Assembly (NCBI GenBank): GCA_002269645.1
Contig: NIVC01001489.1
Span: 1-64,000 of the forward strand
Origin: Macrostomum lignano
Taxonomy: Eukaryota
Direction: 5' to 3'
DNA: 64,000 nucleotides
In this document: positions 1-64,000 of the stretch, piece after piece
Layout: each line of letters begins with the position of its first letter
Position numbering within the stretch: the first letter of the stretch is position 1
Translations under genes and position numbers: made by a program
Notes under the pieces: model-generated
Told to the model about the DNA's origin: nothing
Seen by the model: only the letters and a program-made list of their open reading frames with translations
Database searches by the model: none

Positions 1-1174
1 TATGGCCTGTTGGCTCATAAATAATTTCGAATATTTTTAGACACTCCGCATGGATTTGGGTCTTAGCTGGTGGCAAACCCAAGGCCATGAAGGGCGCTTA
101 TCCATTTTTCGTTTCATAGGGAACATTCCACTGGTACATACAAAGGAAGCAGTGAAGATTACACTGGATATTGTCTAATTTTACTTAGACCTGTGCATGT
201 ATATTAAAGGACACATTGTCCGATTGGATGGTCGGTTTCTTTTCAAAGCTTTGTCACCTCTCTGTAGCGATTCTTAACGTAGCAAGTGTATGCAGAGTTG
301 AAGAAAATTGCACCCTCGTGCTGATTTTTTCGCGCGAACTCGATCACCTGAAGTCCAAACAGGAAGATAAGGCTTTTTTACTAATTTTTGACCTTCTCTT
401 GTTTGCTTTCGTTTCCAATTTCATCTCATGCGACTTTTCGGAATTAAGGAATTTGACATTGTACAGGTTTAAAAAGTGTATGCATGTGAAAATTTTTACG
501 TCATGTCTTGGTTGTCGCTTTCATGTACTAATTCAAAGTATACATGTATAGCTCGTATTTGAAAGATATTTAAACAGATGACCTTCGAGATGAGCCAGGG
601 TTCATCAACTCAAGGACGTCCTTGCATGATCCATGATGAACGAATGTTTTCCTGGATAGGAAAGCTTTTCTCCTGAAAGTCGTGTGCTTGACTCCTGGTG
701 TAATTCTGTATGTCAGTATGTACAGTGTGTTAGTCAGTCAAGGACAACTCAAGTAGGACGAGAAACCACGTTTCTTGGAAAATTTTAGGAGGCAGGTTTT
801 TACCGAAAAAATACATTACGGAGATAGAAGGTTTTCATTTTTTCAGCACAAACAAGCTATTGCTTTTGATAGGATTGAGGCAGACCAAATGTTGATTTTT
901 TGATGTTTTGCCTTTCTTATAGCTCTATTCATAATCATAAAGTTTTTCGATCGTTTATAAAAGTAGGATTCTGTGTAATTTCGCTTAGCTCCCTCGTTTC
1001 AGTGTGTTATTATATGATAAAATCTATTCATTAAACCAATGAATCAAGTTGTGCCAATTTTATGATTTCGTACATCATATTTCGATAGGACGTACATCAT
1101 AGGATATAAAACTGACATAGAATCCAAGCTAGAATAGAATAGAATCCGTACAAGAAAGTCAATAAAGTCATCAT

Positions 1175-1370
1175 CAGGGGCGTCGCCAAACGGGAGTGAA
1201 CAGGGGGGGGGGCATGTCCCCAGTAAAAGCTATGGGGGGACATGACAGTGCTTTGTTTCCCGCCACCACCAAACCAAATATGACCAGTTGTGGAAATCAA
1301 TAATTTTGCTTCGGGCGCCAAAACATGCCCAGCGCCTGCTGTGGCACCAAAAAATGAGCCAAGTGCTGCC
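1175..1370 (+). mobile_element. Left-end fragment of MITE family A (CAGGGGCGTCGCCA terminus)
   Basis: CAGGGGCGTCGCCA at 1175-1188 is followed by ggggcatgtcccc...cagtaaaagctatgggggacatg...aatcaataattt, which is also present in the complete copy at 3264-3855. Confidence 0.7.
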
Positions 1371-1441
1371 TGCTGCTATCAGAAGATACGAGATACGTAA
1401 AAGATTGGGTCTGTCTCCTATCAAAAGCTATACATTTTTAG

Positions 1442-3164
1442 AAAATGTTTTTAGAAAAAAAGAAGACTTCGCTCAACCTGGCAGGCGACACGGCCGAAGA
1501 GCGCAGAAACGAGCTGCGCACCTCCTTCGCCGCCATTGTCAACGCGCCGCCGCCCGACTCTGCCGAACGAGATGCCGCTGCCCCCGAGGTGGCGCTGCCG
1601 CGGCAGGAGGACTTCGACACCCGTCCTGTGACCAGCACCGACGTCGTGGAATTCGCCCGCAGGGCTCCGGAGGCCGCGCCCCCGGCCCGGACGAGGTCCC
1701 CGTCGAGGCGCTGCGAATCACAAGGGTTGCCACTGAGGTGGCCGCGTGATGAACGGCGTCCTGGCGCGGAGGCCCCGCGCCCCGCGAGTGGACCAAGGCC
1801 AACATCGTCGGCATCCCGAAGAAGCCGGGCACTACACGGAAGGAGGAGCATCGTGGAATCTCGCTCATGTCCTGTACGCGAAGCTGTTCATCCGGGTGCT
1901 ATTAGCACGGTTACAGCCCGTGCTGGACTCGTTCCTGCGGTACGACCAGAACGGGTTCCGCCCCCGTCGCGGTACGGTGACGCAGATCCTGGCCTCCGCC
2001 GCATCATCGAGGAGGCGCGCATCCACCAGTCAAGCCTTATTGTCATCTTTGTTGACTTCCTCAAGGCCTTCGACTCGGTGGCGCGCGGCGCGCTGCCTCA
2101 CGTGCTCCGTGCCTACAACGTACCGCAGCAGCTGATCTCCGCCATCATGGCGCTGTATCAGGACACCACCGCCGCGGTAGCGACGCCAGACGGACCGTCG
2201 CGACCTGTTTAGCACGACGTCCGGAGTGCTACAGGGTGACACTCTGGCGCCCTTTCTCTTCGTGCTGCTGGTGAACGACATCAGAGGACGGCTTTCTGCT
2301 GCAAAGGTGCACCAGTAGACGGCACCGGAGAAGAAACTGTCTATCCTTGGCTACGCGGACGACCTCGCCCTGCTGTCTTCGACGGCCGAAGGCGCCCAAC
2401 GGCTGCTGGACGGCGCGGGTCGGGTCTCGTTATCAACGCCAGGAAGACCGAGGTGCTGACGGTGCCGCATGATCTACCCGCCGAGATTCGACTTCGAGAC
2501 GGCGACGGCCCGGACGGCGCTCCCGAAGTGCCTTCAGTTCGTCTACCTCGGCGGACTGGTGCGGACGTCGGTGACGACCTAACGAGGCGGCGCGGCAAGG
2601 CCTGGGCTGCCTTCCGATCTGTGCGCGGCGGTGCTGCTCTCCGAGGCCCTGTCCGACGGCGCCAGGTCCCAGCTGTTCCAGGCGGTTGTTGAGAGCGCCC
2701 TGCTGTACAATGCTGAGACCTGGACGCTTACCGGGGCGCTTGAGGCGCAGCTCGACGCGGCGGCATGCGGCCCTAGTCCGCGCCGCGCTTTTGGCGCCCG
2801 CCGCGGCCCTGGCAGCGAGACAACGAGTCCCTGTACAAGCGCACAGGCCTGACGCGGCCTTCTGCCTTGCTGAGTCAGCGGCGCCTGCGGCTTGCCGGAC
2901 ATGTCATCCGGGCCGAAGCCTACTGCCCAGAGCCGCTGCAGGACGTCGTGTTGTGGACCCCGCAGGGACCGCGCAGGCGTGGCCAGGGACGATCAGCCCG
3001 CTACGTCGACCGCCTTTTTGAAAACGCGCGAGCACCCAGCCAGGCGGCCGGTGTGAAGCACATTAGAGACCTAGCTCTGAAACGCGCGATTTGACGCTCC
3101 CCCCTCTTGGCCACTCCCGTGGCTGGCGTGGGGCGTAACTATTGTTATTATTATTATTATTATT
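1442..3164 (+). mobile_element. 5'-truncated non-LTR retrotransposon (RTE-like LINE), RT domain with frameshifts
   Basis: RT motifs run across frames: IPKKPG..HRGISLMS, QNGFRPRRGT..QIL.LRRIIEE, IFVDFLKAFDSV, GVLQGDTLAPFLF, GYADDLALL, LLYNAETWTLT, RRLRLAGHVIR. Stop at 3092-3094, then a (TTA)n tail. An 8-bp direct repeat ATTTTTAG at 1434-1441 and 3165-3172 fits a TSD. No endonuclease domain is present. Confidence 0.9.
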
Positions 3165-3263
3165 ATTTTTAGTGCTGAATAAATGAAGCCTTCCTATCTC
3201 CGTAAAGTATTTTTCGGTAAACCTGCACCTCCTAAAATTTTTCAAGAAACGTAGTTTCTCGTC

Positions 3264-3855
3264 CAGGCGCGTCGCCACCGGGGGGGACAGGGGGGACATG
3301 TTCCCCCCCCCCACAGTAAAAGCTATGGGGGGACATGCCATGCTTTGTCCCCCCCCCCAGCCGATCAGTTGCGACCCGTTGTGGTAATCAATAATTTTTC
3401 TTCAGGGCGCCAAAATATAGCGCCTTCGGCGCCAAAATGAGTGTCTGCGACGCTAAAATGAGTGCCTGCGACGCTAAAATGAGTGCCTGCGACGCCAAAA
3501 TGAGTGCCTTCGGCGCCAAAATGAGTGCCTGCAACGCTAAAATGAGGGCCTGTAACGCTAAAATGAGGGCCTGCGACGCTAAAATGAGTGTCTGCGGCGC
3601 TAAAATAAGTGTCTGCGACGCTAAAATGAGTGCCTGCGACGCTAAAATGAGTGCCTGCGACGCCAAAATGAGTGCCTTCGGCGCCAAAATGAGGGCCTGC
3701 GACGCTAAAATGAGTGTCTGCGGCGCTAAAATGAGTGCCTGCGGCGTTAAAAAAAGTGCCTGCGGCGCCAAAATTAGTGCCTGCGTCGCCAAAATGAGTA
3801 CATGTTGAATTCTTGGCTTTATCCCCCCACCATAAAATCCATGGCGACGCCCCTG
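3264..3855 (+). mobile_element. Complete MITE family A with an internal 21-bp tandem array
   Basis: TIRs are CAGGCGCGTCGCCA (3264-3277) and TGGCGACGCCCCTG (3842-3855), with one mismatch. CAG termini and a degenerate 8-bp flank (ttctcgtc / atcccgtc) suggest a hAT-type element. No ORF. Confidence 0.8.
3425..3800. repeat. 21-bp minisatellite (gcgacgctaaaatgagtgcct)n
   Basis: Direct tandem repetition. It explains the ACDAKMS and ILAPQAL ORFs. Confidence 0.95.
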
Positions 3856-5049
3856 ATCCCGTCCCTCTACTTGAGTAGGCCTATAGTCCTTGGAAATCTT
3901 GTGGTTTTTCTCGAATGGAATAAGCGAATTTATTTATTTCAGACGCCTAGTTTTTAGGTTACGATAGTATTCGAGTAGCTGTCATTTAAAAAGGGAACAT
4001 AATGCGCAGACGTACCGGCACTTTGGATCAAAGATGTACACGCACGTATTAAACAAAAATTATGATTTCTTAAACAAAAGTTTTACTCTCATTTTTTTAG
4101 CATGGGATTGCTCATATAGTAATTTGCTATTATTAACAAAGAATCATAAACAGACACTTCATATATATTAGAAGCCTTGAATTTCTAAACTGCGATAATT
4201 GCAATATTTCAATTTCAGATTAAGCGATCTTAAATTTGGCCCAAGCAGCAGGGAAAGCGAAAATTAAAAAAAAAATTATTCCTATGTTTTTTGCAAACTA
4301 GACGACATAATACTTGGACCATATAACAATGAATTGAATACTTTTAATTAAGTTTTGCTCTTACTAGAGGTCTGTTTTTGAATATAAAATGTTCCTACTG
4401 AATGTAATAATTTTTAATTATCTGTACATTAAAATATGTTTAATTTTGCTCATCTAATGTATTGTTTTTTTTCTACAAAATATTCTACTTATTACTATAT
4501 TGCACCCTATAAAATAATACCCTCTCTATTTTATAATTATTAGAATTATATCCCAAAAGGAAAATAAGCTCTAATCTTATAATACCATGCTTAGTAATGC
4601 TTTTACTTTAAATAACTAAGTATTATTCATTTTTTAAGTTGATATGCTTTTTAGTTTTTAAAAGTCTCTCCTTTCATTTAAAGAAACTCCAGTGTACAAA
4701 AGGTATTTATTTTTTTAAGATTTATAATATGTAAATTATATTTATTTCTCCTAGCTATCATAGTATAATATCTGACTTTATTGTCTAATTGTAATAGACA
4801 ATTGTGATTATAATTGTAAGGTTATTGTGATAACCTTAAGTTTTTAATAAGAGCAAATTGATCTGAATTTTAATTTTTATTGTTAAATTACTATAAAAGT
4901 TGAATTGGTATATGCTTTTATATTTAATCTTTATAGTAGTTATTTATGCCATAGCATTAATACTATAGCCTATAGGTCAATAGGAAATCAATTCTAAAGA
5001 CAAAATATCTTTTTTTCATAATTTTGATTGTAATTATGATCAAAACTAT

Positions 5050-5970
5050 CTATATTATATAATATCATTGATAGATTTCAGCTTTATCTAACTAAGCCTT
5101 CTTAGCATATATGCTTTGTATAGCCAATTGTATATAGCTAGGCCTAATGCAAATCTACCTCTGGTCTTGCAAAGTGACACCCTATCACTATTTCTATTTG
5201 TTATCCTGATTGACTATATCATGTAGCTGGCTCTGTGCAATAAAAACATCTTCAACTACCAACTCACCTCTGATAGCCTAAAGGCTGCCTTCTTCTGCTC
5301 GGCAGTTGAGATGGTGCTGACCTATAAGATAGAAGCTGTCCCTATGACTGCCACTCGTGAGGTGAGCTTAGAGGCTTGCCATCGTCACCTCCTGCGCAAT
5401 GCCATGGGCATCTAGTTCCCTGAGCATATGTGCAATGCTGAGCTAGTAGCCTGGACCTGCATGCTGCCCCTGGGTTGCACTTTGCAGAGGCAATGCCAGA
5501 TGTTGATCAGCCACTGCCTGTGGGCTAACACCCCTATTGCAGCCAAGGTCTGAACCGCGCCGGACGCCCCCCTTTCCTGCGCCAGACATCTACCCGTACC
5601 GCGCCAGGGCCAGTCCCCAGGATCAGTGATTTGGTTCAATTAGTCAGTCCTCCCCTCCCGCACCCCTCTCCCATGCCCCGCGCCACGCCGCCGCCACACG
5701 CCACGCCACGCGCGCGCCGCCGCGCCGCCGCGCCGCCGCTGCGCGCCGCGCCGCCGCCGCGCGCTGCGCCGCCGCCAGGCCAATCCGCGCCGGACGCCGT
5801 CCACGAAAATGGCCATTGGCTGCAATAGGGGCTAACACATGGGGCACCACTCTGGCTGACACTTTTTTCACTGACTTGCAGGCTCTGGGCCTTACCTCTC
5901 AGTCTGCAGCTAGGCTGGACTTAGCTGTTTTCTACCAATGGGTGCTTCGCTAACCTGCACTAGCATCCTT

Positions 5971-6002
<32 letters not shown>
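5050..6002 (+). mobile_element. Old, heavily mutated RTE-like LINE remnant
   Basis: 5166-5226 translates LQSDTLSLFLFVILIDYIM* (cf. LQGDTLAPFLFV). ~5285-5530 gives FCSAVEMVLTYKIEAVPMT...CHRHLLRNAMG..., matching the post-RT region of the 1442-3164 element. An (AAT)n tail lies at ~5973-6002. The 5' boundary is approximate. Confidence 0.7.
5532..5830. mobile_element. 299-bp GC-rich MITE (family B) with 8-bp TSD
   Basis: Perfect 15-bp TIR CCCTATTGCAGCCAA (5532-5546) / TTGGCTGCAATAGGG (5816-5830). Exact TSD GCTAACAC at 5524-5531 and 5831-5838. The subterminal motif ccgcgccggacgcc occurs twice. Confidence 0.9.
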
Positions 6003-6003
<1 letters not shown>

Positions 6004-6737
6004 TATAGCTAAGCTTAATGCACCTGAAGTAAACAATTTTCTAAAAGGTACTCTTAAAACAAAATGAATAATTTTTTATTATGTTAAGAAAGTGTTGTAA
6101 AGTGGATATGTTGTAGATTTTTTTATTATAATTCTAATTAGATAATAGCATAAAGGTTGTTTTTTATTAAAAAGTATTTAATAATGGTTTTATTTCTCGC
6201 TATTTCTGAGCTTTCATTTGTTTGTTAAAATGAGTAATAATCTACATCTGTTGACACCAACTGCTTATGTAAGTATTTTTACTATTCTATATCATCTGAT
6301 TTTTATGCAATGAGTATCACATAAAAATTAAGTTTTAAGCATTATCTATTGCTCTAATTTTTGTTATTATAAATTTTAAAGGATCACAACTACACTATTG
6401 GTAGCAGAAAACAAATTTTGTTGGTGAAAGAAGCAAAAAGCCAGTATTATAAAAATGCCTTTTTCAGAGCTTAAATTTAACCTTGCGACTTGAACTTGTC
6501 AAAATAACAACTCTGTTTTTGTACAAACAACTAAACTTTAATTTGTGTAGATTTGATCTAATTAAACACATTTATTTGAATTGTTTTGAATTGACAATAA
6601 ACATTGACATAGAGTTCAAAATAGCAATGCTTTAGACTTTTGCATGTAGAAGCAGCTCTAACACTAGCCTTTTAAGCTTATGGAATTCATTCATATCTAG
6701 TACCCTTAGTCTCTTAACTTTGCAACTGGTATTGTAG

Positions 6738-7708
6738 AAAGCAAAAGAAGAAGTTCAGCAATCCGCAACATTTGCTGCGTGGTGTCCTGAAGCATGGAGA
6801 GTTGCTGCCGAAACCCTGTGTTGTCAGAATCTGCTTTGTCAGTGCCGATGGTCAAGGTAATGCCCTGGTTTCCATTGCAGTTTGATAGATCGCTAATTCC
6901 CATCTAATCCCTTTGATATGCCGCTAATCCCCACCTAATCCCTTTGATTTGCTGCTAATCCCCACCTAATCCCTTTGATATGCCGCTAATCCCCATCTAA
7001 TCCCTTTGATTTGCTGCTAATCCCCATCTAATCCCTTTGATATGCCGCTAATCCCCACCTAATCCCTTTGATATGCCGCTAATCCCCATCTAATCCCTTT
7101 GATATCCCGCTAATCCCAATCCTTCCGATCCGTTTGATGTGCCGCTAATCCTCTACGATTCACATTGCAGTATGTTTATTTGAAAGCAATTGTCAATGGC
7201 TTATCCATTCTTGTACACACTGCCTCTCAGACTCGGAGTTCGTCAGCCAAATGATCGCCTCCTGCCAATCAGAGCTCGCCGAATATTGCCGTCGACGAAG
7301 CTTTGGTCCTCCTCTCAATTTGACCTTGATTGACCTCAGCTCTGGAGTCGGTTGTTCAGAACTGGACGATCACAGTCTGGCAAGTGTTCGCCGCGACGAA
7401 CTTCGTCGATGCCTTCGACAGTCGCGAGGCCCGGCAATTTGCTGGGCGACCGTCGGTGGACCTGGAAATGAAGAGGCTGAAGCGTTCAGAGCGCCGCCAG
7501 AGTCCGTGCCCCAGTCTGTGCTGGACCAGCTGGCCCGGGTTATGAATGCCGGAGATGAGGACCGCCTGAGGCGCTGGTACCAGCTGGATGAGAATGCGCA
7601 GCCTGCCCAGTATTGCCTGCTGCCCGTGAGTGAGATTAGGAGCTGTTATAATTAGCTGCCTACATCAACTAATTAGCTGCCTACATCAACTAATTAGCTA
7701 CCTACATC

Positions 7709-7740
<32 letters not shown>

Positions 7741-7751
7741 GACTAACTAAT

Positions 7752-7796
<45 letters not shown>

Positions 7797-7811
7797 GACT
7801 AACTAACTAAT

Positions 7812-7860
<49 letters not shown>

Positions 7861-7865
7861 GACTG

Positions 7866-7904
<39 letters not shown>

Positions 7905-7937
7905 GACTGACTGACTAACTAACTAACTGACTAACTG

Positions 7938-7972
<35 letters not shown>

Positions 7973-8001
7973 GACTGACTGACTGACTAACTAACTAACT
8001 G

Positions 8002-8036
<35 letters not shown>

Positions 8037-11000
8037 GACTGACTGACTGACTAACTAACTAACTGACTAACTAACTAACTAACTAACTAACTAGACTTAT
8101 TCTAACTGAACTTTAACTAACTGACTATTCCTCCCAGGTGAGCAGTCGCCACCCAGAATATCTCAGCGCTGACGTACGCGCAGCCGCCGCAGCCGCAGCT
8201 GCCTGGCGCTCCGAGGCGGCCGCCCTGCTGACTTCAATGCGAGCCGCCGCTGCCGCCATCGCCGGTCTGGGCGGCCTGCCAACCGCCTGGGCCACCGGGG
8301 CGGCCTTTGAAGACGCCGACAGGGATGCTCTGGAATCCTTTGACGACTCCGCCCTGCTCCGGTGCTCCACAGCCGAGGAGTTTCTGTTCTCGGCTCGCAG
8401 CCGCATCGAATTTGCCCAGCAGCAAGCGGTTCAGCCGGTAGTGCCGCCGCTGCTGATTGAAGCCGCTGCCGGTCATCTTCGGGTTCGTCGACGTCTGCTG
8501 CGGATGGCGGCAATCAGCTGCGAGGATGCCGATCAGGATGGCGCCGATTTTGACAAAGATTTTAGCTCCTGGCGCCAAGCGCGCCGCGCCGTGATGGAAT
8601 ATGCCGCGTCTGCTGGCGCCTCCACTGCGCCGCTGCTGGTTGTCGGTCCGCCTGGCGTCGGTAAATCGACGCTACTAGCTGACGCATCCACTCGGCTGAC
8701 CATGGTAGCGAAGGACTCGACGGTGGTGCTGTTTCGACTGGCTGGCAGCGACTCCGAGCTCGGCTGCTGCGGCGGCATCGTGAGGAGCCTCCTGAGGCAG
8801 CTGCGAGGCGTCTACGGCGATGAGGGCTTTGCGGGGGAGGACGAGTGAGTCACTCCCTGACTGGGATCCAACTGCCTTCATATATCCTGATCCCAAATCC
8901 CTGGGGTTCTGATCCCCAATCCTGGGATTCTGATCCTCAATCATGAGATTCTGATCCCCATCATGGGATTCTGATCCTCAATCATGAGATTCTGATCCCC
9001 ATCATGGGATTCTGATCCTCAATCATGGGATTCTGATCCCCAATCATGGGATTCTGATCCCCAATCATGGGATTCTGATCCCCAATCATGGGATTCCGAT
9101 CCCCAATCATGGGATTCTGATCCTCAATCATGGGATTCAGATCCTCAATCATGGGATTCTGGTCCTCAATCATGAGATTCTGATCCCAATCATGAGATTC
9201 TGGTCCCCAATCATGGGATTCTGATCCTCAATCATGGGATTCTGATCCCCATCATGGGATTCTGATCCTCAATCATGGGATTCTGATCCTCAATCATGGG
9301 ATTCTGATCCTCAATCATGGGATTCTGATCCCAAATCATGGGATTCTGATCCCCAATCATGGGATTCTGATCCTCAATCATGGGATTCTGATCCCCAATC
9401 ATGGGATTCTGATCCCCATCATGGGATTCTGATCCCCAATCATAGGATTTAATCCCCAATCTTGTGATTCTGATCCTCAATCATGTGATTCTGATCCTGA
9501 ATCATGGGATTCTGATCCCTAATAATTGGATTTAATCCCCAATCATGGAATTTCAATCCTCAATCGTGGGATCCTGATCCCCAATCATGGGATTATGATC
9601 CCTAATCATGGGATTCTGATTCACAATCATGATTTTAGTCCCCAATCATGGGATTTTAATCCTCAATCATGGGATTCTTTCTAATCCTCAATCATGAGAT
9701 TCTGATCCCCAATCATGAGATTCTGGTCCCCAATCATGGGATTTTAATCCTCAATCATGGGATTCTTATCCTCAATCATGGGATCCTGGTCATGAATCAT
9801 GGCATTCAATCCCCATTTTGAATTCTGATCCTCAATAATTAAATTCCAATCTCCAATCAGGATCGGCTCCCAATTTTCGAGGATTCAGATCCTAGGGTTT
9901 CTATCTCTTGTCCCAGGAGTAATTCAGACAAACTTGACCCCCCCCCCGCAGAATCAAAGAACTGTCGGACTCTCAGCTGTTCTCTCACCTTGCGGCCTGT
10001 CTGGGCCGCCTGAGCAGTCTACACCTGCTACCTCACGGCCACCGGCTGGGGATCTTTGTCGCCGGACTCGATCGTCTAGAAGGCTCTTTGTCCAGCCTAG
10101 CCTGGCTGCCCGCGCAGCTGCCGTCGAATGTTCGAATCGTTTCGAGCTGCTCAGCTGAAACCGCATCGGACTGGGGCTGCAGCTGCCAGTCGGTTCTGCG
10201 CCTGACCGATCCGACTTCGAAATTGGAGATCGAGAGGACGGCCGTTCGACTTCTGGCGTCGGGATGGCGCGGGCGCCGGCTGCGAGCTGGGCAGCTTGCC
10301 GTGGCTCTGAGTAGCGTCCTTGGCAACGAGGTCGAGTCCTCTTGCAGATGCGGAGTGGCTCTGAGACTGCGGCTGGCGATGGCTGGGGCGTCGGCCTGGC
10401 GCTCGGATTTCAAAGTCGGACGAAGCGAGCTGGAAGACGGGAGCTGTCCGGTTCGCCGGCTGATGGAGCGGGCGTTGGAGAGGCTGGAGAGGCGGTTCGG
10501 CAGCCGGCCTGTTGGCGAGGCGCTGGCGGCCGTCACCTACTTGACGGAGGTGGGTGCCTGGAGTTCATTTTTGAGCAGTTTTGCATTAAAAATTGTTAAG
10601 AGTTTCTTTGTTGTGGAAGTCTTTGTGTGCACGAAAAATTTGCTGGGGAGGTTGTCGTGAGCTTCACACACATGAGGGCCAGTCCCCCAAGGGGATCGCC
10701 ATCATAAACCCAAAAAATTACAACTCCGAAAGCACTTCCCATCATAAACCCGAAATATCACAAACCCGAAATATCACAAACCCGAAATATCACAAACCCG
10801 AAATATCACAAACCCGAAATATCACAAACCCGAAATATCACAAACCCGAAATATTGTATCACAAACCCGAAATATCACAAACCCGAAATATCACAAACCC
10901 GAAATATCACAAACCCGAACTATCATAAACCCGAAATATCACAAACCCGAAATATTGTATCACAACCCGAAATATTGTATCACAAACCCGAACTATCACA

Positions 11001-14000
11001 AACCCGAACTATCACAAACCCGAACTATCACAAACCCGAACTATCACAAACCCGAAATATCACAAACCCGAAATATCACAAACCCGAAATATCACAAACC
11101 CGAAATATTGTATCACAAACCCGAACTATCACAAACCCGAACTATCACAAACCCGAACTATCACAAACCCGAACTATCACAAACCCGAAATATCACAAAC
11201 CCGAAATATCACAAACCCGAAATATCACAAACCCGAAATATTGTATCACAAACCCGAACTATCACAAACCCGAACTATCACAAACCCGAACTATCACAAA
11301 CCCGAACTATCACAAACCCGAACTATCACAAACCCGAAATATCACAAACCCGAAATATCACAAACCCGAAATATCACAAACCCGAAATATCACAAACCCG
11401 AAATATCACAAACCCGAAATATTGTATCACAACCCGAAATATTGTATCACAAACCCGAACTATCACAAACCCGAACTATCACAAACCCGAACTATCACAA
11501 ACCCGAACTATCACAAACCCGAACTATCATAAACCCGAATTATCACAAACCCGAAATATCACAAACCCGAAATATTGTATCACAAACCCGAAATATCACA
11601 AACCCGAAATATCACAAACCCGAAATATCACAAACCCAAAATATTGTATCACAAACCCGAAATATTGTATCACAAACCCGAAATATCACAAACCCAAAAT
11701 ATCACAAACCCGAAATATCACAAACCCGAAATGTTGGATCACAAACCCGAAATATCACAAACCCGAAATATTGTATCACAACCCGAAATATTGTATCACA
11801 AACCCGAAATATCACAAACCTGAAATATCACAAACCCGAACTATCATAAACCCGAATTATCACAAACCCGAAATATCACAAACCCGAAATATCACAAACC
11901 CGAAATATCACAAACCCGAAATATCACAAACCCGAAATATTGTATCACAAACCCGAACTATCACAAACCCGAACTATCACAAACCCGAAATATCACAAAC
12001 CCGAAATATCACAAACCCGAAATATTGTATCACAAACCCGAACTATCACAAACCCGAAATATCACAAACCCGAAATATCACAAACCCGAAATATCACAAA
12101 CCCGAAATATTGTATCACAACCCGAAATATTGTATCACAAACCCGAACTATCACAAACCCGAACTATCACAAACCCGAACTATCACAAACCCGAACTATC
12201 ATAAACCCGAACTATCACAAACCCGAAATATCACAAACCCGAAATATCACAAACCCGAAATATTGTATCACAAACCCGAAATATCACAAACCCGAAATAT
12301 CACAAACCCGAAATATCACAAACCCGAAATATCACAAACCCGAAATATCACAAACCCAAAATATTGTATCACAAACCCGAAATATTGTATCACAAACCCG
12401 AAATATCACAAACCCAAAATATCACAAACCCGAAATATCACAAACCCGAAATATTGTATCACAAACCGAAATATTGTATCACAAACCCGAACTATCACAA
12501 ACCCGAACTATCACAAACCCGAACTATCACAAACCCGAACTATCACAAACCCGAAATATCACAAACCCGAAATATCACAAACCCGAAATATCACAAACCC
12601 GAAATATTGTATCACAACCCGAAATATTGTATCACAAACCCGAACTATCACAAACCCGAACTATCACAAACCCGAACTATCACAAACCCGAACTATCATA
12701 AACCCGAACTATCACAAACCCGAAATATCACAAACCCGAAATATCACAAACCCGAAATATTGTATCACAAACCCGAAATATCACAAACCCGAAATATCAC
12801 AAACCCGAAATATCACAAACCCGAAATATCACAAACCCGAAATATTGTATCACAAACCCGAACTATCACAAACCCGAACTATCACAAACCCGAAATATCA
12901 CAAACCCGAAATATCACAAACCCGTAATATTGTATCACAACCCGAAATATTGTATCACAAACCCGAACTATCACAAACCCGAACTATCACAAACCCGAAC
13001 TATCACAAACCCGAAATATCACAAACCCGAAATATCACAAACCCGAAATATCACAAACCCGAAATATTGTATCACAACCCGAAATATTGTATCACAAACC
13101 CGAACTATCACAAACCCGAAATATCACAAACCCGAAATATCACAAACCCGTAATATTGTATCACAACCCGAAATATTGTATCACAAACCCGAACTATCAC
13201 AAACCCGAACTATCACAAACCCGAACTATCACAAACCCGAAATATCACAAACCCGAAATATCACAAACCCGAAATATCACAAACCCGAAATATCACAAAC
13301 CCGAAATATTGTATCACAACCCGAAATATTGTATCACAAACCCGAACTATCACAAACCCGAACTATCACAAACCCGAACTATCACAAACCCGAACTATCA
13401 CAAACCCGAACTATCATAAACCCGAGTTATCACAAACCCGAAATATCACAAACCCGAAATATCACAAACCCGAAATATTGTATCACAAACCCGAAATATC
13501 ACAAACCCGAAATATCACAAACCCGAAATATTGTATCACAAACCCGAAATATTGTATCACAAACCCGAACTATCACAAACCCGAACTATCACAAACCCGA
13601 AATATCACAAACCCGAAATATCACAAACCCGAGATATCACAAACCCGAAATATTGTATCACAAACCCGAACTATCACAAACCCGAACTATCACAAACCCG
13701 AACTATCACAAACCCGAAATATCACAAACCCGAAATATCACAAACCCGAAATATCACAAACCCGAAATATTGTATCACAAACCCGAACTATCACAAACCC
13801 GAACTATCACAAACCCGAACTATCACAAACCCGAACTATCATAAACCCGAGTTATCACAAACCCGAAATATCATAAACCCGAAATATCACAAACCCGAAA
13901 TATCACAAACCCGAAATATTGTATCACAAACCCGAAATATCACAAACCCGAAATATCACAAACCCGAAATATTGTATCACAAACCCGAAATATTGTATCA

Positions 14001-17000
14001 CAAACCCGAACTATCACAAACCCGAACTATCACAAACCCGAACTATCACAAACCCGAAATATCACAAACCCGAAATATCACAAACCCGAAATATCACAAA
14101 CCCGAAATATTGTATCACAAACCCGAACTATCACAAACCCGAACTATCACAAACCCGAACTATCACAAACCCGAACTATCATAAACCCGAGTTATCACAA
14201 ACCCGAAATATCATAAACCCGAAATATCACAAACCCGAAATATCACAAACCCGAAATATTGTATCACAAACCCGAAATATCACAAACCCGAAATATCACA
14301 AACCCGAAATATTGTATCACAAACCCGAAATATTGTATCACAAACCCGAAATATCACAAACCCGAAATATCACAAACCCGAAATATTGTATCACAAACCC
14401 GAAATATTGTATCACAAACCCGAACTATCACAAACCCGAACTATCACAAACCCGAAATATCACAAACCCGAAATATCACAAACCCGAGATATCACAAACC
14501 CGAAATATTGTATCACAAACCCGAACTTTCACAAACCCGAACTATCACAAACCCGAACTATCACAAACCCGAAATATCACAAACCCGAAATATCACAAAC
14601 CCGAAATATCACAAACCCGAAATATCACAAACCCGAAATATTGTATCACAAACCCGAACTATCACAAACCCGAACTATCACAAACCCGAACTATCACAAA
14701 CCCGAACTATCACAAACCCGAACTATCACAAACCCGAACTATCACAAACCCGAACTATCACAAACCCGAAATATCACAAACCCGAAATATCACAAACCCG
14801 AAATATTGTATCACAAACCCGAACTATCACAAACCCGAAATATCACAAACCCGAAATATCACAAACCCGAAATATCACAAACCCAAAATATTGTATCACA
14901 AACCCGAAATATTGTATCACAAACCCGAAATATTGTATCACAAACCCGAAATATTGTATCACAAACCCGAAATATCACAAACCCGAAATATTGTATCACA
15001 AACCCGAAATATCACAAACCCAAACTATCACAAACCCGAACTATCACAAACCCGAACTATCATAAACCCGAATTATCACAAACCCGAAATATCACAAACC
15101 CGAAATATCACAAACCCGAAATATCACAAACCCGAAATATTGTATCACAAACCCGAAATATTGTATCACAAACCCGAACTATCACAAACCCGAACTATCA
15201 CAAACCCGAAATATCACAAACCCGAAATATCACAAACCCGTAATATTGTATCACAACCCGAAATATTGTATCACAAACCCGAACTATCACAAACCCGAAC
15301 TATCACAAACCCGAACTATCACAAACCCGAAATATCACAAACCCGAAATATCACAAACCCGAAATATCACAAACCCGAAATATCACAAACCCGAAATATT
15401 GTATCACAACCCGAAATATTGTATCACAAACCCGAACTATCACAAACCCGAACTATCACAAACCCGAACTATCACAAACCCGAACTATCACAAACCCGAA
15501 CTATCATAAACCCGAGTTATCACAAACCCGAAATATCACAAACCCGAAATATCACAAACCCGAAATATTGTATCACAAACCCGAAATATCACAAACCCGA
15601 AATATCACAAACCCGAAATATTGTATCACAAACCCGAAATATTGTATCACAAACCCGAACTATCACAAACCCGAACTATCACAAACCCGAAATATCACAA
15701 ACCCGAAATATCACAAACCCGAGATATCACAAACCCGAAATATTGTATCACAAACCCGAACTATCACAAACCCGAACTATCACAAACCCGAACTATCACA
15801 AACCCGAAATATCACAAACCCGAAATATCACAAACCCGAAATATCACAAACCCGAAATATTGTATCACAAACCCGAACTATCACAAACCCGAACTATCAC
15901 AAACCCGAACTATCACAAACCCGAAATATCACAAACCCGAAATATCACAAACCCGAGATATCACAAACCCGAAATATTGTATCACAAACCCGAACTATCA
16001 CAAACCCGAACTATCACAAACCCGAACTATCACAAACCCGAAATATCACAAACCCGAAATATCACAAACCCGAAATATCACAAACCCGAAATATCACAAA
16101 CCCGAAATATTGTATCACAACCCGAAATATTGTATCACAAACCCGAACTATCACAAACCCGAACTATCACAAACCCGAACTATCACAAACCCGAACTATC
16201 ACAAACCCGAACTATCATAAACCCGAGTTATCACAAACCCGAAATATCACAAACCCGAAATATCACAAACCCGAAATATTGTATCACAAACCCGAAATAT
16301 CACAAACCCGAAATATCACAAACCCGAAATATCACAAACCCGAAATATTGTATCACAAACCCGAAATATTGTATCACAAACCCGAACTATCACAAACCCG
16401 AACTATCACAAACCCGAAATATCACAAACCCGAAATATCACAAACCCGAGATATCACAAACCCGAAATATTGTATCACAAACCCGAACTATCACAAACCC
16501 GAACTATCACAAACCCGAACTATCACAAACCCGAAATATCACAAACCCGAAATATCACAAACCCGAAATATCACAAACCCGAAATATTGTATCACAAACC
16601 CGAAATATTGTATCACAAACCCGAACTATCACAAACCCGAACTATCACAAACCCGAAATATCACAAACCCGAAATATCACAAACCCGAGATATCACAAAC
16701 CCGAAATATTGTATCACAAACCCGAACTATCACAAACCCGAACTATCACAAACCCGAAATATCACAAACCCGAAATATCACAAACCCGAAATATCACAAA
16801 CCCGAAATATCACAAACCCGAAATATTGTATCACAAACCCGAACTATCACAAACCCGAACTATCACAAACCCGAACTATCACAAACCCGAACTATCACAA
16901 ACCCGAACTATCATAAACCCGAGTTATCACAAACCCGAAATATCACAAACCCGAAATATCACAAACCCGAAATATCACAAACCCGAAATATTGTATCACA

Positions 17001-20000
17001 AACCCGAAATATCACAAACCCGAAATATCACAAACCCGAAATATTGTATCACAAACCCGAAATATTGTATCACAAACCCGAACTATCACAAACCCGAACT
17101 ATCACAAACCCGAAATATCACAAACCCGAAATATCACAAACCCGAGATATCACAAACCCGAAATATTGTATCACAAACCCGAACTATCACAAACCCGAAC
17201 TATCACAAACCCGAACTATCACAAACCCGAAATATCACAAACCCGAAATATCACAAACCCGAAATATCACAAACCCGAAATATCACAAACCCGAAATATT
17301 GTATCACAAACCCGAACTATCACAAACCCGAACTATCACAAACCCGAACTATCACAAACCCGAACTATCACAAACCCGAACTATCATAAACCCGAGTTAT
17401 CACAAACCCGAAATATCACAAACCCGAAATATTGTATCACAAACCCGAACTATCACAAACCCGAACTATCACAAACCCGAAATATCACAAACCCGAAATA
17501 TCACAAACCCGAAATATTGTATCACAACCCGAAATATTGTATCACAAACCCGAACTATCACAAACCCGAACTATCACAAACCCGAACTATCACAAACCCG
17601 AACTATCACAAACCCGAACTATCATAAACCCGAGTTATCACAAACCCGAAATATCACAAACCCGAAATATCACAAACCCGAAATATCACAAACCCGAAAT
17701 ATTGTATCACAAACCCGAAATATCACAAACCCGAAATATCACAAACCCGAAATATTGTATCACAAACCCGAAATATTGTATCACAAACCCGAACTATCAC
17801 AAACCCGAACTATCACAAACCCGAAATATCACAAACCCGAAATATCACAAACCCGAGATATCACAAACCCGAAATATTGTATCACAAACCCGAACTATCA
17901 CAAACCCGAACTATCACAAACCCGAACTATCACAAACCCGAACTATCACAAACCCGAAATATCACAAACCCGAACTATCACAAACCCGAACTATCACAAA
18001 CCCGAACTATCACAAACCCGAACTATCATAAACCCGAGTTATCACAAACCCGAAATATCACAAACCCGAAATATCACAAACCCGAAATATCACAAACCCG
18101 AAATATTGTATCACAAACCCGAAATATCACAAACCCGAAATATCACAAACCCGAAATATTGTATCACAAACCCGAAATATTGTATCACAAACCCGAAATA
18201 TCACAAACCCAAAATATCACAAACCCGAAATATCACAAACCCGAAATGTTGTATCACAAACCCGAAATATCACAAATCCGAAATATCACAAACCCGAACT
18301 ATCATAAACCCGAAATATCACAAACCCGAAATATTGTATCACAACCCGAAATATTGTATCACAACCCGAAATATTGTATCACAATCCCGAACTATCACAA
18401 ACCCGAACTATCACAAACCCGAAGTATCATAAACATGAACTATCACAAACCCGAAATATCAAAACCCGAAATATCACAAACCTGAAATATCCCAAACCCG
18501 AAATATCACAAACCCGAAATATTGTATCACAAACCCGAAATATTGTATCACAAACCCGAACTATCACAAACCCGAAATATCACAAACCCGAAATATCACA
18601 AACCCGAAATATTGTATCACAAACCCGAAATATTGTATCACAAACCCGAAATATTGTATCACAAACCCGAAATATCCCAAACCCGAAATATCACAAACCC
18701 GAACTATCACAAACCCGAAATATCACAAACCCGTAATATTGTATCACAACCCGAAATATTGTATCACAAACCCGAATTATCACAAACCCGAACTATCACA
18801 AACCCGAACTATCATAAACCCGAAATATAACAAACCCGAAATATCACAAACCCGAAAAATCACAAATCCGAAAACCAAAATAGTGTTGGACATTGTTAGA
18901 ACTTTTGGAGTTATGATATTTTGGAGTTATGATATTTCGGGTTTGTGATGGAAAGCGCTTTTCGGATTTGTGATTTTTCGGGTTTGTGATGCCCCCCCCA
19001 AGGCACAGAGGGTGTACACAGAAAGTCAGGGCAGCTGTACACCCTGTGTAAGCGTGTGCATGAGTGCTGTGCGTGCGCACAGTATTGTCGCGCTTGCATG
19101 CGCTCAGGAGTCAGCGGAGTGCGTAGAATTGCCGAAAGCGTTGAGCCAGAGTGGCTTTTTGAATTCTTAGAATATCTTTCGAACTCTCCGTCTGCCCCAG
19201 ATCGGCGGCGGCATCTCGGAGTCCGAGCTGATGGCGTTCCTGGCCGATGTCCAGTCTTCATGCTCCAATGTCCAGCTGTGGTGGGCCAGGCTCCGGCGGG
19301 ACGCACGCGGCTACCTTGTCACTCTGGGAGAGGACGCCGGGGTGCCGCTGATCGCTTGGTGTCACCCAGCACTGACGGCGGTCGCCGCGGATCGCTACCT
19401 TTGCAGTCAGGAGACTGACAGACTGATCGATCGGCTCTGTGAAGCTGTGAGCTCCTGCTCCCCTAGCAACCGTTACTATCGACTCATTCCTATGCTGCTT
19501 AGCGAGAGACTGCGGTCGTGGCTTTGGTCTGCCGAGGAACCGATGAAATGCGGCTCGGGGTACGGCAGGTGTCTACTGGGATACAGTGTGTCTGTGTCTT
19601 ATGAGCTAGGACACAAAGTGTGTCTGTGTCTTATGAGCTAGGACACAAAGTGTGTCTGTGTCTTATGAGCTAGGACACAAAGTGTGTCTGTGCCTTATGA
19701 GCTAGGACACAAAATGTGTCTGTGCCTTATGAGCTAGGACACAAAGTGTGTCTGTGCCTTATGAGCTTGGACACAAAGTGTTTCTGTGCCTTATGAGCAA
19801 GTACACAACGTGTGTCTGTGCCTTATGAGCTAGGACACAAAGTGTGTCTGTGCCTTATGAGCTTGGACACAAAGTGTTTCTGTGCCTTATGAGCAAGTAC
19901 ACAACGTGTGTCTGTGCCTTATGAGCTAGGACACAAAGTGTGTCTGTGCCTTATGAGCTAGGACACAAAGTGTGTCTGTGCCTTATGAGCAAGGACACAA

Positions 20001-23000
20001 CGTGTGTCTGTGCCTTATGAGCTAGGACACAAAGTGTGTCTGTGCCTTATGAGCTAGGACACAAAGTGTGTCTGTGCCTTATGAGCTAGGACACAAAGTG
20101 TGTCTGTGTCTTATGAGCTAGGACACAAAGTGTGTCTGTCTGTGTTTATCTGATCATTTAACTTCAGCAATGAATATCAAATTTTATGGAGCATTAACAC
20201 AGCTGATTAAATTGTCGAAATAAACCCCACAGTTGTGTGTCCGCACGGATCAGCTCTGCCAAGTCAAACCTGGCCGACAAGGCAGCAAATCTGCACCAGT
20301 CGGAGCTGCTTCTGCAGGCTTACAAATCCAAAGTGTGCTTTAATCTGGACTGGCTGGTCTCTAAGCAGAGAGCGCTTGGCCTGCGCGCTCTCCTAGAAGA
20401 CTGCCGGATCGCGGCTCGTAGGGACTTCGAATCTGAACGGCTGTTTGAAGTCTTGGCTTCGATTCTGGCAGCTGCGACTCCTGGCGATGCTCAGCGGCTG
20501 TCTCTGCCGGCGGAGCTTCTGGCTCGCTGTGACGCTGTGGCGGTGGAAGGTCTTTGGACAATGCGATTGGTTCAAGATGCTCGCATGGCTGCCGCATCTG
20601 AAGGCCACTTCGTTGAAGGTGATGAGGCGGCGATGGTGCCTCTGAATGCGTGCGTGCCGGTGACCTCGGTACAGGATGGTCTGCAGCTGATGAGGTTGGT
20701 TCGCGCTAGTGTTTTATTCATTAGTTGCTACACCTAGGTTTCCATAGCAACAAAATTGCTATGGAAATTGCTATGCCATTGCAATCTAATCTGGAAGCAA
20801 TATTTTTACATAGCAACCCTTAGCTACCATCGCAAACCTTAGCTGCCATGGCAACCCTTAGCTACCATAGAAACCCTTAGCTACCATAGCAACCCTTAGC
20901 TACCGTAGCAGCCCTTAGCTACCGTAGCAACCCTTAGCTACCGTAGCAACCCTTAGCTACCGTAGCAACCCTTAGCTACCATGGCAACCCTTAGCGACCT
21001 TAGCAACCCTTAGCTACCATAGCAAACCTTAGCTACCGTAGCAACCCTAAGTTGCCACAGCAACCCTCAGCTACCATAGCAACCCTTAGCTACCATAGCA
21101 AACCTTAGCTACCGTAGCAACCCTTAGCTACCATAGCAAACCTTAGCTACCGTAGCAACCCTTAGCTACCATAGCAAACCTTAGCTACCGTAGCAACCCT
21201 TACCTACCATATGAAACCTTAACTACCGTAGCAACCCTTAGCTACCATATGAAACCTTAACTACCGTAGCAACCCTTAGCTATCATAGCAACCCATATTT
21301 ACTGTGGAAATTTTAGATACCATAGTAACCATAGCCTTCATGACAACTATTGGCTACCATGACAAAACTTTAGCTTCCATTGTCATTTTATCGCTGCAAG
21401 GCACACTCGCTAACCCGCAGTGCACTCGATGGCTACCGCGTCGTCAGCCGCGTCATCTGCGCAAGCTCCGACGGTCGCTCAGTAGTGGTGCTCACCTCGA
21501 CCCCGTCGGCAAGCAGCTTCACCGCCACCGACGCCCTAGAGATCTGGGAGCCAGACGTTGATCGGTTGCTAGGCCGCTTGACAACGCGTGCTGAAACATT
21601 ATCCACCGAGATGGACAATGGCGGCTTCTTTGTTTGTCCCAACTCTGATTCAATTGTGACACTTAGTGGAGACTGCGGCCTGCTCACAGTCTGGGATGTC
21701 AAGTCTGCAAGGCCGCTGCTGAGACGGCTTCTCGAAGTCGACAATAGACGAGAAATCGATGAAATCGACGATAAACAGAAGACGGACGAAATCGACGAAG
21801 ACTTGGAAACCGATCGAGCTGACAGCTGTAGGAAATTTCCTTCCGAAGAAAGTCTGCCAGCAAAGCAGCAGTTTGGCTTGATTGCAAGCGACTTTGCTGG
21901 TCGTTTGAGCATTCTGCTCCGTTTGCCAGTGGAAGACGAGCTGCTTGTTGTCGATGCTGAGTCAGCAAATCCGATTCAGAGCTGCGCGTTGAGAAACCGA
22001 GACTTCCCAGTTCCGGCTGGCGCCTGCTTTGTGGACTCGCGGACTTGCCTGATCGCTTGGACCGCAGCCTCGGACTCCGCCAGTCTCTGCTTGGAATTGG
22101 CATCGCTGACTTCCTCTGCTAGCGAGTTGGAGGCCTTTGCAGTTGATCGAATCTTTCTGGAACAGCCTGATAGCGATTGTTTTCAAGGCTTGCTCAAACT
22201 GGTTCCCATGACAACCGGACAAGGCAATGACGCAATTGTCAAATCCGCGATAGTTTGTCCGGATTGTCGGCCAGCGTTTTACCTGATCGATCGAATTCGA
22301 CCGTTGCGTTTCGCCGGCAACGGCCGCTTGTTTGACTGGACCGACGCAAGCAGTGCCACCGTTGCCATGGAGACGCTGGTCACCGAAAATCGGATCTACT
22401 TTGTTTGCGAGAAATCGATTCGATTCGAGTCGATTGGCAAACTGACAGGTGGTCGGCGAGCCAGGGCGGAGAGGATTGATTTCGGCAGTGCAGAGCCTGC
22501 CAGGTGCGGTCAGGTAGACCGTCAGGATCGAATTCTGTTTGTCGGATTTCTAAGCGAAGTTCAGGCTTGGTCGGTTGATCGACGCACTCTGCTGCGGACG
22601 TTTCCTACGGTTGGAGAAGTGCTCAGCCTTGCGCTGCCTTTGACAAGTTTGGCTGTCTTGTTCGGCGTTGTCAGCCGCGACTGCGGGCGCGTGCTGACCT
22701 CCTGGGGCGTCGGCGGCCTGATCGGAGACTTGGGCGATGAAAATCCATCGAATTGGTGGAGTGCGGACCCGGCAGTTGCAGCGCATCCGCTGGATGCTGG
22801 CGTTCAAGGAGGACAATCGAGCGAGTCTGTTGTTGTGGTCATTCATCAGCCTGCTGGTGTGGCTGCCTATTGGCAGGTGGGCATTGTTTGCCATGCTTGT
22901 TGGGCTCATGCCCCATAGCTCAGATTATAAACCTCAGATCCGATAGCTCAAATCTCATAGCTTAGATCCCATATAAAATCCCATAGCTCAGATCCCATAG

Positions 23001-26000
23001 CAGAGATCCCATAGCTCAAATCCCATAGCTCAAATCCCATAACTGATATCCCATAGCTCAGATCCCATAGCTCAGATCTCATAGCTCAAATCCCGTAGCT
23101 GATCCCATAGCCCATAGCTCAGATCCCATAGCTCAATATAGCTGTAGCTGATATCCCATAGCTCAGATCCCATAGCTCAGATCCCATAGCACAGATCCCA
23201 TAGCTCAAATTCCATAGCACAGATCCCAAATCAGATCACATAGCTTAAGTTAAGTTTATTTCGTGAACAATGTTTTAAAATAATACCAGCTAACTATTAC
23301 TAGAAATATTCAGTCAAAAGTGACTACTAGTCAGTAGTCAGTCCTAGCCTGTCGCGAGGTGAAATCTCACTTTAATATTGCTATATAAATCGAACTCGCA
23401 GGTGTCCAGAGAGGCGGCCAGCATGAGCTCAGCCACGGACATGCTCGCCGAACAGAACGGAGCTTCGCCGTCTTCAAGAGCGCCTGTAGGCAACCGGAGT
23501 CATCTCAGGTTAATTGGCGTAGCTATTCTCGTGTCTGAACAGCAACCGCTTGCCGCTCTGCTTGTCAAGGAGGCCGTGGAAGACGACTGTGACAGCGCCA
23601 AGGCTGCTGTAGTTGTGTTTCACCTGCTGGAACGGCGTCGAATGACTTCGAAGCGACGCTTGTCAGCCGGGCTGCGTTGGATTCGAGCGACCGGGAGCCA
23701 TTTGGCGTTGATTGAGGCAGCTGGTGGCGCCAGGCGTTGCCACCTGTACGAGCTGGGGGCTGGCGATGGTGGCCAGGCGTTGCAGCTGGTTCAGACTGTG
23801 GACTTCCCTGGCGCTGGATTGGGGGCTGCTAAACAGGGTGAGTCCGTGTCTTGGAGCTTGATCTCTGGATCAGTACAATTTCTGAGACAGTGCAGAAAAT
23901 ACTTGCTCAGGAAACTATTTCTACCGTTATTCTGAATAGGCTTTGTCAAAATATCCAATGCAATTAGCGATAAAATCCTGTCGGTTCCATTCCACTCCAT
24001 TCCAATTTATTCCATTCCATTTCAATCCAATCCATTCCATTCCAATCAATTCAATTGCAATCCATTCCATTCCGATCTATTCCATTCCATTCCAATCCAT
24101 TCCATTTCAATAAATTCAATTGCAATCCATTCCATTCCAATCCATTCCATTCCGATCCATTCCAATCCACTCCAATCCATTCCATTCCGATCCATTCCAA
24201 TCCATTCCATTCCAATCAATTCAATTGCAATCCATTCCATTTCAATCCATTCCATTCCGATCCATTCCAATCAATTCCATTTCAATCCATTCCATTCCAA
24301 TCCATTCCATTCCAATCAATTCAATTGCAATCCATTCCATTTCAATCCATTCCATTCCGATCCATTCCAATCCATTCCATTCCAATCAATTCAATTGCAA
24401 TCCATTCCATTCCAATCAACTCAATTGCAATCCATTCCAATCCATTCCATTCCGATCCATTCCAATCCATTCCAATCCATTCCATTCCGATCCATTCCAA
24501 TCCATTCCATTCCAATCAATTCAATTGCAATCCATTCCATTTCAATCCATTCCATTCCAATCCATTCCGATCCATTCCATTCCAATCAATTCAATTGCAA
24601 TCCATTCCATTCCATTCCAATCCATTCCAATCCATTCCATTCCAATCAATTCAATTGCAATCCATTCCATTCCATTCCGATCCATTCCAATCCATTCCAT
24701 TCCAATAAATTCAATTGCAATCAACTCCATTCCATTCCAATCCATTGCATTCCAATCAATTAAATTGCAATCCATTCCAACCCACTCCAATCCAACCCAA
24801 CCTATTCCAATCCGATTCAATCCAATCCAATCCATCCAAAATATTCCAATCCAATCCAATTGAATTCCGCTCTAATCCAAATATTCCAATCTAATAATTT
24901 CCACTCCAGTGTAACTAAACTATTCATATTCTATTGAATCCAGTCACTCATCTTGTTAAGATTTCGAGCATAAAAGAACCCTTGAAGCATTTCTACCATA
25001 GGGAGTTTTTTATTGTTTTATCCCTACAATTTATCCAGTCACCGCACCTGAGTTGGTTCTCTCACCGGACTCTCGGCATGCGATATCGCTGAACAGCCTG
25101 CACAGCTTCTCCGTGTGGTCCCTTGTCGACGCTCGAGGCGACCGAGCCGCCAAAGGCTCGGCGGTGCCTTTGAAGTCCGGCATCGCGTCTGCTGGAGGAA
25201 TTTCTAGCGAAGATTGCGTGCAGTTTTTCGCCGACAGCGAAGCCGCTGCAGTTATTGGGCTGCGGAGCGGTGACCTGCTGGCTTTTCAGGCAAGGCTTTG
25301 GTTAAAAGGGTTGTCGTGCGATTCACACCCGTGAGGGCCTGGTTAGAGTTAAGGTTGTTAAAATAAAATAATACCCTTAAAAGGGCCGTTTTTTGTTTTT
25401 GGTGGAACTCGCTCATACTTAATCCGCCAACTTAATGACTGCATTTCTACAGCCACTGGATGCCTACAGAGTGGCAGCCGTGCTGCCCACGGCTCTAAAA
25501 GCTTCTTCTGTTGCGGCGACAACTTCGAAAACTAGAACTATCAATCGCAGAAAATTTCTGACAGTTGCACTCGGCGCTCATTCGTCAGCGGCTGGAGGCG
25601 TGGCCAGTGTGCGATGCCTACGCGATTGCCTGGTTGCCACCTGCGGCGCTGACGGTCGCGCCGGGTTTTGGCGTTGGCTGCCCGAGGATGCGCAGTTTGA
25701 CTGCTTGATGCGGCTGGAGGCTGGAGAGAGTCCGGTGCGTTTCTATGGCTTTTTAGGCCTTTGATGGGTTGTACTTTTAAGGATAAGAGGTTTTTATGCA
25801 CTTTATAGAGTAAGAATTTTATTGTGTACTTTTAACGATAGAGATTTTGACTGATGTACTTTTAGGGATAGAGATGTACTGATGTACTTTTAGCCATTAG
25901 ATATGTTGATTGATGTACTTTTAACCATTAGAATATGTTGATTTGTGTACTTTTCAAGATTAGAGATGATAAATTGGTGTACTTTAAGGGATTACAGACG

Positions 26001-26408
26001 TTTTTGGTGTACTTTTAGGGATAGAGATGTTAATTGATGTACCTTTAGCGATACCCATTTTGATAGATAGGTGTACTAAAGGCATTACAAAGGTTTGTTG
26101 GTGTATTTTTAGGGGTTGGAGATGCTGATCAGTGAAGAGTATTTCAACCAACTAATATTGCATCTCTGCTTTATTATATCAAGATGGTCTGTTTGGACAC
26201 AGCGGCAGAGGCTGGCAAATCGGTCACAGCCTCTCGGGATGGCACCCTCAGAGTTTGGCAGGGCGCCAAACCTTTGTGCCGTTTTCAAACAGCCGGTGCC
26301 GCTAAACTGGTTCGACTGCTGGCGGGTTCGTCAGCCGCGGTTGTTCTGCTGCAGTCGGGACGGTTTGCCTCGTTCGGACTGGCCAGACGGCCGAGCGATG
26401 ATGAGTGA
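6738..26408 (+). CDS. NACHT and WD40 repeat protein, NWD1/NWD2-like (DUF4062-like N-terminus, NACHT, WD40); first coding exon not located
   Basis: Phase-consistent exons: 6738-6856, 7231-7625, 8138-8844, 9952-10549, 19201-19568, 20233-20694, 21421-22876, 23402-23837, 25039-25289, 25453-25734, 26184-26408 (~1765 codons). Motifs: N-terminal VVRICFVSAD..ELAEYCRRR..LIDLSSGV, Walker A GPPGVGKS, Walker B region GIFVAGLDRL, LAWLPAQLP, GISESEL, WD40 VLSPDSRHAI and VTASRDGTLRVW. A speculative first exon is 4002-4045. Confidence 0.85.
6900..7145. repeat. ~32-bp intronic minisatellite (ctaatccctttgatatgccgctaatccccat)
   Basis: Tandem copies in the first identified NWD intron. Confidence 0.9.
7655..8125. 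repeat. (CTAA/CTGA)n microsatellite
   Basis: Direct reading; it fills most of intron 7626-8137. Confidence 0.95.
8885..9835. repeat. 21-bp intronic minisatellite (aatcatgggattctgatcccc)
   Basis: Tandem copies; they explain the MIGDQNP ORFs. Confidence 0.95.
10693..18994. mobile_element. Foldback/MULE-like element carrying an ~8.1-kb satellite
   Basis: The ends are ~60-bp imperfect inverted repeats (10701-10760 vs 18933-18990). A 9-bp direct repeat CCCCCAAGG flanks them at 10684-10692 and 18995-19003. Confidence 0.65.
10740..18860. repeat. 16-bp satellite (atcacaaacccgaaat / ...gaact) with a 21-bp variant (...gaaatattgt)
   Basis: Continuous tandem array in NWD intron 10550-19200. Confidence 0.98.
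19585..20140. repeat. 32-bp intronic minisatellite (acacaaagtgtgtctgtgccttatgagctagg)
   Basis: Period 32 (19611 to 19643 and onward). Confidence 0.95.
20810..21300. repeat. 19-bp intronic minisatellite (cccttagctaccatagcaa)
   Basis: Tandem copies. Confidence 0.95.
22910..23250. repeat. ~14-bp intronic minisatellite (cccatagctcagat)
   Basis: Tandem copies. Confidence 0.9.
23975..24900. repeat. (CCATT)n-based satellite with caatcaattcaattgcaat variants
   Basis: Pentamer array inside intron 23838-25038. Confidence 0.95.
25765..26110. repeat. Degenerate ~35-bp intronic repeat (tgatgtacttttag..gatagagat)
   Basis: gtacttt recurs at roughly regular spacing. Confidence 0.6.
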
Positions 26409-26787
26409 AATGTTTCGAAATTGAACGTTTTCTTCCTGTGATTAAACGATTTTTTTAAAACTACTGTTCATTGAATTAAGTAGCAAGTGGCAAATATTAC
26501 TACATAGAAAAAAGAAACACCTGTGTTTTACCCTTTCTAAAGTAAGCGCCTTAAGTTTTTGAACTACCCAATATTTCTTAGAAATCAGCTTTGATTTTCT
26601 CCGCTGATTGTTTGTCCAATTTTTTTTCTCAATTTATTCATTTTTTCACTTTTATATGGCTAAAAGTAGATTTTATGGAGTTTTTAAATAAAAAATTGAC
26701 ACGCCTTCTGCAGATTCTTCTGGCACTACGAACGTATTTTCACATAACTTGAGTTAAAAGCCACAAGCCACTTATTGCACGCAATGT

Positions 26788-29700
26788 CTTTAGAATCGCC
26801 CTTAGACTGCATTTAGAATCGCCCTTAGACTCTTCAGAATCGCGTTCAGACTGCATTTAGAATCACCCTTAGACTGCATTTAGAATCGCCCTCAGACTGC
26901 ATTTAGAATCGTGGCAAACTGCATTTAAAATCGCCCCAAACTGCATTTAGAATCGCCCTTAGACTGCATTTAGAATCGCCCTTAGACTGCATTTAGAATC
27001 GCCCTCAGACTCTTCAGAATCGCCCTTAGACTGCATTTAGAATTGCCCTTAGACTCTTCAGAATCGCCCTTAGACTGCATTTAGAATCGCCCTTAGACTG
27101 AATTCAGAATCGCCCTTAGACTCTTCAGAATCGCGTTCAGACTGCATTTAGAATCGCCCTTAGACTGCATTTAGAATCGCCCTTAGACTGCATTTAGAAT
27201 CGCCCTCAGACTGCATTTAGAATCGCCCTTAGACTGCATTTAGAATCGCCCTCAGACTGCATTTAGAATCGCCCTTAGACTGCATTTAGAATCGCCCTTA
27301 GACTGCATTCAGAATCGCCCTTAGACTGCATTCAGAATCGCCCTTAGACTGAATTCAGAATCGCCCTTAGACTCTTCAGAATCGCGTTCAGACTGCATTT
27401 ACAATCGCCCTTAGACTGCATTTAGAATCGCCCTCAGACTGCATTTAGAATCGCCCTTAGACTGCATTTAGAATCGCCCTCAGACTGCATTTAGAATCGC
27501 CCTTAGACTCTTCAGAATCGCCCTTAGACTGCATTTAGAATCGCCCTTAGACTGCATTTAGAATCGCCCTCAGACTGCATTTAGAATCGCCCTTAGACTC
27601 TTCAGAATCGCCCTTAGACTGCATTTAGAATCGCCCTTAGACTGAATTCAGAATCGCCCTTAGACTCTTCAGAATCGCCCTTAGACTGAATTCAGAATCG
27701 CCCTTAGACTCTTCAGAATCGCGTTCAGACTGCATTTAGAATCGCCCTTAGACTGCATTTAGAATCGCCCTTAGACTGCATTTACAATCGCCCTTAGACT
27801 GCATTTAGAATCGCCCTCAGACTGCATTTAGAATCGCCCTTAGACTGCATTTAGAATCGCCCTTAGACTCTTCAGAATCGCGTTCAGACTGCATTTAGAA
27901 TCGCCCTTAGACTGCATTTAGAATCGCCCTTAGACTGCATTTAGAATCGCCCTCAGACTGCATTTAGAATCGCCCTTAGACTGCATTTAGAATCGCCCTT
28001 AGACTGCATTCAGAATCGCCCTCAGACTGCATTTAGAATCGCCCTTAGACTGCATTTACAATCGCCCTTAGACTGCATTTAGAATCGCCCTCAGACTGCA
28101 TTTAGAATCGCCCTTAGACTGCATTTAGAATCGCCCTTAGACTCTTCAGAATCGCGTTCAGACTGCATTTAGAATCGCCCTTAGACTGCATTTAGAATCG
28201 CCCTTAGACTGCATTTAGAATCGCCCTTAGACTGCATTCAGAATCGCCCTTAGACTCTTCAGAATCGCGTTCAGACTGCATTTAGAATCGCCCTTAGACT
28301 GCATTTAGAATCGCCCTTAGACTGCATTTAGAATCGCCCTCAGACTGCATTTAGAATCGCCCTTAGACTGCATTTAGAATCGCCCTTAGACTGCATTCAG
28401 AATCGCCCTTAGACTCTTCAGAATCGCGTTCAGACTGCATTTACAATCGCCCTTAGACTGCATTTAGAATCGCGTTCAGACTGCATTTAGAATCGCCCTT
28501 AGACTGCATTTAGAATCGCCCTTAGACTCTTCAGAATCGCGTTCAGACTGCATTTAGAATCGCCCTCAGACTGCATTTAGAATCGCCCTTAGACTGCATT
28601 TAGAATCGCCCTTAGACTGCATTCAGAATCGCCCTTAGACTGCATTTAGAATCGCCCTCAGACTGCATTTAGAATCGCCCTTAGACTGCATTTAGAATCG
28701 CCCTTAGACTCTTCAGAATCGCGTTCAGACTGCATTTACAATCGCCCTTAAACTGCATTTAGAATCGCGTTCAGACTGCATTTAGAATCGCCCTTAGACT
28801 GCATTTAGAATCGCCCTTAGACTGCATTTACAATCGCCCTTAGACTGCATTTAGAATCGCCCTCAGACTGCATTTAGAATCGCCCTTAGACTGCTTTAGA
28901 ATCGCCCTTAGACTCTTCAGAATCGCGTTCAGACTGCATTTAGAATCGCCCTTAGACTGCATTTAGAATCGCCCTTAGACTGCATTTAGAATCGCCCTCA
29001 GACTGCATTTAGAATCGCCCTTAGACTGCATTTAGAATCGCCCTTAGACTGCATTCAGAATCGCCCTCAGACTGCATTTAGAATCGCCCTTAGACTGCAT
29101 TTACAATCGCCCTTAGACTGCATTTAGAATCGCCCTCAGACTGCATTTAGAATCGCCCTTAGACTGCATTTAGAATCGCCCTTAGACTCTTCAGAATCGC
29201 GTTCAGACTGCATTTAGAATCGCCCTTAGACTGCATTTAGAATCGCCCTTAGACTGCATTTAGAATCGCCCTTAGACTGCATTCAGAATCGCCCTTAGAC
29301 TCTTCAGAATCGCGTTCAGACTGCATTTAGAATCGCCCTTAGACTGCATTTAGAATCGCCCTTAGACTGCATTTAGAATCGCCCTCAGACTGCATTTAGA
29401 ATCGCCCTTAGACTGCATTTAGAATCGCCCTTAGACTGCATTCAGAATCGCCCTTAGACTCTTCAGAATCGCGTTCAGACTGCATTTACAATCGCCCTTA
29501 GACTGCATTTAGAATCGCCCTCAGACTGCATTTAGAATCGCCCTTAGACTGCATTTAGAATCGCCCTTAGACTCTTCAGAATCGCGTTCAGACTGCATTT
29601 AGAATCGCCCTTAGACTGCATTTAGAATCGCCCTTAGACTGCATTTAGAATCGCCCTTAGACTGCATTTAGAATCGCCCTTAGACTGCATTTAGAATCGC

Positions 29701-32700
29701 CCTCAGACTGCATTTAGAATCGCCCTTAGACTGCTTTTAGAATCGCCCTTAGACTCTTCAGAATCGCCCTCAGACTGCATTTAGAATCGCCCTTAGACTG
29801 CATTTAGAATCGCCCTTAGACTGCATTTAGAATCGCCCTCAGACTGCATTTAGAATCGCCCTTAGACTGCATTTAGAATCGCCCTTAGACTGCATTCAGA
29901 ATCGCCCTCAGACTGCATTTAGAATCGCCCTTAGACTGCATTTACAATCGCCCTTAGACTGCATTTAGAATCGCCCTCAGACTGCATTTAGAATCGCCCT
30001 TAGACTGCATTTAGAATCGCCCTTAGACTCTTCAGAATCGCGTTCAGACTGCATTTAGAATCGCCCTTAGACTGCATTTAGAATCGCCTATAGACTGCAT
30101 TTAGAATCGCCCTTAGACTGCATTCAGAATCGCCCTTAGACTCTTCAGAATCGCGTTCAGACTGCATTTAGAATCGCCCTTAGACTGCATTTAGAATCGC
30201 CCTTAGACTGCATTTAGAATCGCCCTCAGACTGCATTTAGAATCGCCCTTAGACTGCATTTAGAATCGCCCTTAGACTGCATTCAGAATCGCCCTTAGAC
30301 TCTTCAGAATCGCGTTCAGACTGCATTTACAATCGCCCTTAGACTGCATTTAGAATCGCCCTCAGACTGCATTTAGAATCGCCCTTAGACTGCATTTAGA
30401 ATCGCCCTTAGACTCTTCAGAATCGCGTTCAGACTGCATTTAGAATCGCCCTTAGACTGCATTTAGAATCGCCCTTAGACTGCATTTAGAATCGCCCTTA
30501 GACTGCATTCAGAATCGCCCTTAGACTGCATTTAGAATCGCCCTCAGACTGCATTTAGAATCGCCCTTAGACTGCATTTAGAATCGCCCTTAGACTCTTC
30601 AGAATCGCGTTCAGACTGCATTTACAATCGCCCTTAGACTGCATTTAGAATCGCCCTCAGACTGCATTTAGAATCGCCCTTAGACTGCATTTAGAATCGC
30701 CCTTAGACTCTTCAGAATCGCGTTCAGACTGCATTTAGAATCGCCCTTAGACTGCATTTAGAATCGCCCTTAGACTGCATTTAGAATCGCCCTTAGACTG
30801 CATTTAGAATCGCCCTTAGACTGCATTTAGAATCGCCCTCAGACTGCATTTAGAATCGCCCTTAGACTGCATTTAGAATCGCCCTTAGACTGCATTTAGA
30901 ATCGCCCTCAGACTGCATTTAGAATCGCCCTTAGACTGCATTTAGAATCGCCCTCAGACTACATTTAGAATCCCCAACTGCATTTAGAATCGCCCTCAGA
31001 CTGCATTTAGAATCGCCCTCAGACTGCATTTAGAATCGCCCTTAGACTGCATTTAGAATCGCCCTCAGACTGCATTTAGAATCGTGGCAAACTGCATTTA
31101 AATCGCCTTAACTGCATTTAGAATCGCCCTTAGACTGCATTTAGAATCGTGACTGCATTTAGAATCGCCCTTAACTGCATTTAGAATCGCCCTCAGACTG
31201 CATTTAGAATCGCCCTTAGACTGCATTTAGAATCGCCCTTAGACTGCATTTAGAATTGCCCTCAGACTCTTCAGAATCGCCCTTAGACTGCATTTAGAAT
31301 CGCGTTCAGACTGCATTTAGAATCGCCCTTAGACTGCATTTAGAATCGCCCTTAGACTCTTCAGAATCGCGTTCAGACTGCATTTAGAATCGCCCTTAGA
31401 CTGCATTTAGAATCGCCCTTAGACTGCATTTAGAATCGCCCTTAGACTGCATTCAGAATCGCCCTTAGACTGCATTTAGAATCGCCCTCAGACTGCATTT
31501 AGAATCGCCCTTAGACTGCATTTAGAATCGCCCTTAGACTGCTTCAGAATCGCGTTCAGACTGCATTTAGAATCGCCCTTAGACTGCATTTAGAATCGCC
31601 CTTAGACTGCATTTAGAATCGCCCTTAGACTGCATTTAGAATCGCCCTTAGACTGCATTTAGAATCGCCCTTAGACTGCATTTAGAATCGCCCTCAGACT
31701 GCATTTAGAATCGCCCTTAGACTGCATTTAGAATCGCCCTTAGACTCTTCAGAATCGCGTTCAGACTGCATTTAGAATCGCCCTTAGACTGCATTTAGAA
31801 TCGCCCTTAGACTGCATTTAGAATCGCCCTCAGACTGCATTTAGAATCGCCCTTAGACTGCATTTAGAATCGCCCTTAGACTGCATTTAGAATCGCCCTC
31901 AGACTGCATTTAGAATCGCCCTTAGACTGCATTTAGAATCGCCCTTAGACTGCATTTAGAATCGCCCTCAGACTGCATTTAGAATCGCCCTTAGACTGCA
32001 TTTAGAATCGCCCTTAGACTCTTCAGAATCGCGTTCAGACTGCATTTAGAATCGCCCTTAGACTGCATTTAGAATCGCCCTTAGACTGCATTTAGAATCG
32101 CCCTTAGACTGCATTTAGAATCGCCCTTAGACTCTTCAGAATCGCGTTCAGACTGCATTTAGAATCGCCCTTAGACTGCATTTAGAATCGCCCTTAGACT
32201 GCATTTAGAATCGCCCTTAGACTGCATTTAGAATCGCCCTTAGACTGCATTTAGAATCGCCCTTAGACTGCATTTAGAATCGCCCTTAGACTGCTTCAGA
32301 ATCGCGTTCAGACTGCATTTAGAATCGCCCTTAGACTGCATTTAGAATCGCCCTCAGACTGCATTTAGAATCGCCCTTAGACTGCATTTAGAATCGCCCT
32401 TAGACTCTTTAGAATCGCGTTCAGACTGCATTTAGAATCGCCCTTAGACTGCATTTAGAATCGCCCTTAGACTGCATTTAGAATCGCCCTTAGACTGCAT
32501 TTAGAATCGCCCTTAGACTGCATTTAGAATCGCCCTCAGACTGCATTTAGAATCGCCCTTAGACTGCATTTAGAATCGCCCTTAGACTCTTCAGAATCGC
32601 GTTCAGACTGCATTTAGAATCGCCCTTAGACTGCATTTAGAATCGCCCTTAGACTGCATTTAGAATCGCCCTCAGACTGCATTTAGAATCGCCCTTAGAC

Positions 32701-34620
32701 TGCATTTAGAATCGCCCTTAGACTGCATTTAGAATCGCCCTCAGACTGCATTTAGAATCGCCCTTAGACTGCATTTACAATCGCCCTTAGACTGCATTTA
32801 GAATCGCCCTCAGACTGCATTTAGAATCGCCCTTAGACTGCATTTAGAATCGCCCTTAGACTCTTCAGAATCGCGTTCAGACTGCATTTAGAATCGCCCT
32901 TAGACTGCATTTAGAATCGCCTTAGACTGCATTTAGAATCGCCCTTAGACTGCATTTAGAATCGCCCTTAGACTCTTTAGAATCGCCCTTCAGACTGCAT
33001 TTAGAATCGCCCTTAGACTGCATTTAGAATCGCCCTTAGACTGCATTTAGAATCGCCCTTAGACTGCATTTAGAATCGCCCTTAGACTGCATTTAGAATC
33101 GCCCTTAGACTGCATTTAGAATCGCCCTTAGACTGCATTTAGAATCGCGTTCAGACTGCATTTAGAATCGCCCTTAGACTGCATTTAGAATCGCCCTCAG
33201 ACTGCATTTAGAATCGCCCTTAGACTGCATTTAGAATCGCCCTTAGACTCTTCAGAATCGCGTTCAGACTGCATTTAGAATCGCCCTTAGACTGCAGAAT
33301 CGCCCTTAGACTGCATTTAGAATCGCCCTTAGACTGCATTTAGAATCGCCCTTAGACTGCATTTAGAATCGCCCTTAGACTGCATTTAGAATCGCCCTTA
33401 GACTCTTCAGAATCGCGTTCAGACTGCATTTACAATCGCCCTTAGACTGCATTTAGAATCGCCCTCAGACTGCATTTAGAATCGCCCTTAGACTGCATTT
33501 AGAATCGCCCTTAGACTCTTCAGAATCGCGTTCAGACTGCATTTAGAATCGCCCTTAGACTGCATTTAGAATCGCCCTTAGACTGCATTTAGAATCGCCC
33601 TTAGACTGCATTTAGAATCGCCCTCAGACTGCATTTAGAATCGCCCTCAGACTGCATTTAGAATCGCCCTTAGACTGCATTTAGAATCGCCCTTAGACTG
33701 CATTTAGAATCGCCCTTAGACTGCATTTAGAATCGCCCTCAGACTACTTTTAGAATTGCCCCAAACTGCATTTAGAATCGCCCTCAGACTGCATTTAGAA
33801 TCGCCCTCAGACTGCATTTAGAATCGCCCTTAGACTGCATTTAGAATCGCCCTCAGACTGCATTTAGAATCGTGGCAAACTGCATTTAAAATCGCCTTAA
33901 ACTGCATTTAGAATCGCCCTTAGACTGCATTTAGAATCGTGGCAAACTGCATTTAAAATCGCCCCAAACTGCATTTAGAATCGCCCTCAGACTGCATTTA
34001 GAATCGCCCTTAGACTGCATTTAGAATCGCCCTTAGACTGCATTTAGAATTGCCCTCAGACTCTTCAGAATCGCCCTTAGACTGCATTTAGAATCGCCCT
34101 TAGACTGCATTTACAATCGCCCTTAGACTGCATTTAGAATCGCCCTCAGACTGCATTTAGAATCGCCCTTAGACTGCTTTTAGAATCGCCCTTAGACTCT
34201 TCAGAATCGCGTTCAGACTGCATTTAGAATCGCCCTTAGACTGCATTTAGAATCGCCCTTAGACTGCATTTAGAATCGCCCTCAGACTGCATTTAGAATC
34301 GCCCTTAGACTGCATTTAGAATCGCCCTTAGACTGCATTCAGAATCGCCCTCAGACTGCATTTAGAATCGCCCTTAGACTGCATTTACAATCGCCCTTAG
34401 ACTGCATTTAGAATCGCCCTCAGACTGCATTTAGAATCGCCCTTAGACTGCATTTAGAATCGCCCTTAGACTCTTCAGAATCGCGTTCAGACTGCATTTA
34501 GAATCGCCCTTAGACTGCATTTAGAATCGCCCTCAGACTACTTTTAGAATTGCCCCAAACTGCATTTAGAATCGCCCTCAGACTGCATATAGAATCGCCC
34601 TTAGACTCTTCTGAATCGCC
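26788..34620. repeat. 23-bp satellite (actgcatttagaatcgcccttag) with 21-bp variants (actcttcagaatcgcgttcag)
   Basis: ~7.8-kb continuous array; the ORF track shows no ORF across it apart from one starting in its last units at 34550. Confidence 0.98.
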
Positions 34621-34646
34621 CCGACACTGTCCGTCCCGCAGCCGTA

Positions 34647-37600
34647 ATGGGAGTCCGCGGCCTCAAGGGATACATCGAACGCAACGCTCAGAACCGCGGC
34701 GTCACCCAGCACAGACTGGCCAACTGTCGCTTAGTGATTGACGCCGCAAATTTTGTTCACTTTTTGTATAATTTTACCTACGATTACGGCGGAGAGTATG
34801 ACCTGTACGCTGACAGACTGCAGCGACTGTTTGATAAATTCCAGCTCTGCGGAATTCAGCCTCTGTTTGTGTTCGATGGCGCCAAGGTGCTGAAAACTTT
34901 TTTAGCTTCTTTTTCAATACAAAACATTGTTCTTCAAAAAAACGAACTGAGTTTCTACTCCAGGGCACCCACCCCTCTCCCCGCTACTGCCCAGCCTTAC
35001 GCTCACCCACCCCATTCCCCGCTGCTGCCCAGCTAGCCTTATCGCTCACCCACCCCACTCCCCGCTGCTGCCCAGCTAGCCTTATCGCTCACCCACCCCA
35101 CTCCCCGCTGCTGCCCAGCTAGCCTTATCGCTCGCCCACCCCACTCCCCACTCCTGTCCAGCCTTATCGCTCCCCACCTCACTCCCGCTCCTGTCCAGCC
35201 TTATCGCTCGCCCACCCACTCCCCGCTGCTGCCCAGCTAGCCTTATCGCTCACCCACCCCACTCCCCGCTGCTGCCCAGCTAGCCTTATCGCTCGCCCAC
35301 CCCACTCCCCACTCCTGTCCAGCCTTATCGCTCCCCCACCTCACTCCCCGCTCCTGTCCAGCCTTATCGCTCGCCCACCCCACTCCCCGCTGCTGCCCAG
35401 CTAGCCTTATCGCTCACCCACCCCACTCCCCGCTGCTGCCCAGCTAGCCTTATCGCTCGCCCACCCCACTCCCCACTCCTGCCCAGCTTTACGCTCACCC
35501 ACCCCATTCCCCGCTGCTGCCCAGCTAGCCTTATCGCTCACCCACCCCACTCCCCGCTGCTGCCCAGCTAGCCTTATCGCTCACCACCCCACTCCCCGCT
35601 GCTGCCCAGCTAGCCTTATCGCTCGCCCACCCCACTCCCCACTCCTGCCCAGCCTTACGCTCACCCACCCCATTCCCCGCTGCTGCCCAGCTAGCCTTAT
35701 CGCTCACCCACCCCACTCCCCGCTGCTGCCCAGCTAGCCTTATCGCTCACCCACCCCACTCCCCGCTGCTGCCCAGCTAGCCTTATCGCTCGCCCACCCC
35801 ACTCCCCACTCCTGTCCAGCCTTATCGCTCCCCCACCCCACTCCCCGCTCCTGTCCAGCCTTATCGCTCACCCACCCCACTCCCCGCTGCTACCCAACCT
35901 TATCGCTCGCCCACCCACTCCCCACGCGCAGGACTGGAAAGGCGGCAAGATCCGCCAGCAGCTGCGCCGCATGGCAGATCGCGCCGCCAGCTGCAAGCAG
36001 CTGCTGGAAACTGGCCGGCCCGATCCGCGCAATCGCTTGCTGCCGATTCTCACCTACGATGTGTTCGGTCAGGCTGCCGTCGATCGCGGCTTTCCCGTGG
36101 CCACCGTGCTCACTGGAGACGCTGACGAGCAGGTCCGGGCGATATGAGTATATGGATTTTATGTATCAGTAGTATAATGCGATTTTTTGCTTTTTTAAAA
36201 ATTTCAGTCCGCAACCCTTGCCGGCCGTTTGGGCTGCCCGCTGTTGACTGGGGACAGCGATTTCTTCCTGTACCCCCTGCCTGGCGGGGTCATCCCGTCC
36301 GACAGCCTGGACCTTTCGGACGAGGCACTGTCGTCAGGAGAGAGCTTCATGCGCTGCTGCATTTATCAGCAGGTGGGCGAGCTGCCGGCCGCTTTGAAGG
36401 GGAATGTAGAGATAAGGGAGTAGAGGGTGGCGTAGAGTGAGTGGGGTGAGGGAGTAGACGAAGTAGAGTGAATGAGTAGAGCGAGGCGAAACAGTGAGAG
36501 AGAAGAGTAAGTAGAGTGGGGAGTAGAGTATGGAAGTAGAGTGAGGGAGTAGAGTGAGGAGTAGAGTGAAGAGGAGAGTGAGGAGTAGAGTGAGGAGTAG
36601 AGTGAAGAGGAGAGTGAGGAGTAGAGTGAGGAGTAGAGTGAAGAGGAGAGTCAGGGAGTAGAGTGAGGAGTAGAGTGAGGAGTAGAGTGAAGAGGAGAGT
36701 GAGGAGTAGAGCGAGGAGTAGAGTGAAGAGGAGAGTGAGGAGTAGAGTGAAGAGGAGAGTGAGGAGTAGAGTATTGAAATAGAGTGAGGGGTAGAGAATG
36801 GAAGAGTGAGAGTGAGGGAGAGTGAGTGAGGGAGAGTGAACAGGTTACTAGGAGCAGCAAAAGCCAGATAATTCCGCAGCCAGAAGCAGAGTCTCGGAGC
36901 TGCCAAACCAATTTCGCACTTCAGTCGGCCTGCCGCCTGAAGCCGCTGAACAACCTGGCCCTCCGGCCGGAGCTCACAGCCCTGTGGGCGAGCCTGGCCG
37001 GCAATGACTACGTGTCCGAGAATGAGGCAGCCGAAGCTCGCCGAACTCTTGGCATCCGCGGCTACGACTGTCACGGAGCCATCACGGAGTCGATTCGCTG
37101 GACTCACCGGTTCGAACTGGCGGAGGAGTGTCTGGCCGAGCTGAGGCGGCGCCTGCAGCCGGAGCTCATGTCACGCTTTGACGCCTCGCTGCGCCACTAC
37201 CAGCTCAAACCGGAGCACGAAGCGCTCCGTCTGGGCGCCGACAGTGCTAAAATCGAATTCCCTGAGGCCGCGCCGGCGCCCCTGACCGACTCGCATCGGC
37301 GTCGGCGCAAGCTGGTGTTTTTCATCGACGCCCTGCTGTACCAGCGGGTGATCTTGCCAATCGGCATTGAGCATCCCAACCTGCCCGGCCTGTTCGAGTC
37401 CACCCGAGCTCTCCGCTCCATCGCCTACTCGCTTGAGAACTTTCGCACCGACAGTTCTGATCCCAGCAGCCAAGAGGACAATAAAGAGGATTCAAACAAG
37501 CTGCAGGTGATTGAGTACGTTCGCAGCGGCACCGAAGTTCTCCAGGTGCCAGTCAAGCTCTCGACGCGGCGTCATCGCTGCCCGTCAGCGGACTCGTGGC

Positions 37601-38247
37601 GATGCGCGCTGGAACACATAGACGCGTCCGAGGATGCCGACAAGCAGCTGACGGCGCTGCTGCCGGAGAAGTTGGCGGGCAGCCAGCGGCTGCGGCTCGC
37701 GCTGCACCTGCTGCGCCTGTCGCTGAACGGCGGTGATCGGCGGAGCCGCTGCGTCACCAGAGCGCTGCTGGCGCTGTGCCTGCTGCGACACGACGCCTCC
37801 AAGGACTCCGACAATGATGATGACAAGGAGGATGAGGGCCCGCCGAAGAAACGCGCCGGTTCGACCGTGGATTTCGACTGCTACGCCAGCCCGCGCATCG
37901 ACGGGGCTCAGGTCTCCTCTCATCAGCGCTCGAAGTCCGTCTATCTGGAGCTGCTGCATCAGTTCAACGCTTTCCAGGCTCACATTGTCTCGCTGATGCT
38001 CTTCCTGCAGGCGCACTCCAGTGCCGGGGAGGACGACCGCCTGCTGGACTGGCTGCCGCGGCTGCTGGCTGGCCGCTTCGTCTATCGGGTGGCCGCCGAC
38101 ATGCTGGACGGCCGGCTGGACTGGGACCGCTGCTTGGCCAGCCTGGCCGACCGCCTCCGAGCTCGGGGAGCCACCAGCCAGGGCCTGCAGCGGCTGGCCG
38201 ACTGGATCACCGCTGCTGGGGTGCCGGCCGCTGCTGCTGCTGACTGA
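34647..38247 (+). CDS. ASTE1: Protein asteroid homolog (XPG/FEN1-family nuclease)
   Basis: Exons 34647-34886, 35932-36132, 36208-36372, 36925-38247 (alternative in-frame acceptor at 36880); ~642 aa. Motifs: MGVRGLKGYI, LVIDAAN, YGGEYDLY, PLFVFDG, GDADEQ, CPLLTGDSDFF, ASLAGNDYV. Confidence 0.9.
34975..35920. repeat. ~39-43-bp C-rich minisatellite in ASTE1 intron 1
   Basis: cccagctagccttatcgctcacccaccccactccccgctgctg repeated. Confidence 0.9.
36420..36835. repeat. Purine-rich (gagtagagtgag) repeat in ASTE1 intron 3
   Basis: Direct reading. Confidence 0.9.
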
Positions 38248-38309
38248 GGCTGCGGAGTCTGAGTGTGCGAGACCAACTGCCTGATGATCACTGACCAGTC
38301 CCACCTGCT

Positions 38310-39285
38310 GTCTCTCTCTCCTCTCTGCCCCCTCCCCTCCTTTTTCCCCAATTCTCTTCTCTCTCCTCTCTCCCCTCTCCTCTCTCCCCTCTCCTCTCTC
38401 TTCTCTCCTCTCTCTTCTCCTCTCTCCCCTCTCCTCTCTCTCCTCACCTCTCTCTCCTCTCATTCCTCCCCTCTCCTCTCTCTCCTCACCTCTCTCTCCT
38501 CTCATTTCTCCCCTCTCCTCTCTCTCCTCTCCTCTCTCTCCTCTCCTCTCTCTCCTCTCCTCTCTCGTCTCCTCTCTCCTCTCTCCTCTCTCTTCTCCTC
38601 TCTCCCCTCTCCTCTCTCTCCTCACCTCTCTCTCCTCTCATTCCTCCCCTCTCCTCTCTCTCCTCACCTCTCTCTCCTCTCATTTCTCCCCTCTCCTCTC
38701 TCTCCTCTCCTCTCTCTCCTCTCCTCTCTCTCCTCTCCTCTCTCTCCTCTCCTCTCTCTCCTCTCCTGTCTCTCCTCTCCTCTCTCGTCTCCTCTCTCCT
38801 CTCTCCTCTCTCTTCTCTCCTCTCTCTCCTCTCCTCTCTCTCCTCTCCTCTCTCTCCTCTCCTGTCTCTCCTCTCCTCTCTCGTCTCCTCTCTCCTCTCT
38901 CCTCTCTCTTCTCTCCTCTCTCTCCTCTCCTCTCTCCTCTCCTCTCTCTTCTCCTCTCTCCCCTCTCCTCTCTCTCCTCACCTCTCTCTCCTCTTATTTC
39001 TCCCCTCTCCTCTCTCTCCTCTCCTCTCCTCTCTCTTCTCCTCTCTCCCCTCTCCTCTCTCTCCTCACCTCTCTCTCCTCTTATTTCTCCCCTCTCCTCT
39101 CTCTCCTCACCTCTCTCTCCTCTCATTTCTCCTCTCTCTCCTCACCTCTCTCTCCTCTCATTTCTCCTCTCTCCTCTCTCTCCTCTCCTCTCTCTCCTCT
39201 CCTCTCTCTCCTCTCCTGTCTCTCCTCTCCTCTCTCGTCTCCTCTCTCCTCTCTCCTCTCTCGCCTCTCCCCTCCCCTCTTCTCT
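38310..39285. repeat. Polypyrimidine (CT/CCT)-rich tract downstream of ASTE1
   Basis: ~1 kb of almost only C and T. Confidence 0.95.
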
Positions 39286-39774
39286 GGTTTCTATATTACT
39301 TGATTTAGCTTAGGCGGCCAAGCCCCATGATATCCAAAGCCGCCGGGATGATTTCTGTGCCACTATTAAAGAAATGCAATGCTTATTGTTGGAATTTACG
39401 AGTAAATGCTGACGCTGACTGAACCCCAAAGCTTAATTCATTATATTGTTTATCATTTATTCCGCCAAGCCAATGCGCCCAAGTTAAAAGATTGGGTTGT
39501 TAATTAGTCTGTTGATTTTAGTGAGTTTTTATCAATATCAGGCAGCTTCGCTATTCTGTACTGTTAGTAGCTGTTACTACTTAAATTAGTAGTATTTTAA
39601 TATTTATATTTCAATTGCTGTTAAACAGTCTCTGTTTTAGCTTTGCTTGTTTTGGTAATAAATAGTTTATTAGTGAAAAACGAATCCATTTATTGATACA
39701 CGCCATTTCGACACCCGCACGCTGCGCTCTGAAGTTTTATTTCAAATATTTTACTGCGTTTGCTGCTTTTCAAT

Positions 39775-40560
39775 TTTTCTCTATCGGTAATCGATCAAAT
39801 CTCATTAGGAATCATTCAAATCTCATTGGGAATCGATAAAATCTCATTGGGAATCGGTCAAATCTCAGTGAGAATCGGCGAAATCTCATTGGGAATCGCC
39901 AAATCTCATTGGGAATCGGTCAAATCTCAGTTGAAATCGGTCAAATCTCAGTGGGAATCGGTGAAATCTCATTGAAAATTGGTCAGGTCTCAGTGGAAAT
40001 CGGTCAAATCTCATTGGGAATCGATAAAATCTCATTGGGAATCGGTCAAATCTCATTGGGAATCGATAAAATCTCATTGGGAATCGGTCAAATCTCAGTG
40101 AGAATCGGCGAAATCTCATTGGGAATCGGTCAAATCTCATTGGGAATCGGTCAAATCTCAGTGGGAATCGGTCAAATCTCATTGGGAATCGGTCAAATCT
40201 CATTGGGAATCGCCAAATCTCATTGGAAATCGGTCAAATCTCAGTGGGAATCGGTCGAATCTCATTGAAAATTGATCAAGTCTCAGTGGAAGTCGGTCGA
40301 ATCTCATAGAAAATCGCTCAAATCTCATTGAGAATCCGTCAAATCTCATAGAGAGTCGCTCAAATCTCATTCAGAATCTGTCAAATCTCATTGGGAATCG
40401 GTCAAATCTCAGTGAGAATCCGTCAAATCTCAGTGGCAATCCGTCAAATCTCATTGGGAATCGGTCAAGTCTCAGTGAGAATCCGTCAAATCTCAGTGAC
40501 TGTCAAATCTCTTTGAGAATCTGTCAAATCTCATAGGGAATCAGTCAAATCTCATTAAAA
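39775..40560. repeat. 21-bp minisatellite (aatctcattgggaatcggtca)
   Basis: Tandem copies that degenerate towards the 3' end. Confidence 0.92.
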
Positions 40561-40966
40561 CTCAAATCGGATAGAGAATCGCTCATTCTATCAATCTTTT
40601 CTGTATTGCAATCATTCTTTGCAAGTGTCACATGGTACCGCAGTGTACGGAGCACTTCAACTCGAGAAGCAGAAATGAAAATCAATAAAGTATTTCGACA
40701 ATATTATGTGAAATAAGACAATGCTCCGTATCCCTTTGCGATCGAAGCCAGTGCCACATTGGATAAGGGGATATGCGTTTACACTCACGCTCGTTCCAGT
40801 TCCAGTCACAGCCTGTGCTGCATTCCATAAGTTTCTATAACCTCCTTACTCTCTCTTCCCCTTAACTGGAATTTCTGCCAAGTATATTAAGTTGCTTACC
40901 AGCCAAGCAACGTAAAGTCAAAAAATTATTTTTAAAGCTAGAGATACTCTTGAAATCGAAAGTTCG

Positions 40967-43892
40967 ATGGCGTCGTGTAACGACAGGATTCTGAAGTCTG
41001 GCTGGCTGTTTCGAAAGAGTGAGTTTACTCTATCGGAACTGCGTTTTTTTAAAGTTGAGTTTTATTGAGTGCTTTATCGACCAGAGTTTTAATTGGAGAG
41101 GCGCCCTAAGCAGCGCCAGTATTTGGCTCTTGGTAGGCGCCCCCTGTCTCTTGGTTGGATTCCCTGTCTCTTGGTTGGAATCCCTGTCTCTTGGTTGGTC
41201 CTTGTCTCTTGGATGGAATCCCTGTCTCTTGGTTGGAATCCCTGTCTCTTGGTTGGAATCCCTGTCTCTTGGTTGGATTCCCTGTCTCTTGGTTGGAATC
41301 CCTGTCTCTTGGTTGGTCCTTGTCTCTTGGATGGAATCCCTGTCTCTTGGTTGGAATCCCTGTCTCCTGGTTGGAATCCCTGTCTCTTGGTTGGAATCCC
41401 TGTCTCTTGGTTGGTCCTTGTCTCTTGGATGGAATCCCTGTCTCTTGGTTGGAATCCCTGTCTCTTGGTTGGAATCCCTGTCTCTTGGTTGGTCCTTGTC
41501 TCTTGGATGGAATCCCTGTCTCTTGGTTGGAATCCCTGTCTCTTGGTTGGAATCCCTGTCTCTTGGTTGGTCCTTGTCTCTTGGATGGAATCCCTGTCTC
41601 TTGGTTGGAATCCCTGTCTCTTGGTTGGAATCCCTGTCTCTTGGTTGGTCCTTGTCTCTTGGATGGAATCCCTGTCTCTTGGTTGGAATCCCTGTCTCTT
41701 GGTTGGTCCTTGTCTCTTGGATGGAATCCCTGTCTCTTGGTTGGAATCCCTGTCTCTTGGTTGGAGTCCCTGTCTCTTGGTTGGAGTCCCTGTCTCTTGG
41801 TTGGTCCTTGTCTCTTGGATGGAATCCCTGTCTCTTGGATGGAATCCCTGTCTCTTGGTTGGAATCCCTGTCTCTTGGTTGGTCCTTGTCTCTTGGTTGG
41901 AATCCCTGTCTCTTGGTTGGAGTCCCTGTCTCTTGGTTGGAATCCCTGTCTCTTGGTTGGAATCCCTGTCTCTTGGTTGGAATCCCTGTCTCTTGGTTGG
42001 AATCCCTGTCTCTTGGTTGGAATCCCTGTCTCTTGGTTGGAATCCCTGTCTCTTGGTTAGAATCCCTGTCTCTTGGTTGGAATCCCTGTCTCTTGGTTGC
42101 AATCCCTGTCTCTTGGTTGCAATCCCTGTCTCTTGGTTGCAATCCCTGTCTCTTGGTTGGAATCCCTGTCTCTTGGTTGGAATCCCTGTCTCTTGGTTAG
42201 AATCCCTGTCTCTTGGTTGGAATCCCTGTCTCTTGGTTGCAATCCCTGTCTCTTGGTTGGAGTCCCTGTCTCTTGGTTGGAATCCCTGTCTCTTGGTTGG
42301 AGTCCCTGTCTTTTGGTTGGAATCCCTGTCTCTTGGTTGGAATCCTTGTCTCTTGGTTGGAATCCCTGTCTCTTGGTTGGAGTCCCTGTCTCTTGGTTGG
42401 AGTCCCTGTCTCTTGGTTGGAATCCCTGTCTCTTGGTTGGAATCCCTGTCTCTTGGTTGGAATCCCTGTCTCTTGGTTGGAGTCCCTGTCTCTTGGTTGG
42501 AATCCCTGTCTCTTGGTTAGAATCCCTGTCTCTTGGTTGGAATCCCTGTCTCTTGGTTGGAATCCCTGTCTCTTGGTTGGAATCCCTGTCTCTTGGTTGG
42601 AATCCCTGTCTCTTGGTTGGAGTCCCTGTCTCTTGGTTGGAATCCCTGTCTCTTGGTTGGAGTCCCTGTCTCTTGGTTGGAGTCCCTGTCTCTTGGTTGG
42701 AATCCCTGTCTCTTGGTTGGAATCCCTGTCTCTTGGTTGGAATCCCTGTCTCTTGGTTGGAATCCCTGTCTCTTGCCAATTGCAATCCTCTTGGTTGCAA
42801 TCCACAGGCCGATTTCCTAGAAAAATTGCACTGCGGAGATAGCAAATCAATATTTCATCATAAAAATCAATAATTGCATTTGATCTGCGGCAGAAAAGAT
42901 AACTATCATTTTAATTTTGCATGCGCAGCATATTCCGCTTATATGTTATAAAGTTTTATTTGCATATTGCTTTCTTGTTATTTAATAAGCCTTCAAAAAT
43001 TACACGATCTAAAAATCTGTCAAAGCCTGTTGAGTTGTCCTCAAAAACTTTGTCTCGCTGGCGCTCCTTTGACCAGGTGACTTTCTACGCCGCTGGAAGC
43101 GCAGCTGGGTGGTGATCGACTGCAACGGCGATCTGAGCTACTTCGAGTCGCCGCGAAGCGGCACCGCCGAGGACACCATCGTGCTGCCGCTGGAGGTGCT
43201 GTCAGCCCGGCTTGTGGCACAGTTGTTTTCTAGAATATACAATGGCTTGGGTAGTAACTTTTAGCCTAACATTTATAGTCAATAGTCATTATTGTGCTAA
43301 CTATACCAAGAGGGGAAACTTATGAGGGCCGACCCCCAAGGCGGATGTACACCCTGTGTGAGCGTGTGTGTGAGTGCGTGCCCAGGAGTCTGCGGAATGG
43401 GCTGAGTTGCCTCAGCCTTCGTGAAATCATTTCCAGGTGCAGCGAGTCCTAGTTGGCGACAAATGCAACGTCTCGCCGCCAGACGGCGCCCCGGTTGACG
43501 CTCTGTTCGCCCTGGAGACGCCGGAGAAGACGTGGGAGTTCTGCGCCGAGAACGCCGACGATCGGGTGGCCTGGACGGAGGCCGTGGCCAGCGGTCGCCA
43601 GGTTCGCCCCCAGCCCGGCCGGTTCTCGCCGCCGCCGGCCTACACGAACGGCGACTCGCCCTATCGTCGGGAACGAGTCGTCTACGTTGAGAACGGCCGC
43701 CAGGTGCCGGCGCAGGTGATCTACCATCCAGATGGCAACACCATCGTTGTGTACGACGACGGCAGGCCGCCCTACTGCAACCGGCACAGCTGCTACGGCT
43801 GTCACTCCTGCTGCGCCGGTGACGCGGCCCTGGGCTTCGCCACCGGAGCCCTGCTGTTCTCGCCGCTGATGTGGTGGCCCATGTGGTACTGA
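40967..43892 (+). CDS. PLEKHB2: Evectin / pleckstrin-homology domain family B-like protein
   Basis: Exons 40967-41018, 43077-43195, 43437-43892 (208 aa): ILKSGWLFRKSDFLRRWKRSWVVIDCNGDLSYFE...PPDG...FCAENADDRVAW...PPPAY... and a C-terminal hydrophobic ALGFATGALLFSPLMWW. This matches the PLEKHB architecture; PLEKHB1 and PLEKHB2 cannot be told apart here. Confidence 0.8.
41135..42775. repeat. 20-bp minisatellite (ggttggaatccctgtctctt) in PLEKHB intron 1
   Basis: Tandem copies with an 18-bp variant. Confidence 0.97.
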
Positions 43893-44160
43893 CTGGTGCT
43901 GCGTCACCGGATTGACAGTTTATATTTTGCTGCACCCTGAATATAAGTACAGTGCGGGCTGACAGTCAATTTTTATTGCACTTGTTCAGTTTATCGGAGT
44001 CCATCGCAAATTTGAAATTGTCCGAGCTACAATGATGTACTTCTGATGTACATGTAATCCGAGTACTTTCTGCGAAGCCTCAATAAAAATTTGGGAAAGG
44101 TGTCCGAGTTTTGCTTCGACATTGCTTCTAAAATGTGTTTTAGCTGTAGTTATACTTTTA

Positions 44161-44206
44161 GGGGGTTGCAGTCTAGTGGTTAGAGCGTCGAACTCACGAC
44201 TGAAAG
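44161..44206 (+). mobile_element. 5' fragment of a tRNA-derived SINE
   Basis: gggggttgcagtctagtggttagagcgtcgaactcacgactgaaag matches the head of the copy at 56240-56518 (-). Confidence 0.65.
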
Positions 44207-44776
44207 CCCCCCCCCCCAACGCGTGTGTATGCTCTGTCTCGTTTGGGTTGGGTGATCGCCCACCCCTCTGCCTGGATCCATTTGTAATGTAAACTTTGCA
44301 TTGAGACTAAGACTTGCCTGTGAAATAAGTCGCACGAGATTTGCTCATCACTGGAAGCTGCTGCTTCAGCCAGCAAATTCGAACTGATAAAAATAATTTC
44401 ATGCTAGTTCTGCCAGAGCTGAACTAGCTTTAAAATTAGAAACAAGACACTAACAAATTCGTCATAAAGTTTACAAGGGGCTGCAGAATGTGCCAGTGCA
44501 GTCGCAAGTATATATTGCTTGTCGCTATGGAACATTGCGAGACAAAATCTGACGAAACGAACTGCAACCTGCGGCTCTTCCGGCAGCATGTCTGTCTCAG
44601 ACTGGGGGCTTCGCATGGAATCTACACGACTGCTATAAACAGTGCAATAGTGGCTCGATTATTTATCAACCTCAGGCTGCAAGATATAAACTTTGGCTGC
44701 CAGCTTAAAACATATAAATGAATAGATCATATTTTCTGCGATAGCAAACCGCTTCTGCTAAACCCGGCCCTCAGTG

Positions 44777-47700
44777 ATGAGAACACTGACTTTGGTTTTC
44801 GTATTGATAGCAGCCTCGGCTGCTTTAGACGACACAGCTGATGACGCTCCTACGCCGCTGTACGTGCGCCTGAACGATACCAGAGTGGCTTGCATTTGCC
44901 AGCAAGAGCTGGCCAGCAAAAATGTTCGCTGCCGCCTGCTTGAAGCGAAGAACTCCAGCGCCGTTGGTTTCGACTGCAAGGAGCTGCCATTCAAGATTAT
45001 ATCCAGCCTGTCCATCGACTGCGGCAACTTCACCCTCAGCAGCGAGATCGACCTGCACGAGATGACATTCCGGCACGAGCACTTCTATCCGCCTTACCAC
45101 GTCGAGCTGATCGGCTGTAGAATTCACTTCGACTTACTCAGCTTCGGCCAGCTGATCCACGAAAACGTCAGCACGCACGAGAGCGTCGAGCTGGCGATGT
45201 TCGGCCCGATAAAGCCGCGACTGGCGGCTCAGTACACGGAGAGGCTCGAGTACAACACCAGCAGTTTCAAGCCCAGCAGCTGCAAGCTCATGTCTCTGGT
45301 TCTGCGCAGCTGCATTGTCGTGTACTTCCCAATCTATCTCAATATGAAGTGCTTCAACCTGGTCAATATGCAGCTCATCGATACTCCCCTGAACGTGATT
45401 AGCGTGTCGAACATGGTTGGAGCAATGTCCCTACAGCAATTCACTGTGAGCCATTCCAACCTGACCGAGGCGGCCGAGAATATCTACGACATAGTTTTGG
45501 ACTCGTTGAATCATTACCTGGATGACGCTATTGCCAATGGCACGGTGCCCCTACGCAACGAAACGGACTGGCTGGTGCGCCTGAAGAAGCAGTACGGCCG
45601 GTTCACCTGGCAGAAGATGCTATTCAAGGCTAGCGACGAAAGCACCACCGGAGGCGGCTTCACGTTCAGCTTTGCCAAGCGGCGCATTCGTGACGAATCT
45701 GCAGAGTCCGAGAAGTGGGAGCTGATACCCAGCCAGCTAGCCACTCTGAACTTCTCCTACAACCGGCTCACTAAAATACCCAATTTAGTCTCCCTACTTG
45801 GCAATCTTCGCGAATTAGATTTGAGCCACAATGAGATTTCAAGCCTGTACGACTACGACATGTGCTGGCCGCCTTCTTACGAATTGGCCCGGTGCTACTG
45901 GTTTCGCGGGCCCAAGGACAGCCTGAGAAAGCTGGACCTGTCCTACAATCGAATCCCGTTTATCGGGGTCGTTTCGCCGTGGTTTGAAGTAAGTTTTTGC
46001 ATAATGTCACGCCTTCTGACCTTGAAATCAAGCAGGGAATTCTGGCCTGGGGCTTGTGTGTTTTATCACCTAAGAGTAGGAGGACTCCTCCAGGGCATAG
46101 AGTGGTGGTCACGGGGCTCTTTGCACATACATGTATCCGTGTACGCGTAATACCGTGTCAGAAAATCCCAACTGGCAACCAGAAGTTGCTTTAGTGCTCT
46201 ACTTACGATATAGCCATGTGCTGCATTTACAATTCCTATTCTAGGTAAATCTTCAATACCTGGATCTGTCGCACAACAGGATCAAGTCTCTAAATGCGAT
46301 GGCATTCAATAATTCGCTACTTCCTTCGAGTCTCGTGGAGCTCAACCTCGATTATAACTGGTTGCAGAGCTTTGAGCTTGCGTCGCTGGCCCGCTTGGAG
46401 AAACTTTGGGTTCGGAACAATGATCTCAAAGTGATTTCTCTCCGGAGCATTCCTCAGTCACCTTTTCTTACTTTTATTGGGCTGAATGACAACCTGATTA
46501 GCGACATTGACTGCGGCTGTTTTGTAAACCTCACCAGCCTGCGCAGCCTGGACTTGAGAAGCAACAGCATCAAAGTTTGGAATGCCGACTACTTCATGAT
46601 GAGCAATAGGACTAACCAAGCCTCCAGGGTTATGCTGTACATATCTGGACAGAAAGTAACCCAGCTGTGCACCTGTAACCACGTTTATGCTGTTTCAGAA
46701 ATCGAGCTTCAGAAGCATACGAAAGCGTGCTCAGAAGTGTACAAATATCCGCAGTTCTCATACAATGAGACCAGGGACTACCACTGTGAATTTTTCATGC
46801 ACGAAAATGTCACCCAAAAAACAAATAAAAGTTTGAGAGCATCCACGCCAAGTAACTTTATTTGTCCCTACTATGGCTACATTGAGGTTGAAGTGCCTAG
46901 AAGGTACTGTTTTAAGAACTCAAGCACGGGATGCCGTACCAGGTGCATCAGCTCCTGCCTGTGCTGGCACTCTCGCGACTGGTCCTACGCTGACATCAAC
47001 TGCGACAACATGCACGCCGATCCGTTCAACTTTCCTATCCGAATACCGGTGAAGAAGCTGTCGCTAAACAGGATCTCAATGATTGGCATTGCTGGCAAGT
47101 TCTCAGTCGGCATGCTCCGATGGGCGAAGGGCAAGGAGTCACCTTCGACGAAGCTGCGCTACCTCAGCATGTGCTATAGCCACATCTTGGAGATCGAAGA
47201 TCACGCCTTCAACTTGACTAGATACGGAACCCAGTACAACATCGAGGTGCTGGAACTAAGGGGAAACCGACTGCGAATAATTAGTCAGTTTACATTCTCC
47301 GGCCTGGAGAAGACGCTTTCGACTCTCGATTTGAGCAGCAATCTCATCCGACCATTCGATATGAACATCTTCAAATCGTTTAGCCGACTTTCAAACTTGA
47401 CTTTGCGCGGCAATGCGTGGGTGTGCTCGTGCCGCTCTGAGTGGCTCACCTTCCAGCAGCAGCTCATCAACATATCTGTAGCCGGGCAGTTTGTTAGCGA
47501 CTTCAGTCTCATCAGTTGCAGCTTCAATGACTCAGAGTTCAATAAGGCGTACAGAGAGTTCTTGAATTCCGGTTGGAGCAACAAGGGACTTCCGTTAAAC
47601 TTGAGCGCGCCCTACTCAGTCGATGATGGAGGAAAACTTCGTAAGCTCTGCGCCGCCATGGAAACCTATCAGGAAGCGATGCGTCAAGCCACGGTCAAGT

Positions 47701-48637
47701 GGATGCTGATTACCGTAGCCTCAATCCTTGGCAGTCTTCTGCTTCTAGCGCTGATTACCAAGCGGCACAAAGTGTACGGAGCGGTTGAAATGTTCTTCAT
47801 CCTAAAGTACATGCAAAGAAAACGGCTAATGGACTCCAGCGAAGCCGGAGCTCTTGCTCGCTGCGGTAATGGCGACGAATTCGAGTTTGACGTCTTCTTT
47901 CTGGCCGATCAACAGGTAAGGTGTTCCTGACAGATTTCGTATCAATATGGGCATTCATACGTACTCCGTACGTACTCATACGTACTCGTACTCCGAACAT
48001 TCGTCAGGATGAGTCCACACTGGTCGGGGTGCTCCGCGATCTGGACTCGGCGTTCCGATTCTACCGACTGAGCAGCTCGCACTCGATGGACTACGCCGTG
48101 CACAGGGGCAGCGGGTTCATGCAGCAGACTCGCTTCGAGTCCGTTTCGGACGGCGTCCGGTTCAGTCGCACCGTTGTAGTCCTGTTGTCCAAGCGGTTCC
48201 TTCACTCCGGCTTCCACGACCTGCTGCAGGCGGTCAGCGAAATTTCAGCCAGCGGTCGCAACCCTGCCGACTACATCGTGCTACTGAAGCTCTCCCGCGG
48301 CGTGTCCAGCGAGCACGAGCAACTGCGACACTCCTACGGTCGCCAGGTCTCCGGCGCGGTCGCCGCTCTGTTCAGCCGGTCCGTGAAGCACGGCAGCATC
48401 GACTGGGAGTATAAAGTGGCTTCGCTGGTCTGTCGGGCCAAATTCAATCGCGCTGTCGCGGCCGGTCCGGCACTGAAGGCGTTCCTGTCTCCGGGCGGCG
48501 AGGCGACCAACGACGAGGAGACGGACGAGATGGCTGCCGCGACCGCTACCGGAAGCCGGGAGGGAGCCTCCCTATTGGGTGACGTCTGCGCAATGGACCT
48601 GGCCAGTGAGGCAGACGGGTGGATAAAATTAAAATAG
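44777..48637 (+). CDS. Toll-like receptor (signal peptide, LRRs, LRRCT, LRRNT, LRRs, LRRCT, TM, TIR), multi-cysteine-cluster type
   Basis: Exons 44777-45988, 46245-47915, 48008-48637 (or to 48605 if spliced onward). LRRs such as LRELDLSHNEI and LRSLDLRSNSI; internal LCTCNH plus CISSCLCW...INC; LRGNAWVCSC; TM WMLITVASILGSLLLLALITKR; TIR box 1 FEFDVFFL and SRTVVVLLSKRFLHS. Confidence 0.88.
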
Positions 48638-48796
48638 ACGTATTTATAAATGGCTACTAGAATTCAATATGCTAGTTCTATGGACTCGTTTTTAAGCTGA
48701 CGGCCAATCAATCAACCTTCCAAGACACTTAAAATGTACTAAAAAATTCCTGACAACAAGGAAGCAAAGAGCTGTAAAAAACCTATACGACAGCAC

Positions 48797-49131
48797 TGGC
48801 GCCCCTGGTGCTGGCGCCCCTGGTGCTGGCGCCCCTGGTGCTGGCGCCCCTGGTGCTGGCGCCCCTGGTGCTGGCGCCCCTGGTGCTGGCGCCCCTGGTG
48901 CTGGCGCCCCTGGTGCTGGCGCCCCTGTGCTGGCGCCCCTGGTGCTGGCGCCCCTGGTGCTGGCGCCCCTGGTGCTGGCGCCCCTGGTGCTGGCGCCCCT
49001 GGTGCTGGCGCCCCTGGTGCTGGCGCCCCTGGTGCTGGCGCCCCTGGTGCTGGCGCCCCTGGTGCTGGCGCCCCTGGTGCTGGCGCCCCTGGTGCTGGCG
49101 CCCCTGGTGCTGGCGCCCCTGGTGCTGGCGC
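48797..49131. repeat. 15-bp GC-rich minisatellite (ggcgcccctggtgct)
   Basis: Tandem copies; they explain the VLAPL, GAPAP and WRPWC ORFs. Confidence 0.97.
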
Positions 49132-49221
49132 TTCCTCGCGATGAAATATCCTCACCATTGCCCTGCCCAAGCCTTTCACCCATATTTAAATTTACTGAAA
49201 ACAATCTTTCTCCCATCGAAG

Positions 49222-49814
49222 GCCAGCTGACGCAGCCCGGGCAGCAGCCGCTTCCAGAATGGCCGCCTCACTCGGGCGGATACGGCTGCGACGTGCTGCT
49301 GCTGGCGCTACCGGCAGCACCAGAGGAAGCCAGCGCTGACGCCCTTTTGCGCGCCATCATCGCTGAGTGCTCCAGCCGCCGCCTGCTATTGGCCTCCTGC
49401 CAGCAGTCGCTGGTCAACGCTTTTCCCGACACTTTCGAGCGCGTACTGGCCGGCGCTTCCGAAGCCGCCAAGCCTCGGTTTCTCAAGTGCACGCGTCAGT
49501 TCGTCATCCTGCTGACGCCCTCCATGGCGCGCTGGTTCCAGGAAGACAACCATGATAACCGACGCCTGCTAGACAATCTGATCGAGCTGCAGCAGGTGAC
49601 GCGAGTGACGCGGCGAATCCTGGTGTTCCTGGACGACCGGCTGAGCGCTGACACGGCTGACAGCTACAGGCGGCTGGCTGACAGGAACCTGCCGGAGAGC
49701 GTCACGCCCGGCAACCACTTCCGGCTGGCCGAGGCGGCAGAGTCAGCCAACGAAGGACAGTGGAAGCGGGCGCTTTACCTACGGACGGCCGACCGGACTG
49801 ACTTGGTCGGCTGA
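49222..49814 (+). CDS. Second TIR-like domain exon, probably the final exon of the TLR
   Basis: Open GC-rich frame with YGCDVLLLAL (box 1-like), QFVILLTPSM and RRILVFLDD. A join from donor cca|gtgagg (48605/6) to acceptor gaag|gc (49221/2) is phase-compatible, but the junction is uncertain. Confidence 0.55.
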
Positions 49815-50022
49815 GTGTTAAACTTATTTGTGACGAATGGCCGTTCAACGGCCTGGCTGTAAGAATAAGAGAGAAGGTAGTTTTTTGGACATTTCGAAGT
49901 TAAATTTACAATTTCTCATTGTGTAAATAGTCGGTGTTGATCTACAAGTTTGCTACCGATTCAAGTTTAGAAAAATGTGATTATTTCTGGAAACAAGCAA
50001 TCGAGACTGGACAGGAACAACC

Positions 50023-50572
50023 CAAGGGCTACTCAAGTAGGACGAAAAAACTGCGATTCTTGGAAACTTTTCGGAGGCTGATTTTACCGAAAAAATACAT
50101 TACGGAGATAGCTGCAAGGTTTTAAGTTTTTTAGCACAAACATTTTTATTGCTTTTGATAGAAGGCAGACACAATGTTCATCTTTTGATATGTCTTGCCC
50201 TTCTTATAGCTCGAGATTCGAGGGTTGGAGCTCCTGCTACATTTTAGTTTATAACTTTTGTTTCAATTGTCTGGTTTAAAAAATGCTAAAGTTAATATAA
50301 AGAAGAAAGTTGCCGCTATAAAATTGTGCAAAATGATATTTTTTGAATCATTAGAACGAGAGATATAATGAAAAGTAACACTAATTTGAGACAGCCCTCG
50401 TAGAATCCTAATTTTCTGAACGAAAAGCTTTATGAATATGAATAGAGCTATAAGAAAGGCAAGATACGCTCGCATCAAAAGATTTATTTTTTCGGTAAAA
50501 TCTGCTGTCTAAAATTTTCCAAGAAACGTAATTTCCCGTCCAGCTTTTACTGGACGGACGAGTAGTCCTTTG
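50023..50572. mobile_element. Foldback/MITE family F copy with long inverted arms
   Basis: Termini caagggctactc / gagtagtcctttg. The arms share the ...ttaccgaaaaaatacattacggagatag motif with 739-960. Further fragments lie at ~51290-51500 and ~53530-53700. Confidence 0.7.
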
Positions 50573-52393
50573 AGCAACTGTGTAATTAGAACTACCCTGG
50601 CGCAACGCCTTCGCCCTGGCAAAAGTTATCGTGCACAGGCTTCTGAAACAGCCGCGGACTGTACAAAATTAGAATCAGAATTAGGCTAACATTAAAAATC
50701 AGCGACTTTGTGATTTCTCTGTCCTTGATTGCTACTTGAGTTTTGTTTTCGATTTGCAAGTTCGGTAGATTTTTTCAATATTTTTATCGTCAATTTTGTA
50801 CTATTTTATCTTCATAGGAGCTCGTAAACATATGCGCAATAAATGCTATCCAGCTACTCACTTTGAAGCCTGGCAGTAGTATTCAAAGTATTTTAAGGAT
50901 TTTTTTGCGTCTGATATTTTATAATTTTTCTTATTCCCGACAAGACTATTTAACAAAGCAAAGTGCACGCATCCGATCCAACCTTTTTTCTGCGGCAAAC
51001 TCAATTCCTTTTGTTACTGCCTGCTTCTGCACCGCCGATTGCATGCTCGAAAATAAGAGTAGAAAGCTTTTATACACTTATCGAAATAGGGCAAGAAAGC
51101 AGGATAATTGCTGTCTCTCTTGTACGCTTTCAAGCAATTTTTGACCTTCAAATTAATTTCTTAAAGATTGAGTTAAAGCGATACGACTACGCGATCAATG
51201 TGTGCACATAACTTTGTTATTGACAGAATTGCAAACTATAGTGTCTACTGAGACAGCAGTAGTCAGGGAATTTGTTTTAGGCAAGGACTACTAAAGTAGA
51301 AGACGCACACTCGAAATCTATGGAAAATGTTTTGAAAGCCATTTTTCATTGAAAAATACACAACGGAGATAGAAGGTTAGCATTTTTTCAGCACAAAATT
51401 GTTACTGTTTTCGATAGGAGGCGGACCCAGCGTTCATCGTTTAATATGTTGTGCCTTTATTACAGCTCTATTGATATTCATAAAGCTTTTTGTTCAGAAA
51501 ATTGGGATTCTATGTTACTTTTTATTCTACATGTACATACAATTGCAAATATCCTGTGCCTAAAAACCATTAAAATGACACGGCTCGGCTCGATCATTGG
51601 TTTTATGAATCTATTTCGTCATTTTTTGGCTGACTGTGTAACAATATGTGTCACAGAGATGATAAAATGGATTCAGAAAAACAAAGATTCAAGCTGTGCG
51701 ATGCGATTTTTGCTCACAGGGAATGTACCTAGAATAAAAAATTAACATTTAATCCTAAAGTTCTGAACGAAATGCTTTATAAATATGATGAGGACGCACT
51801 TTTTTCCAAACTTCACGCTCCAAACTTACTAGCCTACTAACAGCAGGCTATGGGCATTTTTCTCTTTATGTAAATTGCCTAGAATCCATACTAGTAGAAC
51901 TTTTGTAGTTATATGATTTTGCCATACTTGTAGTTATAATAACATAGGTGCGGCTTTTGGGTCATAAATCATCGCCTTCGAGCTGGTCTGACAGCCACCC
52001 CCGCCTCACTCAGTGCTGAGACTGGCGCCAGATGGTCTGAGAGGATGCGGGCGGTAGCTTATTTCTCATCATTTTGACAGGCCATCAAGATTTATGAGGT
52101 CAGGGCCTATTGTTCGTGTTCACTCAAGCGTGTGACAGCTTTGACAGCTATGCGTTTTACCCCTAAAAGTACGTTGGGATTAGCGATTAGCGATTTCTCT
52201 TCAATATCTTCACTTTCTATTTAATAAGAGCTTTCTGATGTATATTTTTTCATTAATTTTTATAATTCCTACGCGAAAGGTCATAAATCATTATGTAGCG
52301 ATTTTGAGTGATTTATGACCGCACCTGTCGTATTTTAATGGCCCCGAGGGAACTGATAGGATATTCTGGTCACGTGAGTTTGGGTGGCAACAA

Positions 52394-52501
52394 GCTCAGC
52401 CAATCAGAAAATTCGACGTGCGTTATAACAAATCAGCTCAGCCAATCAGCGTCGAGGTGTTCCAATATAACAAATTGCGGTCCAGTTGGCGGCTATTTAA
52501 A
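52394..52501 (+). promoter_or_regulatory. Duplicated CCAAT boxes plus a TATA-like box (LTR-like promoter)
   Basis: gctcagccaatcag at 52394 and 52436 (42-bp period, with tataacaaat at 52424 and 52466) and tatttaaa at 52494-52501. Confidence 0.45.
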
Positions 52502-53745
52502 CCGGTGTTTTTGGCCCGCTCGGACTCAACCTCCTGCTCCGCCTCCTGGGACTTTGGCCTAACATAGACCTCCCGGAGATCGACCGTCGTCTCTTGATTC
52601 CCGGATCGCGACTCCCCCCATCATCATCAAGGACGAATCCCCTCGGTCGTCAGCAGCGAACATCAAGATTAAGAACATCACCTGCTAGCTATCTGCGAAG
52701 GTTGTGACATCAGCATTATCCCGGGCCTACAGCTGCGAAGCACTAAGCCGATTCGGTCACTGTGGATTACCTGGTCTCCGGCTGTTGAGTTTCTGATTGG
52801 TTGGGTGAGAGGCTACCTAGACTTGCTTGATTGGGTGATTCCTTATCTGTCCCCTATTTCAATAGCTGGAATAGGCGCACACTTTTGCTCACTTTGTTCA
52901 ACAGGGCTGTTATTGAGCCAGAAATCATTAATAATACTGTTAGTAGTCCGAAGCCTCAATTTAATCTGAGGTGTGAAGTGTTCGAGTTAGCCTATCATCA
53001 GCTCTACGAGAGGCTTGTTGGCGCGTTGAAGGCCAAAAGTACAATTCCTCGTATTTAGCAATGTAATAATACATGTAGCTACCCCATAGTCTCGCCACTG
53101 CAAGAATCCCCTGCACGAGTCCCCTCTGTACCTGCATGGCCAATGCGATCAAGTCCCTGCAGTGTCCCTTATCATCGGCTATGACTTCGAGATTGACAGC
53201 AAAAAGACACTAGTTGGCAGGTAAGTGCTAAGCCCCCTCTAGTCGGAAGCCCGATTTCGAAAGTTCCGGTTTGGTGAGCCAGAACGCACGGGCTGGTGGC
53301 AGCGGGTTAGTTAATCTGCGGATTAGCTGATCTCTACCTTCAAAATTCTCTGCTTGTCTCTCGCTGTCCCTCTCTTAGCTATAGGACCTAGACTGCTCGC
53401 CACAAGATCAAGCTACCATGGGGCTGACCATCTGACAGGAGTGGGGGGCCAGGACTCTAATGGATTCATTTCTGAGGCCCGAAGGCTTCCACAAAGGAGC
53501 CGAAAAGGCCGAAACCCATCAAATATCAATAGAGCTGTCTGATATAAGAAAGGCACAATAAATCAAAAGATGAACATTGGTTCTGCCTCCTATCGAAAGC
53601 AATAACAATTTTTGTGCTGAAACAACGAAGACTTCCTATCTCCGTAGTGTATTTTCGGCGAAAAGTGGCCTTCAAAACTATTTCCATGAAACGTTAGTGT
53701 CTTCGCAGCTGTATATACGTTGTGTTGCTTTAGTTGTCCTTGTGT

Positions 53746-55326
53746 TTATGTGTAGCTGCCGCCGCTGCCAGGTCTTCCACTGTTCAGGCCTGTGCTGCCG
53801 AGAATCACGGTCGCCTCGCTTGCTGGCTCCGCAATTTCGGGACTTACTGAGCCTCCACCCCGGTCTCCATGGCGACTGAACGACGCAACGATTTGATCGA
53901 TGCTGCGACCTTTGGTCTCCGGCATGCGCAGGAACAGGAGGGCAAGGAACGCGGCCGTCAGGACGGTGAACGGCACGAACACCAGCGAGCCGAGGCCGTC
54001 CAGTAGCACGGGGAACAACATACCGACGGCGAAGTTCGCCAGCCAGTTCACCAGCACGCCGACAGCGTTAGCCGCTGAGCGAGAGTCCTGCGGGAACATC
54101 TCCGACATCATCATCCAGGGGATCGAGCCGGGACCGATGGCGAAGAACACCACGACGAGCAGCGCGGATGCGATGCTCCCCCCAGCGAGGCCGGCTGGCA
54201 CCGCGCCGTTGACTTTCTGCTGCTGGCCGACGCTGAACAGCACAGTGAAGAGAGCGGAGGCCACCGTGATGCCCGCCAGGCCCGCCAGGTGAAGAGTCCG
54301 CCGGCCAGCCCGGTCCATGAGCGGCACGGACACGAGCGTCATCACCACCATGATGGCACCGACCGCGATAGTGGCCAGCTGTGCCGCCGACTCTGATGCT
54401 CCGACGCCCTGGAACAGATCAGCTGAGTAGTAGAAGATGACGTTGATGCCTGACCACTGCTGGGACAGGTGCAGCACAATCCCCACAATTAGAGGCCGCC
54501 ACTGGGCAGCGAGGCGCGAGCAGCCCTGCCGCTGCTCCTGACCGGTTTGGCCGTCCAACTCGGAGCGAATCTCCACCAACTCCTCGTCGATGGACTTGTC
54601 CTCGCTGTCTCCTTTGTCGACGCCGCGCAGCTGGCACAGAGCCGAGCGAGCTGCAGCTTCGTCGTGTCTGGTGAGCAGCAGGTGCCGCGGCGTCTCCAGG
54701 CAGGCCGGCAGGCAGGCGAGCTGCAAGACGCTTGGCAGGCCGGCAATGGCGAACAAAATCGGCCAGAGCTGCGGCCCGCCCAGTGCCTGCTGGATGCTGA
54801 GCGCTTGCGACAGCAGCAGGCCGGTCACCACGCCGAGCTGTTTCAGCACGCCGATGCCGCCACGCAGCTGTCTGGGCGCGATCTCAGCCAGGTAGATCGG
54901 CACCAGCCCCGTGTACAGAGCGCTGCAGAAGCCGATCAGCAGCCGGCCGATGATCAGCATCTCGAAACTTCCAGCCGGTTTCGCCACCGACATCAGGAGA
55001 GCGGCCACCACGCCAACGCCAGAGTTGACGAGCATGCCGTTCCTGCGGCCCAGCCGCTCGGCCCAGTAGCCGCTGACCAGAGCGCCGATCATGCCGCCGA
55101 CGGCGAACATCGACACGACCACGGAGAACAGCACGTCGGCTGTGTACGCGGTTAGCTGGACACCGTAGTGAGCCGCTGTGGACTCGTTGATCAGGCGGAC
55201 GATGCTCGCCTTTGGATTGTTGATCACCCCGGTGCTCCAGCCGAAGCAGACAGCGCCGAGAAAGGCGGAGAAGCAGGAGAACGCGAGGAAGGCTGTGACG
55301 CCTGAGGAGCTGCGACGTTGAGTCAT
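53746..55326 (-). CDS. Facilitated glucose transporter (SLC2A/GLUT class I-like), 526 aa, intronless
   Basis: Uninterrupted ORF with sugar-porter motifs: GWSTGVIN, ERLGRR, VPIYLAEIAP..LRG, ETPR, QQWSGINVIFYY, DRAGRR, GPGSIPW, PETKG. Confidence 0.95.
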   Translation of the reverse strand: MTQRRSSSGVTAFLAFSCFSAFLGAVCFGWSTGVINNPKASIVRLINESTAAHYGVQLTAYTADVLFSVVVSMFAVGGMIGALVSGYWAERLGRRNGMLVNSGVGVVAALLMSVAKPAGSFEMLIIGRLLIGFCSALYTGLVPIYLAEIAPRQLRGGIGVLKQLGVVTGLLLSQALSIQQALGGPQLWPILFAIAGLPSVLQLACLPACLETPRHLLLTRHDEAAARSALCQLRGVDKGDSEDKSIDEELVEIRSELDGQTGQEQRQGCSRLAAQWRPLIVGIVLHLSQQWSGINVIFYYSADLFQGVGASESAAQLATIAVGAIMVVMTLVSVPLMDRAGRRTLHLAGLAGITVASALFTVLFSVGQQQKVNGAVPAGLAGGSIASALLVVVFFAIGPGSIPWMMMSEMFPQDSRSAANAVGVLVNWLANFAVGMLFPVLLDGLGSLVFVPFTVLTAAFLALLFLRMPETKGRSIDQIVASFSRHGDRGGGSVSPEIAEPASEATVILGSTGLNSGRPGSGGSYT

Positions 55327-56239
55327 TGCTGCTGAATACTGTTCGGTATCGGCTTGGTGAGTCTATTTTGCTGCTTCCAAAAGGTGAGAGCGCTTTACGT
55401 AGCAGCCTGATTTAACCTTGGCTTCACTATAGCCGACTTTTCTGCTATGTGCTAGGTGTTCTCCACTTATCTAGTGGTGGGCGGTACCAGCATATAAAGC
55501 GTCACACTTATTAGCATACAGCTAGTTCAAGGTGACTGGAGACGAGGGGCGAACTGTAGCACTTGCCCAACAAGCTCGCGTTTGAATTGCGTATTGCCGA
55601 CAAGCCGAAGACTCTAGAGTGCAGATCGGTGCGCAGACATGGAAAGCGCACAGTGAAAGTTGCAGCGAAATTCTCTCTGTTCGGCCCCTGGTAGATAGAG
55701 CTTATCTAGCAGCAACCTGGTTTGCCTGCAATCACGTGTGTTGTGAATGACATTCAGCTTGGTTACGATAATATTTGTACAAGTTGATTGCAACGCAAAT
55801 CTAATGAATTGCCTAGCAAGTTTCTCTAACTTGTTCAATTTACCTTATCTTTGCCCTTCACTGTAATTCATTGCCAACTGATTTGATAAAAACATGTAGT
55901 TTAGTTGATTTGCATAGCGAAGGCAGGTGAATTTTAATTGCTAATCTGCTTATAAGCTTGGTTTGTACCTGTTCTGTGTAATTGGACTCTGACACCTCTA
56001 TAGACTGCAGATTGTTGAATTATAAATTTATCTTTTCCATGAGTGGTTTGGTTTATCTTCTTAGCGGGCAGCAGACTGTTCTTTTCTGAAAAAATAGACC
56101 CGTGCTACTTGAAGTATTATACCCGGTCATCCATAAAGTTCTTGCGCTTTTTGACGAATTATAATTATTCAGAGCGAAAAGTATATGTATGTGTAATATT
56201 AACTCAACAATAACTAATACGCTCGTAATAACTGATTAC

Positions 56240-56518
56240 ACCTGCCCTGATATGGACAGATGTGCAACCGACAGCTCAGCCGCAGCTATTGCGTGGCGCA
56301 TCTGAAGGCTGCGTACGGCTGTTCAGTCCATGGAATGCTGGGTCGCCACACCCTCAAACCCAGCTAATGCTGGCACCCATTTTACAGCTGGATGAACTAA
56401 AGCAATGCAGAGTTAAGTGTCTTGCTCAAGGACACAAATTGTTCCGAGTGGTTCGAGAATCGAACCACCGACCTTTCAGTCGGGAGTCCGACGCTCTGAC
56501 CACTAGGCTGCAACCCCC
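56240..56518 (-). mobile_element. tRNA-derived SINE with a CORE-like segment
   Basis: The minus strand starts gggggttgcagcctagtggtcagagcg (A box) ... ggttcgattc (B box), followed by gtgtccttgagcaagacacttaactctg, which resembles the CORE-SINE motif. The 3' boundary is approximate. Confidence 0.7.
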
Positions 56519-56979
56519 TCAACATGAGTTGCCAGTTGCACAAAGCCAGATCTGTAAAATTTGCCAACTCTGGACAAAAACTCTATGACCCCATTTTCCA
56601 ACTCTTCGTTGGAGAAATTTTTTGCTGATCAAAAACTTGGTTAGGGATAAAAGATAATCGTAAATGGGAACTGTGTGGGCTGTGAGTTGGATGCAGCAAA
56701 ACCTCACAGCCCGGCTGCAGCAGCTGCTAAACTGCCAAGTTTAAATTTGCAAAACTTATTCATTCAATTGGCCGCAAATGTTTGCATCAGATTCTGAAGT
56801 TTCCTAGGATAGCTCGTATGATAAAACACCGCCACAGTTATGAGCTATGAAAATGAGAAAGATAAATATAGCATTTTGCAGCCCATTTGGGCCTACACGC
56901 ATTGAATTTAATCCAAGATACGTTTGCCAATGCAACGGAGCTTTTGTCTATGGTAGCAAGGCTGGCGCAGCGGCAGTTA

Positions 56980-57490
56980 ATTTGGTCCAACAAGCATCAA
57001 TTTGGTCCAACAAGCGTCAATTTGGTCCAACAAGCATCAATTTGGTCCAACAAGCATCAATTTGGTCCAACAAGCATCAATTTGGTCCAACAAGCATCAA
57101 TTTGGTCCAACAAGCATCAATTTGGTCCAACAAGCGTCAATTTGGTCCAACAAGCATCAATTTGGTCCAACAAGCATCAATTTGGTCCAACAAGCATCAA
57201 TTTGGTCCAACAAGCATCAATTTGGTCCAACAAGCATCAATTTGGTCCAACAAGCGTCAATTTGGTCCAACAAGCATCGATTTGGTCCAACAAGCATCAA
57301 TTTGGTCCAACAAGCATCAATTTGGTCCAACAAGCATCAATTTGGTCCAACAAGCGTCAATTTGGTCCAACAAGCATCGATTTGGTCCAACAAGCATCAA
57401 TTTGGTCCAACAAGCATCAATTTGGTCCAACAAGCATCAATTTGGTCCAACAAGCATCAATTTGGTCCAACAAGCATCAATTTGGTCCAT
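56980..57490. repeat. 20-bp array (aatttggtccaacaagcatc) in the left TIR, ~25 copies
   Basis: Direct reading. Confidence 0.97.
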
Positions 57491-57951
57491 AGCTTCATTT
57501 GCTACTGTTGCGGAGGATCAAGATCAGCCGCAGAATTGTGGACCATATGCTAGGCGTCGAACTCGAACGAACGCCATTATTGGCTTGTGCTCAAAGCACT
57601 CAACAGAGGTGAACACCCAAAGGACATTGCAAGGTTGCTGAATGTAAAAGAAAATGTTGTTTACAGCATTCATCAGCGCGTTGAAACCAATGCCGGCATA
57701 GGTCGCCTGCGAAAAGGTAGCAATCGCCAAACTGCTACTCGATGCGATTGAGACGAACCCTTTGTGTTGAAGTTGCAGAAAATGCAGCAGAAGTTGAAGG
57801 AAAAGTTCGAGTTGGTTCTCAGATTTCGACTACCAGCAGAGCTCTGGAAAAGCGACTGAAAATTGTTGGTAGAGACGCTGACATTCCAGCGGTACGCAAC
57901 AACCTGCAGACGGTTGCGAGAAGGTAAGAGCTTGCCGAATGGCTCACGAGT

Positions 57952-58283
57952 GTTTGGACCAAATTGATGCTTGTTGGACCAAATTGATGCTTGTTGGACC
58001 AAATTGATGCTTGTTGGACCAAATTGATGCTTGTTGGACCAAATCGATGCTTGTTGGACCAAATTGATGCTTGTTTGACCAAATTGATGCTTGTTGGACC
58101 AAATTGATGCTTGTTGGACCAAATTGATGCTTGTTGGACCAAATTGATGCTTGTTGGACCAAATTGATGCTTGTTGGACCAAATTGACGCTTGTTGGACC
58201 AAATTGATGCTTGTTGGACCAAATTGATGCTTGTTGGACCAAATTGATGCTTGTTGGACCAAATTGATGCTTGTTGGACCAAA
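57952..58283. repeat. Inverted 20-bp array in the right TIR, ~16 copies
   Basis: Reverse complement of the 56980-57490 unit. Confidence 0.97.
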
Positions 58284-58638
58284 TTAACTGCCGCTGTGCC
58301 AGCCTTGCTACCATAGACAAAAGCTCCATTACATTGTCAAACGCATTTTGGATTAAATTCAATGCGCGTAGGCCCAAATGGGCTACAAAAAGCTATATTA
58401 GTATAGACTTCCTGAAAGCGATGTTGATCGATGCATACGAGTATAATATAGGATTCAATACTTGGTTTTGAGTGCTTAAATGTCTAGTTGATAAAAGTTG
58501 ATAAAAAGCCAACCAAGTTTAGAATTCAGTGCTTTTCCACGCCTATTTCTATAGTCTATGACAATGTCTATGACATAGTTTACGACAATGAGCTATAAAA
58601 CTGTAGAATGTCAAGAACTGAATACAATACGATAAAAA

Positions 58639-59148
58639 CTAAATACAAACGCAAACAGAATTGAAAGCTAATTTTAAACGGTCCAGCTTTTGAGTTATGT
58701 AGCATGCAAAAATTAGATAAAATTGGTGACCTTCGATGCACAAACCGAACAGACGAGAGCAATGAAGCTCCCACGCTGCCGCCTTGTCTGCTGTGATAGT
58801 TTCAGCTACGGCCGCGCGGGCTTCTCGTTCCATTAGCATGAATCTCCAGTCTTCCAGCATCACGTCTTCAGGAGGAGCAGCCTCCTTCTCCATCAATTCC
58901 GTCTCGACCAAGCGGCATTTAATTTTAGCCTTCAGAGCGCTGTTGGCCAGCTCGGACGGATTCAGAAATGGAGCGTAGGTTGGCAGGATGCGAACTGAGA
59001 TGCGCTGCTGCAGCTGGTGAATCGCAACCCCGCGATGAAAGTGTGGCCCGTCCATCACGATCAGCCACCACCCATCAGGATCGCGTTCAGAGCACAGCTC
59101 AATCGCGTTCAGGTTAACTGAAGTTGGGAATTGTTGAGTTAGTGTCAA
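58639..59148 (-). mobile_element. IS630/Tc1-like transposase C-terminal catalytic fragment
   Basis: LIVMDGPHFH...ILPTYAPFLNPSE..NSALKAKIK corresponds to the second D and the E of a DDE_3-type triad. Confidence 0.8.
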
Positions 59149-60034
59149 TGTGCCAGAACTAGTGTCAATGGTTAGTTATATATTCGGTTCAGAGGTAGAG
59201 GTAAACACTTCGTCGTTATTTTTTCATCAGGATTAGCTAGCGTAACGTTTATCACAAAATCCCGTGAAAACCGCTCTCGAGGAAGCAGACCTTAGGTGTC
59301 TGCGGCCAGCCTGAGGAAGATGAGGACTGTAGTTTTTAGGACTATGAAGTCAGAGATGGTGACCAAATCTGCTGGCTTCATAAGATGTACATGTGACGGG
59401 TTGTCATCGATATTCCACTATAAACATATTGAACTACACTACTAGCGTAAGAGCATAACGGGGAATTTTTGCCCGAAAATTCCAGTCTCTTTCAAAACTG
59501 CATCTTTGCTTCCTTTCTAACTCATTGAATATTCATTGAGCAGAGTGCATATGCCCCATTCAGCTTCATTCAAACTCTCTGAAAGAGGAGGGAGGGTTGG
59601 GTCACTTTTCGGAAAGCAGCTACAACTACTACAGCAGCTGTGGGCCGCAGGAATGCAGCAAAGTGAGTTCAGCATAGACTCAGACTGTGCTGTGCGACAC
59701 AAGAGAGAGAAAAGAGAATTCCAGAGCACGGGGGCTGCGAGCGTGCATACTTTACCTGCAGAAGTGACTACAATGGCAGCGTGACCCGGTTCGCCTGTTG
59801 CCCCAGGGCGGCGCGCGCCGTTGACGCAGCCCTCGCACCACTCGCTACTGCGGGTGGAGGGTGGGTTAGAACGGCACAAAAGAAGAAACAAAAAGATGCA
59901 GCTCAACGCAGACCAGTCTCTGAGGTAAATTTCCTGACTAGGAGTTTTTAGCTTCAAGCTGGCTGCATTCTCAGCTGAACAGCCTGAGGGGCCAGTCGAG
60001 CTGGAGTTTAGCTGCAGCTAAGACCCAGCGTAGT

Positions 60035-60100
60035 GGGCGCGGCTCGACCAATGGCGGGCTTGGCGGGCACTCCAAAGCTTCTCTCGCTGGCGATATAAAA
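60035..60100 (+). promoter_or_regulatory. Core promoter of the dynein light chain gene
   Basis: GC-box-like gggcgcgg (~60035), CCAAT 60048-60052 and TATAAAA 60094-60100, about 90 nt upstream of the ATG. AATAAA lies at 60619-60624, after the stop. Confidence 0.6.
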
Positions 60101-60190
60101 TGAAGACGTTCGGGCCGCGGTGCAGAACCGCACACCACTCGAATTTTTGAAGCAACTCATTCAAGTTCAAGCTCAAACAACTCAGTCAGA

Positions 60191-60534
60191 ATGGCGCAGT
60201 TCCAGAAGGGTGACATGTCCCCCGAGCTGAAGCCGGACGTCCTCGCCCTGATCAACGAGATCTGCGCCGAGTACAAGGACGACGATGGCATCGCCAGCAA
60301 CCTGAAGAAGAGGCTGGACAGCAAGTTCACCCCCACCTGGCAGGTGACCGTTGGCCGCAACTACGCTAGGTGAGAGTTTCACGCAGTTGCTTCTTCTGAA
60401 ATTTTATCAGCTATAAATAAACTCAACTTCTCATTGCCGCCTGACTTTCCAGCTACGTGACGCACGAGAAGAACACCTTCGGCTACTTCCAGAACGGCCC
60501 CTTTGCCATCCTGGTGTACAAGGCCGGCCTGTAA
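60191..60534 (+). CDS. Dynein light chain (LC8-family fold), divergent, 86 aa
   Basis: Exons 60191-60369 and 60453-60534: ...IASNLKKRLDSKFTPTWQVTVGRNYASYVTHEKNTFGYFQNGPFAILVYKAG, compared with LC8 WHCIVGRNFGSYVTHE. Confidence 0.92.
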
Positions 60535-61027
60535 GCGACTGTCGCGTAACAGTCTTCTCGACAGTGACTTCCAACCAACATATTCTTAATCAATATTTTA
60601 ATTACTAAGCTAGCAAGTAATAAATTAAGAAAATAGTGTTCTTCCACGCGATATTCGCCCGGAATATTATAAATATTCCATTGCTCACTCGACTTAACTC
60701 ATTGAGCCATCGACTTAAAAGTTTTGCGTTGCTGTTTCGAACTTCGGCAATGCGTACCATCGAATAGGCTATGCTTTTTTACATTTTAAACTAAAATACA
60801 AGCTGTGCGTTCCACAACAGAAAAAAGACCAAGAGCTCACGGTTCTAAGTATTAGTTAAAATATATATTAGGCATATTGTCTTTTATTTTTACTACCTAT
60901 TTGACTTACTGAAATTTCAAGCTTTGATTGGCGACCAACTTTGAACAAATGCGACACTTATTCTTCTGTGCTACCACATGCTTCTACTGTATTGAAATCG
61001 ACAGAATTCCAAATAAGAAAAGTGTGA

Positions 61028-61740
61028 ACAGACACTAGCGAGTGCTGCAAAAATATAGACACTACTAGCGAGTGTTGCAAGACCATAGACACTAGCGAGT
61101 GTTGCAAGACCGTAGACACTAGCGAGTGTTGCAAGACCGTAGACACTAGCGAGTGTTGCAAGACCGTAGACACTAGCGAGTGTTGCAAGACCATAGACAC
61201 TAGCGAGTGTTGAAAAATATAGACACTAGCGAGTGTTGCAAGACCATAGACACTAGCGAGTGTTGCAAGACCATAGACACTAGTGAGTGTTGCAAGACCA
61301 TAGACACTAGTGAGTGTTGCAACACTAGCGACTGTTGCAAGACCATAGACACTAGCGACTGTTGCAAGACCATAGACACTAGTGAGTGTTGCAAGATGAT
61401 AGACACTAGTGAGTGTTGCAAGACCATAGACACTAGCGACTGTTGCAAGACCATAGACACTAGTGAGCTTTGCAAGACCATAGACACTAGTGAGTGTTGC
61501 AAGACCATAGACACTAGTGAGTGTTGCAAGACCATAGACACTAGTGAGTGTTGCAAGACCATAGACACTAGTGAGTGTTGCAAGACCATAGACACTAGTG
61601 AGTGTTGCAAGATCATAGACACTAGTGAGTGTTGCAAGACCATAGACACTAGTGAGTGTTGCAAGACCATAGACACTAGTGAGTGTTGCAAGATCATAGA
61701 CACTAGTGAGTGTTGCAAGACCATAGATACGAGCAAGTGT
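61028..61740. repeat. 27-bp minisatellite (gagtgttgcaagaccatagacactagt)
   Basis: Tandem copies; they explain the LQHSLVSMV and IDTSECCKT ORFs. Confidence 0.95.
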
Positions 61741-61744
61741 TGCA

Positions 61745-62790
61745 AAGCGGCATTTAATTTGATCCAACAAGCATCAATTTGGTCCATAGCAGCTCCATAT
61801 TTTCACCCCTAGACTTTAATGTAGATATATCTGACGCAAGCAGTGAGGACAGAAGCAATGATTCATTTGAAACTGCTGAGCAGGATCAGTAGTGGAATCG
61901 TAGACCATATACTCTAGACTGTCCAACGAACGCCATGAGCTTGTGATCAAAGCATCGGACGGAGTTGAACACCTAAAGGACATTGCAAGGTTGCTGAGTG
62001 TCAAAGAAAAGACGGTTTAAAGAATCTGTCAGCGTGTTGAAACCACTGGAAGAAGAGATCGTCTGCGGAGGGACAGAAATCGCCAAAACAAGTTACGGAA
62101 GCCTCAGGTCCAATTGCTACTCGATGCAATTGAGACAAACCCTTTGTTGACGTTGCAGAAAGTGCAGCCAAAGTTGAAAGAACAGTTCTATTTGTTTTTC
62201 AGCATTTCGACCATCAGCAGAGCTCTGGAAAAGCGACTGATAACACTGAAAATTCTTGGTAGAGACGCTGACCTTCCAGAAGTACGCTCGTACATGTACG
62301 CAACAGCCCGGACGAGTTTTCTGGACGAGACTGGATTTAACATTTTGACTCGAAGAACGCAAAGTCCTGGTCGTCGAGGTCAGCAAGTGAATGTACTGCA
62401 AGCGGTTTTACCGACCATTTGACTCGCCTGCCACAAAGTTGCGAACTAGACTAGGACCGGTGATTTGTTTTATCAGTGCATCAGTAAACTGCTGCAATCT
62501 CTACTCGAAGTTCATGGACTGGATGCCCAACAGATGCGCGTCATTTTGGATGATGCGCGGTTTCATGCACGGAGCCTGCATTTCGGAAGTACATCAGGAC
62601 AGGATCCAAGCTCATCACATTGCAACCATAATCCCCGTTTCTAAATCCTGTCAAGGCTGTCCATTCTTGCCTGAAGGCTGTAATCAAACAGGAGCTCAGT
62701 GACCCGGCCAACCAACTAGAGCTTGATCAGCCGCCTCCTAAACACCACCCTTGGCCAATGGAGAGTACATAATGCTTCACAGCTGCCATC
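61745..62790 (+). mobile_element. Decayed IS630/Tc1-like transposon, same family as 56867-58396
   Basis: It starts with gcggcatttaatttgatccaacaagcatcaatttggtccatagc (TIR remnant). Transposase remnants follow: LLDAIETNPLL, ISTISRALEKRL, FLDETGFN, ILDDARFH, P*SPFLNP, with stops and frameshifts. Confidence 0.85.
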
Positions 62791-63213
62791 ACACCTTTAA
62801 AGAGTTCAGGTTGGTACAGGCTGATGCTGCGCTTCGTGCCCACTTGCATGGCAAGGAAAAAAGTTAATTGAGTTGAGCTAGCAGCTGAGCAAGCAGCTGA
62901 GTTGAGCTATGAATACAACTATGTTTGGTTGCCATCTGCTATCTGGAAGCAGTGTCCCTAGCTAAGTACTGATCACCAAACGCTACTACTCACAAAGGCT
63001 CGCCTTGTAAAGTCACTTTATTTATTACCTTCACTGTGCAGTTTGCAATCAGCTGAATGCGATAAATAATTAATGAAAGAAAAGGAAATTACATGTAATT
63101 TTGAAATGAGGATAAAACGCTTAAAAGCTGCCGTTCTGATTAGTCTTCAGCTAACTTTCTAACCAATATTCCTGGCTGTTCAATATTCAAGAAAACTTGC
63201 AGCATTCAGCAGA

Positions 63214-64000
63214 ATGGACCCGTTCAAAATTCTACACTTGGTCCCCAACCTGAAGGGCCACATTGGCAAATTGGTGCAAGAGGATCAAGGCATGAAGCGA
63301 ATCATCAGGCCAGTGTACTGCAGGAACACTGATCCGCCTAAGTTTATCGCTTTGCCGTTCACCGTGTGCTTCAACTTTCCAGGTGACTTGTTGGTTGCTC
63401 GGGTGGGGGGGGGGGGCTGCGGGGTCGACCGTGGCCCCAAAAGACCTGCGAACTAACTACATGTACCCACGTCATTGGTGTAGTCAATTATGATTACTTC
63501 ATCTATAGCACAGGATTAATTGCCTATATTAAAGTTCATGTAGTTTGAATTTAATTTAACATTGCTCAAAATTGAGAGTAAAATATACAAGTGCACGATT
63601 TGACTTAATTCATAATTTTTGCTTGTCTTCATCTTGCTTGGATCGCTGATATAGTTATCCTATATGCTTCTACCCTGCAGGCACCCAGGTTACCCATTCG
63701 GAGGTGAAAATGGCCATCGACAGCAAACTGGAGATTTTAGCCGGCCAGTACGTCATCCAGTGCATCCAGTTTCTGCCTCTGGCCAGCACCATCAACGTCA
63801 AAGGCATGGAGAACCGTTGGGTGATCACGTTTAATAAGAACGAGCCGAAACTTGAGCTGATCCGGTTCGGCATTAAGGTGCACGGCATCTACGCGACTGT
63901 GCGGGATTACAGCGACGTGCAGCGAGTTGAAATAGCGCTCTGGCAGCTGGCCAATCCGGAGAAGCCGGAAGATCTGCTTGGCACCAGCAGCATGGAGAGC
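63214..64000 (+). CDS. Uncharacterised protein, runs off the window end (possible RRM-like alpha/beta domain)
   Basis: Exon 63214-63382 (donor ccag|gtgact) joins in phase to acceptor ctgcag| at 63680/1. The frame stays open to 64000: FTVCFNFPGTQVTHSEVKMAIDSKL...NRWVITFNKNEPKLELIRFGIKVHGIYATVRDY. Confidence 0.7.

Follow-up and report, generated by a model that had tools for sequence, protein, structure and literature searches.

Origin of Tandem Arrays in the Window

Where do the tandem repeats of Macrostomum lignano come from? To our knowledge, the origin of the simple and tandem repeats of this flatworm has so far been unstudied. The genome paper of the species reports that their load made assembly difficult. 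We analyzed bases 1–64000 of contig NIVC01001489.1 (the window) together with 42 kb of paralogous contigs of the same genome and called tandem arrays with TRF, which returned 21 arrays covering 42.5% of the window. A sequence-only reading had picked out four structures in which an array appeared to be an expanded sub-repeat of a DNA transposon, and TRF recovered all four where that reading had placed them. Our best explanation, to which we assign as a whole a probability of roughly 0.7, is that this region represents a graveyard of transposons, where several dead DNA transposons hold arrays grown from short repeats of their own ends. Each monomer was restricted to its own element throughout the window and the 42 kb of paralogous sequence, and the arrays are described here as minisatellites inside or beside elements rather than as dispersed satellites.

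The wider proposal that transposon ends are a main source of the intronic minisatellites at this locus found no support in the window as a whole. Fifteen of the 21 arrays have no transposon context and only five are enclosed in units that have inverted ends and target duplications at their borders; the five account for 34% of the array bases, almost all of it in a single foldback element. The label intronic also failed for the Tc1-like element E3, its sister, and the 27-mer array described below, which are intergenic in the public annotation.

A Tc1-like Element with Array-Bearing Ends and Its Low Copy Sister

The clearest case is a Tc1-like pair, whose parts are as follows.

56869–58395, + strand: E3, Tc1-like element of 1527 bp with TA flanks and an internal deletion (sequence, alignment, translation)
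56869–56978, + strand: left outer inverted end of E3 (alignment; mirror copy at 58286–58395)
56979–57489, + strand: left 20-mer array of E3, 25.5 copies (TRF, unit map)
57490–57953, + strand: core of E3, 464 nt, a frameshifted transposase remnant (translation, alignment)
57954–58285, - strand: right 20-mer array of E3, 16.6 copies (TRF, unit map)
61732–62869 (end approximate), + strand: sister of E3 (homology, translation, Pfam domains, paralog comparison)

TA occurs directly outside either end of E3 (56867–56868 and 58396–58397), as a target duplication would. Its unique inverted repeat measures 110 nt per end (~92% alike), and the left outer end carries the motifs DR1 (GCAGCCCATTTGGGCC), DR2 (GCATTGAATTTAATCC), and DR3 (GCAGTTAATTTGGTCC). 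The 20-mer unit, AACAA followed by GCATCAATTTGGTCC, is close to one DR motif, and its amplification gives E3 a foldback-like shape. Of a DDE_3 transposase, the core encodes the helix-turn-helix portion only, and between 57566 and 57897 it shares 82% identity with the sister. The sister itself retains a degenerate, near-full transposase gene (~61890–62750) with stops, frameshifts, and deletions, the conceptual translation of which matches Pfam DDE_3 (E 2e-8) and HTH_32. The TA, the paired helix-turn-helix, and a DD34E-like spacing place both elements in the Tc1/mariner group (IS630-Tc1-mariner); in the intact relative P0001, by our count, the E follows the second D at a distance of 34 residues, a Tc1-like spacing. 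The one transposase gene found here for this family is dead, and a search of the annotated M. lignano proteins for an intact copy found none.

The ends of the sister show what the unexpanded state looks like. Its inner left inverted end (61732–61790) holds 1.5 copies of the 20-mer, identical in all three paralogs, and the outer 80 nt of this end are absent from all three. The window has lost the right end (at 62869–62893), which survives only in two paralogous contigs, L004 (3703–3845, where it is preceded by TA) and L005 (2768–2910); it reads ...GCAGTTAATTTGGTCCAACAAGCATCAATTTGGTCCATAGC, again 1.5 units, bounded by ATAGC like the left array of E3. A metagenome relative, L002, with 37% protein identity, has the tip TATAGCATTTTT in common, and its DR1, DR2, and DR3 are ordered as in E3, with an extra DR-like motif 21 nt past DR3, a two-motif arrangement in which that end lacks an array. 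E3, its sister, and L002 share three DR motifs in conserved order, with three to four per end in all; by analogy with other Tc1-like elements, the DR motif GCAGTYAATTTRGTCC is probably a transposase-binding site. The contrast first drawn from the left end of the sister therefore extends to both of its ends, 1.5 copies against 25.5 and 16.6 in E3, with the motif pair already present in a distant relative; an origin of the arrays from repeats in the element's own ends is well supported for this case.

The insertion site of E3 is also represented in L005, where flanks 98–99% identical to those in the window enclose an array of 31.9 pure units and a rearranged core. Because the two contigs differ at one shared insertion site, the E3 array was resized without transposing. 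The rearrangement in L005 may reflect misassembly of an inverted-repeat region.

Arrays Inside a Foldback Element and Two MITEs

The largest array of this kind, a 16-mer, forms one arm of a foldback element.

10693–18994, + strand: foldback element of 8302 bp without coding capacity (sequence, alignment)
10684–10692, unstranded: left copy of its 9-bp target duplication, CCCCCAAGG (random-pair test, R2 copy)
10741–18873, + strand: 16-mer array, the left arm (TRF, unit parsing)
18903–18991, - strand: right arm, 5 diverged units (sequence, alignment)
43320–43381, + strand: uninterrupted copy of repeat R2, the empty site (sequence comparison)

The right copy of CCCCCAAGG occupies 18995–19003, and at least 9 nt were shared in only 41 of 20,000 random flank pairs. 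In the R2 copy, ATGAGGGCC..CCCCCAAGG is followed directly by TGTACACCCTGTGT, the 9-mer being present once. The inverted ends (~80 nt, 84% alike) and a loop of 28 nt (18875–18902) complete a structure with the features of an FB-like element, namely sub-repeat arms, a short loop, absence of coding sequence, and a 9-bp target duplication. The open reading frames listed for the element are only translations of the repeat, and no autonomous partner that might supply an FB or MULE-type transposase was found in the window. TRF counted 477 copies and parsing 479 units, in three main variants with higher-order periods of ~117 and ~1423 nt that are typical of unequal exchange. The disparity between arms (479 versus 5 units), together with the target duplication and the R2 empty site, gives good support to the earlier suggestion that this array grew within the foldback.

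Two smaller elements carry arrays between inverted ends.

3264–3855, + strand: MITE-A, hAT-like and non-autonomous, 592 bp (sequence, alignment, empty-site comparison with R1)
3256–3263, unstranded: left copy of its 8-bp target duplication, TTCTCGTC (uninterrupted R1 copies)
3422–3799, + strand: 21-mer array inside MITE-A, 18.0 copies (TRF, repeat family D1, unit map)
1175–1365, + strand: shortened sister of MITE-A, left end plus ~2 degenerate units (alignment, R1 alignment, sequence reading)
5532–5830, unstranded: small MITE-like unit of 299 bp with perfect 15-nt inverted ends, CCCTATTGCAGCCAA (sequence)

MITE-A has inverted ends of 13–14 nt (CAGGSGCGTCGCC; pair CAGGCGCGTCGCC / GGCGACGCCCCTG) and a right target duplication copy, ATCCCGTC at 3856–3863, that matches the left at six of eight positions. 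Uninterrupted copies of repeat R1 read GTTTCTCGTCC-TACTTGAGT, and here MITE-A is placed between both copies, so that it is a genuine insertion with an 8-bp target duplication. Its array includes a duplicated block of eight units (168 nt) in the unit map. The sister (1175 to ~1365) shares the left ~180 nt of MITE-A, and its homology stops within a repeat unit, at the start of an inverted R1 copy; because of this, its low copy number is uninformative. The insertion and the 18-copy array thus hold up, but the comparison with a low copy sister falls away, as the sister was cut off within the repeats. With this truncated copy as the sole comparator, the master copy of the family may have carried the array already. 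The unit at 5532–5830, a small additional case absent from the sequence-only reading, is flanked by a perfect 8-bp target duplication, GCTAACAC, and contains a GC-rich (CGC)n-type array (5678–5776). Both units are called hAT-like from the length of their target duplications only; the ends of MITE-A begin with CAGGG, in agreement with the hAT consensus.

An Array Abutting the Sister Element

61030–61745, + strand: 27-mer array, 26.8 copies (TRF, alignment)

This array runs into the inverted end of the E3 sister, with homology to that end from 61732 and an overlap of 14 nt. The abutment reported earlier is therefore real, but an origin from the inverted end is less clear, the direct similarity being weak and confined to these 14 nt (10/14 against the consensus unit). 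The array may instead have come first, with an element inserting beside it, becoming truncated against it, or acquiring it. The loss of the outer 80 nt of the sister's left end in three of three paralogs would fit such a juxtaposition, and when this missing end was sought upstream of the 27-mer array no resemblance was found, 425 of 500 shuffles giving an equal score. A Xenopus Tc1/mariner MITE is one case for which capture has been put forward (PMC12628747). Against capture at this site, the last 27-mer unit is a hybrid, in which AGCAAG is common to the inverted end and TGTTGCAA to the array, and the remaining 27-mer, which matches the neighboring inverted-end segment only in inverted orientation, does so above chance (its score was equaled or exceeded in 15 of 2000 shuffles). 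The same explanation might be extended to the 21-mer, but proto-units of GGCGCCAAAA occur both in the pre-array sequence of MITE-A and in its sister. We regard capture as unlikely, with the 27-mer as its main candidate and the 21-mer as a possible second. Growth of the 27-mer array from the sister's end is plausible though unproven, and the data are suggestive of it.

Proposed Growth of Arrays at Fixed Sites

We infer that short direct repeats within the inverted ends of dead transposons served as seeds, carried by MITE-A, the small MITE with an 8-bp duplication, the foldback with its 9-bp duplication, and E3 with its sister. The seeds would have grown into arrays by slippage during replication and by recombination, unequal or within the element, after transposition or independently of it. 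For the Tc1-like pair, the seed would be an old tandem pair of the DR motif, and a start state of 1.5 units per end, as in the sister, could have led to the 25.5 and 16.6 units of E3 and to its foldback shape. That such processes would suffice is indicated by a 15-mer array without transposon context (48796–49131), whose copy number is 22.5 in the window and, in the paralogs, 23.5 and 6.5 (L005); slippage and unequal exchange are sufficient because this array varies as fast, because the transposon arrays lie inside the tips (beginning ~110 nt in for E3 and >40 nt in for the foldback), and because resizing occurred at a fixed site.

The sequence-only reading had raised another possible origin, repair of breaks made by transposase at binding-site repeats. 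Such repair would be error-prone, for example as gap repair that slips on repeated templates following excision. Break repair is able to lengthen or shorten tandem repeats, E3 derives from a longer element by internal deletion, as usually results when gap repair after excision is interrupted, and the amplified unit is, by analogy, a probable binding motif. But cut-and-paste transposases do not cut at the inward positions where the arrays of E3 and the foldback lie, the difference in array size between the window and L005 at one insertion site implies no movement, the transposase of the family is dead here with no intact copy among the annotated proteins, and the 15-mer changes equally fast outside any transposon. 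This origin is thus unsupported, and we consider it improbable.

If ancestral elements had instead possessed long end arrays, the sister and the right arm of the foldback would have lost theirs. Foldback elements of other animals have arms consisting wholly of repeats, and the 6.5 copies of the 15-mer in L005 indicate that shrinkage can be quick, but both sister ends halt at exactly 1.5 units with identical boundaries, the sister, which is the low copy element, keeps the near-full transposase gene, and the distant L002 has the two-motif arrangement without an array. Contraction is thus a distinctly poor prospect, and expansion would be the more parsimonious direction, judged from one sister and one distant relative. 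An artefact of long-read assembly across repeats is the least credible explanation, since the repeat load that troubled the genome assembly and the odd single-array structure of E3 in L005 are outweighed by the agreement between three paralogous contigs, each assembled separately, in both the 27-mer array (26.8, 26.7, and 29.7 copies) and the 1.5-unit sister ends, and by internal variant patterns and higher-order periods within the arrays.

Taken as one proposition, it is doubtful that DR amplification can turn an ordinary Tc1-like element into a foldback type with dozens of putative binding sites and that such end expansions are a major feeder of the unusually large M. lignano tandem-repeat fraction (15% genome-wide versus 42.5% in the window). 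The arrays might act as transposase sinks, and they might be hotspots of inversion or deletion, as hinted by the rearranged L005 copy.

Comparison with Known Systems

IR-DR elements of the Tc1-like group (Sleeping Beauty and other fish Tc1 elements, Tc3, Minos, Paris, and Bari3) have long inverted ends with outer and inner transposase-binding DRs, a TA duplication, and DD34E-type spacing, with 2–3 DRs per end. E3, its sister, and L002 are candidates for this plan, each end having 3–4 DR motifs whose order is conserved; the arrays bring E3 to ~28 and ~19 DRs. Drosophila FB elements make 9-bp target duplications, as does the foldback in the window. Tetris, also from Drosophila, is non-autonomous and has inverted ends with tandem repeats that show satellite-like growth to kilobase size (PMC4079207). 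The elements described here resemble Tetris and FB in being non-autonomous, with tandem repeats in inverted ends and copy numbers that vary by arm and by copy; they differ in unit length (16 and 20 nt versus ~220 nt or the 10/20/31-nt FB units), in their flatworm host, and in that E3 is demonstrably a Tc1-like derivative, not FB or P-like.

Repeat-carrying MITEs include Xenopus miDNA4 (Tc1/mariner), Xstir, DTC84 of Donax trunculus, and termite MITEs, for which slippage or microhomology models have been put forward (PMC12628747). They too have inverted ends and target duplications around an internal array of variable copy number; capture was proposed for miDNA4, whereas the E3 unit is the element's own conserved DR motif, with a 1.5-unit precursor at both sister ends. 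The route from transposon ends to satellite DNA is already known, and the general picture established in flies, frogs, and molluscs is unchanged. The window adds clean, fresh examples of this one route to repeats, the clearest unit being a conserved end motif, with precursor and expanded states separated by 4 kb and with the locus present in three paralogs that show the speed of array change; it is a handy natural experiment for rates of array growth and for the effect of extra binding sites on transposition.

An amplified end motif in a Tc1-like element

E3 is an internally deleted Tc1-like element at 56869-58395 with TA on both flanks and 110 nt of unique inverted repeat at each end (about 92% alike). 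Next to these inverted ends lie arrays of a 20-mer, with 25.5 and 16.6 copies as counted by TRF, and a transposase remnant, frameshifted and drawn from the helix-turn-helix part, makes up the 464-nt core. A related copy, here called the sister (61732-~62869), retains a near-full but broken transposase gene with matches to Pfam DDE_3 and HTH_32. A search of a large protein collection yielded only two relatives of this transposase, 42% and 37% identical and both on short metagenome contigs; in the better of them the second D and the catalytic E have Tc1-like spacing, the E being residue 34 counted from that D. The sister's right inverted end has been lost from the window through a 337-to-23-nt deletion at 62869-62893, and it is kept in L004 and L005, two M. 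lignano contigs paralogous to part of the window, where it reproduces the outer end of E3 in full. There it terminates in ...GCAGTTAATTTGGTCCAACAAGCATCAATTTGGTCCATAGC, exactly 1.5 units of the 20-mer, with an ATAGC boundary identical to that of E3's left array, and the left end likewise holds 1.5 units in all three contigs. The contrast drawn by the sequence-only reading, ~25 and ~16 copies in E3 against ~1.5 in its sister, is therefore borne out at both sister ends.

Each end of the family contains three related direct-repeat motifs, DR1 (GCAGCCCATTTGGGCC), DR2 (GCATTGAATTTAATCC) and DR3 (GCAGTTAATTTGGTCC), and the DR motif is likely to be a binding site for the transposase, judging from other Tc1-like elements that have direct repeats within their inverted ends. 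A distant relative on a metagenome contig (L002) has the same tip, TATAGCATTTTT, followed by DR1, DR2 and DR3 in identical order and by one more DR-like motif 21 nt past DR3. The 20-mer unit of E3 consists of AACAA and GCATCAATTTGGTCC, nearly one whole DR. Because the 20-mer corresponds to about one DR, and tandem motifs are present in L002 as well, the array seed is traced to an old tandem pair of the end motif. Downstream of its transposase gene, at the contig edge (1484-1561), L002 stops in two exact repeat copies spaced 41 nt, which hints that the other end of this element may have tandem repeats as well. A search for other array-bearing copies with the ORF that spans E3's array returned no matches, because ORFs of that kind are not annotated, and a metagenome scan for the tip motif of the family found none. 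A different, second DDE_3 transposase remnant (58639-59148, minus strand, Pfam E 1.4e-7) lies 240 nt off E3's right end; it is present in L005 and cut short in L004.

Turnover at a fixed site in paralogous contigs

53746-55326, minus strand: sugar-transporter ORF, 526 aa, with identical coordinates on contig NIVC01001489.1 of assembly GCA_002269645.1

This gene has two close paralogs, on L004 and L005, which are paralogous to window 43.5-64 kb and run in the opposite direction; the authors of the Mlig_3_7 assembly (NIVC00000000) reported that the sequenced M. lignano line has large recent duplications. In L005, E3 (7618-8466) occupies the site it has in the window, between the same flanks, and has a single array of 31.9 almost pure 20-mer units, whereas in the left array of the window copy a G variant returns every 5-6 units. 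One array arm has been lost in L005 and the core is down to 22 nt, which are joined to the opposite arm relative to the window. Unless the rearranged copy is a misassembly, its form looks like the product of a flip between the inverted arrays and a later deletion. L004 has no E3, and we rejected it as a clean empty site since an unrelated 1.43-kb replacement is present there (7681-9110). This replacement occupies the place of both E3 and the transposase fragment of the window, and within it (8230-8951) is a 43-nt repeat with 16.8 copies at 100% identity, an array that must be very young.

A transposon-free array behaves in a comparable way. A 15-mer is present at 22.5 copies in the window (48796-49131), 23.5 in L004 (15839-16183) and 6.5 in L005 (16191-16287), with flanks 97-99% identical across the three contigs. 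Given that this turnover took place without a transposon, fast turnover is general to arrays of the M. lignano genome. The 15-mer array lies within the span of an annotated 1357-aa LRR (Toll-like) gene, and its period is a multiple of three.

A foldback element with unequal arms

The foldback at 10693-18994 has a left arm of 479 units by unit parsing, a loop of 28 nt and a right arm of 5 units. Three units and a spacer at the start of the left arm form a mirror of the right end (84% over about 80 nt); 175 of the arm's units are ATCACAAACCCGAAAT, 152 are ATCACAAACCCGAACT and 94 further units are 20/21-mers, the two commonest ATTGT-extended types. The element is flanked on either side by CCCCCAAGG, and 9 or more nt were common to just 41 of 20000 random flank pairs. 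Both flanks belong to a dispersed repeat, R2. When the R2 copy at 43320-43381 was aligned to them, it read ATGAGGGCC-GA-CCCCCAAGG, with the 9-mer present once, and within 4 nt reached TGTACACCCTGTGT, the right flank of the foldback at 19027-19072 (85% over 46 nt). The single CCCCCAAGG in this uninterrupted copy indicates that insertion of the foldback made a 9-bp duplication, and the same comparison gives the tips as GGATCGCCATCA... on the left and ...TGATGCCC on the right. A target duplication displaced by 7 nt was rejected, as the R2 comparison assigns GGATCGC and CCC to the element's own tips.

The placement of the 16-mer array within a foldback flanked by a target duplication therefore stands. 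With 479 units against 5, the arms show that one of them must have changed size enormously once the inverted structure had formed, and the left array shows higher-order periodicity at ~117 and ~1423 nt, the product expected from unequal exchange. Near the loop there is a perfect 32-nt inverted repeat (18843-18874 and 18959-18990); the last two units of the left array mirror the right tip exactly, whereas the true left tip matches it at just 84%. Recent conversion between the arms may account for this mirror, as may a second, partial insertion. The foldback sits in an intron-like gap of an NTPase-like gene. A protein search with the 512-aa exon of this host gene, aimed at paralogs of the foldback and of MITE-A, gave no matches, so the gene is unannotated.

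MITE-A and its truncated sister

3264-3855: MITE-A, with 13-14 nt inverted ends, left CAGGCGCGTCGCC and right GGCGACGCCCCTG
3422-3799: 21-mer array in MITE-A, 18 copies (TRF)
739-972, 50023-50212, 50482-50541, 51352-51491, 53543-53694: further copies of R1, the dispersed repeat that hosts MITE-A
1366-1439, 3166-3263 and 3857-~3880: inverted R1 copy, split by the reverse-transcriptase fragment and MITE-A
1440-3165: GC-rich reverse-transcriptase fragment (Pfam RVT_1) with a (TAT)n tail at its end

Comparison of R1 copies gave GTTTCTCGTCC-TACTTGAGT for the repeat without insertion and GTTTCTCGTC[MITE-A]ATCCCGTCCCTCTACTTGAGT for the occupied site. The target duplication is thus 8 bp, of which 6 still match between the two copies, and a duplication of this length is the kind made by hAT-type elements. 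By this duplication relative to uninterrupted R1 copies, MITE-A is a real insertion. Mapping of repeat families and units revealed that a block of 8 units (168 nt) in the array has been duplicated, a sign of in-place array growth.

The fragment from 1175 contains the left ~180 nt of MITE-A and about two degenerate 21-mer units. Although the counts set against each other by the sequence-only reading, ~18 in MITE-A and one or two in this sister, were recovered, the comparison is uninformative: homology breaks off mid-unit near 1365, at the start of an inverted R1 copy, and the low unit count of a truncated copy says nothing of the ancestral number. Proto-units of GGCGCCAAAA are present both in the pre-array sequence of MITE-A and in its sister, which argues that the 21-mer is native to the element; the evidence that remains for this case is weaker. 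The region 739-3880 is a nested transposon pile-up, in which the R1 copy at 739-972 is followed by the truncated sister and then by the inverted R1.

A 27-mer array adjoining a transposon end

The 27-mer array at 61030-61745 has 26.8, 26.7 and 29.7 copies in the window and the two paralogous contigs, and its presence in all three means that it is older than their duplication. It does adjoin the inverted end of E3's sister, as had been proposed: homology of the sister to the family's inverted end starts at AGCAAG (61732), 14 nt inside the last 27-mer unit, and this unit is a hybrid of AGCAAG from the inverted end and TGTTGCAA from the array. Upstream of AGCAAG there is no direct similarity between the 27-mer and the inverted end (an equal or higher score in 1488 of 2000 shuffles), and derivation in direct orientation was rejected as not significant. 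The reverse complement of the 27-mer matches the adjoining inverted-end segment, including 10 nt without a mismatch, TGTCTATGGT (10 of 1000 shuffles), and an extended score attained by 15 of 2000 shuffles. The sister's left end lacks its outer 80 nt, and no similarity to them above chance was seen upstream of the array. Birth of the 27-mer from a rearranged piece of the sister's end is a plausible origin, with odds that are roughly even; juxtaposition of the array to that end is a possible alternative.

Sources and positions of the arrays

5532-5830: fifth case, a 299-bp unit; inverted ends of 15 nt and a duplication of 8 bp (GCTAACAC), both perfect
23985-24895: array based on (TTCCA)n, higher-order unit of 70 nt; no detectable inverted ends or target duplications
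26789-34621: 23-mer array (TTTAGAATCGCCCTTAGACTGCA), 346 copies, 7.8 kb; no detectable inverted ends or target duplications
34647-38247: XPG-N/XPG-I-like gene

TRF found 21 separate arrays in the window, totaling 27.2 kb or 42.5% of the sequence; for the genome, the Mlig_3_7 authors gave 15% simple and tandem repeats. When all arrays were scanned for flanking inverted repeats, the 299-bp unit was found to enclose a GC-rich array (5678-5776). The same scans, which would miss old, decayed ends, detected no inverted ends or target duplications at the other 15 arrays, including the 7.8-kb 23-mer. Units bounded by inverted ends account for 34% of array bases, nearly all from the foldback. The proposal that transposon ends are a main source of the arrays therefore fails in this window, as 5 of 21 lie in bounded units where a clear majority would be needed.

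The arrays had also been described as intronic, which holds for only part of them. In the public annotation, E3 is placed between the sugar transporter and the gene of a dynein light chain (60116-60534), and the sister and the 27-mer array lie downstream of the latter; these positions make both cases intergenic, in contrast to the foldback in its intron-like gap. A 1.6-kb 20-mer array (41142-42775) is truly intronic, contained entirely in intron 1 of an annotated PH-domain gene (208 aa) that we reconstructed, its exons being three in number (40967-41018, 43077-43195 and 43437-43892). Introns of the XPG-like gene are apparently filled by a 43-mer array (34966-35923) and a 12-mer array (36462-36839). 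None of three splice models of this gene was on record by exact look-up in the protein collection, and in a profile-free search its last exon matched only two M. lignano proteins, from the annotation of an older assembly, at 81-83%.

Discussion

We propose that the arrays would grow by slippage and by unequal or intra-element exchange, seeded by a pre-existing tandem pair. Such growth fits because the arrays lie well inside the tips, have changed at a fixed site and belong with a dead transposase, the sole transposase gene of E3's family seen in this analysis. Growth by repair after excision, in line with the suggested repair of transposase-made breaks, is not needed, though it may also have played a part.

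Taken together, these data confirm the observation made from the sequence and partly support its interpretation. Most useful is the detail that the Tc1-like element has amplified a conserved motif of its own ends, and that the precursor is found beside the product. Our literature search found no study of transposon-end array expansion for Macrostomum, but the phenomenon is already known in other animals. In the Drosophila foldback element Tetris, repeats inside the ends have expanded into satellite-like arrays (PMC4079207), and the same expansion is documented for repeat-carrying MITEs of frogs and molluscs (reviewed in PMC12628747).
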